From Oceanispirochaeta sp. (GTDB lineage: Bacteria > Spirochaetota > Spirochaetia > DSM-2461), in assembly GCA_963666275.2 (NCBI GenBank), contig CAXXOA010000001.1, positions 608,001 to 672,000 on the forward strand: a stretch of DNA of 64,000 bases, given 5' to 3'. The notes under the pieces are model-generated. The model was not told where the DNA came from and did no database searches. It saw nothing but the letters and a program-made list of their open reading frames with translations. Position 1 is the first letter of the stretch. Every line of letters starts with the position of its first letter. Shown piece by piece: positions 1 through 64,000 of the stretch. The position numbers and the translations under genes were made by a program.

Positions 1-674
1 TGCTTTTTTTACTCCTTTCTCCTGTTTTTTCAGATGATGATAAAGAGGAACCTCTCTTTTTCAGCGATTACTGGTGGATTGTGAAAACCTCCCGGGCCGC
101 TGTGGGACCGGGGCCGAATCATTTTTCTTCCGATGGGGTGCAGGAAAACTCCCGGGGAATTGAGCTTGAGATCAGGAAACAGCAGGGGCGGTGGCGCAGC
201 GGAGAAATCTTCACTCTGGATCACTTCGGCTACGGAACCCACTCTCTGCTCTTCAGTATCCCAGAACCTCTGGATTCAAACGCTGTGTTCGGCTTTTTTC
301 TCTATAATTCCGATGAGCCTCCTTTCTATAACGAAATAGATTTCGAAGCCGCCCGCTGGGGTGTAGCTGAAAATCCCCCCTTTTCCTTTACCCTCCAGCC
401 CTATGCGGTCCCGGGCAATTCTCTCGCTTTTTATGCAGAAGAGGCAGGGGAGTATCTCTGCCGGATCGCGTGGCAGAGCGAAGAAATCCTCTTCACTCTT
501 TCTGATGAGACTGGAAGGATCCTGCTGCAATGGGCCTATAGGGGAGATGCCATCCCGGTTGATACCGAATCCAGAATCCATCTGAATCTCTGGCTCTTTC
601 AGGGGCGGCCTCCTGCAGGGGACGGCGGATTAAGGGTTCAGGTGTTTTCTTATAAGTATGAACCAAATATTTGA
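1..674 (+). CDS. GH16-like glycoside hydrolase, 5'-truncated by the window edge
   Basis: The frame is open from base 3 (LFLLLSPVFSDDDKEEPLFFSDYWWIVKT...), so it starts before the ORF-track start at 81. Carries a GH16 catalytic motif, EIDFE. Confidence 0.7.
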   Translation, partial: LFLLLSPVFSDDDKEEPLFFSDYWWIVKTSRAAVGPGPNHFSSDGVQENSRGIELEIRKQQGRWRSGEIFTLDHFGYGTHSLLFSIPEPLDSNAVFGFFLYNSDEPPFYNEIDFEAARWGVAENPPFSFTLQPYAVPGNSLAFYAEEAGEYLCRIAWQSEEILFTLSDETGRILLQWAYRGDAIPVDTESRIHLNLWLFQGRPPAGDGGLRVQVFSYKYEPNI

Positions 675-698
675 CTTGCTCTTTAGATAGAATATAAT
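671..698 (+). promoter_or_regulatory. sigma70-type promoter, probably giving a leaderless mRNA for the STAS gene
   Basis: TTGACT-N16-TATAAT. ATG 706 lies 7 nt after the -10 box and has no Shine-Dalgarno. Confidence 0.5.
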
Positions 699-705
699 TT
701 TCAGT

Positions 706-1038
706 ATGTTTGTCGAAAATACGTCGGGAATTAAAATTATTGTACCGGAAGTGAAACAGATTGATGTGAACAACAGTGCTCTTTTCAGCAGCGAGCTGGA
801 AGAACAGCTGGACGGAGAAGAAAAGGTCGTTATGGATCTGACGAATATCCAGTTTATGGATTCAACAGGGCTCGGTTGCATCATTTCCGCGCTCAGGAAG
901 ATGAATGAATCCAGAGGCCGGCTTGTTCTGTGCAGTCCCAATCATGCGGTGAGCCTGCTCTTTGATATGGTCAGACTTTCCCAGATCGCCTCGATCTGCA
1001 AAGACAGAGAAGAAGCTCTGAATCTGCTTACATCCTGA
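706..1038 (+). CDS. STAS-domain anti-sigma-factor antagonist
   Basis: 110 aa with DLTNIQFMDSTGLG (phosphorylatable Ser motif). Confidence 0.9.
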   Translation: MFVENTSGIKIIVPEVKQIDVNNSALFSSELEEQLDGEEKVVMDLTNIQFMDSTGLGCIISALRKMNESRGRLVLCSPNHAVSLLFDMVRLSQIASICKDREEALNLLTS

Positions 1039-1044
1039 GGTTCC

Positions 1045-2610
1045 ATGATTACCTTCTGCCCCACAGAGATGCTTTCCATTGCCAATGAGCTCAATTACAA
1101 CTATTTCCTTTGTGATGAGACCATGATGGAATGGAGCCTCCTTTCGGTTCCCTTTCTCAGAATTCTCCAGCTGGATTCTGAAATCATGGAAAAGACCCCC
1201 CGGTTCTGGATCTCCCTGGTAGACTGGAAAGGCAGGGATCCGGAAGAGACACTGAGGAGCGGACTGGACAACGAGGGAAACTGCAGCATTACCCTTCCAT
1301 TCCGTACAGGGAACAGGGAGGAGACAAGGATTCATCTGCGGATCAGTAATCCCCTCCCTGACAATACGGGCAACACCCTACGTATGGGGTCTGCGGAAAT
1401 TGCCGGAGAGGATGTTTTCTATAAGCAGGAAGCCCTCCTTTCCCGGGATAATGAAATTGAGATCAGCGCCCGGATTCAGAAAACCCTTCTCACCGGGAGC
1501 ATTTCGGAAAATCACAGCGGATTAATCATAGAGGCCGAAACCATACCCTCCCGGGAAGTGGATGGAGACTTTTATGAATTTCTCCAGCTTACTCCGGAAA
1601 TCACGGACTTCCTTATCGGAGATGTCATGGGGAAGGGGGTTCCCGCGGCACTGCTGGGAGCGGCTGTAAAAACAGCCTATTACAAATCGGTGATTACAAA
1701 CCGGATGGGAAAAACACACCTTCCCGGTCTGGCATCCATGCTGCACAGCATCGACGGGCTCATTGGGAAGGATCTTCTGGCTCTGAAGAAATTCCTGACC
1801 CTCTATTTCTGCCGCCTGGACAGTGAAAAATCGCTTCTGAGTTTTATTGATGCCGGGCATACAAGCTTTATCTATCAGGATGCCCGTGACGGCAGCTGCT
1901 GGCATGTGAAAGGGGCCAATATGCCCCTGGGATTTTCGGAATCCCAGGACTACAGAACCTACCATCTGCCACTCAGTAAAAATGACATCCTCTTATTCTA
2001 CTCCGACGGGATTCCCGAAGTCGCCAACAGCGAGGGGGATATTTTCGGCTATGAGCGGATCAGGCAGTTTGTCCTGGCCCACAGGCATCTGGAACCGGCA
2101 GAGCTGCTGAAGAGCCTTTTCAATGTGGCCTTTTATTTCGCTTCCCAGGCCTTTGCGGATGATGTGACCGGTGTTGTGATCAAGGTGGACCATGAAAAGG
2201 CATCTCCCCCCGTAGAAAAACAGTTTCATTTTGACAGGGAGAACCCGGCGGAAATGAGATCTCTGCGGGAATCCTTTGAATCGGATCTGAAAGATCTTTA
2301 TCCCGAAGAGTTCAGCGATGATTTCATAAGACTGACTTTTGCTCTTATGGAAGCCTGCGGAAACTGCATTGTTCACAGCAGGGGCGAGTTCTCTCTGGTC
2401 TGGAGGATGTTCAGGAACAGTGTGGAAATCAATCTGGACTTTTCGGGATCCGACTATAACTGGACCGCCCAGTCCGAACCTTCTGCGGAGAGCTATAGAT
2501 CCAACGGATACGGCAGCTACCTGATTCAACAGGGGACGGATTCTCTCCTTCTTATGAAAGGGGGCGGGGCATCAAAAAGGCTTCAGCTCTATAAGGAATT
2601 TTGTCAATGA
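1045..2610 (+). CDS. SpoIIE/RsbU-type PP2C phosphatase fused to a C-terminal RsbW-like HATPase
   Basis: PP2C motifs GDFY, GDVMGKGVPAAL, DAGH, YSDG and DDVT; C-terminal EACGNCIVH and GYGSYLI. Confidence 0.85.
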   Translation: MITFCPTEMLSIANELNYNYFLCDETMMEWSLLSVPFLRILQLDSEIMEKTPRFWISLVDWKGRDPEETLRSGLDNEGNCSITLPFRTGNREETRIHLRISNPLPDNTGNTLRMGSAEIAGEDVFYKQEALLSRDNEIEISARIQKTLLTGSISENHSGLIIEAETIPSREVDGDFYEFLQLTPEITDFLIGDVMGKGVPAALLGAAVKTAYYKSVITNRMGKTHLPGLASMLHSIDGLIGKDLLALKKFLTLYFCRLDSEKSLLSFIDAGHTSFIYQDARDGSCWHVKGANMPLGFSESQDYRTYHLPLSKNDILLFYSDGIPEVANSEGDIFGYERIRQFVLAHRHLEPAELLKSLFNVAFYFASQAFADDVTGVVIKVDHEKASPPVEKQFHFDRENPAEMRSLRESFESDLKDLYPEEFSDDFIRLTFALMEACGNCIVHSRGEFSLVWRMFRNSVEINLDFSGSDYNWTAQSEPSAESYRSNGYGSYLIQQGTDSLLLMKGGGASKRLQLYKEFCQ

Positions 2611-4274
2611 ACAAAGCAGACAGCCCTGTCCTTCTGGCAGATTCGGTCTACTGGCTCGGTTCTACCAATGCCTCGGATTTTCTTCAGATTAATGTCTATC
2701 TTGTCTTCCGCAACGGAAAAGCCCTGCTCATTGACCCGGGCCCGAAAGATATCTTTCCCCAGATACGCAGAGCCCTGGAAAGCCTTCTGCCTCTGGAGGA
2801 GCTGTCGGGGATTGTCCTTTCCAACCAGAATCCCGATGTCTGTTCCAGTATCTCCCTCTGGGAGGAGAGCGGTTTCAGGGGGAATATCCTGGCTCACTGG
2901 AAAAACGGGGTATTTATCAATGCCTATGGTCTGAAAAACTCCGTTACCTCCATAAAAGAGGTTCAGGCCGGAATCGGGAATCTGCCAGAACATATCCGGT
3001 TCTATCCCTTTTCTCTGGGGCATGATGCCTTTCTGGCAACCTTTGACGAATCCACGGGAACCCTCTTTTCATCTGTTTTTTTCGGGGCCTTCGGACGCTC
3101 GCAAAATCTTTTTGCCCAGCCGGCGTATGCCAACCGGATGATTTACTATCACAGGAATTTCATGCCTTCAGGCCGGGAGATCCTTCCTGTCCTGTCTCAG
3201 ATCGAAGCCCTGACTCCCCGGCTGATCTGTCCCCATCATGGAGAGATCATCGAATACGGCAGTGGGGATCTCTGTTTACAGCTGAGAAATGCCGTTGAAG
3301 ATCCTTCTGCCGGAGACGGCCAGACCGGGGGAGAGGATGACAGGGAATGGGATCTTGAAAAATTCGAACTCAACGAGGAGCTTGTTCTCAGCAGTGATGA
3401 GAAGCTCGTGGATCCTGTAACGGGTCTTTACAACTCCAGTTTCTATTTCGGGTACCTTCCCGGATTTATCGAGGCCAATCCCGGAGGGACAATAGGGTAC
3501 CTCAGGATTGATAAAATGATGGCTTTCAATCAGGCCTTCGGGTTTCAGGAGGGAGATCGCATCATAGCGACTTTTGCCACAATCCTCCAGGATAACAAAC
3601 CGGATGAGGCCTTCCTTTTCAGGGATTCCGGGCCCATGCTTATACTGATGCTTCCCGATTCGTGTACATCCAATCACCTGGATATCATCGAATCCCTGCA
3701 GAACAGCGTCAGGGATTCAGATGCCTTTATTCAGGATATGACCTGCAGTGCCGCTGTTGTTTCCGTGGAGGAGGCCCGGGAAAAAGAGGGGGAGGCCGCA
3801 GAAAATGTTCTTGCTCTGATCCGGGAGAGACTGGGGATTCTGGGCTCCCAGGGAACCCATTCCATGTGCAATTATTCCAAGTCTGCCGAGGAGCTGGTAC
3901 AGAAAACAAAGATTCTGATCATAGACCCCGGTAATATATACACCCACCTCCTGGTGGAGTATCTGACCTTCCGCGGAATGGATGCTGAAATATGCCGAAA
4001 CGGAACAGACGCCCTGAGGCAGATTGATCTTCTGCATCCCGATCTTATTATATGTGAAACCCAGGTACCCCAGATGGATGGATTCAGAATCCGGGAGCAG
4101 CTCCTTCGTTCCTGGGATTTAAGGAATATCCCCTTTGTTTTCATCTCCCATCTTAAAACGGTAGAGTCTGTCAAAAGGGCTCAGGATCTGGGGGTTTTCC
4201 ATAATCTGAAAAAGCCTGTGATGCTTTCCGAAGTGGAAGGTCTGATCCTGCACCTGCTGGGGAGCCGAGAGTAG
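2607..4274 (+). CDS. MBL-fold (ODP-like)-GGDEF-like-receiver fusion with all three domains degenerate
   Basis: MBL fold: LIDPG, SNQNPDV, ICPHHG. GGDEF-like: DPVTGLYN, GFQEGD, RDSGPML. REC: PDLIICETQVPQMDG, KKP. ATGA overlap with the upstream stop. Confidence 0.75.
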   Translation: MNKADSPVLLADSVYWLGSTNASDFLQINVYLVFRNGKALLIDPGPKDIFPQIRRALESLLPLEELSGIVLSNQNPDVCSSISLWEESGFRGNILAHWKNGVFINAYGLKNSVTSIKEVQAGIGNLPEHIRFYPFSLGHDAFLATFDESTGTLFSSVFFGAFGRSQNLFAQPAYANRMIYYHRNFMPSGREILPVLSQIEALTPRLICPHHGEIIEYGSGDLCLQLRNAVEDPSAGDGQTGGEDDREWDLEKFELNEELVLSSDEKLVDPVTGLYNSSFYFGYLPGFIEANPGGTIGYLRIDKMMAFNQAFGFQEGDRIIATFATILQDNKPDEAFLFRDSGPMLILMLPDSCTSNHLDIIESLQNSVRDSDAFIQDMTCSAAVVSVEEAREKEGEAAENVLALIRERLGILGSQGTHSMCNYSKSAEELVQKTKILIIDPGNIYTHLLVEYLTFRGMDAEICRNGTDALRQIDLLHPDLIICETQVPQMDGFRIREQLLRSWDLRNIPFVFISHLKTVESVKRAQDLGVFHNLKKPVMLSEVEGLILHLLGSRE

Positions 4275-4275
4275 G

Positions 4276-7119
4276 ATGAGTATAGACTGGATTGTCATTA
4301 TCTTCCTTATTATTGTCCTTTCAGGGGCCAATATCGCTGTTCTGACCGCGACAATTCTCACAAAGAAGAATTCTGTCAGCAGATTCAGAAGCCGGGAACG
4401 ATTGCGATCCATAGTGAACCGGTCGGTAATCAGGAATTCTCTGGGGAGTACGGAGGCTCTTTCAGAACAGGATAAAATTCCCTTTTTTCTGGAGTGGCAT
4501 GAAGTCAGCAGCCACCTCGAAATCTCCGGCGTTCTCAGAGAGGAACTGGAAACCCTGGCCATTGAGTGGAACCTTCCCCCGGTGATCGAAGATCTCCTGA
4601 AAAGCCGTTTTTTCAATAAAAGAGTGACTGCCATGAATGTGCTGGCTTTTCTTCCTGAAAAAGAGAAACTGGCAGCATTGCGTGAGGCTTCCCTCCGGGA
4701 GACATCGGTTATTCTGAGGCTGAGAATCACTCAGATGCTCTGCAGTGAAGGTTCCCTTGATGCTGTGGACTATATCATTCACAGTCTTCAGGGACGTCAG
4801 GAATTTTATAAAAAAAAGGTTCTGGGGATTCTGGAGGACAATGTCACTCTGATGATCGACTGGGCTGATGTGAACAGAGAAAAAGAGGAGCGCGATGCCC
4901 TGAGGATCCTGATCCGGGCGGCGGGGACGAATCTCAGGGAGTGGCACTATGATTTTCTTGTTGCCCAGTCCAGAAATCCCGACAGACTGATCGCCCGGGA
5001 GGCTGCGGGAGTTCTGATGAACCGGTTTTCAGACAGAAATACCCTGGATTTCCTTATGGCATCTGAAGAGGGGAGCCTGAGGCAGAAGGCTGTATACCGC
5101 TTTACAAGGGATATGGCACTCCCTACGGAAGGGGAACTTCTTGAACTTTTCCGGACAAAAGAGCTCTACTCCTATGCTGTCTCGGGGCTGATTGAAAAAG
5201 TTCACAGTGATCCCCGTCTGATATCGGAACTTTTCCGCCGGTATCAGGTCGCCGAGACCCTGGAGGAGAAACAGGGGTATGCGGCGGTGCTGGCAAGCAG
5301 AGTCCAGTATTTTATCCGTCGCTTGAAGAGTGATGAGAGCGCGGAAGTCCGGGAACTTCTCTCGGATATGGTCGGTCAGGGCATGGGTGCTCCCATCATC
5401 AACTTCCTCAATGCCAATAAGAGTCCTACCCTTGAAACGCTCCTTCTGGAGACCATCCAGCCACTGACTCTGGAAAATCCCGAGTTTCTGGAACTCTGTC
5501 AGTACTATCTGGGAAACCGGCTGAAGAGAAAACTGGAACTTCCTCAACGGGTTGAAGAAGAGGGCACTCCCAAAATACAGCTGACCCGGAAAGACCGCCT
5601 TATTATGGTGACACTGGCTCTTTCCACTCTGCTGCTGCCCCTGGCAATCTACGCTGCGGCCTACGGCAGAATCTTTCCCTTTATGCTGGCCAGAGAACGG
5701 GTTGTATCGTTCCTCCTGCTTTACCATTTCGAGTTTGCCTTTTATTCCATTGCGATCAACTCAATCTCGCTGATCCTTATGTTCCTCTCCTGGACTGTCA
5801 TAAGAGAACAGAGGACCTCCTGGAAGGCTGTGGACAAGAAATTCCTCTTTTCCCGGGGGATTCTTCCTTCTGTGACCATCCTGGCTCCCGCCTATAATGA
5901 AGAAAAAAGCATCGTTCAGAATATCTACTCCCTCCTGTCTCTGGAGTACCCGGACCTTGAACTTATTGTGATCAATGACGGTTCAAAGGACAGAACTTTC
6001 CAGAACCTGGTGGACAACTTTGATCTGGAACTGGTGGACTATCCCATTCCCGATTACATTCCCACCGCTCCCATTCTGGGGCTCTATCGAAATGAACATA
6101 TTCCCAACCTTCTGGTGATAGACAAGAAAAACGGGGGAAAGGCCGACTCTCTGAATACAGGGCTGAATGCCGCCCGGGGGGAGTATGTGTGCAGCATCGA
6201 TGCGGACAGTCTTCTGGAACCCGAAGCCCTGACGAAGATGATGTTTGAAACCATCAACAGCGAAAAACAGACCATTGCCGTAGGAGGGAATATCATTCCT
6301 GTGAACGGCTGTATTGTACAGAACGGCGGAATCCGGGAAATCCATCTCTCCCATAACAAATACTCCCGGTACCAGACCATTGAATACCTCCGTTCCTTTA
6401 TTGCCGGTCGTCTGGGCTGGTCCAAACTGAACAGTCTCATGATAATATCCGGAGCATTCGGAGCATTCCTGAAGCAGGATCTTCTGGATATCGGGGGATA
6501 TATGACAGGAACTGGCAGTATGAAGAAAGATACTGTCGGTGAGGATATGGAGCTTGTGGTCAGGCTTATCCGGCATCATTACGAAAAGGGCGAGCCCTTT
6601 TCGGTGGGATACTCCCACAATGCCAACTGCTGGACCGAAGTCCCTGAAAACCTGCCGGATCTTCTCAAGCAGCGGGGGCGCTGGCACAGGGGACTCATCG
6701 AGATACTGCTTTATCACAGAAAAATGCTCTTCAACAGAAAATTCAAGGTTGTGGGTTTTCTGGCGTTTCCCTATTTTTTCCTTTTTGAACTTCTGGGGCC
6801 CTTCTGGGAGTTCCTGGGATACTTTGTTCTTATGGCATCCCTCTTTCTGGGGCTGCTGAACGGCACAATATTCCTTTTTATGTTTTCCATTATTGTCCTT
6901 CTGGGCAGTCTGGTTTCCTCTACGGCCCTTCTGCTGGCCGAGAGCGATGTGCTCTACTTTAAAGGGAAGGAATTCCGCCAGAGCATTCTTACCGCTCTCA
7001 GGGAAAATTTCGGCTACCGCCAGATGATCAGCATGCACAGGGTTTTCTCCTATGTGCTTTTTCTGTTCCGGGACAGGGGATGGCAGAAACTCTCCCGTAA
7101 GGGGTTCTCCAATGAGTAA
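4276..7119 (+). CDS. HEAT-repeat domain fused to a processive GT2 polysaccharide synthase
   Basis: Motifs APAYNEE, NDGSKD, GGKADSLN, IDAD, GED and QRGRW; flanking TM helices; helical N-terminal region of about 430 aa. Confidence 0.85.
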   Translation: MSIDWIVIIFLIIVLSGANIAVLTATILTKKNSVSRFRSRERLRSIVNRSVIRNSLGSTEALSEQDKIPFFLEWHEVSSHLEISGVLREELETLAIEWNLPPVIEDLLKSRFFNKRVTAMNVLAFLPEKEKLAALREASLRETSVILRLRITQMLCSEGSLDAVDYIIHSLQGRQEFYKKKVLGILEDNVTLMIDWADVNREKEERDALRILIRAAGTNLREWHYDFLVAQSRNPDRLIAREAAGVLMNRFSDRNTLDFLMASEEGSLRQKAVYRFTRDMALPTEGELLELFRTKELYSYAVSGLIEKVHSDPRLISELFRRYQVAETLEEKQGYAAVLASRVQYFIRRLKSDESAEVRELLSDMVGQGMGAPIINFLNANKSPTLETLLLETIQPLTLENPEFLELCQYYLGNRLKRKLELPQRVEEEGTPKIQLTRKDRLIMVTLALSTLLLPLAIYAAAYGRIFPFMLARERVVSFLLLYHFEFAFYSIAINSISLILMFLSWTVIREQRTSWKAVDKKFLFSRGILPSVTILAPAYNEEKSIVQNIYSLLSLEYPDLELIVINDGSKDRTFQNLVDNFDLELVDYPIPDYIPTAPILGLYRNEHIPNLLVIDKKNGGKADSLNTGLNAARGEYVCSIDADSLLEPEALTKMMFETINSEKQTIAVGGNIIPVNGCIVQNGGIREIHLSHNKYSRYQTIEYLRSFIAGRLGWSKLNSLMIISGAFGAFLKQDLLDIGGYMTGTGSMKKDTVGEDMELVVRLIRHHYEKGEPFSVGYSHNANCWTEVPENLPDLLKQRGRWHRGLIEILLYHRKMLFNRKFKVVGFLAFPYFFLFELLGPFWEFLGYFVLMASLFLGLLNGTIFLFMFSIIVLLGSLVSSTALLLAESDVLYFKGKEFRQSILTALRENFGYRQMISMHRVFSYVLFLFRDRGWQKLSRKGFSNE

Positions 7120-10036
7120 AAAGCGTACACTCCTGCTTTCAGTCCCCGCCTTTCTTCTCTTTCTCCTTCTGGCCTTCCCTTTTGCCTACTGGCAGTTCTC
7201 CCCAGAGAGCGGTCTGGATATCCTTGTCTGGGAAAAGGAGGCTTACTCCGGCAGAAAAACTCACCCTCTGGAGTGGCTTTTCCTGTACAGGAAAGACCAT
7301 GTAACAGGAAATCGGACGATCCGGGAAGGAGATCCCAATATGATCCTGTTTTCGGGGGATTTCAGTTTCTCGTCCATCAATGAAGCCATAGAAGAGGCGG
7401 ATAGGATGAAACGGGCCGCCCTGGAGAGTGTCTATGCCTTCTGGGACGGTTCTGTGGCCGATGAGGCAGCAAGTCCCGCTCTGCGGAGCCGGATTGAGCA
7501 GTTTCTGCAGGTGGATTTTTCAGGCTGGACTCTGAAATATGATACGGATGAGGGGCCCTCTCTTGTTTTTATCTCTCTGACCGGAGAACGAGTGACCCTT
7601 CAGGGGGGGACGCATTTTAACGGTTTTGCTCCTTCCGTGTTCTGGGAAGGAAACGAGGTCTCCGTTAAAACCTACCTTCCCGTCTACCGTACCACAGAGA
7701 GCACCTCTTCTGAAGTCTCGGTGGATCTGCATCTGACAGAAGCGGGAGAGGACCTTCTCAGATCCCGGGGAATTCCCACGGAAATTCCCCTGATTATGGA
7801 GCACAGGAGCCCTCTGGGAAAAGCCGGATTCTCGGCGATCAGTTTTTCACTGCTCGAAGGGCTGCCCGGATCCCACCGGGTGGCGGGGCGGCTCTTCTAT
7901 AAGGCCGAACTGGCTCTGTTCAGCAATAACCTTTCCGAACTCTACTGGAGGATTTTCCTTCCCTGGCTGGATAGTAGGTCCCGTTCCCTCGGGGAGGATA
8001 GAGGATCTCCGCATCTTCGGGAAGAACCGGTCCGCTTTGTTCTGGATCAGGCAGGGTTCAGGAAAGTGGATCCGAAGGGAGGGGACAGCTCCTTCTATCT
8101 TCAGGGGGTCAATCTGGGGCCGGCTGTTCCGGGCCGCTGGTTTACCCAGTTTCCCGAGGATGAACACCTCTATTACAGATGGTTTACACAGATGAAGGAG
8201 ATGAATCTGAATACTGTGAGGATTTACACTCTGCTGCCTCCCTCCTTTTACAGAGCCTTTGAGCTGTTCAATCAAAACCATCAGGAGGACCCCCTCTATC
8301 TGATACAGGAAATCTGGCCCGAAGAGCATCCTCCCGGAGAGAACTATCTGGACTCCGCCTATGATGCGGCCTACCGGGAGGAGATCCGTCTGAATGTAGA
8401 CGCCCTTCACGGAAGGGCACAGGTAGCCCCCAGAACAGGACGGGCCTGGGGAGAGTATACGGCGGATATATCGCCCTGGCTTCTGGCCTGGCTTGTGGGA
8501 AGGGAACTGGAACCCGATGAGGTTCTGACTACCAACGCCCTCAACCCCGATTCCATATACCGGGGCAAATGGCTTTCCGCTCCCGAAGGACCGGCTACCG
8601 AAGCCTGGCTGGCCTCTGCCTGCGATCTTACCGTTGCCTATGAAAGGGAGAACTACGGGAGTTCCCGGCCCGTGGGGATTGTGAGCTGGCCTATTCTGGA
8701 TAGGCTCTCCCATCCGGTGGAGTGGATCGATCCCGCTCTGGAGGGACGGTCTCCCGCCAATGATAAAGCAGTGGTGGACATTGAAAGGATCCTTGTGGAG
8801 GATGCCTCTTTCGGAGGTTTTTTCGGAGGGTATCATATCTATCCCAACTACCCGGATTTTATGAACAACCAGTCCAGCTACGCTTCCTACACCGATCAGG
8901 AGGGAACCTTCCGCTACGGCGGCTATCTGCAGGAGTTTATGGCTTCCCATACAAAATATCCCGCCATCATAGCCGAATACGGGATTTCCACCAGTGCCGC
9001 TACGGCGCATCTGAATCCCGACGGCTATCATCACGGCGGTCTGACAGAAGAGATTCAGGGGCAGGGGATTATCCGGATGGACCAGGCGGCCCGGCGGGAA
9101 GGGTTCAGCGGAACCCTCATTTTTGAATGGATCGATGAATGGGCCAAGAAAACCTGGACCACTGAACCCTTTATGATTCCCTATGACAGGCAGGCCCTGT
9201 GGCAGAATGCTCTGGATCCGGAGCAGAATTACGGAATCATGGCTATGGAGGGAATCTCCCGGAGGGGAGAGAACAGCTCTCTTGATACGGAGGGAAAGAC
9301 TCTTATGACTGCCTGGGGATCCGAGTCCCATCTCTATCTGGAAATTCCCGATTCCCCTTTCACAGAAGGGGCAGGGAAGATACTGATAGGCCTGGACAGC
9401 TATAATCCCATGGAAGGGCTGCGGCAGTTTCCGGGTATTCCCGAACCAGCGGTTCCCACAGGCATAGAGAGCCTTGTAGAGCTCAGCCTGAAAGAAGATT
9501 CCGCCCGGATACTGAACATAAGCAGTTACAGCATTGCGGAAAAATCCTTTCGTTCCCGCTCCGGTGATGACCAGGAGTTCGTACCTCTGACCTATCTTGT
9601 GAACAGGGGCTATGTGACAGAAAAGGGTGAGACCGTGCCGCCGGGATATACTGACTGGAGCCGGCTCCACCGGGGAGCTTTTCCGCAGAACTACTACTCT
9701 GTATTCAGACAGGAGAAAGGAATTACCATCAGGATCCCCTGGACACTGCTGAATGTGTCCGATCCCTCTTCCGCCATGGTTCTGGATGATCCCGGACCCA
9801 TCGGCAGGATTCCCGAGCGGGACGGAATCAGAACCGCCCGGAGCCGGGAAATACTCATCTACTCCCTGGCCCTTTCGGATGAGGGTTCACTTCTGGGGAC
9901 CATTCCCGCCGGATTTGCCGAAACAGGAGACGCCCTCTCCTTTGTCTGGGAGCCCTGGGATGTTCCTGTTTACAGGCAGAGAGAGAAGGATTCTGTGGCA
10001 CTACTGGGAGAATACTTTTCCCGGGTTTCTCCTTAA
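7112..10036 (+). CDS. Membrane-anchored protein with a clan-A (GH2/GH5-like) TIM-barrel glycoside hydrolase domain
   Basis: N-terminal TM helix; GVNLG, NTVRIYT, GRELEP, IAEYG and FEWIDEW; start overlaps the GT2 stop. Confidence 0.65.
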   Translation: MSKKRTLLLSVPAFLLFLLLAFPFAYWQFSPESGLDILVWEKEAYSGRKTHPLEWLFLYRKDHVTGNRTIREGDPNMILFSGDFSFSSINEAIEEADRMKRAALESVYAFWDGSVADEAASPALRSRIEQFLQVDFSGWTLKYDTDEGPSLVFISLTGERVTLQGGTHFNGFAPSVFWEGNEVSVKTYLPVYRTTESTSSEVSVDLHLTEAGEDLLRSRGIPTEIPLIMEHRSPLGKAGFSAISFSLLEGLPGSHRVAGRLFYKAELALFSNNLSELYWRIFLPWLDSRSRSLGEDRGSPHLREEPVRFVLDQAGFRKVDPKGGDSSFYLQGVNLGPAVPGRWFTQFPEDEHLYYRWFTQMKEMNLNTVRIYTLLPPSFYRAFELFNQNHQEDPLYLIQEIWPEEHPPGENYLDSAYDAAYREEIRLNVDALHGRAQVAPRTGRAWGEYTADISPWLLAWLVGRELEPDEVLTTNALNPDSIYRGKWLSAPEGPATEAWLASACDLTVAYERENYGSSRPVGIVSWPILDRLSHPVEWIDPALEGRSPANDKAVVDIERILVEDASFGGFFGGYHIYPNYPDFMNNQSSYASYTDQEGTFRYGGYLQEFMASHTKYPAIIAEYGISTSAATAHLNPDGYHHGGLTEEIQGQGIIRMDQAARREGFSGTLIFEWIDEWAKKTWTTEPFMIPYDRQALWQNALDPEQNYGIMAMEGISRRGENSSLDTEGKTLMTAWGSESHLYLEIPDSPFTEGAGKILIGLDSYNPMEGLRQFPGIPEPAVPTGIESLVELSLKEDSARILNISSYSIAEKSFRSRSGDDQEFVPLTYLVNRGYVTEKGETVPPGYTDWSRLHRGAFPQNYYSVFRQEKGITIRIPWTLLNVSDPSSAMVLDDPGPIGRIPERDGIRTARSREILIYSLALSDEGSLLGTIPAGFAETGDALSFVWEPWDVPVYRQREKDSVALLGEYFSRVSP

Positions 10037-10154
10037 GTTTGAAGTTATGACGAATGTTTTTGCCTTTTCTGTAGGCAACAGGGTTTTGAATTTTTCCGGA
10101 GAATTATAGATTTCCATCGTGAAAATGGCTTTATAAGCAAGTTTTAACTTTTCC

Positions 10155-10183
10155 TTGTTGGATGAAATTTATGGGTGTATAAT
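10155..10183 (+). promoter_or_regulatory. sigma70-type promoter for the regulator/kinase pair
   Basis: TTGTTG-N17-TATAAT upstream of ATG 10218. Confidence 0.4.
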
Positions 10184-10217
10184 TGCCCACCAAATTTTTC
10201 AGCAAGGTGTCCAGAAT

Positions 10218-11546
10218 ATGAACACTTCCATATTGATTATCGATGATAATGAACAGTTTTGTCTCAGCCTGTCCCGCATGCTGGCGGACCGGGACCATAC
10301 TCTTTCCTATGTAATGAACAGTCTGGATGCCCTGGAATTCCTCTCCCGGAATGTGGTGGATATCATTCTCCTGGATGTGCGTCTGGGATCTGAATCGGGG
10401 GTGGAAGTCCTGATACAGATCCGTGAGCTCTATCCTGCTGTGACCATTATCATGCTCAGCGGCTACGCTTCCATTGAGACAGCCGTCCGTTCCATAAAAC
10501 TGGGTGCCTTTGATTATATCCAGAAGCCTGTGAAATACGAAAAGCTGATTAAACTCATTCAGAATGCCAGGACCCTGGCGTCTCTGAAGGAGGAAAATGA
10601 GGGGCTTCAGAAAAGCCTTCAGGATGTGATTCCCCCTATTATCAGTAAAGATCCCCGGATCCGGGAACTGAAAGGAACCATTCAGAAACTCTCCGAGTCC
10701 AGTCTGCCCATTCTTCTTCTGGGAGAAAATGGTACGGGCAAGGAGGTTTTTGCAGATTACATCTACTCCCGGAGCCATCGGAAGGCGAAAAAGTTTATAA
10801 AGATAAATTGTGCTGCCTTTCCCGACAGCCTGCTGGACAATGAGCTTTTCGGCCATGAAAAAGGGGCCTACACAGGGGCGGATACCCTGTATAAAGGGGT
10901 CTTTGAGAGAGCCCAGGGGGGCACCCTCTTTCTGGATGAAATCGGGGATATGTCTCTGGAGGTTCAGGCTAAAGTCCTGAGGGTTCTCCAGAACAGAGAA
11001 CTCTACCGTCTCGGCGGCAAAGATGTCATTCGTATCGATGTCCGTATTATCTCGGCTACAAACAAGAAGCTTGAAGACAGGATTAGTGAAGGCCGGTTCC
11101 GGGAGGATCTGTACTATCGTCTCAATGCGGCCATCCTTTCCATTCCCCCTCTCAGAGAGCGGAAAGAGGATATTCCTCTTCTGTCTGATACTTTTCTCAG
11201 GGAATATGCTTCCATCAACAGCCGCCCCCTGTGCTCCCTGGATCCGGAGGTCGAGAATCTTCTGAAGCACTATCACTGGCCGGGGAATATCAGGGAACTG
11301 AAAAATGTCCTCCACTATGCCGCCGCCGTGGCCTCGGGAAACTCTATTCAAAAAGAGAATCTGCCCCTGCAGATTTTTGAAAAATCCCGGGAGGAAACTG
11401 TCTCCAATCCTCTGGATGATTCGGAAAAAGCCGTGATTCTCAGGGAGCTTAAAGAGCATCATTTCAACAAGAAGAAAGTTGCCGACAGACTCAGCATAAG
11501 CCGGACAACTCTTTACAGCAAAATGAGAAAATATGGAATCGGATAG
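10218..11546 (+). CDS. NtrC-family sigma54-dependent response regulator (REC-AAA+-Fis HTH)
   Basis: IIDD and LLDV in REC; GENGTGKE, GAYTGA, LFLDEIG, FREDLYYRL and WPGNIREL; C-terminal HTH. Confidence 0.95.
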   Translation: MNTSILIIDDNEQFCLSLSRMLADRDHTLSYVMNSLDALEFLSRNVVDIILLDVRLGSESGVEVLIQIRELYPAVTIIMLSGYASIETAVRSIKLGAFDYIQKPVKYEKLIKLIQNARTLASLKEENEGLQKSLQDVIPPIISKDPRIRELKGTIQKLSESSLPILLLGENGTGKEVFADYIYSRSHRKAKKFIKINCAAFPDSLLDNELFGHEKGAYTGADTLYKGVFERAQGGTLFLDEIGDMSLEVQAKVLRVLQNRELYRLGGKDVIRIDVRIISATNKKLEDRISEGRFREDLYYRLNAAILSIPPLRERKEDIPLLSDTFLREYASINSRPLCSLDPEVENLLKHYHWPGNIRELKNVLHYAAAVASGNSIQKENLPLQIFEKSREETVSNPLDDSEKAVILRELKEHHFNKKKVADRLSISRTTLYSKMRKYGIG

Positions 11547-13383
11547 AAAGAAAAACAGACCCATCATGACCCTTAAGAATGTATCGATCCGCTATGGATC
11601 CATCCGGGCTCTGGATCATATCAATCTGAAAATTTCAGGAGGAGAGATCCACGCCATTGTGGGAGAGCATGGTGCCGGCAAATCCACCCTTGCCAAAATC
11701 GTAGCCAATCTGATTGTTCCCGATTCGGGCAGGATCCTCTACGAAAATTCCTCCTATGAAAAACTGAATTACAAAGAGACGATCCATTCGGGAGTCCGGA
11801 TGGTTTTTCAGAAGATCCAGCTGAATCAGAGCCTCACTGTGGCGGAGAATCTTTTTATTGCCAATAAGGACTCCTTTCAGTCCCGGGGCGGTCTTTTCAA
11901 TCCCAAAAGAGTGGAACGGAAAGCCGAGGAGTTCCTCAGGGAGAATCATTTTCCCCTGAAGTCCCATGATCTTGTGGCCAATCTGGAGCTCTCGGACCGG
12001 GCTCTTCTGAGTATCGTCAAAAATCTCTTTAATCCTCCCAAGATTCTGATCCTCGACGAAGCCCTCGAGAAACTCTCTGCCGAGGGGCTGGAAAGGATTA
12101 TCCGGGCTCTTAAGGAGCTCAGCGGCAAGGGCTCGGCTGTTCTATTTATAACCCACAGAATCGATGACCTCTATATGATAGCCGATCGGGTCAGTGTCGT
12201 GCGCAAAGGGGAAATCCTGATCTCCGATAAAATTGGAGAACTGGACAAAATCAGTCTTATCAAGATGGCCTATACACAGTTTTCCAATCTTGAAAAACAC
12301 TCCTCCCAGGCGGAGGAGTTCAACAAGCTTATGAAGTACAACGAAGTGGTCCTTTCGGATCTTCCCATCAGTCTTCTCATCACGAACTATGATAACAAAC
12401 TCCGTATGATGAATCAGAGTGCCCGCAGGCTCTTTTCCATAGACAGCAGCCGGGACGTGGGAGGAATCACCCTGGAAGATCTTTTCAGAAGCAATGAAAG
12501 GATTCTCAGCTTTGTGGAAGAGGCGATCCTGTTGGGAGAGAGTTCGTCCCGCTATAACGTTCCCCTGATTCTGGACAGCCGGCATTATATGGTGAATATC
12601 GTGATTTATCCCATTTACGACAGCCTGGAATGGATAGGGAATATGTTCATTCTGGAAGATATAACAGAACGGGAGCAGCTGAGGGATCAGCTTGTGCTTT
12701 CGGATAAACTGGCCTCTCTGGGGCTTCTTGCCGCGGGGGTGGGGCATGAAATCAATAATCCTCTGGGGGTTATTTCCAACTATCTGGAAGCCTTCAGGCA
12801 GAACAAAATCGCCCAGGAGGAAAAGGTTTCCGTACTGGAATACCTATTTGAACAGATCAATTACATCAGTCAGGTTGTGGGAAATCTGATCTCTTTTTCT
12901 GAAAATCAGAAGCAGGATACGGTCTCGCTGAACCTGAATGCGGCTATCCGGAATATTGTTGAACTTATCCGCTTCAACGGCTCGAAAAACAGGATTTCCA
13001 TCCAGTTCGAGCCGGCCCGGGACGAACAGATCTTTACCGAGATCAATCCGGGGGAGTTCAAACAGGTCATACTGAATCTCTTCAGAAATGCTTTTGAAGT
13101 CCTCCAGGAGGGAGGGAATATTCAAATCCGTTTATCCCTGGAAGAGGACGAGGGGAACCGGCGGATACGCCTGGATTTTCAGGATGACGGACCGGGAATT
13201 CCCTTTGACGATCCGTCGGATGTTTTTCTGCCCTTCAAATCATCCAAACAGACAGGAAAGAATTTCGGGCTGGGGCTCTCTCTCTGCTATAACATTCTGA
13301 AACGCTACGGCGGAGAAATTTCAGTCATTTCAGAAAAAAATTCCGGCTGCTGTTTCAGGATCTATCTGATTCCGGTTCTGTAA
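11533..13383 (+). CDS. Soluble sensor histidine kinase: sugar-ABC ATPase domain-PAS-HisKA-HATPase
   Basis: NBD motifs GEHGAGKS, VFQ, ILILDE and ITH, followed in one frame by HEINNPL, NLFRNA, DDGPGI and GLGL. No TM segment. Confidence 0.85.
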   Translation: MESDRKKNRPIMTLKNVSIRYGSIRALDHINLKISGGEIHAIVGEHGAGKSTLAKIVANLIVPDSGRILYENSSYEKLNYKETIHSGVRMVFQKIQLNQSLTVAENLFIANKDSFQSRGGLFNPKRVERKAEEFLRENHFPLKSHDLVANLELSDRALLSIVKNLFNPPKILILDEALEKLSAEGLERIIRALKELSGKGSAVLFITHRIDDLYMIADRVSVVRKGEILISDKIGELDKISLIKMAYTQFSNLEKHSSQAEEFNKLMKYNEVVLSDLPISLLITNYDNKLRMMNQSARRLFSIDSSRDVGGITLEDLFRSNERILSFVEEAILLGESSSRYNVPLILDSRHYMVNIVIYPIYDSLEWIGNMFILEDITEREQLRDQLVLSDKLASLGLLAAGVGHEINNPLGVISNYLEAFRQNKIAQEEKVSVLEYLFEQINYISQVVGNLISFSENQKQDTVSLNLNAAIRNIVELIRFNGSKNRISIQFEPARDEQIFTEINPGEFKQVILNLFRNAFEVLQEGGNIQIRLSLEEDEGNRRIRLDFQDDGPGIPFDDPSDVFLPFKSSKQTGKNFGLGLSLCYNILKRYGGEISVISEKNSGCCFRIYLIPVL

Positions 13384-13384
13384 A

Positions 13385-13455
13385 CTGTTCATCATCTGAA
13401 CAGAATGCTGAACATACTGTTCATGTTCTGACAGAGTGTTCAGTCTTCTGTTTAC
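13385..13455. promoter_or_regulatory. Candidate enhancer (UAS) array for the NtrC-type activator
   Basis: Perfect CTGTTCA-N5-TGAACAG (13385-13403) plus further TGAACA/TGTTCA half-sites, 100-170 bp upstream of the -24 box. Confidence 0.6.
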
Positions 13456-13554
13456 TGATCCTGCAGGTCCGATTGTATTTTTGAGAGTCTGTGAGCGGCT
13501 TCTATAGCTGTTAGAGCTGTTTTTCTCCGGAATCCCGATGATCATCCTGATAAT

Positions 13555-13570
13555 TGGCCCGGCCTTTGCA
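13555..13570 (+). promoter_or_regulatory. sigma54 -24/-12 promoter
   Basis: TGGCCCGGCCTTTGCA matches TGGCAC-N5-TTGCW with exact GG/GC spacing. Confidence 0.8.
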
Positions 13571-13615
13571 TATAGAGACTTCAATGACTCCCTGAAAGGG
13601 AAAAAGGAGAAAAGG

Positions 13616-14566
13616 ATGAAAAAATTTTTAACCCTTATGATTTGTTTACTCGTATTGATGCCTGCTTTTATTACGGCAGGAGGAGCACAGGAGCCGGAAG
13701 ATGACAAACCCGTCGTGGGTCTTATCATGAAATCTCTGGCCAATGAGTTTTTCATGGCCATGGAAGAGGGCGCCAAAGCCTATGCCGAACAGGACGGAAC
13801 ATTTAAACTTGTGACAATGGGAATGAATTCTGAAACCGACTTTGATTCCCAGGTCAATGCTGTTGACAGCCTTATCGCCCAGGGTGTGGACCTGATTGTT
13901 CTGGCTCCGGCCGATTCGGCCGGTATGGTTGCTCCTGTAAAAAGAGCTATCGATGCGGGTGTGACTGTCATCAATTTTGATGTAACTCTGGATAAAGATG
14001 CTCTAAAAGCGGCCGGCCTTCCTGAAGAATTCCTTTTTGTAGGACCCGACAATACAGACGGTGCCGAAATGGTGGGAAACTACCTGGGTGAGACTCTGGG
14101 CGACGGAGGCAAGGTTTTCATCATTGAAGGCAACCCCGGAGCTGATAATGCCAAACAGAGGAAAAACGGTTTTCTGAAAGCTGTGGAAACCCATAATCTG
14201 GAGCTCCTGGCTTCCAATACCGCTCACTGGGAAACAGAAGAAGCCAACACTCTCATGACCAACCTTCTGACAAAATATCCTGATGTGCAGGGTGTTATGT
14301 GCGCCAACGACTCCATGGCTCTTGGTGTTGTCCGGGCACTGGAAGCCGCCGGCCGGGAAGATGTACAGGTTGTCGGTTTTGACAATATCCCTGCTGTAAA
14401 AGATCTCATCATGAATGACAAAATGCTGGCTACTGTTCATATGGACGGAGCTGAAATGGCTATTCTTGCCTTCAATGCCGGATTTGAAATCATTGATGGA
14501 AAACGGGAAAACCTCGGCTGGGTACAGTCTCCGCTTGTACTGGCCAATAAAGATTTCTTCAAATAA
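13616..14566 (+). CDS. Sugar ABC transporter substrate-binding protein (RbsB-like)
   Basis: Signal peptide; KSLANEFF, GPDN and CANDSMALG; AGGAG RBS. Confidence 0.92.
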   Translation: MKKFLTLMICLLVLMPAFITAGGAQEPEDDKPVVGLIMKSLANEFFMAMEEGAKAYAEQDGTFKLVTMGMNSETDFDSQVNAVDSLIAQGVDLIVLAPADSAGMVAPVKRAIDAGVTVINFDVTLDKDALKAAGLPEEFLFVGPDNTDGAEMVGNYLGETLGDGGKVFIIEGNPGADNAKQRKNGFLKAVETHNLELLASNTAHWETEEANTLMTNLLTKYPDVQGVMCANDSMALGVVRALEAAGREDVQVVGFDNIPAVKDLIMNDKMLATVHMDGAEMAILAFNAGFEIIDGKRENLGWVQSPLVLANKDFFK

Positions 14567-14587
14567 TGCATCTGAAATAATGAACCG

Positions 14588-14619
14588 GACCGGGAGTCGT
14601 GTATGCTCCCGGTCTTTCT
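14588..14619 (+). terminator. Stem-loop after the binding-protein gene (partial terminator or mRNA stabiliser)
   Basis: GACCGGGAG...CTCCCGGTC followed by TTTCT. Confidence 0.55.
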
Positions 14620-14633
14620 GAGGAGTTCCATAG

Positions 14634-16139
14634 ATGAACGTGGAAAATATAATCGAACTGAAGGATATCTCTTTGAGTTTTCCCGGGGTCAAAGCTCTGG
14701 ATTCTGTCAATCTGAGTGTGCAGAAAGGGGAAATCCATATCCTTCTGGGTGAAAACGGTGCAGGTAAATCGTCCCTTGTGAAAACAATCTGCGGTGTCTA
14801 TACCCAGAACAGCGGAGACATGGTTTTTGACGGAAAGCCCTACATGCCTCAGAACCCTTTAGCTGCCATTAAAAAGGGAATTCGTGTGGTCTATCAGGAA
14901 TTCAATATTCTCTCCTATCTTTCAATCGCAGAGAATATCTTTTTTGAAAAACTGCCTGTGAAAAATGGTCTGGTTGACTATAAAAAGCTTAACAGGGATG
15001 CCCGGCTTATTATGGATAAAGTCGGATTGACTCAGATCTCCCCCAGAACCCCTGTTGAAAATCTGGGAGTTGCCCAGATGCAGCTGGTTGAAATTGCCAA
15101 AGCCCTGTCGGGAGACAGCCGTATCCTGATTCTGGATGAACCTACTGCCACTTTAATGCCCGATGAAATTGACACCCTCTTCGCTCTGCTGAAAAAGCTG
15201 CGGGACGAAGGAGTTTCCATCATATACATTTCCCATAGACTGAATGAGATCTTCCGGATAGGAGATCGTGTCACTGTTCTCAGGAACGGCAGTCTGGTGG
15301 GAACTCACCCGGCTTCGGAGCTTGATATTCCCGCTATTGTGAAAATGATGGTCGGCAGGAGCATGGAAAAGGAGTATCCCTTTGACGAAACTGTCACACC
15401 GGGAGAACCGCTGCTGGAAGTGAAAAATCTCATATTCAAGGGGAATCCCGCCGCCAGATCCTTTACCCTGCGGAAGGGAGAAATCCTGGGAATCGCCGGG
15501 CTGGTCGGATCGGGCAGAACAGAAACCATGAGGGCCCTTTTCGGGGCCGATTTAAAAGTGGCCGGTGAGGTCATTCTCAACGGTAAGAGCCTGGATATCC
15601 GTTCCCCCCGGGATGCGGTGAAAGAGGGAATCTGTCTCCTCACTGAGGACAGGAAGCAGCAGGGCCTGATCCTGGATATGAATTGTGTTGAAAATACAAC
15701 CATTACGGACCTGAAGGCTGTCTCGGTCAAGGGGTTTCTGAACAGGAATGCCGAAAGAGCCGCCACGGAAAAACAGATCCGTGAAATGAATATAAAAACA
15801 CCGGGGATAGAACAGAAAACACTCTATCTTTCCGGTGGAAATCAGCAGAAAATCCTGATTGGAAAATGGCTCTACAGGGATTCGGAAGTTTTTATTTTTG
15901 ATGAACCCACCCGGGGAATCGATGTGGGGGCCAAGTATGAAATCTACCTCCTTCTCTGGAAACTCGCATCCATGGGGCGGGGCATTATTATGGTTTCCTC
16001 TGACCTTCCCGAACTGATGGGGGTCTGCCACAGGATCGCCGTCTTTTCGGATGGAAAAATTACAGGTGAGCTTGACCGCAGTGAGTTTGATGCGGAATCA
16101 ATTCTGACCCTGTCCTACAAGGAGTATCTGCATGCATAA
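14634..16139 (+). CDS. Sugar ABC transporter ATPase (RbsA-like, two NBDs)
   Basis: [16 protein letters not shown] and [12 protein letters not shown]. Confidence 0.95.
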   Translation: MNVENIIELKDISLSFPGVKALDSVNLSVQKGEIHILLGENGAGKSSLVKTICGVYTQNSGDMVFDGKPYMPQNPLAAIKKGIRVVYQEFNILSYLSIAENIFFEKLPVKNGLVDYKKLNRDARLIMDKVGLTQISPRTPVENLGVAQMQLVEIAKALSGDSRILILDEPTATLMPDEIDTLFALLKKLRDEGVSIIYISHRLNEIFRIGDRVTVLRNGSLVGTHPASELDIPAIVKMMVGRSMEKEYPFDETVTPGEPLLEVKNLIFKGNPAARSFTLRKGEILGIAGLVGSGRTETMRALFGADLKVAGEVILNGKSLDIRSPRDAVKEGICLLTEDRKQQGLILDMNCVENTTITDLKAVSVKGFLNRNAERAATEKQIREMNIKTPGIEQKTLYLSGGNQQKILIGKWLYRDSEVFIFDEPTRGIDVGAKYEIYLLLWKLASMGRGIIMVSSDLPELMGVCHRIAVFSDGKITGELDRSEFDAESILTLSYKEYLHA

Positions 16140-16172
16140 AAGGAAATCGGGATTTCACAGAAGGAGAACATC

Positions 16173-17162
16173 ATGAGCGAGAAAACTGGAGTCAAATCCA
16201 TTGTCAATATTTTTCTGAAAGAGGTGGGCATCGGGGTGGTGCTGCTGGTACTGGTGGTTGCATTCAGTCTGGGAGCCCCCCGGTTCTTTTCCATTATCAA
16301 CGTAGCCAATATCTTTACCCAGATAAGCATTAATACTGTTATTGCTGTGGGAATGACTTTTGTCATCCTCCTGGGGGGGATCGATCTGTCGGTAGGGTCT
16401 GTTCTGGCCCTGTGTTCCATCATTGCCGGTAAGATCCTTGTCAATCCCAACCTGTCCCTGGGAATGGCTATTCTGCTTTCCGTGCTTGTCAGTATCCTTT
16501 CAGGTATGCTGATCGGGCTGATAAACGGCTACATTTCAGAAACATGGAAAATCCATTCCTTTATTGTGACTCTGGGTATGCTGAATATCGCCAGAGGGCT
16601 TGCCCTTCAGATCAGTCAGTCCCGGACCATTTTCAATTTTCCCAAAGCCTTCAACGACTTCGGGACAACCACCTATTTCCGGGTCCTTCCAGCCATTTTT
16701 CTTATTGCTCTGATCCTTGTGATAATGGGAAGCGTCATACTGCGAAGAACAGTGTTCGGCAGGATGATCTTTGCCATTGGAAACAACGAGGAATCGGTAC
16801 GGCTGTCGGGTCATAATGTGAAATTCTACAAAGTTCTGGCCTACACAATCTGCGGGGGAACCGTAGGAATCGCCACGATTATGTATATGCTCAGGATGAG
16901 CATCGCCAGTCCTATTCTGGGAGTGGGATTCGAACTCAATGCCATTGCAGCTGTTGTTATCGGCGGTACCAGCATGAGCGGCGGTAAAGGGTCTCTGATC
17001 GGAACATTCTTGGGAGCCTCTATCATGGGAGTTCTCAATAACGGTCTGCTTCTCATCGGTATGGGCGACTTCGCCCGGCAGATTGTTACGGGTATGATCA
17101 TCATTCTGGCTGTTATTCTGGATACCTACAGAACCAGATTTTCCGCCATTCTGAATGAATAG
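16173..17162 (+). CDS. Sugar ABC transporter permease (RbsC-like)
   Basis: GGIDLSVG and AAVVIGGTS; multiple TM helices. Confidence 0.95.
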   Translation: MSEKTGVKSIVNIFLKEVGIGVVLLVLVVAFSLGAPRFFSIINVANIFTQISINTVIAVGMTFVILLGGIDLSVGSVLALCSIIAGKILVNPNLSLGMAILLSVLVSILSGMLIGLINGYISETWKIHSFIVTLGMLNIARGLALQISQSRTIFNFPKAFNDFGTTTYFRVLPAIFLIALILVIMGSVILRRTVFGRMIFAIGNNEESVRLSGHNVKFYKVLAYTICGGTVGIATIMYMLRMSIASPILGVGFELNAIAAVVIGGTSMSGGKGSLIGTFLGASIMGVLNNGLLLIGMGDFARQIVTGMIIILAVILDTYRTRFSAILNE

Positions 17163-17163
17163 G

Positions 17164-18717
17164 CTAATCTTCATAGGCTGCTGTCTCCGGAAATTTTCTT
17201 TCTGACAGAGAAGCAGTCTGTTTCAGTCCTTTTTTTCCCGGGGTAGTGAGTTTTCCCCTCCAGCTTCCCCGGGAAATCTCTCTGATTTCATCCTGCCGGA
17301 TAAGAGCGGAAATGCTCTCGCTTACATCATCCGGATCCCATGACCGGAGCTGACCGAACCCCGGAGATCTGTGGTAGCCTGCACTCCGCATTTCATGACT
17401 GTGCCTGCCCAGAAGGAACTCCGCCAGCTGATGGGATGAGAAGCGTTTTTTATACTGTTTGACAATCTCTGTAAGGGGTCCCGACAGGCTTTCTGTTTTT
17501 TCTACGTCCTTCCGGCACACATCGCAGTTGTCACAGTCTTCGGGCTCCGCTTCCAGTATGGCAAGAAGGCTCTCCCTGCGGCAGGTCGCCGTGTTCTCTG
17601 CAAAGGCTACAAGTTTCTCGTACCGCTCCCGGAGTTCCCTGCGGGGATTCTCTTTCTCCCTGTCTCTGTCTTCCGGATGGTAGAGCAGAACCGCCCGGCA
17701 GGGGGCCCTGTCCCGTCCGGCCCGGCCCGACTCCTGCAGATAGGCTTCCACTGAAGAGGGGAGAGCCAGGTGGATGACCGTGCGGATGTTACTTTTATCC
17801 ATGCCCATTCCATAAGCACATGTAGAACAGAGTATCCCCTTTTCTGAGTCAAAAAACCACTCTTCTGTCCGGCTGCGCAGAGCAGGGGACAAACCGGCGT
17901 GATAAAACCGGATCTCCTCATTACCCAGCCGCGCCCTCAGTTCCAGAGCAGTCTGCATGCAGCTCCGCCGGGTGGGGCAGAACACCAGGGCAGGAAGTTC
18001 TGCGGTTTGAAAAATCTCCTCCAGAGCCTTCATACGGGAGAGCATCGGTTTTACCTTATAATAAATATTCACCCTGTCCGGATTGGCCCTGACCAGGTTG
18101 TAGTAGTACCCCTCCAGCAGGTAGTGTTCAATCTTTTTCAGGATCAGAGGCGAAGCGGTAGCGGTGAAGGCGGTAATCTGATCGATCCGGAGTGCGGCGA
18201 AGGTTTTTCCCAGTTCCAGACAGGCGGGCCGGAAGGTCTCCCCCCACTCGGGAATCGTGTGGGCCTCGTCGATCACAAGATGGGATATCTCCACAGAAGC
18301 CAGCTTCTCCTGCACCTCCGGCAGGGTGAGCATCTCCGGGTTGGTCAGAAGGATCCGGGCTTTTCCCGAATGCACCTGCTCCCAGAGGAGCTTCTTCTCC
18401 TGTCCTGACATGCCCCCTTTCAGAAGTACCCCCTCCATTCCGGCTTCCTTCACCCGGCGCAGCTGGTCGGCCATCAGTCCCAGCAGGGGAAAGACCACAA
18501 CAGTCAGCCCCGGCAGCAGAAAGGCGGGGAGCATAAAGCAGAGGCTTTTACCCGCCCCCGTGGGGAGGAGCACAATCTGGTTGGGCGGGGCTTCGGCGGC
18601 TTCCTCTGCTGTGAAAAGCCCGGCTTTGCGGAGGATATTGCTGATGACAAGGCGCTGGTAGGGGAATAGGTAGGTTATGTTGAATTTTTCCCGGGCTGTT
18701 TTGGTTATTATGTCCAT
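17164..18717 (-). CDS. recQ: RecQ-family ATP-dependent DNA helicase (intact copy)
   Basis: PTGAGKS, DEAH, TAT and QESGRAGR; Zn-binding cysteines. Start placed at ATG 18717 because similarity to the second copy fades just upstream of it. Confidence 0.93.
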   Translation of the reverse strand: MDIITKTAREKFNITYLFPYQRLVISNILRKAGLFTAEEAAEAPPNQIVLLPTGAGKSLCFMLPAFLLPGLTVVVFPLLGLMADQLRRVKEAGMEGVLLKGGMSGQEKKLLWEQVHSGKARILLTNPEMLTLPEVQEKLASVEISHLVIDEAHTIPEWGETFRPACLELGKTFAALRIDQITAFTATASPLILKKIEHYLLEGYYYNLVRANPDRVNIYYKVKPMLSRMKALEEIFQTAELPALVFCPTRRSCMQTALELRARLGNEEIRFYHAGLSPALRSRTEEWFFDSEKGILCSTCAYGMGMDKSNIRTVIHLALPSSVEAYLQESGRAGRDRAPCRAVLLYHPEDRDREKENPRRELRERYEKLVAFAENTATCRRESLLAILEAEPEDCDNCDVCRKDVEKTESLSGPLTEIVKQYKKRFSSHQLAEFLLGRHSHEMRSAGYHRSPGFGQLRSWDPDDVSESISALIRQDEIREISRGSWRGKLTTPGKKGLKQTASLSERKFPETAAYED

Positions 18718-18722
18718 ATGGG
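18336..18722 (-). repeat. recQ 5' segment duplicated at 56342-56695 plus 59038-59069
   Basis: Colinear alignment with mostly synonymous differences. Confidence 0.95.
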
Positions 18723-18754
18723 AGTGATTACTGACGGGAATGGATTGGTGATTC

Positions 18755-18788
18755 AAAAAAGTAAAAAAAGGGGAGCCTGAGCTCCCCT
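18755..18788 (-). terminator. Rho-independent terminator
   Basis: AGGGGAGC-loop-GCTCCCCT with a T-run on the minus strand; homologous to 61497-61520. Confidence 0.75.
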
Positions 18789-18808
18789 GAAATGTTCATT
18801 TTCTCAAA

Positions 18809-19087
18809 CTATTTCAAAATATCTGCCGTTGCAGTCTCTCCTGCAAGCCGTCCGATAACAAAAGCTTCAGTGAGTCCCTGGTCCATCTGATTGGCAGTCT
18901 CTCCGCCGATATAGAGCCCTTCGATGGCAGAGCCGTCCTCTCTCAGAGCCCGGGCTTTCAGATCGATCATAACGCCCCCTCTGGTCTGCTGGCTGGCAGG
19001 GGAGATCTTGGCACCGTAGTAGGCGGGAGTATCAATCCTGCTGAACATGGAGGCCTTTCTGCCGTACTCGGAATCCACACCTGCATC
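18809..19087 (-). repeat. 279-bp copy of the 3' end of the flavoprotein gene (61534-61812)
   Basis: Ungapped alignment with about 29 mismatches by hand count (about 90% identity), mostly at third codon positions. Confidence 0.95.
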
Positions 19088-19489
19088 GTAGTTATCAGAT
19101 CCAACATAGATAAAGTCTCCTGCTTCAGGATTTAACCTTGAATTTACTGCAACTATGGGGATTCCTGCATCGTTACACATCTTGACCGCAGGCATGCTGC
19201 CTGTCCAGTCAATCGGATTTAGAATCACACCATCAACACCCAGTGAGATGAAAGTTTCAACAGCCGCCAACTGTTTTTCAATATCCTTCATAGGATCAAT
19301 GACTTTAACTTCCCATCCTTTGGCCTCAGCGGCTTTGAGGACTTCCTCTTTCATCAGATGCTGAAAAACATCCTGGTCACTGTGAAAGGTGTATCCGATT
19401 ACGATTTTTCCATCATCTTTCTGCCCATTGGCAAAAACACCATTGATGCCCATCAAAACAACCAACAAAACAAATAATGCTTTCTTCAT
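18809..19489 (-). pseudogene. Chimeric ORF: N-terminal half of a sugar-binding protein fused in frame to the flavoprotein C-terminus
   Basis: ...IYVGSDNY-DAG-VDSEYGRKASMFSRIDTP...; the last 92 aa match the end of 61534..62997. Confidence 0.9.
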
Positions 19490-19507
19490 AAAAATCACCC
19501 TGTTTTA

Positions 19508-20515
19508 TCAACTTTTCTTTTTATTCTGGTCAATCAATACTGCTATAACAATTATGAAGCCTTTGACCAGCTGCTGCCAATACATATTGATATTCAGAAG
19601 GTCCATACCGTTGTTAATAACACCGATTACAAGAGCACCTGAAATGGTTCCGAAAACACTCCCCATACCCCCGGTCAGACTCGTACCGCCGATAACGGCT
19701 CCGGCAATGGCATCCAGTTCGAACCCCACTCCTAATCCGGGCTGTCCGGAACTGATACGGGCTGTAAGGATAACTCCGGAAAGACTGGCCAGTAGTCCCG
19801 CCAGGGCATAAACAAAGATTTTCACCCTATCTACGTTGATACCGGATATGATGGAAGCCTGCTCGTTTCCTCCCAGACCATAAATATGCCGCCCGACCCG
19901 GGTATTATTCAGGAGAACATGCATACAGACGGCGCAAATAGCAAGGATGAGAATAGGAACGGGGATCCCGAAAATCTTTCCAGCACCCAGAAAGATAAAC
20001 GAGTCGCTTAAGTCCCCGATTGGTCTGCCGTTTGAAAAAATAAGTGCGGCACCTCTGGCGGCCGTAAACATACCGAGGGTCATGATGAAAGGGGGTATTT
20101 TCCCTTTGGCAATGACAAATCCGTTCAGCGCCCCGCAAAGGGTTCCTACCAGAAGTCCCATAAGAACCGGGACGATAACCGGGTAGGTTCCAGGATGAGC
20201 AAAGCTGGCCGCCACAACCGAAGTGAGCCCCACAATTGAACCGGATGACAGATCGATCCCAGTGGTAATAATGATATTTGTAACACCGATCCCAATTAGA
20301 GCTATAAATGTTATCTGTCTGACGATATTCATAAGGTTATATACAGTCAGGAAATAGGGCGATAAGATTGATAGCAGTATCACCATAAGAACCAGAACGA
20401 GAAAAATCCCGAATCGATCATATATATCCCACAATGACAAGGATAAAGACTTCATTTTAAATCTCTTCTTGTCTTTAATACTTTCCGAATTATTCATTTT
20501 ATTATTACTCCTCAT
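19508..20515 (-). CDS. Sugar ABC transporter permease
   Basis: TGIDLSSG and GAVIGGTSL; multiple TM helices. Confidence 0.93.
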
Positions 20516-20536
20516 AAGGTAGCTGCCGCTTTCCTG

Positions 20537-22039
20537 TTAATCCCTTACAACAGCAGTCGCGTATTCCATAACTTTTTCCTGAGTGGCAACTTTTCCATCC
20601 AGAATCCCTGTCACTCTTCCTTCATGCATAACGACGATCCTGTCGCTCATACCCAGAACTTCCGGTAGTTCCGAAGAAATCATAATGACCGATTTTCCCT
20701 GCCGTGCCAGATTGGTCATAAACTTATGGATTTCGGATTTTGCCCCAACGTCAATTCCTCTGGTCGGCTCATCCAGGATTATGATCTGCGGATCAGTTAC
20801 AACCCAGCGGGAGATAATGACCTTCTGCTGGTTACCACCGCTTAAGTTTTTAATCTTCTGATTCATATTGGGAGTCTTGATGGCAAACCACTCTTTACCT
20901 TCGGCACAGGTCTTTTCAATATTTTTTTTCTTTAAAAAGCCGAACTTGGAAAAATTTTTCAGACTGGGCATTATCATGTTGTCCCGAACGGAAAGGGGCA
21001 GAAAAAGTCCCGTCAGTTTCCTGTCCTCGGTAATAAGAGCAACCTTCGCTTTAATGGCTTCTTTGGGATTTTTAAAGTCCACGACCCGGCCGTTTAATAC
21101 AATTGTTCCGGATTCTGCTTTTTTATAACCGAAAATAGCTTCCATCACTTCAGTCCGGCCGGCACCCATAAGTCCGGCGAATCCCAGGATTTCCCCTTTT
21201 TTCAAATCAAAATTCACATCCTGGAAAACACCTTTTTTCGTCAGTCCTTCTACGGACATTACCACTTCGCCCAGAGGGACTTCCTCTTTGGGGAACATAT
21301 GGGTTATTTCCCGACCGACCATTAATTCGATGAGTTTTTGATTATTCAGGTTTTCCGCCCGTTCCGAGCCGATATACTGACCGTCCCGAAAAACCGTAAT
21401 ATCATCGGCGATTTGGAAAACTTCATCCATTTTGTGAGTAATAAAGATGAAAGATACACCTTTTTCTCTAAGTTCTTTTACAATTTCAAATAGATGATCA
21501 CACTCTTTTTCTGTAATAGCAGAAGTGGGCTCATCCATAATGATCAGCTTGGAGTTGTAGGAAATAGCTTTGGCGATCTCTATCATCTGGGTTTGAGCAA
21601 CGCTGAGATCTACAAGTTTCTCTTTCGGATCAATATCTATTTTAAGATTATTCAGCAAATCCCTTGTATCCTGAATCATTTTTTTCTTATCCAGGAAGAA
21701 TGATTTGTCTTTTACCGGTTCACGGCCAATATAGATATTCTCTGCGACCGTCATATTGGGGATGGGATTCAGTTCCTGAAAAATCATGGATATCCCGTTA
21801 TGGAGCGCAAAGTTTGTATTCTTTATCTCGATCTGTTTTCCATCAAAAAAGATTTCTCCCTCATCTTTCGGATTTATCCCTATTAATATTTTCATTAACG
21901 TGGACTTTCCTGCACCGTTTTCTCCCATGAGCGCGTGGACAGTCCCTTTTCTGACATGAAGCTGCACATTGTCCAGGGCTTTTACTCCCGGAAAAGATTT
22001 GCTTATGTTCTTCATTGATAAAATATAGTCATCATTCAT
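20537..22039 (-). CDS. Sugar ABC transporter ATPase (MglA/RbsA-like)
   Basis: [16 protein letters not shown] and [12 protein letters not shown]. Confidence 0.95.
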
Positions 22040-22128
22040 TTTACTTATTCCTTTACAATATGGGGAACATGTCCCATACGGGAAGCGTCCCGGATGAAAC
22101 CTCCGGGACAGTTTTATAGATTCTTTAA

Positions 22129-23064
22129 TTATTTATATTTAGCAATGTATTCATCAGCCAGGGCTTTTGTTACAAGCTCATAGGGAACATCAACATAGGA
22201 TTCCACAGATCCGCCCTGAACAACTTTTACGGCAGTTTCTACAGCTACATACCCTTGGCCGTACCCATTCTGGAAAACCGTACAAGCCATGGTATCGTTT
22301 TTCAGGTATCTAAGGGCATCGGGTGTGGCATCGATACCGGCTACAAGGATATCCCGTCCGGACTCTGCAATAGCCAGAGCCGCTCCAATAGCCATTTCAT
22401 CGTTATTTGCCACAACCGCATCAATATCGAGACCGGCCTGCAGCCAGTTTTCCATAACACGCATACCTTCGTCTCTCATCCATTTTCCGGTTTGTTCGGC
22501 AATAACAGTCATGCCGGGAAAATTTTCAATGATTTCTTTATTCCCCGCAGTTCTGTCACGGGAAGCCTGGTTTTTGGGGTCTCCCACCAGAATGGCAATA
22601 TTTCCTTCCCCACCCAGCATATCTGCAATCGCTTCCATCTGAAGAAGTCCGGATAATTTATGATCCGAACCGATATAGCTGGTATGTTCCGAGCTGACTT
22701 CTGAATTCGTCGCGATAAGAGGGATACCAGCTTCTTTGCATAAGTTACTGATAGGCTGGGTAGCGCTTGTGTCCACTGGTTTGATAACGATGGCATCTAC
22801 TTTTCGTGCAATCAGATTTTCAACCTGAGAGTTCTGAATCTGCAGATCCAGTTTCGCATCCAGAATAATAACTTCCACTTCCGGATGATCTACTCCATAA
22901 CCGGCTGCGCCATCGGCAACATAGGCCATAAAATCCGAAACATAATCGAAGGTACAACCTATAGTGATTTTACCATCATCTTCTTGTGCTCCTTCCGCCG
23001 CTATGGGCAGAGTAATAAGAGCCAGTGCTGCCAAAATCACAATCTTTTTTAGATTTCTAAACAT
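22129..23064 (-). CDS. Sugar ABC substrate-binding protein (possibly inositol-type)
   Basis: Signal peptide; GSDH and [18 protein letters not shown]; followed by a hairpin at 22087-22109. Confidence 0.9.
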
Positions 23065-23132
23065 TTCATCCTCCAAATTGATTCTCTGTATCAAGAATCT
23101 CCTTTTTATTTAAAGCTGATAAAAGACAGCTT

Positions 23133-24382
23133 TTAACCTTTGTTATATTTCTTGACCGCTTCAAACATAGCCACCATATTTTCTACGGGGGTCATGGCCT
23201 GAACATTATGAATAGCGTTGAAAACGAATCCGCCGTTCTTTCCCATAATTTCACAGGTTTCCAGCACTTCTTTCGTTACTGCGTCGGGAGTTCCGAAGGG
23301 TAGAGTATGCTGGGTATCTACACCACCACCCCAGAAAACAACACGATTACTGTATTTCTTTTTTAGTGTTTCCCTATCCATACCAGTGGCGGTCCACTGA
23401 ACCGGATTGATGATATCAAAGCCTGCTTCGATAAAAGAATCGATAAAAGGATCTACAGCTCCGCAGGAATGTTTGAAAGTTTTCATTTGGTATTTTCATG
23501 TATCCATTTATTTATCTTGGTGTGGTAGGGCATATGCAGTTCTTTGTAGGAATCGGGGGAACAGATCGGGGCAATCTGGGTTCCAAAGTCGGTTCCGCAG
23601 ACAAAAGCATGTTGTATCTTATCGCTCACTATTTCATGGATCTTTTTCAGGTTTTCAATAGCGATATCAGTTTGATATTCAAAGACTTTATGAAGATAAT
23701 CCGGATATAAAAGTGTTGCAGTGTACCACTCCTCTACATCACGAATCCCTTTGGGGCTCTTAAGCATCGATCCTGGAACCATAGAAACATCTCCGATAGC
23801 GGTTCCGCCGAAGTTGCCGGCTACCCATTTGGTGCTATCCGCTTTTTCTATAGCATCCTTATAGAAATCGAGAACATCCTGGCTGACAGGATTATATTCT
23901 TCTACATTATCATGCCAGTCCATTTTATCTTCTTCGATTTTTTCCTGTCTGTGAGTGGCATCAAAGAAGTAGCTGCTTTCAGGCATATAGGCAGAAGGCT
24001 CAAAGGAGGTATCTCCTTGGGCATAAGCATAAAAGCCACCGCCGTCTTTTTCTCTTATCGTGACATCTCCGCCTATCAGGACGGTCTGCCCCCACCAGGT
24101 CTGATATTCTTTCCAATTATCCTGCTTCGTCCCAAACATGTTGTAGGGATTCCATATAGCATCTGTATCAATCCCGATAGCTTCTTTAAGATCGTTTTCT
24201 ATGACCCCAAGGAACTGATAGGGACAGGCTATTTTTACAGGGCGCTTTTCAAGACCATAGTAGTCTCTCAGACCTTCAATAACAGAACAGTGAATGCCTG
24301 ATACAGGATTAGCTCCGAAATCTATCGGAAGAGGTCCTTCCTCAAAGGACATGGCTTTTCTGAATTTCTCATGCGAATTCAT
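23133..24382 (-). pseudogene. Uroporphyrinogen-decarboxylase/MtaA-family protein split by a 1-nt frameshift near 23485
   Basis: GTDFGTQ, FKHSCG, INPVQ, FWGGGVDTQ and IHNVQ. AAA TG[G] AAA would restore ...ENTKWKTFKHSCG. May be a sequencing error. Confidence 0.8.
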
Positions 24383-24563
24383 GAAAATCTCCTTATTTAC
24401 TGAGATAATTATTTTTTGAATTTCAAAAATTTCAGATGAGAATAAAAAGCAGTAGATTTGACAAATTGATAGGATAATTTGTATATTACATATTGCTAGT
24501 ATGTGGTATCAGTGGGCGTTCCGCCCCTGGTACTGCTTCTTAACCTCTCATTTAATAAAAATA

Positions 24564-25796
24564 TTAAATCCCTCCTTTAATTTTATCTGTTATGAGATAA
24601 TATAGCTTTTCTAAAATAAGAGCATATGCACCATCTAATTCAATATCTTCCCCTAATTCAGACATTTCAACTTCAACGGTTTCGGCGATAACAGGATAGG
24701 CATGCCGTCTGATATAGGATTCAATATCTCTTAACATAATCTGGACTGGTAACCCATTAATCTCATTAGTTGAAATGATTATTTTATCCGGGCTGAACAT
24801 ATTAATTATAATAACTGCCCCTACAGCAACTTTATGAGCATGGTTCCGTATAACCTCAATAGCTTTATATTCACCATCCTGGGCCAGATGGAAAATGTTA
24901 GTTAAACGATCTAATAGTTCTTTGTCATCTTGTACATCAGCTGTCCCATCATACTCTTTGACGATATTGCTGAATTTGGCCACAAGGTTTAAACATCCTT
25001 TATTCCCGCAGAAACAGAGATCTCCGTCCATATTTACTGTGGTATGACCGATTTCAAATGAGATCCCATCGTGTCCTGTGAATAATTGCCCATTGATGAT
25101 GGCTCCGGCTCCTGTGCCGATACCGATGGAATATTCGACAAAGTTTCGACAACTCTGGCCTTTTCCAAACCAACCCTCAGCTAAAGCACTCAAATTGGAA
25201 TTATTTTCCAAATAGACAGGGAGACCAATGTGCTGTTCAAGATATTCAGCTAAATGTATTTTCTCACGGCTGAAAGGAATATCAGATTTTTCATGGCCCG
25301 GTGCCATCGATCTATTGTAAATAATCCCCTGGCTGGAGCTTACAGCTCCAGGAACTGCAATGGCAATTGCCAGGATTTTATCTTTATCGACGGCGGCCTT
25401 ATTGACAATCAACTCAATAAGTTTTCTCACGTCCATATTGATATTATCATTGGCATGATACGCTATGCCGTTCGGAAGATCTTCTCTGACAATGACATTT
25501 CCACTAATATCAATTAAAGATCCGGTAAGGGATATTCTACCAATTCGGATGACCAATCCGTAAAAAAAGCCTTCAGAAAAAAGCAGGCCTTTATTACGCT
25601 TCGTTTCTTCCTTATCTTCCTGAATTATACCTTTCTCAAGATATACATTTACAATCTTTGAAATAGCAGGTTTTGTTAAACCGACTTGTACGGCAAGATC
25701 GGCACGGGTGATCCCGGGATGTTTTTTGATCAGTTTCAGGACAAGGGATCTATTATGTATTCTGCTACTATCATGATTGAGCCCGATTACCTGCAT
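24564..25796 (-). CDS. ROK-family transcriptional regulator
   Basis: N-terminal HTH (TRADLA...LTKPAIS), ENNSN and EIGH...CFCGNKGCL. Confidence 0.9.
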   Translation of the reverse strand: MQVIGLNHDSSRIHNRSLVLKLIKKHPGITRADLAVQVGLTKPAISKIVNVYLEKGIIQEDKEETKRNKGLLFSEGFFYGLVIRIGRISLTGSLIDISGNVIVREDLPNGIAYHANDNINMDVRKLIELIVNKAAVDKDKILAIAIAVPGAVSSSQGIIYNRSMAPGHEKSDIPFSREKIHLAEYLEQHIGLPVYLENNSNLSALAEGWFGKGQSCRNFVEYSIGIGTGAGAIINGQLFTGHDGISFEIGHTTVNMDGDLCFCGNKGCLNLVAKFSNIVKEYDGTADVQDDKELLDRLTNIFHLAQDGEYKAIEVIRNHAHKVAVGAVIIINMFSPDKIIISTNEINGLPVQIMLRDIESYIRRHAYPVIAETVEVEMSELGEDIELDGAYALILEKLYYLITDKIKGGI

Positions 25797-25996
25797 GGAC
25801 AACAAATCCCCCTTATTGATCATTAACAACGGCTAAAAGCAAACAAAAAACACTAGCTAAGAAAACGTTGTTAACTAATTATGTTCATGGTATTATCTAG
25901 ATGTCAAGATTATTTATAAAAAACTAAAGATATCCAAAATGGATGTTCCAGTTTCGTACTGAAACTTGATTAACCCGTCTTCAGGAGGGCCTGTTT

Positions 25997-26851
25997 GTGA
26001 ATGATCAATGGAGTAATAACAATATCAAGTGTACATTTAGGAAAATCTCTTCACCTAGAATAGTATCTGTTATCCTTTCTGAAGAGAATCATGCCAAACT
26101 TCCACGGGTTATGCACTCCCATGACGACCGGCTTGAAATAATCCTTATCCGCCATGGGAACGGTTTTCACAATATAGACGGTAACAGGTATATGACATGC
26201 CGAGGAGACTTGATTATATACAATAGCGGTGCCGTTCATGATGAATGTGCAAGTATAGAATCGGGTATGAGCCTTTTCTTTTGCGCCCTTAAGGATGTCC
26301 ATTTCGCAGACCTGGAAAAAAACAAGCTTATTAAAGAGAACTGTCTGCCTGTAATTAAAAGCGGCTCTTGTTTCAACGATCTGGAATTCCTTTTCTCGAT
26401 ACTGCATGAGCAGTCCAAAAACGGGGATCCTGATTTGGTGGAATATTCAGACCATATTCTTAAAGCTTTTTTAATACATGTTCATAAACTGGTTCAGGAA
26501 CAAAGCATTCGGATTCAAGACAAGGAAAAGCTTCTAGGTGACAGAATACGAGATTATTTAGACACCTACTATGCTGAAGAGATAAATCTTCAATCTATAG
26601 CTGAAAATATGGGAATCAGTATATTCCATCTGTCGCGTGTTTTTAAAACGGCGACAGGCTACTCTCCCCGGCAATATATTATACGAAGACGGATAGGAAA
26701 AGCCCAGTCAGAGCTTTTGTACACTTCTCGCAGTGTTTCTGAAATAGCATATAGAGTCGGTTTTAACAATGCCAATCATTTTAACAATACATTCAACAAG
26801 ATTATTGGGATGAATCCAGGGAAATACAGGAAATACTGGGCAGAGGTATAA
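25997..26851 (+). CDS. AraC-family transcriptional regulator
   Basis: Cupin HSHDD-like motif; C-terminal double HTH (IAYRVGF...FNKIIGMNP). Confidence 0.92.
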   Translation: MNDQWSNNNIKCTFRKISSPRIVSVILSEENHAKLPRVMHSHDDRLEIILIRHGNGFHNIDGNRYMTCRGDLIIYNSGAVHDECASIESGMSLFFCALKDVHFADLEKNKLIKENCLPVIKSGSCFNDLEFLFSILHEQSKNGDPDLVEYSDHILKAFLIHVHKLVQEQSIRIQDKEKLLGDRIRDYLDTYYAEEINLQSIAENMGISIFHLSRVFKTATGYSPRQYIIRRRIGKAQSELLYTSRSVSEIAYRVGFNNANHFNNTFNKIIGMNPGKYRKYWAEV

Positions 26852-26978
26852 ACCGCAAGATTTTGTAGTTTTATCGATTTGACATCATGAAATACCTAAA
26901 ATATCCAGCAAATAAATTGAGTCTTCTTCGGGTACAACGAATCTATACTATTTGAATTACAAATAGAAGGAGTCTGTC

Positions 26979-27902
26979 TTGAGTATGATAATAACGGGAG
27001 CCCCATGCAGTTGGGGGGTAGATGATCCCCAAAATCCTTATCTTCCATCCTGGAGAAAAGTATTAAACGAAGCTTCTGCAGCGGGGTATAAGGGACTTGA
27101 GCTCGGTCCTTATGGATATATCCCTTTGGATCTGAAAACTGTTACAGATGAGCTTGAAAAGAATAGCCTGTCTATTGTAGCCGGTACAATATTTGATGAT
27201 CTGGTTTCAGAGGCAAATCTGGAGAACTTGATTAAACAGGTGCATGAAATCTGTTCTATTACGACAAAACTACCGTTGGAACCAAAACAGGATGAACAGA
27301 ATTTTGCACCTCCTTACCTGGTGCTGATCGACTGGGGTCATGATGAAAGGGATTTTGCATCCGGGCATGTAGATACGGCTCCCCGTTTGGCACCGGAAGA
27401 ATGGAACAGAATGGCAGACCATATAAAGATCCTCTCTGAACTAGCCTGGGAGACGTATCACGTAAGAGCTGTTATTCATCCCCATGCAGGCGGTTACATA
27501 GAGTTCGCAGATGAAATAGATCAGATCGCTAATGATATACCTCATGAAACCGCCGGTTTGTGCCTTGATACAGGACATTTGTATTTTTCAGGTATGGATC
27601 CTGAAGCCTGGTTATACAAATACAAGCATCGTCTGGATTACATCCATTTTAAAGATGTTAATCGAACTGTATTTAAAGAAATTATGCAGGAGAAAATCAG
27701 GTTTTTTGATGCCGTTGCCAAAGGAGTCATGTGCCCTCTTGGTACAGGAGATTTGGACTATCCCGCTATTTTCAGATTATTACAAGGGATGGAATATCAC
27801 GGGTACATAACAATTGAACAAGAACGAGATCCCCGTAACTCGGAAACAAGCTTAAAAGATGTGAAAGCCAGCTTAGATTATTTAAAGAGTATTGGATTTT
27901 AA
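26979..27902 (+). CDS. IolE-like TIM-barrel protein (inosose dehydratase family)
   Basis: APCSWGV, ELGPYG, HPHAG, LDTGH, HFKD and IEQE. Confidence 0.8.
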   Translation: MSMIITGAPCSWGVDDPQNPYLPSWRKVLNEASAAGYKGLELGPYGYIPLDLKTVTDELEKNSLSIVAGTIFDDLVSEANLENLIKQVHEICSITTKLPLEPKQDEQNFAPPYLVLIDWGHDERDFASGHVDTAPRLAPEEWNRMADHIKILSELAWETYHVRAVIHPHAGGYIEFADEIDQIANDIPHETAGLCLDTGHLYFSGMDPEAWLYKYKHRLDYIHFKDVNRTVFKEIMQEKIRFFDAVAKGVMCPLGTGDLDYPAIFRLLQGMEYHGYITIEQERDPRNSETSLKDVKASLDYLKSIGF

Positions 27903-27955
27903 AAAATACAGAAAGAGATTTCGGATTCATAAAGAAAATTTGAAGGAGATAATTA

Positions 27956-29122
27956 ATGATAAATGGTGAGAAAGTTATAGATCGTCCCATTCGATGGGGA
28001 ATGGTTGGCGGTGGTCGTGGAAGTAATATCGGTTATATCCACCGGTCCGCTGCTTTGAGGGATAACACATTTCGGCTTATTGCAGGAGCCTTTGATATAG
28101 ATCCGGAAAGAGGACGTATTTTCGGGAGCGAACTGGGAGTGGATTCAGAAAGATGCTACCCGGATTACAAAACCATGTTCGAAGCGGAAAGCAAAAGAGA
28201 TGATGGGATCGAAGCCGTTTCTATTGCGACACCCAATAAATTTCATTTTGAAATCAGTAAAGCAGCTCTTGAAGCAGGTTTTCATGTGGTTTGCGAAAAG
28301 CCCCTTTGTTTTACTACAGAGGAAGCGGAAACCTTGGTGAACATTTCTAAAAAAAAGAACCTTGTCATGGGTGTAACCTATGGGTATTCCTGTCACCAGA
28401 CAGTCCATCAGGCACGGAAAATGATCGAAAACGGGGCACTCGGTGACATTCGGATTATTGAAATGCAGTTTGCCTACGGCGGTTTCAATGACCCCATTGA
28501 GAACGAGATTCCGGCTGCTAAATGGCGTCTTGATCCAGCTCACGCGGGGCCCAGTTTTATTCTGGGTGATGTGGGAACTCACAGTCTTCATATGGCGGAG
28601 ATTATGATCCCCGGTCTTGAAATCAAGAATCTTCTTTGTGCAAAACAGAGTTTTATCCCCACACGGAAGTTAGAGGACAATGCTCATGTCTTTATCAATT
28701 TCACAAATGGTGCTTTTGGAAATCTTTGGGCCAGCAGCCTGAATTGCGGTGCCATGCACGGGCATAAGATTCGCATTGTTGGATCAAAGGCCAGTCTGGA
28801 ATGGTATGACGATAAACCAAATCACTTATTCTTTTACCCTGAAGGTCAGCCGGAACAAATTTTACACCGGGGAACTGGATATTTCCATCCTGAAGCCAAT
28901 CGATATGATCGGATTAGTGCCGGTCACCACGAAGGACTTTTTGAGTCCTGGTCAAATATGTATCTCCGCTTCGGTTTAGCAATGAATGCAAAAAGAAAAG
29001 GGGATGAAGAATTCCTGAAAACTCACTGGTATCCGAATGTGAATGAGGGTGCTGTTGGTGTCAAATTTGTTGAAAAATGTGTGGAATCCGCTGAGGCCGG
29101 ATCGGTTTGGGTAAATTTCTAG
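27956..29122 (+). CDS. Gfo/Idh/MocA oxidoreductase
   Basis: GMVGGG, ATPN..H, CEKP and DVGTH. Confidence 0.92.
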   Translation: MINGEKVIDRPIRWGMVGGGRGSNIGYIHRSAALRDNTFRLIAGAFDIDPERGRIFGSELGVDSERCYPDYKTMFEAESKRDDGIEAVSIATPNKFHFEISKAALEAGFHVVCEKPLCFTTEEAETLVNISKKKNLVMGVTYGYSCHQTVHQARKMIENGALGDIRIIEMQFAYGGFNDPIENEIPAAKWRLDPAHAGPSFILGDVGTHSLHMAEIMIPGLEIKNLLCAKQSFIPTRKLEDNAHVFINFTNGAFGNLWASSLNCGAMHGHKIRIVGSKASLEWYDDKPNHLFFYPEGQPEQILHRGTGYFHPEANRYDRISAGHHEGLFESWSNMYLRFGLAMNAKRKGDEEFLKTHWYPNVNEGAVGVKFVEKCVESAEAGSVWVNF

Positions 29123-29134
29123 AGAGGTATTAGC

Positions 29135-30034
29135 ATGAAAATAGCATTCGATGTAGATGTTCTTGCAAGAGAAATGAATATAACAGATATGGTCCATAAA
29201 GTAGCAGACTGGGGTTACAAATATATTGAACAGTCTCCCCATCCCCAGATCAACCCCTTTTACAAACACCCCCTTTTTTCCAGGGATGTGGAAAATGAAT
29301 ACAAAAAGGCTCTGAGTGCAACCGGAGTTGAACTCTCTTCATTTATAGTGGTTTACCGCTGGTCCGGCCCCACAGAAATTCAGAGAGAACACGCTATAGC
29401 CAACTGGAAGAGAATTCTTGAAATTGCCGATTCTATGGGTGTTCGTGTTATCAATACCGAGCTTTCCGGAGATCCCCATCAGCCGGAAATCTGCAACGGC
29501 ATGTGGTTTAAATCCATGGAGGAGCTTTTACCCCTCTTTGAAAAATATGATATTCGCTGCGAAATTCAGTCCCATCCCTATGACTTCAGTGAACTGAATG
29601 ATGAAACCGTTGATATGGTTAAATCATTCCGCTCCGATTATGTCACCTATCTTTACTCTGCTTCTCACGGTTTCTTTTATGATGAAGGAAAAGGCGATGT
29701 GAGAAGAATGCTGAAATATGCCGGAGACTCTCTGTCGCATGTGCTTATTGCAGATACCTATAACCAGACTTCTAAAGCTGGTGCTGGGTTACGCTATATC
29801 CTCAATCCTCCCGGAGTTGATGCTGCCATTCATCAGCATACTCCTATGGGATACGGCGATGTGGATTTCGATGGGATTTTTGAATCCTTAAGAGAAATGG
29901 ATTTTGCCAACAGAACTTTTAAAGCGGGAGGCGAATCTATTATTTGTACTTCCTATTTCGGTTATCCCGAATTGATGGATAAAGAAGCACCCGCTGCCCG
30001 TGAAAGAATAGAAAAAGAACTACTTGGTAAATAA
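29135..30034 (+). CDS. IolH-like sugar phosphate isomerase/epimerase
   Basis: YIEQSPH, INTELSG, SHPYDF and YILNPPG...HQH. Confidence 0.75.
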   Translation: MKIAFDVDVLAREMNITDMVHKVADWGYKYIEQSPHPQINPFYKHPLFSRDVENEYKKALSATGVELSSFIVVYRWSGPTEIQREHAIANWKRILEIADSMGVRVINTELSGDPHQPEICNGMWFKSMEELLPLFEKYDIRCEIQSHPYDFSELNDETVDMVKSFRSDYVTYLYSASHGFFYDEGKGDVRRMLKYAGDSLSHVLIADTYNQTSKAGAGLRYILNPPGVDAAIHQHTPMGYGDVDFDGIFESLREMDFANRTFKAGGESIICTSYFGYPELMDKEAPAARERIEKELLGK

Positions 30035-30351
30035 TTGACTGTCAGGTTTGTTCAGAATAACTGAATGGGCCTGACTAACCGTCTATAGAGATCTGTTATG
30101 AGAAGTGAAGAGAAAACAATCCTAAAAAGAATCAGAATACTGGAACATGCTAGAGAGTCGAAAAATGTTTCATATACCTGTAAATATTTCGGCATATCAC
30201 GAGAGACTTTTTATCAATGGAAAAGGGCCTATGAATCAGGCGGAATGGAAGCTTTAAAAAGTAGAAAGCGGGGAGCGAAGAATGGGACTCATCCTTCAAA
30301 GACTCCAAAAAGAATTGAAAACAAGATCCTTTTTATGAGAAAAAAATATAA

Positions 30352-31652
30352 GAGCCTGTAAAATTCTTTGTGTATAGCTCATTTCTAATTCGAAAATCGA
30401 CCATCATATTCGATGGCGAATCTATTCATGGCAGGCTTCCAATTTCGAAGCGGCATAGACCACTTCCTGGAAGCCTGCTCAATAGCCAGATATATTATTT
30501 TAACGCTGATCCATCATTAGGGAAGATTTTACGATTCTTTATGGATTTCCGTATCACACTATTCACGGATTCAATGGCATTCGTGGTATAGATAATCCGC
30601 CGGATTTCATCCGGGTAATCAAAAAGGGTGATCAAATTATCCCAGTTCCGATACCAACCAGCGTTGATTGAAGGATATTGGGAATCCCATTTTCCAGCGA
30701 AACGATCCAGCTCCAATTTAGCCTCTTGCTCAGAAATGGAGCCATAGATTTTCTTCAAATCAGCGGTAACGGATTTCCGGTCTTTGTACGATACATATTT
30801 CACAGAATTGCGGACTTGGTGGACAATGCAGAGCTGAACCCTTGTCTTTGGAAATACTGCAGCAATAGCATCAGGAAAGCCTGTAAGCCCATCCACGCAA
30901 GCTATGAATATATCTTGAACTCCTCGGTTCTGAAGCTCTGTGAGGACATTCATCCAGAACTTAGCCCCTTCGTTCTCAGCGATCCAGAGTCCCAGAAGTT
31001 CTTTGATACCATCAGTGTTTACTGCCAACGCCATAAAGACGCTCTTATTAATAACCCGCTTGTTCTCACGAACTGTAATGACAATACAGTCTAAGTAGAT
31101 GATGGGATAATCAGTGTCTAGAGGACGATTCTGCCAAGCAATGACATCATCCATCACACCCTCTGTGATTTTTGATATTAGAGCGTGAGAGACATCAACA
31201 TCGTACATTTCCTTGAATGTATCTGCGATATCCCTGGTGGTCATTCCTTTGGCGTATAAGGTCAGTATCTTACTGTCCAGGTCACTGGTTCTACGTTGAT
31301 TCTTCTTGATCAGTTGCGGCTCGAAAGATGAATCTCGATCTCTGGGAATTTCTAGATCAATTTCGGCATTATCAGTTTTAAGAGTCTTCTGAGTATAGCC
31401 GTTTCGAGAGTTACTAGATGGTCGCTGACCATTCTTCTTTTCTCCGAGATGTTCTTCCATCTCGATCTCCAAGATCCGTTCCATGGCTACCTTCGCCAGC
31501 ATCTTGGTCATGTCAGAAACGTCTTGGGGGGATTTCAGGTTCTTGGCTAGCTTATCAGCCAACTCATTAAATTCATCACTGTCGTACAAAACAAAAGCTC
31601 TTCTCTTCTTATACAAAGATTTGGAGCTCTACACAAATTTATTTACAGTCTC
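30352..31652 (-). mobile_element. IS256-family insertion sequence (1301 bp)
   Basis: Imperfect 29-bp IRs (GAGCCTGTAAAATTCTTTGTGTATAGCTC / GAGACTGTAAATAAATTTGTGTAGAGCTC); 8-bp TSD AAATATAA at 30344-30351 and 31653-31660. Confidence 0.95.
30385..31616 (-). pseudogene. IS256 transposase with a 1-nt frameshift near 30497
   Basis: RNGY, PRDR, CVDGL, CIVH and TTNAIE; the tail IIYLAIEQASRKWSMPLRNW... lies in the shifted frame. Confidence 0.85.
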
Positions 31653-31949
31653 AAATATAATTGGGGTCCTATGAACATATCTACACATCTTTATAAACAG
31701 TTTGGTATCAAGATTACTTCTGGAGGAGTTTATCAGGTTCTGAAGCGGAATGGGTTGAATCAGCTCGATAAAGATTAAAAATGTTCGAGCTTATTTTCGC
31801 ATCAGTGAGAATATTTCCTGCTGCATAAATCATCTTTTCAGATTTTCCTTTCACTATTCGAAATAATTTTTATATGTACTCACCGGGGCTAACCCGGTGA
31901 GTAAAATCCACTGTTTTGTATTTCAGATTTTTCAAGTTAAGCTGACAAT

Positions 31950-32102
31950 CTAGCAGATCTCCCTCTGGATCTTTAAGAAAAAGTCCAAATCCCCTTTCTC
32001 AAAATGAGAATAATTCCTCGTAGTCTCGATATCTTTGTGCCCGACAATCTGCTGGACAAGGTAGAGAGGCATCCCTGTAGCAAGAAGTCTGCTATTACAG
32101 TA
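31950..32102 (-). pseudogene. Tyrosine recombinase (integrase) C-terminal remnant
   Basis: Hand translation YCNSRLLATGMPLYLVQQIVGHKDIETTRNYSHFEKGDLDFFLKIQREIC* contains box II GH...T..Y. Not in the ORF track. Confidence 0.8.
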
Positions 32103-32356
32103 GGAAGAAAAGCTGAAATGGATTCTGTATTCAGCAGAATGAAAGAAATTTATTCTTAATGATGAAATCTCTCAATCTCAATTGAATGTGGCAATATTGC
32201 CAGATTTAACCGCCTGTTCACCAGGTGAACCGATAAATATAATACTACTATATGAACCGATGGTTCATATTGCATAAGCTTCATGCATTGAGTTGAACTT
32301 GTACTATCAGCGGTACTAATCATGAAATCTTGCATATATCACTATTACAATTAAAT

Positions 32357-33244
32357 TTATACCGTAGCTGTAACATCAAGTTTATCTCTTGCAGGAGTTA
32401 TTCCAAAGAGCCGTTTATATTCCCGGCTGAATTGAGAAGAGCTTTCATACCCAACTCTGGAGGCTGCTGAATAAGCCTTTTCTCCTTCAATTTGAATGAG
32501 CTCTTTTGCTCTATGCAGTCTGATATTCTTTATATACTGCAAAGGTGATGTACTGGTAACTGCCCGAAAATTATTATTAAAAGCAGATACGCTCATTCCT
32601 GCTTCTTTTGCCAGTGTTTGCATCTCAAGTGGATCAGAAAAGTTCTCATTGATGATATTAATGACCCTTGAAATCTGGTATAGATTTCTATTGTTGTATG
32701 CCAATTCCTTTAGAAATTCACCATGTTCACCCCGAAGAACCTTAAATATGATTTCTTTAACATAGAGAGGACCGAGTATCTCTGTATCATCCTTTGTTTT
32801 TATGGCTTTCAGGAGACGAACGGCTGCATCAATTATCTCCTCAGACATTTCGGCCCGAAACAGGCTATTGCTGATTTGATCCCTGTTGAGAGGAGCCGTA
32901 TTCATATCTGTAATGATTTCACCAATAATCTTTGGATCAATTTCTATAACAATTCCTAAAAGTGGTTCACCTGGTTTAATGATGGCTTCACATATTACAG
33001 GCAGAGGTACTGTTACAACAAAATAATTATTTTTGTCGTAAGTATAGATCTTATCTCCAAGATAAACATTCTTTGTCCCCTGAGCCATGAGAATGATTTC
33101 CGGTTTATATACAAGGGGAACTGCTTCATAAGGAGTTTCCCTTCTTATCAGATTAACACCGTTTACACTGGTTTGCATTTTCATGTCTGATGGCAGAAGT
33201 TCCATCAATAAATCCTTCATTGTTTCTATTGTGTAATTCATCAT
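32357..33244 (-). CDS. AraC-family regulator (YqhC-like N-terminal domain)
   Basis: AQGTK, SPLQYIK and VGYESSSQFSREYKRLFG. Confidence 0.92.
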   Translation of the reverse strand: MMNYTIETMKDLLMELLPSDMKMQTSVNGVNLIRRETPYEAVPLVYKPEIILMAQGTKNVYLGDKIYTYDKNNYFVVTVPLPVICEAIIKPGEPLLGIVIEIDPKIIGEIITDMNTAPLNRDQISNSLFRAEMSEEIIDAAVRLLKAIKTKDDTEILGPLYVKEIIFKVLRGEHGEFLKELAYNNRNLYQISRVINIINENFSDPLEMQTLAKEAGMSVSAFNNNFRAVTSTSPLQYIKNIRLHRAKELIQIEGEKAYSAASRVGYESSSQFSREYKRLFGITPARDKLDVTATV

Positions 33245-33432
33245 AATGTCCTTTCTAATAAAGATTATCTCATATGAGCAATAAATGTAATGAAAATCAC
33301 TCAATAACAAGATTGAATTAGCGGAATAGGCAATTCTAATATCCGAATTGGCATTTTATTGAATCCTCTTTGGCAATACATTTAAGCCAGAAGTTGAATC
33401 CATTCTGTGGTTTCAATGGAGAGGAGAGTTTA

Positions 33433-34827
33433 GTGGCTGAGAGTCTAAGTATAGAACCACAAATCACGAATAGTAAAATAGATATAGAACAGAAGGAGTT
33501 TTTGTTTACCAACAAGAATCTCATTTTTCTGTTTATACCAATTCTCATAGAGTTATTTTTGGAATACGCCGTAGGTTTTGCTGATTCAATTATGGTTTCC
33601 CATGTAGGTGAAGCCGCTGTATCTGGAGTATCCCTGGTAAATTTTATTATGCAGCTTCTTATAAGTCTGTTTGCAGCAATTTGTACCGGTGGTGCAGTGA
33701 TTGCCGGACAATATCTGGGAAAGAAGGATAAAAAGAATTCTATCCAGGCCGCAGATCAGTTGGTCTGGTTTGTCGGAATACTCTCTGCTGTTATTATGAT
33801 TATTACTTTAATGTTGAAATCTTTCATCATAGGAACCTTATTCGGACATATTTCAGAAGAAGTACGGGCAAATTCGGAAATCTATTACAATATAGTCATT
33901 CCATCGATTCCATTTCTTGCCTTGATCAATGCAGGAGCTGCCGTATATCGAACATCCGGTAATTCCAAACTTCCCATGAAAATAATGCTGGGGGTCAATT
34001 CCATCAATGTATTGGGAAATGCCTTCTTAATCTATGGTATGAAAATGGGAACAGCAGGGATTGCCATACCAACACTTATATCACGAATAGCTGGTGCAGT
34101 AATCCTCATTTCCCTTCTTTTGAATAACAGGCTTCCCTTGCATATCAAAAGTGAAATCAGGCATCACTTCGACTTTCCAATGATTGCGAGAATCTTGCGG
34201 GTAGGTGTCCCTTTCGGACTGGAAAACAGCTTGTTTTTTCTGGGAAGACTCCTGGTTCTAAGCTTGGTAGCGACATTAGGAACTCCATCGATTGCTGCAA
34301 ATTCCATTGCACTTACTCTGGCTCTCTTTTCTGTTCTTCCTGGAATGGCAATAAATATTGGAATGACTCCAGTGATCTCCCAGTGTATTGGAGCAGGCGA
34401 TTTTGAGCAGGCACGATTTTACCATAAGAGGATACTGCTTTTTATCTATGTTTCCTTAATTGCAATAAATGCCGTAATCCTGACTTTATTACCGGGGATT
34501 CTCAATGTCTATCATCTGTCTGAAACAACCTACCATCTTACCTATCAACTGGTTTTCTGGCATGGAGTCGTCGCAGTATTAATCTGGCCCATGGCTTACT
34601 CTCAACCCGTGACATTCCGTTCGGCCGGTGATGCCAGATTCCCTATGCTGACAGCGACTATTTCGATGTTCATTTGCCGGATACTCATGTCTTACATCTT
34701 TGTGCAATTTTTTAGAATTGGTTTGTTTGGAACCTATTTAGCAATGTTTATGGATTGGGTCGTTAAAGCCATCATATTTACCGTCCGCTATATTTCCGGG
34801 CGATGGATGCGATTCAAATTGATTTGA
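33433..34827 (+). CDS. MATE-family efflux transporter
   Basis: DSIMVSHVGEAAVSGVSL; about 12 TM helices; GTG start after GAGGAG. Confidence 0.9.
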   Translation: MAESLSIEPQITNSKIDIEQKEFLFTNKNLIFLFIPILIELFLEYAVGFADSIMVSHVGEAAVSGVSLVNFIMQLLISLFAAICTGGAVIAGQYLGKKDKKNSIQAADQLVWFVGILSAVIMIITLMLKSFIIGTLFGHISEEVRANSEIYYNIVIPSIPFLALINAGAAVYRTSGNSKLPMKIMLGVNSINVLGNAFLIYGMKMGTAGIAIPTLISRIAGAVILISLLLNNRLPLHIKSEIRHHFDFPMIARILRVGVPFGLENSLFFLGRLLVLSLVATLGTPSIAANSIALTLALFSVLPGMAINIGMTPVISQCIGAGDFEQARFYHKRILLFIYVSLIAINAVILTLLPGILNVYHLSETTYHLTYQLVFWHGVVAVLIWPMAYSQPVTFRSAGDARFPMLTATISMFICRILMSYIFVQFFRIGLFGTYLAMFMDWVVKAIIFTVRYISGRWMRFKLI

Positions 34828-34852
34828 AAACTATTAGTTAGAAGGAGTTTAT

Positions 34853-35707
34853 ATGGAATATGTTGAATTAAATAATGGAATCAAAATGCCTATGCTCGGT
34901 TACGGGGTTTATCAGGTGAACCCCGATGAGTGTGAAAGATGTGTTCTGGATGCCATCTCTACTGGATATCGTCTTATTGATACCGCCCAGGCTTACTTCA
35001 ACGAAGAAGGGGTTGGTAGGGCTATTGAAAAATGCGAGGTGCCCCGGAATGAACTTTTCATCACAACAAAAGTCTGGCTTGAAAATTATGGATTTGAGAA
35101 AACAAAAGAATCTGTCTACAGGTCCATGGAGAAACTCAAGCTTGATTATCTGGACCTGGTTCTACTCCATCAGCCTTTCAGTGATTATTACGGATCTTAT
35201 CGTGCACTGGAAGAACTATATCGGGAAGGGGTTCTGAAATCCATCGGGGTTAGTAATTTCTATCCCGATAGATTATCTGATATCTGTGCTTTTACAGACA
35301 TCATCCCACAGGTCAATCAGGTAGAGACAAATCCTTTGAATCAGCAGATTGAAGCCCAGATCAACATGGATAAAAATAATGTACGAATAGAATCCTGGGC
35401 TCCTTTCGGAGAGGGTAGAAGTGGTATGTTCTCCAATTCTGTATTGACGGGAATCGGCAACAAATATGGAAAATCTTCGGCTCAGGTAATCCTCCGATGG
35501 CTTGTACAGCGTGGAGTTATTGCTTTGGCAAAGTCTGTTCGCATAGCGCGGCTGAAAGAGAATTTTGAAATATTCGACTTTGAATTATCAGTGGAGGATA
35601 TGGAAATGATCAAAGCTTTGGATACCCAGACCAGTCTGTTTTTCTCCCATCAGGATCCTGCCACAGTGGATTTTTTTGTTGAACTGATAAAGAAACGGAG
35701 ACAGTAA
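34853..35707 (+). CDS. Aldo/keto reductase (2,5-DKG reductase-like)
   Basis: IDTAQAY, ITTK, LLHQP and IGVSNF. Confidence 0.93.
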   Translation: MEYVELNNGIKMPMLGYGVYQVNPDECERCVLDAISTGYRLIDTAQAYFNEEGVGRAIEKCEVPRNELFITTKVWLENYGFEKTKESVYRSMEKLKLDYLDLVLLHQPFSDYYGSYRALEELYREGVLKSIGVSNFYPDRLSDICAFTDIIPQVNQVETNPLNQQIEAQINMDKNNVRIESWAPFGEGRSGMFSNSVLTGIGNKYGKSSAQVILRWLVQRGVIALAKSVRIARLKENFEIFDFELSVEDMEMIKALDTQTSLFFSHQDPATVDFFVELIKKRRQ

Positions 35708-35717
35708 CGGTAAGAAT

Positions 35718-36386
35718 ATGAAAAAGATCTTATTTACATTTATAGCACTGACCCTATTTCTTTCGTTTGCCGGATGTGAAGAACGTTCCACTAATGAAGT
35801 CCGGAATGAGGCTGAAAGTAATGAAACGGAGAGTTCTATAAACAGTAACATACTCGTTGTCTACTTCTCTATGCCGGAGAGTAGCGGTATTGATGCATTG
35901 GCAGGTGCGAGCAGGGTTGTTGAGAACGGGATTGTTCTTGGAAATACCCAATGGGTTGCAGATCGAATTGTTGAATTAACAGGAGCAACTCAATTTGCTA
36001 TTAAAACAGTACAGGATTATCCCGGAAGTCATAAAGCTCTTGTCGAGCAAGGTACAACAGAGAAGAGAACTAATGCACGTCCTGATCTTAGAACGCATAT
36101 CAGCAATCTTGATGACTATGATGTGATCTTTATAGGTTATCCAATCTGGTGGGCTGAACTTCCTATGCCTCTTTACAGTTTCTTGGAAGAGTATGATTTT
36201 TCTGGAAAGAGAATTATTCCCTTCAGTACTCACGGAGGAAGCCAACTAGCTGGAACAATTGATACCCTTAAAGAAAAACTTCCCAACTCAGAGGTGGTTG
36301 AGAATGCATTCACTGTATCCCGCGATCATGTTCGGGAAAGCAAAGCAAGCATTGCAGATTGGTTGGATGAACTGGGGGTGATATGA
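35718..36386 (+). CDS. Lipoprotein flavodoxin
   Basis: Lipobox FAGC; GNT, GYPIWW and FSTHGGS. Confidence 0.85.
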   Translation: MKKILFTFIALTLFLSFAGCEERSTNEVRNEAESNETESSINSNILVVYFSMPESSGIDALAGASRVVENGIVLGNTQWVADRIVELTGATQFAIKTVQDYPGSHKALVEQGTTEKRTNARPDLRTHISNLDDYDVIFIGYPIWWAELPMPLYSFLEEYDFSGKRIIPFSTHGGSQLAGTIDTLKEKLPNSEVVENAFTVSRDHVRESKASIADWLDELGVI

Positions 36387-36904
36387 AAAAGAGAATCTTA
36401 ATTGCCTATTATTCACGAAAGGGTCAAAACTATTCTGATGGAAGTATTGTCGACTTGAAGGTTGGTAATACTGAGAAGATGGCAGGTTATATTAAAGACA
36501 TCACCGGTGGAGACCTCTTTGAAATTACAACGGTTAAGTCCTATCCCCTTGATTACACAGAAACGACGAGGGTCGCGCAGAGAGAACTTGATGATAATAC
36601 AAGACCTGAATTAAAAGAGTACCTAACGGATCTGGATGAGTACGATACTCTTATCCTGGGATATCCCAATTGGTGGGGGACAATGCCGATGGCTGTATTC
36701 TCATGTTTTGAATTGGTTGATCTATCTGGAAAAACAATTCTCCCTTTCTGTACTCATGAAGGCAGTGGCTTGGGACATAGTATACAGGATCTGAAATCTT
36801 TTGCGGGTAATGCTGAAATAAAAGAAGGACTGGCAGTACAAGGTTCCCAGGTGGATCAAGCTCAACAAACTGTTAGTCGCTGGTTAAAAAATTTGGAGTA
36901 CTGA
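36383..36904 (+). CDS. Flavodoxin
   Basis: AYYSR, GNT, GYPNWWG and FCTHEGSG. Confidence 0.9.
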   Translation: MKKRILIAYYSRKGQNYSDGSIVDLKVGNTEKMAGYIKDITGGDLFEITTVKSYPLDYTETTRVAQRELDDNTRPELKEYLTDLDEYDTLILGYPNWWGTMPMAVFSCFELVDLSGKTILPFCTHEGSGLGHSIQDLKSFAGNAEIKEGLAVQGSQVDQAQQTVSRWLKNLEY

Positions 36905-36937
36905 TTGCTGTCAGCTATAACTTGAAGGATTGGAAAA

Positions 36938-38044
36938 ATGAATAGTATTAAGAAGAACTTTGGATTCGGTTGTATGCGGTTGCCTATGAAAAATGGAGAC
37001 GTCGATTATGATCAGTTCTCTGAGATGATCGATACATTCCTGGGAAATGGTTTTAACTATTTCGATACGGCTCATGTCTATCTTGGCGGGAAAAGCGAAC
37101 CTGCACTGAGGGAGTGCCTGGTAAAGCGATACCCCAGAGACAGCTATATACTGACGACAAAGTTAACACAGCACTGCTTTAATAAAGAGGAAGAGATCCG
37201 TCCTCTGTTTGACCGTCAGTTGAAAGCATGCGGTGTAGATTATTTTGACTACTATCTTATGCATGCTCAGAGTGAAGAAATCTATGCAAAGTTCACGTGT
37301 TGTCGCGGATATGAAATATCAAGGGAGCTGAAGGCTGAAGGAAAGTTCAAGCATTTCGGTATTTCATTCCATGATAAAGCATCGGTACTGGATAAAATCC
37401 TAACAGAAAATCCTTATATCGAAGTGGTTCAGATTCAGCTTAATTATATGGATTTTGAAGACCCTGCCGTACAGAGCAGAGAGTGCTATGAAGTTTGCAG
37501 AAAGCATGGGAAGCCTGTCATTGTCATGGAACCCCTTAAAGGGGGGAATCTAGTCAATCTTCCGGAGCAGGCTGCTCGTTTATTCGATGAACTTCAGGGA
37601 GGCAGCTACGCAAGCTATGCTCTCCGTTTCGCGGCCGGGTTTGAAGGTGTATTAATGGTGCTTTCCGGTATGAGCAATATGGAAGATATGAAAGACAACA
37701 TCAGTGCCATGAAAGAGTTTGAGCCTTTGACAGAGAGGGAGAAACAGACAATAGATAAGGTTTGTGAGGTTTTCAGTTCCATGAGTTTAATCCCCTGTAC
37801 TGCCTGCCGCTATTGTACGGATGGATGTCCAAAGAACATTGATATTCCGAATCTATTTGCATGTATGAATGCCAAGGAACTCTACAACAACTGGAATACC
37901 GATTACTATTACAGTAATGTTTATACAGTCAGAAATGGTAAAGCATCGGACTGTATAAAGTGTGGGAAATGTGAGTTCGTTTGTCCCCAGCATCTGAAAA
38001 TTACTGAATTACTTGCAAATGTTGCCGCAGAATTTGAAAAATAG
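36938..38044 (+). CDS. Aldo/keto reductase with a C-terminal 4Fe-4S dicluster
   Basis: GFGCMRLP and FDTAHVY; CTACRYC...CP and CIKCGKC...CP. Confidence 0.9.
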   Translation: MNSIKKNFGFGCMRLPMKNGDVDYDQFSEMIDTFLGNGFNYFDTAHVYLGGKSEPALRECLVKRYPRDSYILTTKLTQHCFNKEEEIRPLFDRQLKACGVDYFDYYLMHAQSEEIYAKFTCCRGYEISRELKAEGKFKHFGISFHDKASVLDKILTENPYIEVVQIQLNYMDFEDPAVQSRECYEVCRKHGKPVIVMEPLKGGNLVNLPEQAARLFDELQGGSYASYALRFAAGFEGVLMVLSGMSNMEDMKDNISAMKEFEPLTEREKQTIDKVCEVFSSMSLIPCTACRYCTDGCPKNIDIPNLFACMNAKELYNNWNTDYYYSNVYTVRNGKASDCIKCGKCEFVCPQHLKITELLANVAAEFEK

Positions 38045-38127
38045 AATGAGATTTGTAATCCCCGGTTTATAAAGTACATTTCCATCATTTGTACTTTGTT
38101 TTCCAGGGGATTACAGCTAATCATGTA

Positions 38128-38279
38128 ATATCGAATTCCTGCTCCATTCCAACCAATCCCATCATCGGAATTGAATGTGGAGAGATTGCTACATTCCCGG
38201 CTCGGATATCTTCAAATCCACGTTATAATGATGGTTGCTGAGAGGTTCAGAGTTTAAACCCTACATAAACAAAAGTGCC
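38128..38279 (+). repeat. Intergenic repeat family, long copy
   Basis: Core TTCCAACC..TCCCATCATCGGAA.TGAAT.TGGAGAGATT.CTA.ATT; the last 39 bp match 56305-56343 at 38/39. Confidence 0.9.
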
Positions 38280-38322
38280 ATACCCTGAGCGTCAGTTGGA
38301 GGTAAGGTTTAAATCGGTAATA

Positions 38323-38381
38323 TAGAAATCATTCTTAATTTGAATCAATCCTGTCATCGGAACTGAATACGATGGAGAGGT
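38323..38381 (+). repeat. Intergenic repeat family, degenerate copy
   Basis: AGAAATC...CAATCCTGTCATCGGAACTGAATACGATGGAGAG. Confidence 0.6.
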
Positions 38382-38698
38382 TATAGGATTCAATATCCTG
38401 CACATCCTTGACTCAGTATTTTCCTTTTTCACCAAACTAGGGAATTTCAACAAATATAATCAAATGTACTACTGGAGCTGTTAATCCTTGTTTCTTTCTC
38501 GAATCGAAAAGGTTTTTTAATGACAAAAAATCTTATAGTTTTAATCTAAATCAACAGGAATAGGTCTGTTCTGTACTACCGTCTTCATGACTATTGTGGA
38601 TGTAAGGCGCTGAACCGATGGAATCTTTGATAAAGATTGATCATATAATGAACCGCACCGGGTTTTCCGGAGACACAATTATGTGAGAGGATTGTGTT

Positions 38699-39927
<1,229 letters not shown>

Positions 39928-40339
39928 AACAGTCTCCGGAATTTCCGGTACGGTTCAAAGCTTATTTTTTTAATATGTATTCTCTTGAACAAAGATTTTC
40001 ATGGTCTCACAGATACGGGATATCTCATTTGTATTGCGTAGCTCTTTGATAAGTAGGATCGGTTGCTTTATTTTCTCCCTTGAGATGTACAAATTTATGA
40101 TATCCTTCACAGGGAGAAAAGGAGTTTCTAGGCTCTAGTTGTCTTTCATTTTCTGGAATGGTGTGATGAATAGTATCTTTGAAAACATCATATGTCCTCT
40201 GGTTCCGGCAAGAAGCGTATTTGTAAATAATCTGGACTAACTCTGAAAATACCGAAAGTTTACTTTCCTGTTACTCTTCAGACAGATATTTCCTTTAGAA
40301 AATACATCATGCGGACTGTTCCGCATCTAATAGGAGATA

Positions 40340-41380
40340 TTGAAAATGAGAAAGGCATTGTTTGCTTTATTAATAACCATAGCAGTAATTTTCACTTCCT
40401 GCTCCGGCGGAAATGACGAATCTCAGGAACAACTGCTGTCCGGACAATCAAAGGATGCTCAAGTCCCTGTCAGGGTGGAAAAAGTAGAGAGCGAATCGTT
40501 CAGACAGTACCAGTCCTATACTTCAGTTCTGAATGGCTCAAATGAAGTTGTAAAAAATTCTGCTCTCAGCGGAGTTATCGAAGACGTCCTGTTTGAGACA
40601 GGGGATTTTGTACAAAAAGATGAAATCGTCCTGACTTTTCCGAAGGAGACCTCTTCCGCTCAGTATTATCAGAGCCGGGCATCATATGAAGCTGCCGAAA
40701 AAACATTCAGCCGTATGAAAAATCTCTATAACAGCAATAGCATTTCCAGGCAGGAATATGAGCAGGCAAAAACTCAGTACGATGTTCAGCGGGCTAATTG
40801 GAAGGCAGTCTCCGATATGGTCGAAGTGAAAGCCCCGGTTTCCGGCTACATCACACTCTTGTCGGTAAATGCATCAGACAGCGTCTCTCAGGGGGACTCT
40901 CTATTTACTATATCCAACTATCAGACTCTTACGGCGACGATTTCGGTTCCGGACCGCTTCATCAAGGATCTATCTGTAGATCAGGATGCGGAAGCCATTT
41001 GGGAGGGCAATACGGTTTTCGGTAAAGTCACTCGTGTCAATCTGTCCAAAGATTCCAGACATAAAGCGTTCACCGTTCAGCTGGCATTCGGCAATCCCGA
41101 CTTCATAATACCCAGCGGCGTCACAGCAAAAATACGTATCAATACTATGATAAATGATGATGTCATTGTACTGCATAGAGATCAATTCCTGACAGATCAT
41201 TCAGGGGCCTATGCTTTTGTGCTGAATAATGGAAAGGCCGAAAAAAGGGATCTCCAACTGGGCCGCCATCATGGATTCTACTATGAAATAGAATCGGGGC
41301 TTACTGAAAATGATATTCTGATTATCGAGGGACTCCTGCTGCTTGAGAATCAATCAGATGTTACGGTCATTAACGGCTGA
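40340..41380 (+). CDS. RND efflux periplasmic adaptor (lipoprotein)
   Basis: Lipobox FTSC; VKAPVSG. Confidence 0.9.
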   Translation: MKMRKALFALLITIAVIFTSCSGGNDESQEQLLSGQSKDAQVPVRVEKVESESFRQYQSYTSVLNGSNEVVKNSALSGVIEDVLFETGDFVQKDEIVLTFPKETSSAQYYQSRASYEAAEKTFSRMKNLYNSNSISRQEYEQAKTQYDVQRANWKAVSDMVEVKAPVSGYITLLSVNASDSVSQGDSLFTISNYQTLTATISVPDRFIKDLSVDQDAEAIWEGNTVFGKVTRVNLSKDSRHKAFTVQLAFGNPDFIIPSGVTAKIRINTMINDDVIVLHRDQFLTDHSGAYAFVLNNGKAEKRDLQLGRHHGFYYEIESGLTENDILIIEGLLLLENQSDVTVING

Positions 41381-41393
41381 AGGAGGTAAATAT

Positions 41394-44300
41394 ATGTTCT
41401 TATCAGATTTTTCCATAAAAAAACCCGTCATTATTATAATGGGAATCATTACACTGTTTTTATTCGGGCTACTGGCGTATTTCAAAATACCTCTGAGTCT
41501 TATGCCCGATACGAAGGTTCCGTACATCTCCATACAGACTATTTACGGAGGCGCTACGCCTGATCAGATAGAAAAACAGATTACCAGCAAAATAGAAGAG
41601 GAAGTCAGTACTCTCAGCGGTATTGAAACTATCCAGTCCTATAGTATGGACAGCGTTTCCCTCATCACCCTGGAGTTTTCTCTGGATAAAGATGCCGACA
41701 CGGCCAGTCAGGAAGTCAAAGAGAAAGTGGATGCGATCATTGATGATCTTCCGGATGATGCCAATACACCTGTGGTCTCGAAAATGGACCTGACTGCCAC
41801 TGCTGTTATGACTCTGGTTCTGCAGGGGGAGCTTGAGCCATCGGAGCTTTATAAGATAGCCGATACTGAACTCAAAGATAAACTTTCCCGTATTCCGGGT
41901 GTTGGGGATGTAGACGTAGAAGGCGGACAGGAAGAGGAAATCCGCATTGTTTTCAGGAACAATACAGTTTATGAATACAACCTGAACCTTCTTCAGCTCG
42001 GTAGGCTCCTGGATGAAGAGAATAATGCTCTGCCTGGAGGGAATTTTGAAAACGAAGAACAGGAATACTCTGTCAATTTCAAGGGGGCATTCAGGGATCT
42101 GAATGAAATCGCCAACCAGGAAATTCCCACAGAATACGGTTATTTCCCGCTGAACCAGCTGGCATCAATAGAAAAGGGACCGGCAGACATTAAAAAGAGA
42201 ATTACCTACTACAGCGGGATAGAGGGATCAGAAGATAAAAACAGTGTCCTTCTGAGTATTGTCAAATCATCAGATGGAAACTCCGTTGATATCGCCGAGA
42301 AAGTCACCGGAGAACTGGCTGCCATCAACAGCACTCTCCCTGCAGGAGCATCCCTCTCAATTGTCAGCGATGATTCTGTGCTTGTTAAAAATACGGTTAA
42401 AGACACGCAGTCAAGTATTCTTCTCGGTATTCTCTTTACATCACTGGTTCTGCTTTTTTTCCTGCATGACCTAAGGTCCACAATTATCGCAGCCCTTTCG
42501 ATGCCCCTTTCCATCATCCCTACCTTCATCATTCTGAATGCTCTGAACATATCCATGAATGAGATGTCCCTTATGGGGATTTCCACTTCCGTCGGTGTTC
42601 TTGTCATGAACTCCGTGGTGGTTCTGGAAAATATATTCCGCCATAAATCCATGGGAAATTCACCATCCCGGGCTGCGTCCCTGGGGGCAAAGGAAGTAGC
42701 AACAACCGTCTTTGCTTCTACATTGACGAATATCTGTGTTTTCCTCCCTCTGGGAACTATGGGCGGAATTGCCGGTATGTATATGAAAGACTTTGCTCTC
42801 ACAGTCGTTGTATCTACTGTCTTCTCTCTATTGATTTCATTCACACTGACTCCTATGATGGCATCCCGGCTTCTTCCCGCTGAAATACGCAAAAAATCCG
42901 GTTTCGCCTTTAAAGTGGAATCGTTCTTTCATGGCCTGGAAAAGGGATATGAAAAAATCCTCTCATCCATTCTCTTTAGTAAAAAACGGAGTCTCCTTCT
43001 CATTACTGCTACCTTTATTGCCTTTGTGATTGCCCTTGCTGGATTCTCCAAAGTCCCTATAGAATTCACTCCGGTTTCGGACAGCGGTAAAGTCCTTGTG
43101 GAAGTGGAGCTCCCTCAGGATGCGTCTCTCAGTCAGACTTCTGATAAAATCAAAGAGATAGAATCTATCGTGAAAACCTTTGATGAAGTCGACAGGTTTG
43201 TTACAACACTGGGGGGGCTGTCCTCTCTTGATACAGGAACCCATCTGGCAAAGCTGCAGATAGAACTCAAGAACTCAAGGGAAGTTACAACTCAGGAAAT
43301 CACTGAAGATATAGATCTGGCGTTGAAAAATGTAACGAACGCCCGTATCAGGGTAAAAGTTTCGGGGGATAAAGAAATTGATTCTTCAGCAGTCAGCTTT
43401 TACCTTCAGGCGGAAGATATGGAAACCCTGGAAGAGTATGTTCCCCGTTATCTTGAAAAACTGGACGCACTGGAAGAAACAAGAAGTGTCGAATCCAGTA
43501 TAAAATCCGGTAAGCCTGAAATTAATATTTATCCCCACAGGGATAAATTGAGAGATATGGGGATATCCGCGCAGGCTCTTTCTTCCTACATAAGAGCTTC
43601 AATCGACGGAATCGTCATGACAGAACTGGAATCGGGTGGAGACGAATATGATGTGAGAATTATGCTGGACCGGTCTGACATCTCCAGTTATGAAGGCATT
43701 GAAAATATTCCTGTTAAGACCTCTTCAGGTATTTATCCATTGTCTTTCTTTGCTGATATAGAAATTGAAAACGGTATAAGTAAGCTCATGCGTACAAACA
43801 AGCTGCCTACTGTCGAGTTAGTCGGATCCCTGAAAGCCGGGGTGGCCCAGAGTGAGGTTACAACCCAGATAACAGCCATTCATAATGAGATGAACGGCGG
43901 CGAAGTTACTCTGAAATGGAGCTCTGTTTCTGATCTTATGAACGAGTCCACCACTAGTATGGGAATTGCTTTCCTTATGGCTATCCTTCTGACTTATATG
44001 CTCCTGACAGCGGTACTGGGAAAGTTCGGTCAGCCTCTTCTGATCCTCTCCACTGTTCCCTTCTCCCTTATCGGAGTCGTCTCCATCTTTCTGATTACCG
44101 GTCTGGCTATGAATATTATATCCATGCTGGCTATCATTATGCTGGTCGGGATGGTTGTGAACAATGCTATCCTGATTCTCGAGTATACCAATCAGCTCAA
44201 GGCCGGAGGGATGAGTACCAGAGAAGCTCTGCTGAAAGCCTGTCCCACCAAACTTCAGCCTATTCTTATGGCCAATATCGCTACAATTCTGGGAATGCTT

Positions 44301-44483
44301 CCCATGGCACTGGGACTGGGAGATACAGGTGTCGAGATGCGGCAGCCCATGGGGCTTGTCAGTACAGGCGGTTTGATTGCCGCGACATTCCTCTCTCTCT
44401 TTCTGATTCCGTCTCTGGAATATGTATTAACGAAAAAGAACAATACTGCCGGTGAAGCCGCATTGATGAAAAAGGATGCATAA
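41394..44483 (+). CDS. RND efflux permease (AcrB/AcrD/AcrF family)
   Basis: VVVLENI, GMVVNNAIL and PILM; ATG after AGGAGG. Confidence 0.95.
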   Translation: MFLSDFSIKKPVIIIMGIITLFLFGLLAYFKIPLSLMPDTKVPYISIQTIYGGATPDQIEKQITSKIEEEVSTLSGIETIQSYSMDSVSLITLEFSLDKDADTASQEVKEKVDAIIDDLPDDANTPVVSKMDLTATAVMTLVLQGELEPSELYKIADTELKDKLSRIPGVGDVDVEGGQEEEIRIVFRNNTVYEYNLNLLQLGRLLDEENNALPGGNFENEEQEYSVNFKGAFRDLNEIANQEIPTEYGYFPLNQLASIEKGPADIKKRITYYSGIEGSEDKNSVLLSIVKSSDGNSVDIAEKVTGELAAINSTLPAGASLSIVSDDSVLVKNTVKDTQSSILLGILFTSLVLLFFLHDLRSTIIAALSMPLSIIPTFIILNALNISMNEMSLMGISTSVGVLVMNSVVVLENIFRHKSMGNSPSRAASLGAKEVATTVFASTLTNICVFLPLGTMGGIAGMYMKDFALTVVVSTVFSLLISFTLTPMMASRLLPAEIRKKSGFAFKVESFFHGLEKGYEKILSSILFSKKRSLLLITATFIAFVIALAGFSKVPIEFTPVSDSGKVLVEVELPQDASLSQTSDKIKEIESIVKTFDEVDRFVTTLGGLSSLDTGTHLAKLQIELKNSREVTTQEITEDIDLALKNVTNARIRVKVSGDKEIDSSAVSFYLQAEDMETLEEYVPRYLEKLDALEETRSVESSIKSGKPEINIYPHRDKLRDMGISAQALSSYIRASIDGIVMTELESGGDEYDVRIMLDRSDISSYEGIENIPVKTSSGIYPLSFFADIEIENGISKLMRTNKLPTVELVGSLKAGVAQSEVTTQITAIHNEMNGGEVTLKWSSVSDLMNESTTSMGIAFLMAILLTYMLLTAVLGKFGQPLLILSTVPFSLIGVVSIFLITGLAMNIISMLAIIMLVGMVVNNAILILEYTNQLKAGGMSTREALLKACPTKLQPILMANIATILGMLPMALGLGDTGVEMRQPMGLVSTGGLIAATFLSLFLIPSLEYVLTKKNNTAGEAALMKKDA

Positions 44484-45834
44484 AATGATGAAAAATAAGA
44501 AAACTGCTTTGTTACTATTACAGCTGTTTACAGCTGTGTTGTTTCAGAATCTATCTGCCGGGGATTTAAGCCTCAACGAATATATGAGCCTGGTGGAGTC
44601 GAATAACAGGGGCCTGCAGAAATCAGCCCTCAATAATACTCTGGCTGAGATTCAGAAGAACCTGGCCAGGGCGGCTTTCCTGCCGAAAGTCTCGGGGAGC
44701 GTGGGGTATACAAGAAACGTTATAGAACTGTCTCAGTCCCATGCTATCGGTGCCGAGCCCGCAGTGAATCCCGACACAGGGCTCTATGATCTCTACTATA
44801 CGGATGTTCCTTCCAATTTCGACAATGAAATGTCCTTTCAGCTGAGTCTTCAGCAGACCCTTTTTGATGTGAATGCCCAGAGTGCTTTAAAAGCCGGGAA
44901 AGTAAACAAGGCTATGACTGATACCTCGACGGCAAAAGTCAGGACAGCTATTCTGACAGGAGCGAAAAAGCTCTATTATCAGGTCGTGCTATTACAAGAG
45001 GTGTATGAAATACGGAAAGCCACAGAGTCTAATGCACTGGAAAATTTCCGGAATGTTCAGGAGAAATATGAAAACCAGCTGGTTGCGGAGATTGATGTTA
45101 AGATGGCCCAGGTTAACTGGCAGATCTCTGTTCCCGATACATCCGTTGCCTTGAGGGATCTGCAGTTGGGAATGTCAAATCTAAAGCAGCTGGCCGGTAT
45201 TGATGCGTCCGAGGAGCTGAAACTGACTGATTCCCTGGGAGCCGTACCCTCTCTGCCGGAAGAGATGACTCAGGAACAGACATTGGAAAGAAGTCTCGAT
45301 TACAGGATCCAGACTCAGGCTCTCGCTTTGAAAGAGATCAATGTGGATTCTCAGAAATCCTCTTTTTATCCTACTGTAAATCTGACTGCAGGCTATGCTC
45401 ATAACTTTCTGACTGATGATGTTCTGGACAATAACAATGTGGATGTCTTTAAAGTCGGTCTGAATGTAAATATACCCTTATTCTACGGTGGGAGCCGGAT
45501 TCAGAAAGTCAGGCAGGCCGAAATCGAAAGGGAAATAGCTTCTATTGATCTTTTATTGAAACAGGATGAAATTCTGAATGAGTCGAATAATATTTACTTG
45601 AAACTCAGGGAAGCGGATAAAAGGATGGACATTGCCCAGTCAGCATGGGAAACTACTCGTAAAGCTTATGAAGTTGTAAAGATTTCAGTGGAGAACGGAC
45701 TTTCCACTCAGCTTGATATGAAAGAGGCGCGTTTGAATATGGATAATGCCAGGCTGGGATATTATTCTGCTGTATACGATTATTTATCTTTTACATTCGA
45801 CTGGCAGCAGACTATGGGAATAACTTATAATTAG
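44476..45834 (+). CDS. TolC-family outer membrane protein
   Basis: AAFLPKVS, SFYPTVNL and IPLFYGG. Confidence 0.9.
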   Translation: MHKMMKNKKTALLLLQLFTAVLFQNLSAGDLSLNEYMSLVESNNRGLQKSALNNTLAEIQKNLARAAFLPKVSGSVGYTRNVIELSQSHAIGAEPAVNPDTGLYDLYYTDVPSNFDNEMSFQLSLQQTLFDVNAQSALKAGKVNKAMTDTSTAKVRTAILTGAKKLYYQVVLLQEVYEIRKATESNALENFRNVQEKYENQLVAEIDVKMAQVNWQISVPDTSVALRDLQLGMSNLKQLAGIDASEELKLTDSLGAVPSLPEEMTQEQTLERSLDYRIQTQALALKEINVDSQKSSFYPTVNLTAGYAHNFLTDDVLDNNNVDVFKVGLNVNIPLFYGGSRIQKVRQAEIEREIASIDLLLKQDEILNESNNIYLKLREADKRMDIAQSAWETTRKAYEVVKISVENGLSTQLDMKEARLNMDNARLGYYSAVYDYLSFTFDWQQTMGITYN

Positions 45835-45846
45835 GCAGGCTAGCAT

Positions 45847-46533
45847 ATGGCAACCATTTTAATAGCAGAAGACGATGATAATATTAGACTCCTGATGGAG
45901 AAACAGCTTGAAAAGCAGCATCTCACAATCAGTACCGCAAACGGTGTCGAAGCATGGAATGAATTTTCCGATAAGGATGTTGATCTACTGGTCGTCGATA
46001 TCATGATGCCCGGAATGGACGGTTTCTCCCTTATTGAAAAAATTCGGGAGGCAGGGTCTTCGATTCCCATTCTAATCATTACGGCAAACCAGACTTTTGA
46101 CAGTAAAAAGAAAGGATTCTCTCTGGGGACGGACGACTATCTGACAAAACCTTTTGAGCTTGAAGAGTTGACCTGGAGAGTACAGGCCTTGCTGAAAAGA
46201 ACCAAGATTGTCGATGATCAGCAGGTGAAAGAGGGCGGTTTCATCCTGGATACCCTGAGCCAGACCCTATCAAAAGAAGAGCGCACAGTGGCTCTTCCCA
46301 AAAAAGAGTTTGATCTGCTTCATAAACTGCTTTCCTATCCCGGCAGAATCTATACCAAAGATCAGCTGCTTGATTCTATCTGGGGATATTCGACCGAAAG
46401 CAGTGATGACACCATTAAAACTCATATGAGCAGATTAAGGGGGAAATTATCTGATTTTCCGGAACTCACCCTTAAAGCTGTGAAGGGAATCGGGTACAAA
46501 CTGATCATTCAGAAAGAGCAAGATGAAACATAA
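45847..46533 (+). CDS. OmpR-family response regulator (HssR-like)
   Basis: AEDD, DIMMPGMDG, KPF and KEFDLL; winged helix. Confidence 0.93.
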   Translation: MATILIAEDDDNIRLLMEKQLEKQHLTISTANGVEAWNEFSDKDVDLLVVDIMMPGMDGFSLIEKIREAGSSIPILIITANQTFDSKKKGFSLGTDDYLTKPFELEELTWRVQALLKRTKIVDDQQVKEGGFILDTLSQTLSKEERTVALPKKEFDLLHKLLSYPGRIYTKDQLLDSIWGYSTESSDDTIKTHMSRLRGKLSDFPELTLKAVKGIGYKLIIQKEQDET

Positions 46534-47569
46534 AATCAACTTACTGAAAGATCTGAAAATCAGCCTGGTTATTCTCTCGTTTATTATCACCAATACTTCT
46601 GTTATGGTGTTTGCCTTTCTTGATTACTGGATATCCGCACATTTCGGCCGGTCTGTGAATTATAATCCCTCCGACGCTTTAGGAATGATTATCCCCATGG
46701 GGGCTGTTATGGGAATAATCTCCTGGATTCTGATAAATATCAGTTATAAATATGTTTCAACCCTGTTAAAGGGGATTAACAGAGTTTCCAGGGGAGAGTT
46801 CTCTACCAGGCTGGATGTGGGGAAAGGGGGGCCCTTAAAAGAGATCTACCGGAATTTCAATAAAATGGCGGATGAGCTTGAAAACACCCAGACCCTGAGA
46901 GAAGATTTTATTAATCACTTTTCCCATGAGTTTAAAACACCTATCATGTCTATCAACGGCTTTGCAACCTTGCTTATGGATCAGGAAATCAGCGATGAAG
47001 AGAGAAGGAAATATCTGGGGATAATCTCCAAAGAATCCAGAAGATTAACCGAATTATCGAACAACTCTCTTCTGCTTTCCCGGCTTGAATCAACACAGAT
47101 ACAGGCCAACCTGGAAGCCTATCAACTGGATGAACAGATTCGGGAATGCGTTATTCTTCTTTCTCCTCTCTGGAACGGCAAGAATCTAGATGTCTCTGCA
47201 GACCTGTCCCCGGTGATACTGGAAGCTGATAAGGGATTGATGAAACATGTCTGGATTAATCTTCTTTCCAATGCTGTGAAATTCACTCCCTCCGAGGGAA
47301 CTATCAGTATTGAACTGTCTGTCAAAGGCGATGTCTGTATCATCTCCATTAAAGATTCCGGTATCGGTATGGAAGAGGATGATCTGGAAAAGATTTTCCG
47401 GAAATTCCAGAAAGGGAAAAATATGTATATGTCCAACGGTCTGGGGCTAGGACTGTCTATTGTCAGGAAAATTGTTGATCTTTCACAAGGAACCATTCAT
47501 GTGGATAGTTCTCCCGGGAAAGGGAGCTGTTTTTCTGTTACTCTGCCAATAAAAAAAATCAAAAAATAA
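46523..47569 (+). CDS. HAMP sensor histidine kinase (two TM helices, short loop)
   Basis: SHEFKTP, NLLSNAVKF, DSGIG and GLGLS. Confidence 0.93.
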   Translation: MKHKINLLKDLKISLVILSFIITNTSVMVFAFLDYWISAHFGRSVNYNPSDALGMIIPMGAVMGIISWILINISYKYVSTLLKGINRVSRGEFSTRLDVGKGGPLKEIYRNFNKMADELENTQTLREDFINHFSHEFKTPIMSINGFATLLMDQEISDEERRKYLGIISKESRRLTELSNNSLLLSRLESTQIQANLEAYQLDEQIRECVILLSPLWNGKNLDVSADLSPVILEADKGLMKHVWINLLSNAVKFTPSEGTISIELSVKGDVCIISIKDSGIGMEEDDLEKIFRKFQKGKNMYMSNGLGLGLSIVRKIVDLSQGTIHVDSSPGKGSCFSVTLPIKKIKK

Positions 47570-47653
47570 TAAGTTTACATATATGTAACCTGACGCTTTT
47601 AAATTACCAGTAGAAAGAAAATCTATTTTAGAAAGGAAATTTGGTAGTTTAAA

Positions 47654-48841
47654 ATGAAGAATTTAGTTTTTATAGCATTAGTTTTGATCCCTGTTTTTTA
47701 CGGTGGTGAATCCCTGCATGCTCTGGTCCTGAAGGATATTGAGATCGGGGGAGACATTAAAAAAACAAAAGATGAGACTGTTCTGAATATCATACAGTAT
47801 GAAATCGGCAATGAAATCGGGTCTTCGGATCTGCCTCTGATTGAACAGCGTCTGATTAAATCGGGAATCTTTATTAATGAAGAAACCCGTATCGATTTAA
47901 TTGAAGAGGAAGACCAGGCTGTTCTGGTGCTGACATTGGCCGATAAATTCAGTTTCGTACCCATCCCTATTGTCAAAGGGGGGGAAGAAACAAAAGCCGG
48001 GCTGTTCCTGATGGATAATAACCTCTTCGGTACGGCTGACACACTCTTTCTGGGCGGTATTTTCGGAAAAGATGATATCCTTTTTATGTCCAATTATACA
48101 AACACCCTTGTCAATGGAAGCAACATGGACCTGGGGGCCGGTTTCTTCTATATAAAAGAAGAGAGTGAAATTTCCGATGCCAGCGGGGATCGTCTTGCCG
48201 AGAGGGATCAGGAGTCCATAAGCGCTCAGGTTTTCAGTACCTGGCATCTGGGACAGTGGAATCTGACTCCGACGTTTTCTTTGGGATCCGTTGAATATGA
48301 CAGTTATGACCACCTGACTACTTATAGCTCTAAATTTGCCTTCAATTACAATAATTTATTCTGGGGATCCTTCTTTCCTGAAGGTTTGAACTGGGACGGT
48401 GAATATTCAGCCACTCTGTATTCAGACGAATTCGGTCTGAAACAGGAATCGAAAGCAAAACTGAGCTGGGATAAGAATCTCACTGATCGGTTGCACATGA
48501 CCCTTGGCGGTAGAGGAATGTGGTTTGATGGGGATGAGATTCTCAGTTCTCAAGTGGTGTCGTCAATTCTCCCCGCAAGTGTCTACGCAGATGTGAATAT
48601 GGAAGCCAGCGCCACTCTTAATATAGCACTTATGGATTTTTCCTGGGGATTTATCTCTCTTCCTCTGGCATTCCATGTCGGATACTTTGATGGTATAAGC
48701 GGAAGTAATGAGCTCTATTACGGCCCTTCGGCAGAGCTGAATCTGAATCTGAAAAAGATTGCCATGCCGGCGATCTCTTTAAAATACGGTTGGAATATGG
48801 AAACGACCACTCCTGTTATTCAGGCAAATGTGGGGTTTTAA
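47654..48841 (+). CDS. POTRA plus beta-barrel outer membrane protein (Omp85-like)
   Basis: Signal peptide; IEIGG..KTK (POTRA), DNNLFG and C-terminal Phe. Confidence 0.6.
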   Translation: MKNLVFIALVLIPVFYGGESLHALVLKDIEIGGDIKKTKDETVLNIIQYEIGNEIGSSDLPLIEQRLIKSGIFINEETRIDLIEEEDQAVLVLTLADKFSFVPIPIVKGGEETKAGLFLMDNNLFGTADTLFLGGIFGKDDILFMSNYTNTLVNGSNMDLGAGFFYIKEESEISDASGDRLAERDQESISAQVFSTWHLGQWNLTPTFSLGSVEYDSYDHLTTYSSKFAFNYNNLFWGSFFPEGLNWDGEYSATLYSDEFGLKQESKAKLSWDKNLTDRLHMTLGGRGMWFDGDEILSSQVVSSILPASVYADVNMEASATLNIALMDFSWGFISLPLAFHVGYFDGISGSNELYYGPSAELNLNLKKIAMPAISLKYGWNMETTTPVIQANVGF

Positions 48842-48872
48842 TCACCGGAATTAATGCGCGAAGGAGATTAAT

Positions 48873-49733
48873 ATGAAAGTACAGGATAAAATCGTTGTCG
48901 TTACTGGAGCAGGAGGTGGTCTGGGTCAGCAGCTGGTGCTTCAGCTCGTCAGAGAAGGGAATCATGTGGCAGCTGTTGATATCAACAGGGATGCTCTGGA
49001 CGCAACAAAACTCAAAGCTGCTGAGTTTTCCCGGACGCTCAGTATTCACAGGGCAGACATCACAGATAAAGAACAAATTTTATCCCTTGCCAAAGAGATC
49101 GGAGAACGATTCGGAAAGATCGATATTCTGATCAATAATGCAGGAATTATACAGCCCTTCAAAACGTTCTATGATCTGGAGGACGATGCTATACAGAGGA
49201 TTTTCAATATCAATGTGTACGGGATGATCAATATGACAAAAGCATTCCTTCCCTTACTCGCAGCTGCTGATGAATCCAGTCTCTGCAATATATCCAGCAT
49301 GGGAGGTTTTCTTCCCGTGCCCGGTCAGTCCATATACGGTGCATCGAAGGCCTCTGTGAAAATTATCACGGAAGCTCTCGTCCAGGAGTTATCCAGGACA
49401 AATATTCACGTCTCAGTTGTTTTCCCAGGGGGAATCGATACGGATATAAAAAAGAATTCCGGGCTGAAAGAGGAGAGTTCAGGAAAAGAGAAAGCCTCTG
49501 CCGGTTTAAAATTAACCACTCCCGAAAAGGCTGCTGAGATCATCCTGCAGGGAATCAGACTGAATAAACAGAAAATACTGATCGGGAAAGATGCATTAAT
49601 CATGGATATCATCTATAGATTGTTTCCGTTTTCCGCTGCCAGACTTATCAGCAGAAAGATGTCAAAAAATCATGGCAGAATATTTAATGAGCCTGAGAGT
49701 TTGAAAAATAGTGTAATGAGTGAACACAGGTAG
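48873..49733 (+). CDS. SDR-family oxidoreductase
   Basis: TGAGGGLG, NNAG and YGASK. Confidence 0.93.
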   Translation: MKVQDKIVVVTGAGGGLGQQLVLQLVREGNHVAAVDINRDALDATKLKAAEFSRTLSIHRADITDKEQILSLAKEIGERFGKIDILINNAGIIQPFKTFYDLEDDAIQRIFNINVYGMINMTKAFLPLLAAADESSLCNISSMGGFLPVPGQSIYGASKASVKIITEALVQELSRTNIHVSVVFPGGIDTDIKKNSGLKEESSGKEKASAGLKLTTPEKAAEIILQGIRLNKQKILIGKDALIMDIIYRLFPFSAARLISRKMSKNHGRIFNEPESLKNSVMSEHR

Positions 49734-49785
49734 GGAGACTCCTATTTTAAAAAAGAATATAATTGTATAGAGGAGTTCTTTCATC

Positions 49786-52050
49786 ATGCATAGTCCGAAA
49801 TTATTTAAACAGTTCACAGGATTCGTGGCCGGTTTATTTTTACTCTCTGGATTTTTTACTTTCCCGGTTGCCGCAGAGGACGCTTCAATTGAAAAGAAAA
49901 CACCGAAAATAGCTCTTGTTCTGCAGGGGGGAGGGGCTTTGGGAATAGCTCACATAGCTGTGATTGAAGAACTGGATCGTCTGGGGATCCCTGTGGATCT
50001 GGTTGTAGGAACCAGTATGGGGGCTATTGTCGGTGGACTCTACAGCAGCGGATATAGCGCTGACGATTTGGAGTTGCTTGTAAATACAACTGACTGGATG
50101 GAGCTTTTCATCCCTCAGACCCCCTATTACAATAAGCCAATACGGGACCGTTATGATGAATCCCGGTACCTTTCTTATGATTTTTCCCGGGAAAAAGTCC
50201 CTGTAGCGAGAGGGTTCCTTTCCGACAGGAATATACTCTCCTATTTTGATCAGCTCACCCTGGATTACGGAAATAATATCCCCTTCAGTTCTCTGCCGAG
50301 GGAGTTTCGAGCAGTTGCGACGGATATTACCAACGGTGAGAGGGTAGTTATCAGTGAGGGATCCCTTTCGGAGGCTATGAGGGCCAGTATGGGAATCCCC
50401 GGTTTGTTCGCTCCCTATTATATTCAGGATCGTTTGCTTGTGGACGGCGGACTGGTGGATAATCTCCCCATTGATGTGGCCAGAGAAGCCGGGGCCGATT
50501 ACATAATTGCCATTCAGCTGACCGGTGGCATGCCCTTTTCCCCTGAAGAGCTGAAATCCTCTCCTCTGGGCTCCTTGTCGAAAACAATTGATATTATGAT
50601 TTATCAGAATGTTAAATCCAATTATTCGATGGCTGATTTTATCCTGAATATTGATCTTACCGGATATCAGGCTGTTGATTTCATGAAGAGCGAAGAAATT
50701 CTTGCCATCGGGAAAAGAACGGTAGAAGCGAACACCGAAAACTTAGCAGAACTGAAAGATCAGCTTCTCAGGATGGGAGCACATAGCAAGGTTAGCGATA
50801 TTACGCCGCAGAAAATTGATCATGTCCAGATCAACGGGGCATCAAGGCAGGACCTGCGGAAAATAAGGGAAGAGTTCTCCTCTTTCGAGGGAGCATTTGC
50901 CGACCGGGAAACAGTGAAATCCGTAATGGACGATTTATCCCGGAATGATATCTACAAAGAGATCAGGCTGGGACGCGTTGTCAATGAGTCGGGACGATCG
51001 GATCTGGTTCTGGATCTGGAAAGGAACAGGGAGATCAACAGTGTTAATATCGGGTTTTCTTCCGCTTCAACCTATTCCGATCGCATCAACAGTCTGGATG
51101 TTATATCCGGTGCTTTGATCTTAAGGGGGGTTTTTATTCCCGAATCCAAGTGGACCCTGGGATTTCAGATAAACGATACACCCGGATTGAGCCTCTCCTA
51201 CCTACAGCCTTTCGGCCCCATTTATACAAATCTGTCCTATCAGATATCTACAGATAGAGTCCTTACTTCTTCCGAGGATACGGGAGGAGGACCCTTTCAG
51301 GTAAGAAGCAGTAAATTTCAGATGGAAACAGGTATTAATCCTATGAACATTATCGATTTTTCCATCGGTTTGGACTATGACTATTCCGTTCTGGGAGATA
51401 AATATGCCCAGATAAACGACCTGGATCAGGATGAACATCTGCAGATCCTGTTCAGTGAATTTGAATTTCTCACACTGGACCATTTTCTTTTCCCTGAAAA
51501 AGGAATCCATGTTAATAATAGTTTTTTCTATAATCTCCACGGATTCAGCGGGGATGAATCCTTTCAGGTCCTGGAGACCTTCGGGACAGTCGCTATGCCT
51601 GTCACTTCGCTCATTTCCCTGGAAGCCGAGTGGATAGGTGGAACGGATTTTTCCGGAGGGGGAATGAGTAGTCAAAGTGCCCCGATATTGTATAAACCTA
51701 ATCTTGGTAATAGACGAATCTTTCCCGGTACACTGAATGAAAAAGAAGAGTTCGGGAGTTTTGTTTCCGGGGGCAGCTTGCTTTTCAAGTACAGGGTCGA
51801 TTCTCAGCATAGTAGTTCGTTGTTTCCGATGTACCTTATCTTTCAGGGGGCTGCCGGTTATGTCTCTCCCGATGCCGGTCAAATACGAAAAATCGAAGAT
51901 TCTCTCTCCTGGCACTTCAATACAGGAGTCGGATTTCGATTCTCCGATTCTTTCGGGTTGATGGTGAGAACCGGGACTTATCATGGCTTTGATAGCGGAA
52001 ATGCCGGGTTTATTGCGATTGATATCGGGTCTTTCGGGGTTCGTGACTGA
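49786..52050 (+). CDS. Patatin-like phospholipase with POTRA/beta-barrel (PlpD-like)
   Basis: GGGALG, GTSMG and DGG; signal peptide; beta-rich C-terminus. Confidence 0.85.
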   Translation: MHSPKLFKQFTGFVAGLFLLSGFFTFPVAAEDASIEKKTPKIALVLQGGGALGIAHIAVIEELDRLGIPVDLVVGTSMGAIVGGLYSSGYSADDLELLVNTTDWMELFIPQTPYYNKPIRDRYDESRYLSYDFSREKVPVARGFLSDRNILSYFDQLTLDYGNNIPFSSLPREFRAVATDITNGERVVISEGSLSEAMRASMGIPGLFAPYYIQDRLLVDGGLVDNLPIDVAREAGADYIIAIQLTGGMPFSPEELKSSPLGSLSKTIDIMIYQNVKSNYSMADFILNIDLTGYQAVDFMKSEEILAIGKRTVEANTENLAELKDQLLRMGAHSKVSDITPQKIDHVQINGASRQDLRKIREEFSSFEGAFADRETVKSVMDDLSRNDIYKEIRLGRVVNESGRSDLVLDLERNREINSVNIGFSSASTYSDRINSLDVISGALILRGVFIPESKWTLGFQINDTPGLSLSYLQPFGPIYTNLSYQISTDRVLTSSEDTGGGPFQVRSSKFQMETGINPMNIIDFSIGLDYDYSVLGDKYAQINDLDQDEHLQILFSEFEFLTLDHFLFPEKGIHVNNSFFYNLHGFSGDESFQVLETFGTVAMPVTSLISLEAEWIGGTDFSGGGMSSQSAPILYKPNLGNRRIFPGTLNEKEEFGSFVSGGSLLFKYRVDSQHSSSLFPMYLIFQGAAGYVSPDAGQIRKIEDSLSWHFNTGVGFRFSDSFGLMVRTGTYHGFDSGNAGFIAIDIGSFGVRD

Positions 52051-52072
52051 TCATGTTGTATTCCATTTTTTC

Positions 52073-52333
52073 TGACTTGTCCTCCTATTTCTGGTACCTG
52101 TCATTTTCCTAGGCCCTACGAAAATCTGTAGTTACCGTGCATAAAACTCAATTGGTTTACATCCCTGTCTCAAGCAAGACAGATAATTGAATGCTGGAGG
52201 CAGGAATATAATACAATCCGCCCCCATAGTTCATTAAATGATTTGTCGCCAGAGAATTCCGGCGTAAGTTTGAAGAGTCAGAAAACAAGGAAGAACCCCT
52301 AAATGCTACTGGATGAATATGGGGGTAAGGTCA
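52073..52333 (+). mobile_element. IS3-family remnant, possibly an internally deleted element
   Basis: From 52150 it reads NWFTSLSQARQIIECWRQEYNTIRPHSSLNDLSPE; the right end is ...GGGGGTAAGGTCA; there is a weak left-IR candidate TGACTTGTCCTCC at 52073. Confidence 0.7.
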
Positions 52334-52391
52334 CTGACTAAGAGAGCATTTTGAAGTAATCTATCTGCAGAATCAGGGGATTGCCAATATC

Positions 52392-52937
52392 ATGATAGAA
52401 GAGATTATTAAGAAAAGAAAAAGCATCAGACAATTTAATGACGAAGAACTGGATATTTCACAGATTTTAGATACTATAAATATAGCCAAATTTGCTCCTT
52501 CAGGTAAGAATCGCCAACCATGGAAAGTCAAATTGCTTGAAGGAAATGATAAAGAAACTCTTTTGGAGATCTTGAAAGCAAATCCCGATGAGAAGACAGC
52601 AGCAGGATCTTTTTCTATCTCAATCAATGCGATTGAGCAGAGCAGTATCACTTTATTGATCTTTAATCCTTTTTCTTACAAAGAGGAAAATTATTCCCAG
52701 AATAGATTACTCATGGATACTCAATCTATAGGAGCATTTATCCAAAATATACTATTACTCTGTACTGAGAGAGATATTTCAACATTATGGATAAACGATG
52801 TTTATTATGAAAAATCCGCTATTGAGAGTTTTTATGTTAAAGGTGAAATGGAATTAATTGCAGCAATTGCAATGGGGTATAGTAATCAAGAAAGAAGGTT
52901 CAATATCCGCCATGAAATTGGTGACATCATTCTTTAG
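52392..52937 (+). CDS. Nitroreductase-family protein
   Basis: RKSIRQF and APSGKNRQPW. Confidence 0.9.
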   Translation: MIEEIIKKRKSIRQFNDEELDISQILDTINIAKFAPSGKNRQPWKVKLLEGNDKETLLEILKANPDEKTAAGSFSISINAIEQSSITLLIFNPFSYKEENYSQNRLLMDTQSIGAFIQNILLLCTERDISTLWINDVYYEKSAIESFYVKGEMELIAAIAMGYSNQERRFNIRHEIGDIIL

Positions 52938-52964
52938 TATGATAATTTCATAGATTCTGAATAC

Positions 52965-53050
52965 AGAAATCCTGCTCAATTCCAACCAATCCCATCATCG
53001 TAATGGAATATGGAAAGATTACTATATTACTGGCGAAGCGAGGTATATTG
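52965..53050 (+). repeat. Intergenic repeat family copy overlapping the MATE stop codon
   Basis: AGAAATCCTGCTCAATTCCAACCAATCCCATCATCG...GGAAAGATTACTATATTAC. Confidence 0.85.
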
Positions 53051-54379
53051 AAGCAATGGGTTTCCAGAATCGGGAGGGGAGGACCTTTGTTTATTCGAAA
53101 CTCCTAAAAGAACTGTTGATATGATAAGCGTTAGAACTTCTGCGATTCCGACAGTATTCCATATAATTTTATTGCCAAAGATGAATGGTAATAAAGTAAT
53201 CGAGAGAGGAGTCAAAATCAAGCATCTACTGCTGGCAATAATGACTGCAAATCTGGTCTGTTTCGTTGAGTAAAAGTACGTTGTTATCAACAGATTTACA
53301 GCCATGACAATAAACGCCCAGCTAAAGGCTGGAAGAGCGTTGATTGTAGTCTTAATTAATATAGGATTTGAATTAAACAACATGGTAATTCTGTCCCTGA
53401 AGATTGTATATAACAAATAAACAGTGATGGCGCTTAAAGTATTGATGATAATTCCTGAATAAAAATAGTACATCAGATCCTTTTTGCTCTTGCGTCCAAA
53501 ACTTTGGCCTAACAAAGGCTGCATCCCTTCTGATACACCTATGAAAATCCCCAATGAAAAGGATGTTAAGTATGAGATAATCGAGAATGCTGATACTGAG
53601 ATATCTCCTATTCTCTTGATTAGGATGTAATTCATGCAAAGTGTCATGGTGGGCATCCCCAATTGGGATATCATTTCAGGAAAACCGCGCAAGACAATCT
53701 TTCTTATCAGTACAGTAGATATTGAAAAAGGACTGATCTGTAGTCTTCCTCTCCGGAGTATGAAATGACTTATTAAAATCAGGAAACTTATAACCTGTCC
53801 TAACCCGGATGCAATGGCAGCTCCCTTTATTCCCATTCTTAGAGGGAAAACAAAAAGCCAATCCAGAAATATATTCATTACAGCACCCGAAATGACAGCA
53901 ACACTCACAAGAATAGGGGCATTATCATTTCTTATGAAACCCTGTAATATAATGCTGCATAAAAGAGGGAGTGAGAAGGCGCTGAAATAGAATAGATATT
54001 CGTCCGTCATTTTCGCGAATGTCTCATTTGCACCGGTTAATACAGCAATTTTCTCGGAGAAAAGCATCCCTAGAACCATCAATGAAATTCCAGCTAAAAA
54101 AGCCATGGTACTTGAATGCATAAACGCGTCGTTAGCGCCGTCTATATCTTCTCGGCCAAAACGAATTGCTGTAATAGTCGTCCCTCCTATGGTCAGTAAG
54201 ATAGCAAGTGCATTTGCCATAAGAGTGAACGGCATCGCTAAATTGACAGCACCCAGAGCGTCCACCCCAATCCCCCGACCAACAAAGATTCCATCCACTA
54301 TTACATATAAAAATGTAGTTGCTGATCCTGCGACTGTTGGGAGAATATATTTATATAGATTTTTGGTTTGTTCTTTCAT
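53027..54379 (-). CDS. MATE-family efflux transporter
   Basis: VDGIFVGRGIG..ALGAVNL and GMQPLLG; about 12 TM helices. Confidence 0.92.
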   Translation of the reverse strand: MKEQTKNLYKYILPTVAGSATTFLYVIVDGIFVGRGIGVDALGAVNLAMPFTLMANALAILLTIGGTTITAIRFGREDIDGANDAFMHSSTMAFLAGISLMVLGMLFSEKIAVLTGANETFAKMTDEYLFYFSAFSLPLLCSIILQGFIRNDNAPILVSVAVISGAVMNIFLDWLFVFPLRMGIKGAAIASGLGQVISFLILISHFILRRGRLQISPFSISTVLIRKIVLRGFPEMISQLGMPTMTLCMNYILIKRIGDISVSAFSIISYLTSFSLGIFIGVSEGMQPLLGQSFGRKSKKDLMYYFYSGIIINTLSAITVYLLYTIFRDRITMLFNSNPILIKTTINALPAFSWAFIVMAVNLLITTYFYSTKQTRFAVIIASSRCLILTPLSITLLPFIFGNKIIWNTVGIAEVLTLIISTVLLGVSNKQRSSPPDSGNPLLQYTSLRQ

Positions 54380-54395
54380 GCAATTCCTTCGTTTG

Positions 54396-54842
54396 TTAAA
54401 GAAGATGTTCAGTTTCTTTGCGGAATAGATCTAAATATTTTTGAGAGCTTAGTATTAGACTTTTTCTCTCATCCTCGGTCATTCTTTTCCATGTGCGTTC
54501 TTCAAATTGAAATACAATTGCTATGAACTCATTAGCATAATTCTGACCAGATTCGGTTAATTCAATGATTTTACTTCTTTTATCACGTTCAGATTTTTTC
54601 AGAGTAATGAATCCAGCTTTCTCGATTTCTTTGAGAGCACTATTTACGGTTTGCTTACTCATAGACCATTGATCACATATATCCTTCTGAGTAATGTGGT
54701 CGTTCATTTCATATATTGCGTAGAAAACCCAATAGCCGCTTTCTGAAAGATTACTTCTTTGGGCAAGCTTTTTGTAAACGGCATCAGTTTGTTTCCAGAT
54801 AGAAAAGTATTCCTGCAACTGACAATGCAATTCCTGAGTCAT
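54396..54842 (-). CDS. MarR-family regulator
   Basis: TQKDI...SKQTV and DKRSK..LTESG. Confidence 0.92.
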   Translation of the reverse strand: MTQELHCQLQEYFSIWKQTDAVYKKLAQRSNLSESGYWVFYAIYEMNDHITQKDICDQWSMSKQTVNSALKEIEKAGFITLKKSERDKRSKIIELTESGQNYANEFIAIVFQFEERTWKRMTEDERKSLILSSQKYLDLFRKETEHLL

Positions 54843-54858
54843 TTTTTACCTCACAAAA

Positions 54859-54874
54859 AGTCCGAAATCGGACT
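54859..54874. promoter_or_regulatory. Candidate MarR operator
   Basis: Perfect palindrome AGTCCGA-aa-TCGGACT, 16 bp upstream of the marR start. Confidence 0.6.
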
Positions 54875-55023
54875 ATATTAGAAAAGAAACTCAATTTCCT
54901 GTCAAGCGCGATGGAATGACTTTGCAATAAAAAAATATTTTTTTGTATTAGAACGATAACGATGATGAAGCACGTAAAATCTTTTTTCTCTACTGGGGAT
55001 TCCACGTATCTATGAGTTAATGG

Positions 55024-55153
55024 AGAAATCTAGCTCACTTCCAACCTGTCCCATCATCGGAACTGAATCTGGAGAGATTGCTATATTACCGGTATATGGG
55101 ATATCTGTTGCAAAGACCACTCTCTCGGCTTCTCTGTAGGATGGTTATGAGAG
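55024..55153 (+). repeat. Intergenic repeat family copy
   Basis: AGAAATCTAGCTCACTTCCAACCTGTCCCATCATCGGAACTGAATCTGGAGAGATTGCTATATTACCGG. Confidence 0.88.
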
Positions 55154-55353
55154 ACCAAAGTGATGGATATCACGGTTAGTTTAGGACAGTGATGCCAGCA
55201 TTGATGCTTTTTTGAAATTCTTCCGGTCCTGGAATGGTGAAGGATTTCGCTATTCTTATATGCTAATTGGATAATCCGCTTTATTTATTCTATCTGAAAT
55301 GATATCAATTGAAGAGTAGTATAAAATTCTACGATTATGGTAATGGGGACCCT

Positions 55354-56154
55354 ATGGAACTGATAAAAAAAAGAATAGTGATAAAAGTTGGAACCTCTAC
55401 ACTTACTAATGAAAGTGGTGAAAAGAAATTACGATCCTTTGATCAATTGGCACGAGTCATCTCTGATTTGAATAATGCAGGTTATGAAACAATTCTTGTT
55501 TCATCTGGTGCTATAGCTGTAGGGGTCAATAAACTTCAGATGAAAGAACGTCCTCGGGAAATGCGGTTGAAACAGGCTTCTGCAGCGGTTGGGCAAAGTC
55601 GTATAATGAACCTTTACAGTAAGTTCTTTAACGATTATGACAAGATTGTCGCACAAATACTCCTTAATGCAGATGATATAAAACATGAAGAAAAGAAAGA
55701 GAACCTTATCAATACATTCGATTCTTTGCTTGAATTGGGTGTAATTCCCATCGTCAATGAAAACGACTCTGTAAGTTACACAGAAATTGAATCAGAAGAC
55801 AAAATTTTTGGTGATAACGATATGCTTTCGGCAGTTGTAGCTGTCCTATGTAGGGCAGAGATGCTCGTTATCTTTTCCGATATAGACGGATTTTATGATA
55901 AAGATCCCCGTCTTTATGCTGATGCGAAACTGATAGAGTGCATTTCTTGCATTGATGAAGAAATCATATCATTGGCTGGAGGAGCCGGTTCCCGTAGAGG
56001 AACTGGAGGGATGAAGACAAAAATCCAAGCAGCAACTCTCGCTACTAAACAGGGCATTGATACTATCATCACAAATGGAAAAAATTCTGCATCTCTTTAC
56101 GATATTATTGATGGTAAAAAAGTGGGAACATTGTTCAGCGGACAACAAATGTAA
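55354..56154 (+). CDS. proB: Glutamate 5-kinase (no PUA domain)
   Basis: VIKVGTS, VSSGAI, NEND, FGDND and GTGGM.TK. Confidence 0.93.
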   Translation: MELIKKRIVIKVGTSTLTNESGEKKLRSFDQLARVISDLNNAGYETILVSSGAIAVGVNKLQMKERPREMRLKQASAAVGQSRIMNLYSKFFNDYDKIVAQILLNADDIKHEEKKENLINTFDSLLELGVIPIVNENDSVSYTEIESEDKIFGDNDMLSAVVAVLCRAEMLVIFSDIDGFYDKDPRLYADAKLIECISCIDEEIISLAGGAGSRRGTGGMKTKIQAATLATKQGIDTIITNGKNSASLYDIIDGKKVGTLFSGQQM

Positions 56155-56196
56155 TTCAAGAATTAAACATCTGCATTCTGTTCGTATTTGAATGCG

Positions 56197-56343
56197 ATAT
56201 CGATGTTCAACTGCAACCTGTCCCCTAATCAGAACTGAATGTGGAGAGATTACTACATTACAGGCTCAGTTCTCTTCAAAACCACACTATAATGAAAGCT
56301 GCTAAGAGGTTCAGAGTTTAAACCCTACATAAACAACAGTGCC
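56197..56343 (+). repeat. Intergenic repeat family, long copy forming the island's right boundary
   Basis: Aligns with 38128-38279; ends ...AACAACAGTGCC directly at recQ sequence. Confidence 0.9.
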
Positions 56344-56702
56344 GGGTTGGTCAGAAGGACCCGGGCTTTTCCCGAATGCACCTGATCCCAGAGTGTTTTT
56401 TTTCAACCCGGCTCATACCCCCTTTGAGCAGAACCCCCTCTATTCTGGCTTCCTTCACCCGGCACAGCTGGTCGGCCATCAGCCCTAGCAGGGGAAAGAC
56501 CACCACCGTGAGTCCCGGCAGCAGAAAGGCGGGGAGCATAAAGCAGAGGCTCTTGCCTGCTCCCGTGGGGAGGAGCACAATCTGATTGGGCGGGGCTTCG
56601 GCTGCCTCCTCTTCGGTGAAAAGCCCGGATTTGCGGAGGATATTGCTTATGACAAGGCGCTGGTAGGAGAAGAGGTAGGTTATGTGGAAATTTTCGTATG
56701 CG

Positions 56703-58274
56703 TCAAATAAACACAGGCCCTTTATCAGCCGTAATGTTATCTTTTAAATTCCATGGTAATAATTCTTCCCATTCTTGTTCATTATTGATGAACGGAGCTT
56801 TAGAGAAAACATAATGCAGATAATCAAAGGGATTCAAGTTATTTTGTTTTGCAGTCTCAATCAGAGAATACATCCCGCAGGAACTGTCTGCCCCTTTGGG
56901 ATTCCCGGAAAATAGCCAGTTTTTCCTCCCCAGAACAAAAGGACGAATAGCATTTTCACTGGCATTATTATCCGGAGTCAGATAGGGGCTTTCCAGATAT
57001 CGAATCAAATAATCCCATTGATTCAATGCATAGTGAACCGCTTTTCCCAAAGCACTTTCCGGTAGAATATTCTCAGAACGTTTATCCAGCCATCGTTTAA
57101 ATGCATCAAGAATAGGCTCAGCCTTGCTTTTCCGTTGTTCCTGGAACTCTTCAGGAGATAATTTCTTACTCCTTAGATCATTTTCCAAGGCATAGAGCTT
57201 CTTGATATGCTTGATTCCTTCCAGAGCACTTTTAGATTTTTTACTGGCTTTATCAGCCTCAAAGAACTTCCTTCTGGCATGTGCAAAGCAGCCTACCAGA
57301 TGTATATCGGGATTGCCTTCTACCGCGGTTTTGTATCCTTGATATCCATCGGTTTGCAGATACCCTTTAAAACTAGTGAGAAAATTCTTTGCATATTCCG
57401 ATGCCCGTGTTGGATGGTACTCATAATAAACAGCTTGTTGTCCCGGAGGACCGCCTCTGGACAGCCACATATAGGATTTCTGTTTGTTATCCCGACCTGG
57501 TTCATTCAGAACCTGTACGGTTGTTTCATCCATTTGGATCACCGAACCGGATTTTATGTGGGTTTTCAGCAGTTCAAAGAGAGGGAGAAGAGCTTCATAA
57601 GCCTTTTTCTGCCAATTACTCATATTCTGACGGCTGATTCGGGCTCCCATACGCTCAAACCGCTTTTCCTGTCGGTAAAAAGGAAGATGGTCTACGTACT
57701 TGTTTACCATCAGAAATGCCAACAGACCGGGAGTGACAATCCCTTTGGGGATAATGGTAGGCTCCGGAGGGGCAATCTTTACAGCAGGAACATCTTCATC
57801 GGCGGTTCCTTCGCAATTACCACAGGCATATTTTAACCGGACAATCCGTTCTACCCAGATACGGGGAGGGATCACATGCAGTTTCTCAGAGATTTCTTCT
57901 CCGATTTTTTTCAGTTCTGTTCCGCAGGCACAGTTTTTTTCATCTTCAGGAATATCAATAATCCGTTCTTTGCGGGGAAGGTTCTCATCCAGAGGCTTTC
58001 TGCCTGTTTTCTTACGCTTGTAAGAATCTATTTGCTGTTCTTCCGAACAGTCTTCCTCAGGAGTCACAGCTTCATCTGTATCAAATAATTCAATCTGATC
58101 AGGAATATTTTCTGCTCTTCGACCGAATTGACGATGCAAAGCCAAAGCCAACTTCTCTTCAAGAAGCTGATATTTCTTTTCCCAGTTCTGATTCTGGGCT
58201 TCTGATTCAGCAAGTTGCTTTTTCAGAGATAAAAATTCTCTTTGTGCTTCCAACGGAAGAGAAGAAATATCCAT
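56703..58274 (-). CDS. tnpC: IS66 transposase TnpC
   Basis: [21 protein letters not shown] and GRKNWLF. Confidence 0.95.
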
Positions 58275-58315
58275 AAGAGAATTTTAGCAAAGACAGGAAT
58301 TTGAGTAAATTCCTT

Positions 58316-58663
58316 TCAGGCAATTTCTGAATATTTTAATGTTTCGTGGGCTTTCCAGAAATCTATGCCCTTCAGAAGCATAGAGAGTTCTTCAAAGCTG
58401 ATGGCTTTAGCAGCTTCTTCCGTATCTGGCCAGGGGAAGCGGTGCTTCTCCAGACGCTTCTGCCAGAGGCAGAAGCCTGTCTGATCCCAGTAAAGGGCTT
58501 TCAGAATCCGTCTCTGTTTATTACAGAACATAAAAAGAGAGCCGCAAAAAGGATCAAGAGACATTTCATCCTGAACTTCTACCGCCAAACCATTAATAGC
58601 TTTCCGCATATCGGTAACACCGGGTCGGATAAATATCGTGATTTGAGAGAAATCCTTAATCAT
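58316..58663 (-). CDS. tnpB: IS66 accessory protein TnpB
   Basis: TDMRKAINGL and KRLE..RFPWP. Confidence 0.95.
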   Translation of the reverse strand: MIKDFSQITIFIRPGVTDMRKAINGLAVEVQDEMSLDPFCGSLFMFCNKQRRILKALYWDQTGFCLWQKRLEKHRFPWPDTEEAAKAISFEELSMLLKGIDFWKAHETLKYSEIA

Positions 58664-58958
58664 TGCACTGTTCCAAGGTCTGAAGCAGTTTTTTCAATGT
58701 GATTGTATCAAAGTTCCGATCCAGTTTTATCCGGTAGCCATTCCATTGTAACTCAATGGATGAGCCTTTGACTGTTTCCTTGGGCAATTTAACAGGAACT
58801 TCAACCAAGGATGGAGTTTTACGGTCATACCGCTTTTGCCATCCGTGGAAAGTCGTTGTTTTCAGTTTTTTATCCCGGCAGAACTGACTTACAGATTTTC
58901 CGGACTGTTTCCACTCTGCCAAAAGAGCGTAGCGCTGATCCATTGTGTATTGTTTCAT
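58656..58958 (-). CDS. tnpA: IS66 accessory protein TnpA
   Basis: WKQSGKSVSQFC HTH; position within the element. Confidence 0.88.
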   Translation of the reverse strand: MKQYTMDQRYALLAEWKQSGKSVSQFCRDKKLKTTTFHGWQKRYDRKTPSLVEVPVKLPKETVKGSSIELQWNGYRIKLDRNFDTITLKKLLQTLEQCND

Positions 58959-59341
58959 AGTAATTCTCCTGATGGAGATTGTACCGGGATGACTGGGAGA
59001 TTTTTAGATGCGGTTTATTTGACGCTTACAAATTTTCCCGGGTGGTTTTGGTTATCATGTCCATATGGGACATTACGGTCGGGATGTATGTATTGCTTCA
59101 AATCTCAGGAATCCAAAAAGCTGTATTCAGAGTGCCGCTGCAGCATTTCTGAAGCTAGAATCTCCGATTTCGCCAGAAGAAATATCAGGGTTTTTTATTA
59201 ATTAACCATCTTATTCCTGCAGAATAACATAAGCCGCCCCCATTTAATCCCTATTTGACAGAGCTACTCTCAGGGAACTAAAATTCAGAATGATTTAAAA
59301 AAAATATTTAACACATAAGATTTTATTAAAGGATAGGGTTT

Positions 59342-61441
59342 ATGAAGTTTTCCTCTTTGAAGATCGGTCAGAAAATCAATCTGATCATGTCCCTTACGGT
59401 GATTCTCTCTCTTTCAATTTTTTACATGTATATCCGTACCACTACCTTGAATCTGGCGAACAACGATGCCCGGGTGATCGCGGGAGAGTATGCCCGGCAT
59501 TACGGGCAGGTCGTGAAAGAGATCTTTTCCATTACTTTGAGTGAAACCTCCGCCATGGCGGATGCCATGGAATCCCTGGCCGCATCGCAGAGCCCCTCCC
59601 GGGAAACAGCCACAGCTATGCTGAAACAGTGGTATGACCGGGGAAAAAACGAAAGCCGTATCTATGATACCTGGGTTACCTTTGAACCAGGGACTTTCGA
59701 CGGGAATGATGAGGACTATGCCGGAAGCGAACGCTACGGAGAAACAGGACAGTACAGTGCCTGGATACTGGGAAACGATGTCTATGTGAATGTTCCTTCG
59801 GGGGATCCGGAAATCGATATCTGGTATACCGGCGCCCGGGACAGGAAAAGGATTACAGTTTCAGACTTTTTCGAGTTTGAATATCCCGATGGAATCCAGA
59901 CAGTTGTGGCCATATCCAAGCCCCTGTATGATTCCCGGGGCAGGCATCTAGGGGTAATAGGCTGTGACTTTGAAGTAGGGTCTATCCATGAAGAAATCGG
60001 AAATGTCCGGATTTATGATTCAGGTTTTCTGACTCTTGTATCCGATGGGGGGGGAATTGTTTCTACCAGAGATGAAAACGCTCTGGGTCAGAATTTCTCC
60101 GCCCTGCCCTGGATGACTGAAGACATTCAGGACCGCATTCAGAAGGGAGAAGCCTTTGATTTCACTTACAGTTCGGAACTTCTGAATGATAAAATTTTTG
60201 CTTCGGTCATTCCTCTTGAGTTCGGTCAAAGCGGAAATACCTGGCATATGATCGTAAATATTCCCGAATCGGAAATCAAAGCCGAGTCGATCCACATGAT
60301 GAGGAATATTCTGATTCTGGCTGTCCTGATGATCGCCCTGCTTGTTTTTATTCTCTCTCTGGTTTCCAGAAGTATTACCCTTCCTCTGGCAAAGGCTGTC
60401 TCTTTTGCCAATGATATTGCCGAGGGTTATCTCAAATCTTCCATGGAGAATACGCGTTCTGACGAGTTGGGACTCCTGGCTGATGCGCTCAATAATATGA
60501 AAGAGAATCTGGTCAGGATCATCTCAAATATAAAGAGCAGCACCGAACAGTTCCGGGCCGGCAGCGCTCAGCTGAACAGTTCGGCACTGCATATCTCCGA
60601 CGGAGCCGGTCATCAGGCTTCGGGAGTTGAAGAAATCTCTTCTAGTATGGAGCAGCTTACAGCTAATATTCAGAACAATTCCAGTAATGCCGCCCATTCC
60701 AATACCCTCGCGTCGGATGTTTCCCTGTCTGCAACTGAAGGGGGAGAAGCTGTAAATGAAACAGTACAGGCTATCAAGGATATTGCAGAAAAGATTGTGG
60801 TTATCGAAGAGATCGCCAGAAATACTAATCTTCTGGCCCTCAATGCGGCTATAGAAGCCGCCCGGGCCGGAGAGGCGGGAAAAGGATTCGCCGTTGTTGC
60901 TTCAGAGGTTAGGAAACTGGCGGAAAACAGCGCCCGGGCTGCATCGGATATCACTACCATAGCCAGAGAAAATGTGGCCAAAGCGGAAAATGCGGGACGT
61001 ATCATTAGTGATATGGTTCCGAAAATAGCAAAAACAGCTGAGCTTATAGAAGAAATATCCGCTTCCAGCCGGGAGCAGAGTAACGGAGCCGAACAGGTTA
61101 ATCAGTCCATTCTTGAAATGAACCAGGTTGTTCAGAAAAACGTGAATGTTTCGGAAGAGATGGCGGGGATGTCAGAGGAGCTGGACTCCCAGGCCCAGAT
61201 TCTGATAGATATGATTGCTTTTTTTAAGGTTGAACACCAATCTGGAGGGGCAAAAGCCCTGGAGCAGGACGGTAGAAATCAACAGGGAATTCCTGAAAAA
61301 CAGAATATGCGCGCAAAAGAAGCGAAAGAGATCCCGCAAGACTCTCCCAGGAGAATTGAAATCAAACCGGCATCCTCGTCTCAGGGGCTCAAGAAAACAG
61401 AAAAGGATAATCTGAAAGATGAGGACTTTGAGGAATTCTGA
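59342..61441 (+). CDS. Methyl-accepting chemotaxis protein (Cache-HAMP-MA)
   Basis: Two TM helices; [27 protein letters not shown]-terminal pentapeptide DFEEF. Confidence 0.95.
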
Positions 61442-61496
61442 ATCATTCCTGCCGGGTGCATGGTCTGCGGTTTATGAAAGGTTATAAAAAAACAAA

Positions 61497-61520
61497 CAGG
61501 GGGAGCCCAGGCACCCCCTG
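61497..61520. terminator. Terminator between convergent genes
   Basis: CAGGGGG...CCCCCTG with an A-rich left flank. Confidence 0.6.
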
Positions 61521-61533
61521 AAAATCATCTAAC

Positions 61534-62997
61534 TTATTTCAAAATATCTTCCGCCGCAGTCTCACCCGCAAGACGTCCGATAACAAAAGCTACAGTGAGT
61601 CCCTGACCCATCTGGTTGGCCGTCTCTCCGCCGATGTAGAGGCCTTCAATCGCCGAGCCGTCTTCTCTTAGAGCCCGGGCTTCCAGATCGATCATTACGC
61701 CCCCTCTTGTCTGCTGACTGGCAGGGGATATCTTGGCACCGTAGTAGGTGGGAGTATCTATCCTGCTGAACATAGAGGCTTTTCTGCCGTACTCGGAATC
61801 CACACCCGCATCAAAGGATGTGCGGTAGGTTGCAACAGATTCCACCAGTGCGGCGCTGTCTATATTCAGAGCTTCTCCAAGCTCCTCCAGGGTTTCGGCC
61901 TGGGTAAAATAGCCCGCCTCTTTGTACTCCTGCATCAACGCGGCTCTGTCCACAGACACCTGGTCGAAAATCAGGTAGGCATTGCCGTCGGTCTGTTCGG
62001 TAATGGTTTTTCCAAGAATAGAGGTAGCCGAAAGTTCGTCTACAAATCTGTTTCCCTCTTTGTTTACCAGGATAGCTCCGTTGTACCGGGCGTTGGTCAG
62101 GGAAATCGCTCCGTTACCTGTATCGTAGGCTACTGTCTGGGGACCGGCGTTGTCCATATTTCCCAGGGCGGCACCGACTTTCAGAGCCATTCTGATGCCG
62201 TCGCCGGTTGCGCCGGGGCTGGCTGTTGAGGGGTAGCCTGCCCACTGGGGTGTGTATTTGGCAACCATTTCGGGGTTGGAGGCAAAACTTCCTGTAGCCA
62301 GGACTACAGCTTCCGCATGAATCTCATACTCTTCGGTTCCGTTGTCAACGATAACACCCACCACTTTATCGCCGTCCATGATCAGGTCGGTGACATTGCT
62401 GTTTTTCCGGTAGTCGATTCCTGCATCTTCCAGGTTTTTCACAAGTACGGGAACAAGCATTTTTCCCATGGCGCTGCCGTCGGAAGTGATATGCTGGGAA
62501 CCATTAATCACTGTCCCCAGATCCGCACCCATTCCAATAAGCCAATCCACCATTTTTCCGGAAAGGATAGCCAGATTCTTGAGAGAGGGATCGTCCACAT
62601 CTTTGTTTCCTACAAGTTTTCTGTAATAGTCTCTGGCTGTGTAGGTCCCGTCAGCACTCGGCTCATCTGATTCAGAGGCTCCGGAGGTAGCATCGGTATT
62701 GGCATCGGCCGCATAGGCCTCTCCCTTCATCTGAACTGAGCTTCCTCCGGCGTTAACAGCCGTCGAGGCATACAGAGTGGTACCGCCCATTTCGGAAAGC
62801 TTTTCCAGAAGGATCACATCCACATCTTTTGAATTCGCAGCCAGAGCAGCGGCCATACCGGCTCCACCCCCACCGACCACAACAATATCTGTGGTCTCGT
62901 TGCCTTTGGCATTTGTGCTTCCCTTCTCTGATAAACAGCTTGTCAGCAGTGTGAGAACAAGAAGAAAAGGCAGAAACAGTTTCTTCATTTTCATCAT
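61534..62997 (-). CDS. Lipoprotein FAD-dependent reductase (flavocytochrome c / fumarate-reductase flavin-domain superfamily)
   Basis: Lipobox LTSC; VVGGGGAG, LATG, TGDG, GNRFVDE and GLYIGGE. Confidence 0.85.
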   Translation of the reverse strand: MMKMKKLFLPFLLVLTLLTSCLSEKGSTNAKGNETTDIVVVGGGGAGMAAALAANSKDVDVILLEKLSEMGGTTLYASTAVNAGGSSVQMKGEAYAADANTDATSGASESDEPSADGTYTARDYYRKLVGNKDVDDPSLKNLAILSGKMVDWLIGMGADLGTVINGSQHITSDGSAMGKMLVPVLVKNLEDAGIDYRKNSNVTDLIMDGDKVVGVIVDNGTEEYEIHAEAVVLATGSFASNPEMVAKYTPQWAGYPSTASPGATGDGIRMALKVGAALGNMDNAGPQTVAYDTGNGAISLTNARYNGAILVNKEGNRFVDELSATSILGKTITEQTDGNAYLIFDQVSVDRAALMQEYKEAGYFTQAETLEELGEALNIDSAALVESVATYRTSFDAGVDSEYGRKASMFSRIDTPTYYGAKISPASQQTRGGVMIDLEARALREDGSAIEGLYIGGETANQMGQGLTVAFVIGRLAGETAAEDILK

Positions 62998-63116
62998 ATA
63001 ACGACTCCATTTGTTATTAAAAATATCGATAAGATATTACCGAATGGTGGAGGGGATGGATATTCCAAAGATCGGAATTCCTTCATCAAAACGGAACTAT
63101 AGACCCTTTTTGCGTC

Positions 63117-64000
63117 ATGTATTATCTTTTTGATGAGAAACATTTGTCAGGGGATAAGATTTTAATGGTCATAAATTCCGGAAGTTCTGATACAACGAGA
63201 CGATCGGAAACGAAAAAAAAGCTCTACAGTACCTACCGTTTACTCGACAATATTCTGTCCGGCATATCCCGGGATGTGGTGGAGTATGACAGAAAACTCC
63301 TGGAGGTGGAGTTCTCCTTTCGTTTTGATGACTGCCATATGCTGATCCTGGGGTACAAAAAAGCGTTTTTCCAGCAATTTACCCGGACCGATGCCACTAT
63401 GATGAAGTTCTCCGATGCCATGAAAGAGATCGTTGCCGAAGCGGCCCGGCGGTTAGAGATCTCCTACGATATACTGTATCTGAATCCTGACAAGTACTGG
63501 TGTCTCCTTTTCAGCTCCCCCAAGGGAAACCGGGAGGACCAGGCCCTTGTATTTTCCCGGGAACTGACAGAACGGTTTAATGATTTCTACCAGAGGAATA
63601 TGCCCGATCTGTTCGCCCGCTATCTGCACTGCAGTGCCCTGTCCGGTCCTATTCGCTCCTATAAGGATATCGCCGGAACCTGCGATTTACTGCGGCTCAG
63701 AAAGGAGCTCTCCTTCTTCTGTAATGAAACCTGTGTTCTCACAGATTCCTATATTGCTGAACAGTCGGGTCCCTACACCTATGATTCTCTGTCCAGCGAT
63801 ATTGAACAGTTCAGAACTCTTCTGCAGAAACGGGATGCCTCCCTGCCATCGCTGCTGGAGGAGCTCTGCCTGAAAAAATCAGAAGCTCCTTTGATTTTGA
63901 TCTATGCCGGGACTTTCTTTCCCTGATCAGGAATATCTTTCATGATATTCAGTTCAGTCTGCTTCCCGAGGATCGTCTCACACAGGATATCCATCTTGAG
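63117..64000 (+). CDS. Probable transcriptional regulator N-terminal part, apparently frameshifted at 63873-63878 and running off the window
   Basis: Divergent from the reductase gene. Adding one A to the A6 run gives ...LKKIRSSFDFDLCRDFLSLIRNIF..., open to the window end. Function is inferred from context. Confidence 0.4.

Follow-up and report, generated by a model that had tools for sequence, protein, structure and literature searches.

An apparently undescribed family of soluble histidine kinases carrying a CUT2 transporter ATPase domain and encoded beside CUT2 sugar importers

Analysis of a 64,000-nucleotide stretch of Oceanispirochaeta sp. (GCA_963666275.2 CAXXOA010000001.1:608001-672000, hereafter the window) allowed us to characterize a soluble histidine kinase whose input region resembles the ATPase domain (NBD) of a sugar importer. 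The kinase belongs to a family that is conserved in Spirochaetota and KSB3 and is tied almost exclusively to transporters of the CUT2 type, from which its NBD itself appears to derive. Together with a sigma-54 activator, it very likely induces the adjoining transporter operon, as judged from conserved regulatory sites, and the signal by which it switches on the uptake genes is probably the state of the pump. The locus represents an apparently undescribed variant of transporter-coupled signalling in which the input is a soluble motor domain.

Domain composition of the kinase

The kinase is encoded by a single open frame of 616 aa (11533..13383, +), and its description as a soluble NBD-PAS-HisKA-HATPase protein draws on Pfam, NCBIfam, AlphaFold2 and hydropathy. 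Pfam places ABC_tran at residues 27-178 (E 2.8e-24), HisKA at 396-458 and HATPase_c at 508-612. PAS and PAS_4 match only weakly at residues 272-382, with E 2e-4 and 6e-4, slightly below the Pfam cut-offs; the AlphaFold2 model has a PAS-like order of strands and helices in this region, with pLDDT 77-88. That model, built on a 43-row alignment (mean pLDDT 78.9, pTM 0.42), has three well-folded units, but the helices between them are of low confidence, and it therefore does not give the relative placing of the domains. The top Foldseek matches for its parts are PAS/LOV kinases and ABC NBDs. As the highest 19-residue hydropathy is only 1.22, the kinase is predicted to have no membrane helix.

The input domain (residues 11-247; 11563..12273, +) is similar to the first NBD (NBD1) of CUT2 ATPases and carries GEHGAGKS, Q93, LELSD, ILILDE-ALEKL and H208, followed by a conserved C-terminal helix, DKISLIKMAYTQ. 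It is succeeded by a conserved linker helix (KYNE...LP) and the PAS-like domain (residues 248-378; 12274..12666, +; Pfam and the AlphaFold2 model). The kinase core (12667..13380, +; Pfam) holds H405 within HEINNPL, a histidine present in 120/120 family members, together with the N, G1 and G2 boxes. The features of a class I (HisKA) histidine kinase are thus present, with HisKA and HATPase_c above the Pfam cut-off in addition to the H-box histidine and the N/G1/G2 motifs. A preliminary description made from the sequence alone had proposed one 616-aa frame joining an NBD to PAS, HisKA (HEINNPL) and HATPase domains without a transmembrane helix, and had listed GEHGAGKS, the Q-loop, ILILDE, the H-loop and a D-loop reading ALEKL against PTATL in the neighbouring ATPase; all of these are borne out, with PAS the weakest assignment. 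Two further features went beyond that description: an Asn-to-His change in Walker A, and a degenerate signature, LELSD instead of LSGGQ.

Family and distribution

Among 7997 candidates scored, the best 120 all combine ABC_tran, HisKA and HATPase_c, with 39-92% identity over 95-100% of the query. Since every listed homologue is full-length, the fusion is genuine, and a misjoin or frameshift artefact at the kinase gene is ruled out; the listed homologues occur as fusions and not as separate genes only. Three other loci that looked like fusions (L024, L040 and L066) turned out to be separate genes. Names among the listed homologues, all automatic, include Spirochaetales, Oceanispirochaeta crateris, KSB3, Vecturithrix and Moduliflexus. 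The genome of the window itself holds three copies. At E 1e-60, kinase matches were found in 23/38 genomes of the family-level taxon and in at least 13/401 genomes of the phylum, where three candidates were scored per genome. In the phylum of a KSB3-titled record (L013), 7/9 genomes have matches, with two to six copies each. The ESM Atlas contains a 62-member cluster with the same domain make-up. When 50% representatives were searched with a profile, most matches were 490-530 aa long and in two stretches, as CUT2 ATPases would be, so that this search gives no family size, while a locus search with the whole alignment was dominated by generic kinases, family members accounting for 5/80 loci.

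The literature searched, in which coverage of subscription papers is incomplete, yielded no description of an NBD-kinase fusion family, and the accessible text of PMC1183210 and PMC1262709 does not mention such a fusion. The statement in the preliminary description that no characterised fusion of this kind was known agrees with this search, and the family is apparently undescribed.

Descent and remodelling of the input NBD

The best NCBIfam matches of the N-terminal domain are the CUT2 sugar ATPases YtfR, AraG, AlsA, XylG and RbsA, in each case over the first half only. A quick tree was computed from 89 NBD rows picked by hand, among them 34 of 65 family kinases; in it, the kinase NBDs nest among the N-terminal halves (NBD1) of CUT2 ATPases (SH-aLRT 93). 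They form two strongly supported groups, mostly of the GEHG and GEHR Walker A types, and their union in one clade is not rejected (p-AU 0.8), a result that does not by itself prove a single origin. No kinase NBD in this tree is sister to its own neighbouring ATPase, which leaves repeated local duplication from the adjoining gene unsupported. By these sequence relationships, the input domain descends from NBD1 of RbsA-type CUT2 ATPases. Gln at position 93 is likewise a mark of NBD1, as NBD2 has Glu there, and the point of fusion to PAS and kinase is where the RbsA linker to NBD2 begins.

Conservation of the NBD is selective. K50, Q93 and D175 are each invariant in 120/120 full-length kinases, E176 is kept in 111/120 and H208 in 96/120. 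The Walker A position occupied by Asn in 58/58 CUT2 NBD1 rows is H46 in 113/120 kinases, and the Pro that follows Walker B in 100% of those 58 rows (P177) is found in 0/120. In MalK, the D-loop bonds Walker A S38 and the H-loop of the partner NBD, according to the available text of PMC6906923; by its place in the motif, H46 corresponds to S38, and the remodelled residues would thus sit at NBD-NBD contacts. From the retention of K50, Q93 and D175 on the one hand, and H46, the loss of P177 and the LELSD-type signature on the other, the kinase NBD is predicted to have kept ATP binding and to have had its NBD-NBD face rewritten.

Compared with RbsA, AraG, XylG and YtfR, the kinase shares an N-terminal NBD with a Gln Q-loop, the Walker A Lys and a degenerate signature, as far as the available parts of PMC11466899 describe them. 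It differs in having one NBD, His for Asn in Walker A and EAL for EPT; the features of a CUT2 transport ATPase that it lacks are two fused NBDs with an intact LSGG signature in NBD2, DEPT after Walker B and a GxN Walker A. RbsA has one working and one degenerate ATP site (PMC11466899, available text), while a dimer of the kinase NBD would be expected to carry two degenerate sites.

Linkage to CUT2 transporters

In the window, five genes, a promoter and a candidate enhancer are packed within 7 kb. Upstream of the kinase lies an NtrC-type response regulator with REC, sigma-54 AAA+ and Fis-type HTH domains (10218..11546, +; Pfam; likely ATG at 10218, longest frame from 10155), whose frame runs 14 bases into the kinase gene. 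Downstream follow a Peripla_BP_4 sugar-binding protein (13616..14566, +; best NCBIfam matches AlsB and RbsB, both below cut-off), a two-NBD CUT2 ATPase of the RbsA type (14634..16139, +; Pfam, NCBIfam) with GENGAGKS in NBD1 and LSGGNQQ in NBD2, and a CUT2 permease, BPD_transp_2, of the RbsC type (16173..17162, +; Pfam, NCBIfam). Pfam therefore upholds the earlier view that the operon already encodes a complete two-NBD ATPase. Given a single permease gene, the permease is presumably a homodimer; a search by sequence found no relative of it with a solved structure.

We annotated 144 loci, comprising 5 from the whole-alignment search, 60 of the 62 family and phylum genome matches (two contig-edge fragments were dropped) and 79 further loci. 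These represent 134 distinct kinases, 62 with full flanks and 72 with short flanks. A CUT2 permease lies within 7 kb in 61/62 full-flank loci, and 60/62 have an intact or fragmented CUT2 ATPase gene; even with short flanks, a transporter gene is visible in 49/72. Further loci from the KSB3 phylum (23 of 27 matches, which may overlap the 134 kinases) have the sigma-54 regulator in 23/23 and a CUT2 permease within ~8 kb in 21/23. The domain-architecture and neighbourhood survey that the preliminary description had called for thus returned both the fusion, throughout the listed homologues, and its transporter context.

Controls point the same way. In the genome of the window, a CUT2 permease is found within 7 kb of 0/66 other kinases, against 9% of 1805 long frames, and only the three kinase partners among 17 sigma-54 activators are near one (0/14 others). 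As a looser control, 2/75 non-family loci from the whole-alignment search have a CUT2 permease. The 77 complete kinase loci reduce to 22 transporter clusters, related loci not being independent, and across these 22 clusters the neighbouring importer, where present, is CUT2 in every case. Up to six kinase paralogues occur per genome, by different transporters.

Sigma-54 control of the transporter operon

In 119/120 assessable loci, the gene immediately preceding the kinase encodes a sigma-54 activator. We scanned upstream of the first transporter gene for -24/-12 elements with at most two mismatches to the sigma-54 consensus. The scan found an element ahead of the transporter in 82/101 family loci, against 2 in antisense and a mean of 4.7 (maximum 10) in shuffles. 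The element of the window, TGGCCCGGCCTTTGC (13555..13569, +), is a consensus match that is not significant on the window alone. About 170 bases before it lies a perfect palindrome, TGTTCA-N5-TGAACA (13386..13402, unstranded), which is a candidate enhancer and is followed by weaker copies. The corresponding TGT-N11-ACA pattern occurs in 50/82 family promoters, compared with a mean of 4.5 (maximum 10) in shuffles and with 5-19 for other spacings. A second TGT-N11-ACA palindrome, one mismatch from the candidate enhancer, covers the regulator start codon (10208..10224, unstranded) and has a counterpart in 5/9 listed orthologues, the window included; it is possibly a self-repression site.

The genome of the window encodes rpoN, and the NtrBC-like features are all present: a REC-AAA+-HTH partner, a -24/-12 promoter, an upstream candidate enhancer and rpoN. 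A scan for sigma-70 promoters and terminators found promoter-like sites at chance level. Among the sequencing runs listed as containing the sequence, none was of RNA. It is the conserved promoter and enhancer sites that make induction of the transporter operon by the kinase-regulator system very likely.

What the kinase may sense

The preliminary description had proposed transport-coupled signalling, with the kinase contacting the permease or RbsA and no preference between the two. This proposal is supported in part: the CUT2 linkage and the sigma-54 regulator and promoter speak for it, and the contact finds less backing, as the co-evolution tests below are weak. The leading hypothesis, about as likely to be right as wrong, is that kinase dimers bind permease dimers at the site of RbsA and read their sugar loading. 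Such a dimer, which the kinase is presumed to form, would present two NBDs per sensor, one for each coupling loop of a permease dimer, and would occupy a share of permease dimers instead of RbsA. When a sugar-loaded binding protein met a kinase-bound permease, the two kinase NBDs would be pressed together around ATP; lacking an intact signature, they would hydrolyse it poorly and would not pump. Their motion would pass through the MAYTQ and KYNE helices to PAS and on to H405, and the signal from H405 would lead to phosphorylation of the regulator and induction of the transporter operon. Sugar specificity would be supplied by the binding protein, so that one kinase family could serve many sugar transporters. 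The main case for contact is that the neighbouring importer is always of the parent type of the NBD, and that paralogues without an identifiable sugar-binding domain lie by different transporters. Against docking, the same linkage is also expected of a regulator beside its target.

Co-evolution lends weak support to contact of the kinase with either the permease or RbsA. Distances of the kinase NBD correlate with those of the permease at 0.28, and those of PAS, the core and the regulator at 0.18-0.22; the NBD-permease partial correlation is non-significant (r 0.18, median p 0.10), and kinase-NBD distances follow neither NBD1 nor NBD2 of the ATPase (-0.01 and 0.05). The kinase NBD is slightly similar to the cognate NBD1 (z 2.1, p 0.03), a likeness that is not focused on the positions that face the permease in MalK (p 0.14). 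Neither in the permease nor in NBD1 does any column tell cognate transporters apart from the others (family-wise p 0.1 and 0.95), and a column difference in NBD2 between cognate and other ATPases is weak (family-wise p 0.04, one of three tests). Permease-facing positions are partly kept in the kinases (G59 in 106/120, G87 in 104/120, N106 in 111/120 and a basic residue at 163 in 103/120) and partly drift: position 55 is basic in 48/120 kinases versus 93% Lys in NBD1, and the window kinase has N59 at an invariant Gly of NBD1.

An informative exception is locus L098, in which the binding protein, permease and kinase are intact and the transport ATPase is missing; nowhere in the L098 genome (98% complete) is there a full-length DNA match to the orthologous ATPase gene. 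The promoter and the AAA+ (sigma-54) domain of the regulator are also absent, while the orthologues L099, L100 and L103 carry the full gene set. With L171 as outgroup, changes in L098 versus these three number 28/10, 32/16 and 31/12 for the permease and 23/8, 30/8 and 23/12 for the binding protein, so both evolve about two to three times faster than their orthologues (p 0.0004-0.06). The kinase NBD shows no acceleration relative to the orthologues (p above 0.3), and the permease coupling loop has one Gly-to-Ala change. This pattern fits a permease freed from pumping and retained for the kinase, but gradual decay or the use of another ATPase would explain it as well, the genome having 34 other CUT2 ATPase matches. 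As one case, L098 favours permease docking over pairing with RbsA. It also raises a more tentative extension of the docking hypothesis, to which we give slightly less credence: that binding protein, permease and kinase form a non-pumping receptor beside the pump, and that at least one lineage, that of L098, discarded the motor and was left with the receptor only.

The strongest competitor to docking, if an unlikely one, is a free cytoplasmic sensor, in which an NBD dimer binds ATP, ADP or another nucleotide, PAS or a remodelled site binds imported sugar or its phosphate, and the transporter is a target only. The kinase indeed has no membrane anchor, and across the 120 full-length kinases conservation is lowest in PAS (0.41) and the helical subdomain (0.40), which would suit ligands that vary between members. 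In L139, the sole exception among the 62 full-flank loci, the kinase adjoins the catabolic genes araBDA with no transporter nearby, an orthologous permease (75% identity) lying elsewhere in its genome; L246 and L250, both of the KSB3 phylum, likewise have no CUT2 genes within 9 kb. However, a free sensor leaves unexplained why the importer is always CUT2, the source type of the NBD, over 22 clusters, and the presence of up to six paralogues per genome by different transporters sits badly with an energy signal, which would carry no sugar specificity.

We consider it improbable that the kinase NBD instead swaps with NBD1 of RbsA and pairs with NBD2, whose LSGGN is intact, to make a working ATP site that reads turnover or flux. 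The kinase does retain exactly the NBD1 half of such a site (E176 in 91/94 and H208 in 88/94 kinases of family class I), and both the single working site of RbsA and the weak NBD2 column difference would suit this pairing. Yet the partner contacts of the D-loop and Walker A, P177 included, are rewritten, H208 is kept in only 8/26 kinases of family class II, the kinase-NBD distances are unrelated to those of either RbsA half, and L098 keeps an unaccelerated kinase NBD without any ATPase beside it. It is very unlikely that the NBD is a mere tether or dimerising relic, with PAS receiving its signal from another protein, as degenerate members might suggest (L139, with DAS and TSR; L110, on a long branch), given the invariance of K50, Q93 and D175, a C-terminal part of the NBD conserved like the DHp domain (0.59 vs 0.60 over 120 full-length kinases), and an informal, non-systematic look through the loci in which no other conserved gene was noticed. 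An NBD-SpoIIE protein at L110 had no full-length relative among 120 listed matches.

Comparison with known transporter-linked sensors

In its working, the system of the window is similar to BceAB-BceS/BceR, where a kinase reads an ABC transporter and the regulator induces the genes of that transporter (PMC10314905, PMC6978683). BceS, however, is a membrane kinase without an ABC domain that meets BceB through membrane helices (PMC10314905), and BceAB is an antibiotic-resistance transporter, unlike the sugar importer with binding protein studied here; the window kinase is soluble, has its own NBD and partners with a sigma-54 activator. In PstSCAB-PhoU-PhoR, the state of an ABC importer also controls a kinase, by way of a separate adaptor, PhoU, and a membrane kinase (PMC6978683), whereas the window kinase itself holds the transporter domain. 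MalFGK2-MalT is a sugar ABC importer that controls its own operon by a state-dependent contact at the NBD level; MalK binds the activator directly and the transporter, when at rest, sequesters it, and there is no kinase, no extra NBD, and a CUT1 rather than a CUT2 transporter (PMC6906923).

In its construction, the window kinase is closer to the SLC5/STAC kinases CbrA, CrbS and RpuS, as far as the available sources describe them, and to 5TMR-kinases with an ECF S-component fold (PMC11109136), all of which are histidine kinases with a fused piece of a transporter for input. Those kinases captured a membrane domain, while the window kinase captured a soluble motor domain; its Pfam scan contains neither SLC5 nor STAC, and it has no transmembrane helix. 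LmvK was considered as a relative and rejected, being a membrane kinase in the available text of PMC10128022. Uncharacterised ESM Atlas clusters of 826-852 aa, commonest in Actinomycetota, also join ABC_tran and HisKA in one chain; they are longer, the larger has GAF instead of PAS, and with a score of 0.83 they are a lead only. The window system works like Bce, Pst-PhoU-PhoR and MalK-MalT, is built like CbrA and the 5TMR kinases, and belongs to none of the families tested.

In known transporter co-sensors, the link is made by a separate membrane kinase, by an adaptor or by a membrane domain fused to the kinase, whereas the input of the window kinase is a soluble motor domain, so that a single scaffold could be adapted to any sugar through the binding protein of the transporter. 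If the kinase does read the pump in this manner, the family would constitute a new class of kinase input, would let the conformational cycle of CUT2 transporters be followed genetically, and may serve as a modular sugar biosensor.

Transporters and regulators beside the NBD kinases

The family kinases, soluble fusions of an ABC nucleotide-binding domain (NBD) to PAS, HisKA and HATPase domains, are found beside transporters of varied composition. In the genome of the window (G000), approximately 39 ATPase genes and 45 permease genes of the CUT2 (RbsA-type) sugar importers were counted, and an NBD kinase is present at only three loci. At the third of these, the kinase has an unusual Walker A sequence, GDRGSGKT, and the adjoining ATPase ends at about 398 aa and is accompanied by a separate 116-aa piece; this split gene (G000:C2:42400-43671, minus strand) is a frameshift or sequencing error. 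Elsewhere, the adjoining transporter carries a single 265-aa NBD in place of the two-NBD ATPase (L141:5689-8770; also loci L192 and L193). The locus L098 (L098:8950-13556, on G408:C2) lacks the transport ATPase altogether, with kinase, permease and binding protein intact; its partner regulator is shortened to REC and HTH domains, and the gap from regulator start to permease start is just ~50–70 bases. Two family regulator-kinase pairs lie near each other at L238 and L253 (both G445:C8), at L172 and at L214, and in the L238/L253 case one transporter is flanked by a class I pair and a class II pair, the classes being the two groups of family kinases.

Other domain fusions and window features

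A 613-aa protein fusing a very degenerate ABC NBD to a SpoIIE phosphatase is encoded 2 kb from an NBD kinase (L110:3876-5717, minus strand), and no full-length relative was present among the 120 matches listed. The ESM Atlas holds separate clusters combining ABC_tran and HisKA (826–852 aa, one with GAF), most frequent in Actinomycetota.

Within the window, a 229-aa sugar-binding protein frame (18809-19498, minus strand), whose C-terminal third resembles a flavoprotein tail by eye, is probably a deletion fusion or an assembly join. A cluster at 2601-10036 (plus strand) is possibly an exopolysaccharide system: by eye, one protein resembles lactamase-fold, GGDEF and REC domains and another is HEAT-repeat glycosyltransferase-like, and a Pfam scan of a 994-aa protein of the cluster gave no match.

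Possible ancestral design

In a related-locus search with the whole kinase alignment, the closest non-family kinases included those at L018:452-7990 and L020:8081-17646, where the PAS-kinase core follows a long extension at the N-terminus, in which membrane and HAMP segments can be made out by eye. Sigma-54 regulators are present at both loci and CUT2 genes adjoin. This architecture may represent the ancestral design, later superseded by the NBD.

Follow-up and report, generated by a model that had tools for sequence, protein, structure and literature searches.

What is the sequence that recurs, always in one orientation, between otherwise unrelated groups of genes in this spirochaete genome, and does it mark an array into which genes are captured? 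A preliminary description of the window (the whole stretch of 64,000 nucleotides of Oceanispirochaeta sp. DNA analysed here) had proposed the latter, and its starting point was borne out: the repeat family is real, with all copies on the + strand where they had been placed, and comprises five near-complete copies and one internally deleted copy.

Anatomy of the repeat and the modules it separates

The repeat unit is a 71-bp composite of two 24-bp palindromic boxes (O) and an intervening linker, which contains a dyad (D) with conserved arms around a 6-bp spacer. Copies within the window are 75–88 % alike over 60–75 bp. Across the 25 copies compared, the D arms are nearly invariant and their inverted arrangement around 6 bp is the layout of a tyrosine-recombinase core site, with complementarity between the arms at positions 1, 2, 4, 5 and 7 in 19–24 copies, at position 6 in 10 and at position 3 in none. 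The D spacer differs by lineage, reading ATCATC in 13 of the 25 copies, an ACC type in genomes G005, G008 and G017, and another type in G075; among the O spacers, by contrast, even the commonest is found in just three to four of the 25. Additionally, some copies carry an extra tract of ∼230 bp that combines palindromic boxes, set in phase, with an AT-rich stretch and a degenerate D in inverted orientation. At position 650467 of host contig C2, for instance, four GTTCA-N5-TGAAC-type boxes lie 32, 20 and 21 bp apart and are followed by the AT-rich tract; similar tracts are found in two other C2 copies and in genome G002. By pattern, the long accessory tract occurs in two of 401 genomes, with a partial copy additionally in G015. 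A coding origin for the repeat was rejected, as six-frame reading gave no open frame common to the copies, and single-strand structure was likewise discarded (z between −2.56 and +1.30 for 14 strands from seven copies, one of them below −2; not significant).

On the left, a C-terminal remnant of a tyrosine recombinase (31956..32153, − strand; PF00589, E-value 3.9e-6, with stops upstream) terminates at the left boundary of the first copy of the repeat and shows 28–33 % identity over 53–58 aa to a spirochaete island-integrase family. This first copy, copy 0 (32157..32340, + strand), consists of a weak O (32157–32180), a deleted central dyad, an O (32184–32207) and a shortened accessory tract with a GTTCA-N5-TGAAC box (32216–32230), an AT-rich tract, a degenerate inverted dyad (32300–32317) and a weak O (32317–32340), resembling the long accessory-type copies on C2. 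Module 1 (32357..38044; AraC, MATE, aldo/keto reductases and two flavodoxins by Pfam) was not found as a block in any of five same-genus genomes. It is followed by copy 1 (38126..38196, +; O1 38126–38149, linker 38150–38172 with D spacer 38161–38166, O2 38173–38196), which has an extension to 38279 that is also present in copy 5, so that the copies at about 38128 and 56197 have ∼85 bp more in common (130 bp at 84.6 %). Beyond copy 2 (38318..38391, +; O1 38318–38341, D spacer 38353–38358, O2 degenerate), the third slot holds an IS3-family element with terminal inverted repeats and an ALIL pseudoknot (38649..39957, +) and module 2 (40340..52937, +), to which Pfam assigns an RND efflux system, a two-component system, an SDR, a patatin and a nitroreductase.

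Copy 3 (52959..53029, +; O1 52959–52982, D spacer 52994–52999, O2 53006–53029) directly adjoins module 3, a MarR and MATE pair by Pfam (53027..54842, −), such that the last three bases of its O2 are the MATE stop codon. Copy 4 (55018..55088, +; O1 55018–55041, D spacer 55053–55058, O2 55065–55088) is followed by a fragment of the inner attachment arm of the tRNA-Met islets (55185..55255, +), with a terminal lone O (55232–55255) and 92 % identity over 65 bp to an islet junction on C2. Module 4 is a proB-like amino-acid kinase by Pfam (55309..56154, +), whose relative in genome G001 (78 %) lies downstream of an islet arm, with borders that lack these repeats. Finally, copy 5 (56190..56343, +; near-complete part 56190–56260, O1 degenerate, D spacer 56225–56230, O2 56237–56260) abuts by its extension, at 56342, a second copy of the recQ 5′ end (56342..59070, −; 88 % to 18336–18690), which is split by an IS66 element at ∼56696–59030 and is the right border of the acquired segment.

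The copies thus lie at module borders, in a module order that agrees with Pfam and with an integrase-family scan, and the modules are multi-gene, point in both directions, as had been noted, and are equipped with their own regulators. Two familiar repeat types had been set aside at the outset, and correctly: no RYYYAAC...GTTRRRY end pair of an attC site flanks any of the six window copies, and a CRISPR array does not fit the uneven spacing of 192 to 14,641 bp, the absence of Cas families from the 50 window proteins or the Rfam result, which was ALIL alone.

Distribution in the host genome and in relatives

A profile of the 32-bp core, with 11 of the 12 genome sites in its training set, recovered those 12 sites in the 5.27-Mb genome with scores of 31.7–51.9, the next best match scoring 17.9. 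All 12 fall in three clusters, and seven lie in two clusters on C2; the claim that copies are missing from the flanks therefore holds within the window and fails genome-wide. Similarly, the single locus first envisaged gives way to three clusters in the host and to tRNA-anchored islets in relatives, two of which carry the repeat inside tRNA-Met islets, as does one host cluster. Occurrence is patchy, with credible copies in six of 37 family genomes, as expected of a mobile element. The cargo between sites includes Shedu, toxin-antitoxin-like, redox, transport and proB genes among others, and is broader than the stress and detoxification functions originally suggested.

Different genes occupy the inter-repeat slots in other genomes, and homology breaks at the site. 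This variable content and the clustering of the copies differ from the genome-wide scatter of REP or MITE sequences, as do target duplications, which never exceed 2 bp (25 of 25 copies), and the lack of any empty site in the 7.74 Mb searched. As a gene-capture array, the locus retains its clustering, module borders and varied slots, and loses the single location and the purely stress-related and detoxifying cargo. No core pattern was present in viral contigs and no plasmid matched; one metagenome contig gave a pattern match alone, and seven loci were returned from the genome collection, four of them non-spirochaete and matching over just 21–26 bp. A match of genome G004 to repeat model R1 (E-value 0.004) was dropped, there being no recognizable site. 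Genome G314 contains a three-mismatch match to the core pattern. A literature search, with subscription papers and bioRxiv supplements outside its scope, returned no description of an O-D-O site.

Module exchange and the search for a recombinase

Positions 266212–268406 of genome G001 match 1347388–1349581 of host (G000) contig C2 at 97.7 %, and positions 265448–266222 match C2 649722–650496 at 95.5 %. Thus, two modules that are 700 kb apart in the host are fused in G001, with matches ending inside the site. One of these modules, moreover, has a different region downstream of it in each of G000, G001 and G002. Of the window modules, MATE–MarR alone was found in another setting with the site at its borders: a 3,228-base contig from sequencing run X4 (organism B, from another study) aligns to 53006–55065 with 142 differences, and continues past the window-like part with 555 other letters and then another copy of the site. 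The limits of the block in that contig, 53006 and 55065, coincide with the base at which O2 starts in copy 3 and in copy 4, respectively.

Breakpoints fall in the stretch that separates the D spacer from that of O2. On a wider count, 13 of 64 ends of shared islet segments were ≤ 60 bp from the centre of an O box, where ORF ends would predict 6.3 %, the segment ends not being independent of one another and the other 51 not lying near an O box. Of 98 one-sided O-site pairs, 84 stay similar as far as the distal edge of the box (+17 to +29) and so do not narrow down the point of crossover, and the junction in G002 is explicable by ordinary recombination inside the 230-bp tract, which counts against a site-specific reading. 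Backward joints at 55087 and 55254 in runs X1 and X3 were considered as circles and rejected, as other copies in the same genome explain both, and no circle was found; all four runs are contigs, which drop rare forms.

An edge-marking repeat, together with the same blocks standing beside different neighbours in relatives, suggests an undescribed cut-and-swap system. We see an even chance that it is a second, internal site-specific system that permutes cargo in tRNA islets, the window being a displaced, decayed array. The repeat would then be the composite recombination site of small, integrase-less islets stacked behind tRNA genes in free-living spirochaetes. D may be the crossover core for a tyrosine recombinase, whilst the O boxes and the tract may be bound by accessory or architectural proteins. 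Two sites in direct repeat would recombine to release a module as a circle, which would re-enter at another site; the enzyme would be supplied in trans by a helper element missing from these genomes, and the window would hold such modules in a displaced array that is decaying.

At none of the loci examined is a D-containing site adjoined by an intact recombinase gene. The integrase remnant of the window has no intact relative in the 37 family genomes, and a search for relatives in longer proteins gave no matches, although with a query of 66 aa this is weak evidence. The intact integrases examined all lack the site, and in the one intact element that encodes the integrase of the islets themselves there is neither the site nor an O box above 13 bits. 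No resolvase-family gene was found in G000, G002, G005 or G017, favouring a tyrosine enzyme; of the five genomes examined, PF00239 occurs in G001 alone, away from the site, which also distinguishes the site from the res of serine resolvases. A 378-aa protein adjoining the site in G017 belongs to no Pfam or NCBIfam family, is present in two of 38 genomes and returned no viral locus.

Alternative origins and known systems

A serious rival, to which we allow a modest chance, is that O and D are operators that once controlled the promoters of integrase, excisionase and transposase genes in an element since lost; repeat copies of 70–300 bp would persist as scars, and RecA-type or microhomology recombination between them would reshuffle the modules. 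Against the site-specific reading, O is mostly found without D (D on four of 200 O sides at the loci tested) and often just before start codons. The D-plus-O site in G017 ends 16 bp before an excisionase-like HTH_17 gene, with a lone O at the same place in G009; an O box on C2 lies 99 bp before an integrase stub; O stands just before the start codon in 16 of 25 upstream flanks of rve-type transposase genes; and a dyad of variable spacer would also suit a dimeric repressor. In disagreement with this, however, none of the window copies stands ahead of a mobile gene, stop codons come before copies 1, 3 and 5, and O is found right after the stop in six of 35 transposase 3′ flanks. Repeats of the length and likeness seen in the window are, furthermore, poor RecA substrates, and O is absent before recA and lexA, such that it is not the host SOS (LexA) box. 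The 50 O matches in the host genome comprise 28 in islets, nine in one intron-encoded gene and 13 elsewhere, mostly inside ORFs. That the repeats are instead eroded ends of the islet rve-type insertion sequence, building direct cargo arrays in the manner of IS26 translocatable units, we consider improbable. O does lie inside the left end of this IS, same-orientation arrays of IS and cargo exist in G037, G075, G146 and G123, and a left-end stub is present at C2 653570–653655, but the terminal repeats of the IS are not in the window repeat, D is not in the IS ends, the host has no such transposase gene and no target duplication exceeds 2 bp at any of the 25 copies.

The boxes and AT-rich tract at C2 650467, and those like them on C2 and in G002, could also be read as the replication origin of excised islet circles, next to a site for resolving their multimers, the short copies being decay products. 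This is very improbable, given that no replication gene lies beside any long copy, that the tract is so rare among genomes and that plasmid or viral matches are absent. Most improbable of all is a pdif-like role as a substrate of host XerC/XerD: on its bottom strand, D equals the XerC-side arm of the host dif at eight of 11 positions, which is within chance for the positions compared (estimate ∼0.25), an XerD-side arm is lacking, and the host dif, which occurs once, at the GC-skew peak, has another sequence. The repeat had itself been tried as the host dif and was rejected once a dif candidate was found (C1 1962570; one exact copy in four of five same-genus genomes), at most part of one arm being common to both.

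Known pdif sites alternate in orientation, whereas the window site is mostly directly repeated, is unlike the host dif and has flanking 24-bp boxes. The dif modules of Acinetobacter (pdif, XerC/XerD) too are accessory modules that have short double-stranded sites with a 6-bp spacer at their edges and are permuted from locus to locus, with no recombinase gene in the array, and their reactions favour like spacers; they are carried, however, by Rep_3/OrfX plasmids and not by chromosomal tRNA islets (PMC13141974). Integrons similarly have same-orientation repeats between unrelated cargo, but the arrays described here lack attC end motifs and a stable single-strand hairpin, and their modules hold several genes, run in either direction and bring their own regulators; the host's integron-integrase locus (C1 1.047–1.065 Mb, ∼400 kb from the window) has an intron-laden array of its own and lacks the site. 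CIMEs and tandem accretion at tRNA and tmRNA genes (PMC5704250, PMC3146451) resemble the outer layer, in which integrase-less islets are stacked up behind tRNA-Met. Islet junctions on C2 consist of a tRNA 3′ half and arm repeats, and three hold N-terminal integrase stubs; the window repeat, in contrast, is not a tRNA fragment and is a second site inside the islets, and no tRNA is present in the window. The proposed architecture is also that of the internal resolution site of Tn4430, where a tyrosine-recombinase core (IR1–IR2) and adjacent accessory motifs (DR1–DR2) favour direct repeats, and TnpI is encoded on the element and binds all motifs (PMC2847244). Here, O and D differ in sequence, and no cognate recombinase was found.

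A more ambitious, and in our opinion unlikely, generalization is two-tier capture in free-living Spirochaetia: a tRNA-targeting integrase would stack islets, and a second recombinase, acting on a double-stranded site of its own (a D core with O boxes, neither attC nor dif), would capture, excise and reorder multi-gene modules inside them, as an integron analogue independent of IntI and XerCD in which lineage-specific spacers set the reacting sites. To our knowledge, few systems shuffle gene modules via repeated recombination sites, chiefly integrons and dif modules. If true, this would be another, with its own site, in free-living spirochaetes; it would account for the gain of efflux, redox and defence genes at spirochaete tRNA hotspots and might provide a source of new recombinases. 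By-products of the analysis are the dif candidate for the genus and a 24-bp box common to islet arms and an rve-type insertion sequence across several families.

Anatomy and clustering of the composite site

A repeat previously described at six positions on the + strand of the window was recovered at all six; five copies are near-complete (approximately 38126, 38318, 52959, 55018 and 56190), and the one at 32143 is missing its centre. The genes between the copies also agreed with that description, as did the lack of attC ends. Each composite site spans 24 + 23 + 24 bp, with two palindromic outer boxes, O1 and O2 (approximately KAAT-N3-G-N-AA-N2-TT-N-C-N3-ATTM across 106 distinct sites), enclosing a linker that contains a dyad, D (WGTCCC-N6-RGAACW). 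Among 25 copies from seven genomes, D arm positions 1, 2, 4, 5 and 7 were complementary in 19–24, position 6 in 10 and position 3 in none. The D spacer read ATCATC in 13 of the 25, with an ACC-type spacer in genomes G005, G008 and G017, and the commonest O spacers were found in only 3–4 of 25. We found no stable single-strand fold of the repeat and no target duplication of >2 bp at its copies, and the 7.74 Mb of sequence searched contained no empty site.

Using a core profile whose training set included 11 of the 12 sites recovered, a search of the 5.27-Mb source genome (G000), that of a free-living spirochaete, gave 12 sites scoring 31.7–51.9, the next best match scoring 17.9. Five lie in the window, six (of which one is inverted) at 643–681 kb of contig C2, and the last at C2 1,349,545. 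Searched with a sequence-only model, 37 family genomes gave hits to the composite site in seven, of which one was dropped as unrecognisable. From 145 class genomes the model returned G002 together with a single partial copy in G060; G075 was seen to carry D plus O in diverged form.

Modules are exchanged at composite sites

In G000, a 2′-5′ RNA ligase-family module (C2 649.7–650.5 kb) is bounded by two composite sites; in another genome, G001, it adjoins an AAA_28-YitT-DUF3124 module that in G000 is located at C2 1,347–1,349 kb. The matches between these genomes (95.5 and 97.7 %) stop inside the composite site separating the two modules. Downstream of the AAA_28-YitT-DUF3124 module the DNA differs in G000, G001 and G002, although for G002 ordinary recombination within a long tract adjoining the site could also account for the switch. 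A contig from a separate sequencing run (X4; another organism and study) aligned with 142 differences to window 53006–55065, a module of MarR and MATE genes, and these limits are the first O2 bases of the copies at approximately 52959 and 55018; past the aligned part, the contig continues for 555 other letters to another composite-site copy. Of 64 shared-segment ends in islets, which are not independent of one another, 13 fall within 60 bp of an O centre (6.3 % expected from ORF ends) and 51 lie farther away. In a pair test, similarity mostly ended at the far edge of O, which does not fix the crossover. Five same-genus genomes yielded no match to the AraC-MATE block, and a relative of proB in G001 is without composite sites.

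Islet setting and spread of the O box

The C2 643–681 kb cluster falls within a chain of islets, integrase-less gene blocks stacked behind tRNA-Met. Islet junctions consist of a second repeat family, in which arm repeats flank a tRNA 3′ half; 19 of the 37 family genomes contain matches to it. Three islets carry N-terminal integrase stubs (approximately residues 1–140) with 52–60 % identity to an integrase whose intact form occurs in G002, where it resides in a 51-kb element spanning tRNA-Leu to an islet-type arm; no composite site was found in that element. The outer islet layer fits both tandem accretion and CIMEs, as presented in PMC5704250 and PMC3146451. Truncation of the islet integrase after ∼130–145 residues, with just the N-terminal part remaining, is seen in four separate islets (G000 C2 647248, 652012 and 672408; G001 C12 742). 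Islet cargo includes Shedu SduA and Gp49-like genes (L001:15304–16371 and L001:17718–18083).

No tRNA is present in the window cluster. It does, however, contain an inner-arm fragment (55185–55255), its first copy is abutted by an integrase C-terminal remnant, and the segment in which it lies is delimited by a duplicated recQ 5′ end; we infer that the cluster was displaced from islets of the tRNA-Met kind. Duplications at 88–89 % surround this 37-kb segment (18336–19087, 56342–59070 and 61528–61812) and comprise the 5′ end of recQ together with the 3′ end of a FAD-binding gene; at C2 688–698 kb of G003 the recQ 5′ part is likewise duplicated with cargo in between, which suggests a hotspot. A Mutator-family (IS256-type) transposase gene (30495–31616), apparently inside another IS remnant, lies left of the integrase remnant, and intergenic window 52138–52334 is 90 % alike to two G002 places beside IS genes.

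The O box alone is far more widespread than the composite site, and is present in both attachment arms of islets. In 355 kb of islet loci, selected by their transposase gene, 41 matches were found versus 0 in reversed sequence; for G000 the figures were 50 versus 4, where 28 of the 50 fell in islets and 9 in a single repeated intron gene, the other 13 being located elsewhere.

Mechanism, alternatives and known systems

The most likely reading, held with middling confidence, is that D would be the crossover core of a tyrosine recombinase and the O boxes accessory to it, such that modules within islets may be excised, putatively as circles, and re-inserted. No intact tyrosine recombinase was found beside a D-containing site at the loci examined; in G009 an O box lies downstream of a related integrase, and resolvase-family genes were present in one of five genomes. 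A possible but less favoured explanation is that the sites are operator scars reshuffled by homologous recombination. An O box precedes an integrase stub and, in both G017 and G009, an excisionase-like gene.

That the repeats are remnants of IS ends appears unlikely. Among flanks of an rve-type IS gene, which is absent from G000, an O box was present in 16 of 25 on the upstream side and in 6 of 35 on the downstream side. Less probable still is an origin plus resolution site. Three copies on C2 and one in G002 are extended by a ∼230-bp tract, retained in shortened form at the window's first copy, in which four GTTCA-N5-TGAAC-type boxes occur together with an AT-rich stretch, a degenerate D in inverted orientation and a further O. 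Least credible are host Xer sites. With a profile built from the Leptospira and Brachyspira rows of PMC3025954, we located a host dif candidate (C1 1962570–1962597) at the GC-skew peak; G002, G003, G006 and G008 (four of five same-genus genomes) each contain one exact match of 22 bp to it. Its sequence is unlike D and unlike O, and none of the 12 composite sites lies near that peak (C1 1.963 Mb).

The proposed tyrosine-recombinase system would work in a manner like Acinetobacter dif modules (PMC13141974), and its layout recalls the Tn4430 resolution site (PMC2847244); the likeness to integron arrays is loose. Judged by defining features, the composite site does not qualify as attC, pdif, REP/MITE or CRISPR, and literature searches found no published description of it. 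That it constitutes an independent gene-capture system is, in our view, doubtful.

No composite site was found at the locus of an integron-type integrase with an upstream array (L140:600–18710; C1 1.047–1.065 Mb); in the array, single genes alternate with several ORFs of ∼430 aa that are nearly identical and have group II intron-like 3′ ends. Dif-like sites with a 7-bp spacer occur at C2 2561, C2 11751 and C3 4651; both C2 sites have tyrosine recombinase genes close by, at the start of the contig. The rve-type IS (343 aa, below the IS3, IS481 and IS6 cut-offs) ends in terminal repeats of its own, contains an O box internally, and occurs as arrays of copies in the same orientation within islets at tRNA-Leu and tRNA-Met (L085:9521–10552; G037 C11 52–83 kb; G075 C7 563–617 kb; G146 C1 924–940 kb; G123 C1 3.60–3.62 Mb), with matches in 18 of 131 class genomes. 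Finally, the gene after an HTH_17 gene at L143:10155–11640 and G009 C117 17103–18582 encodes a 378-aa protein that belongs to no known family; two distant relatives have a phage-integrase domain.
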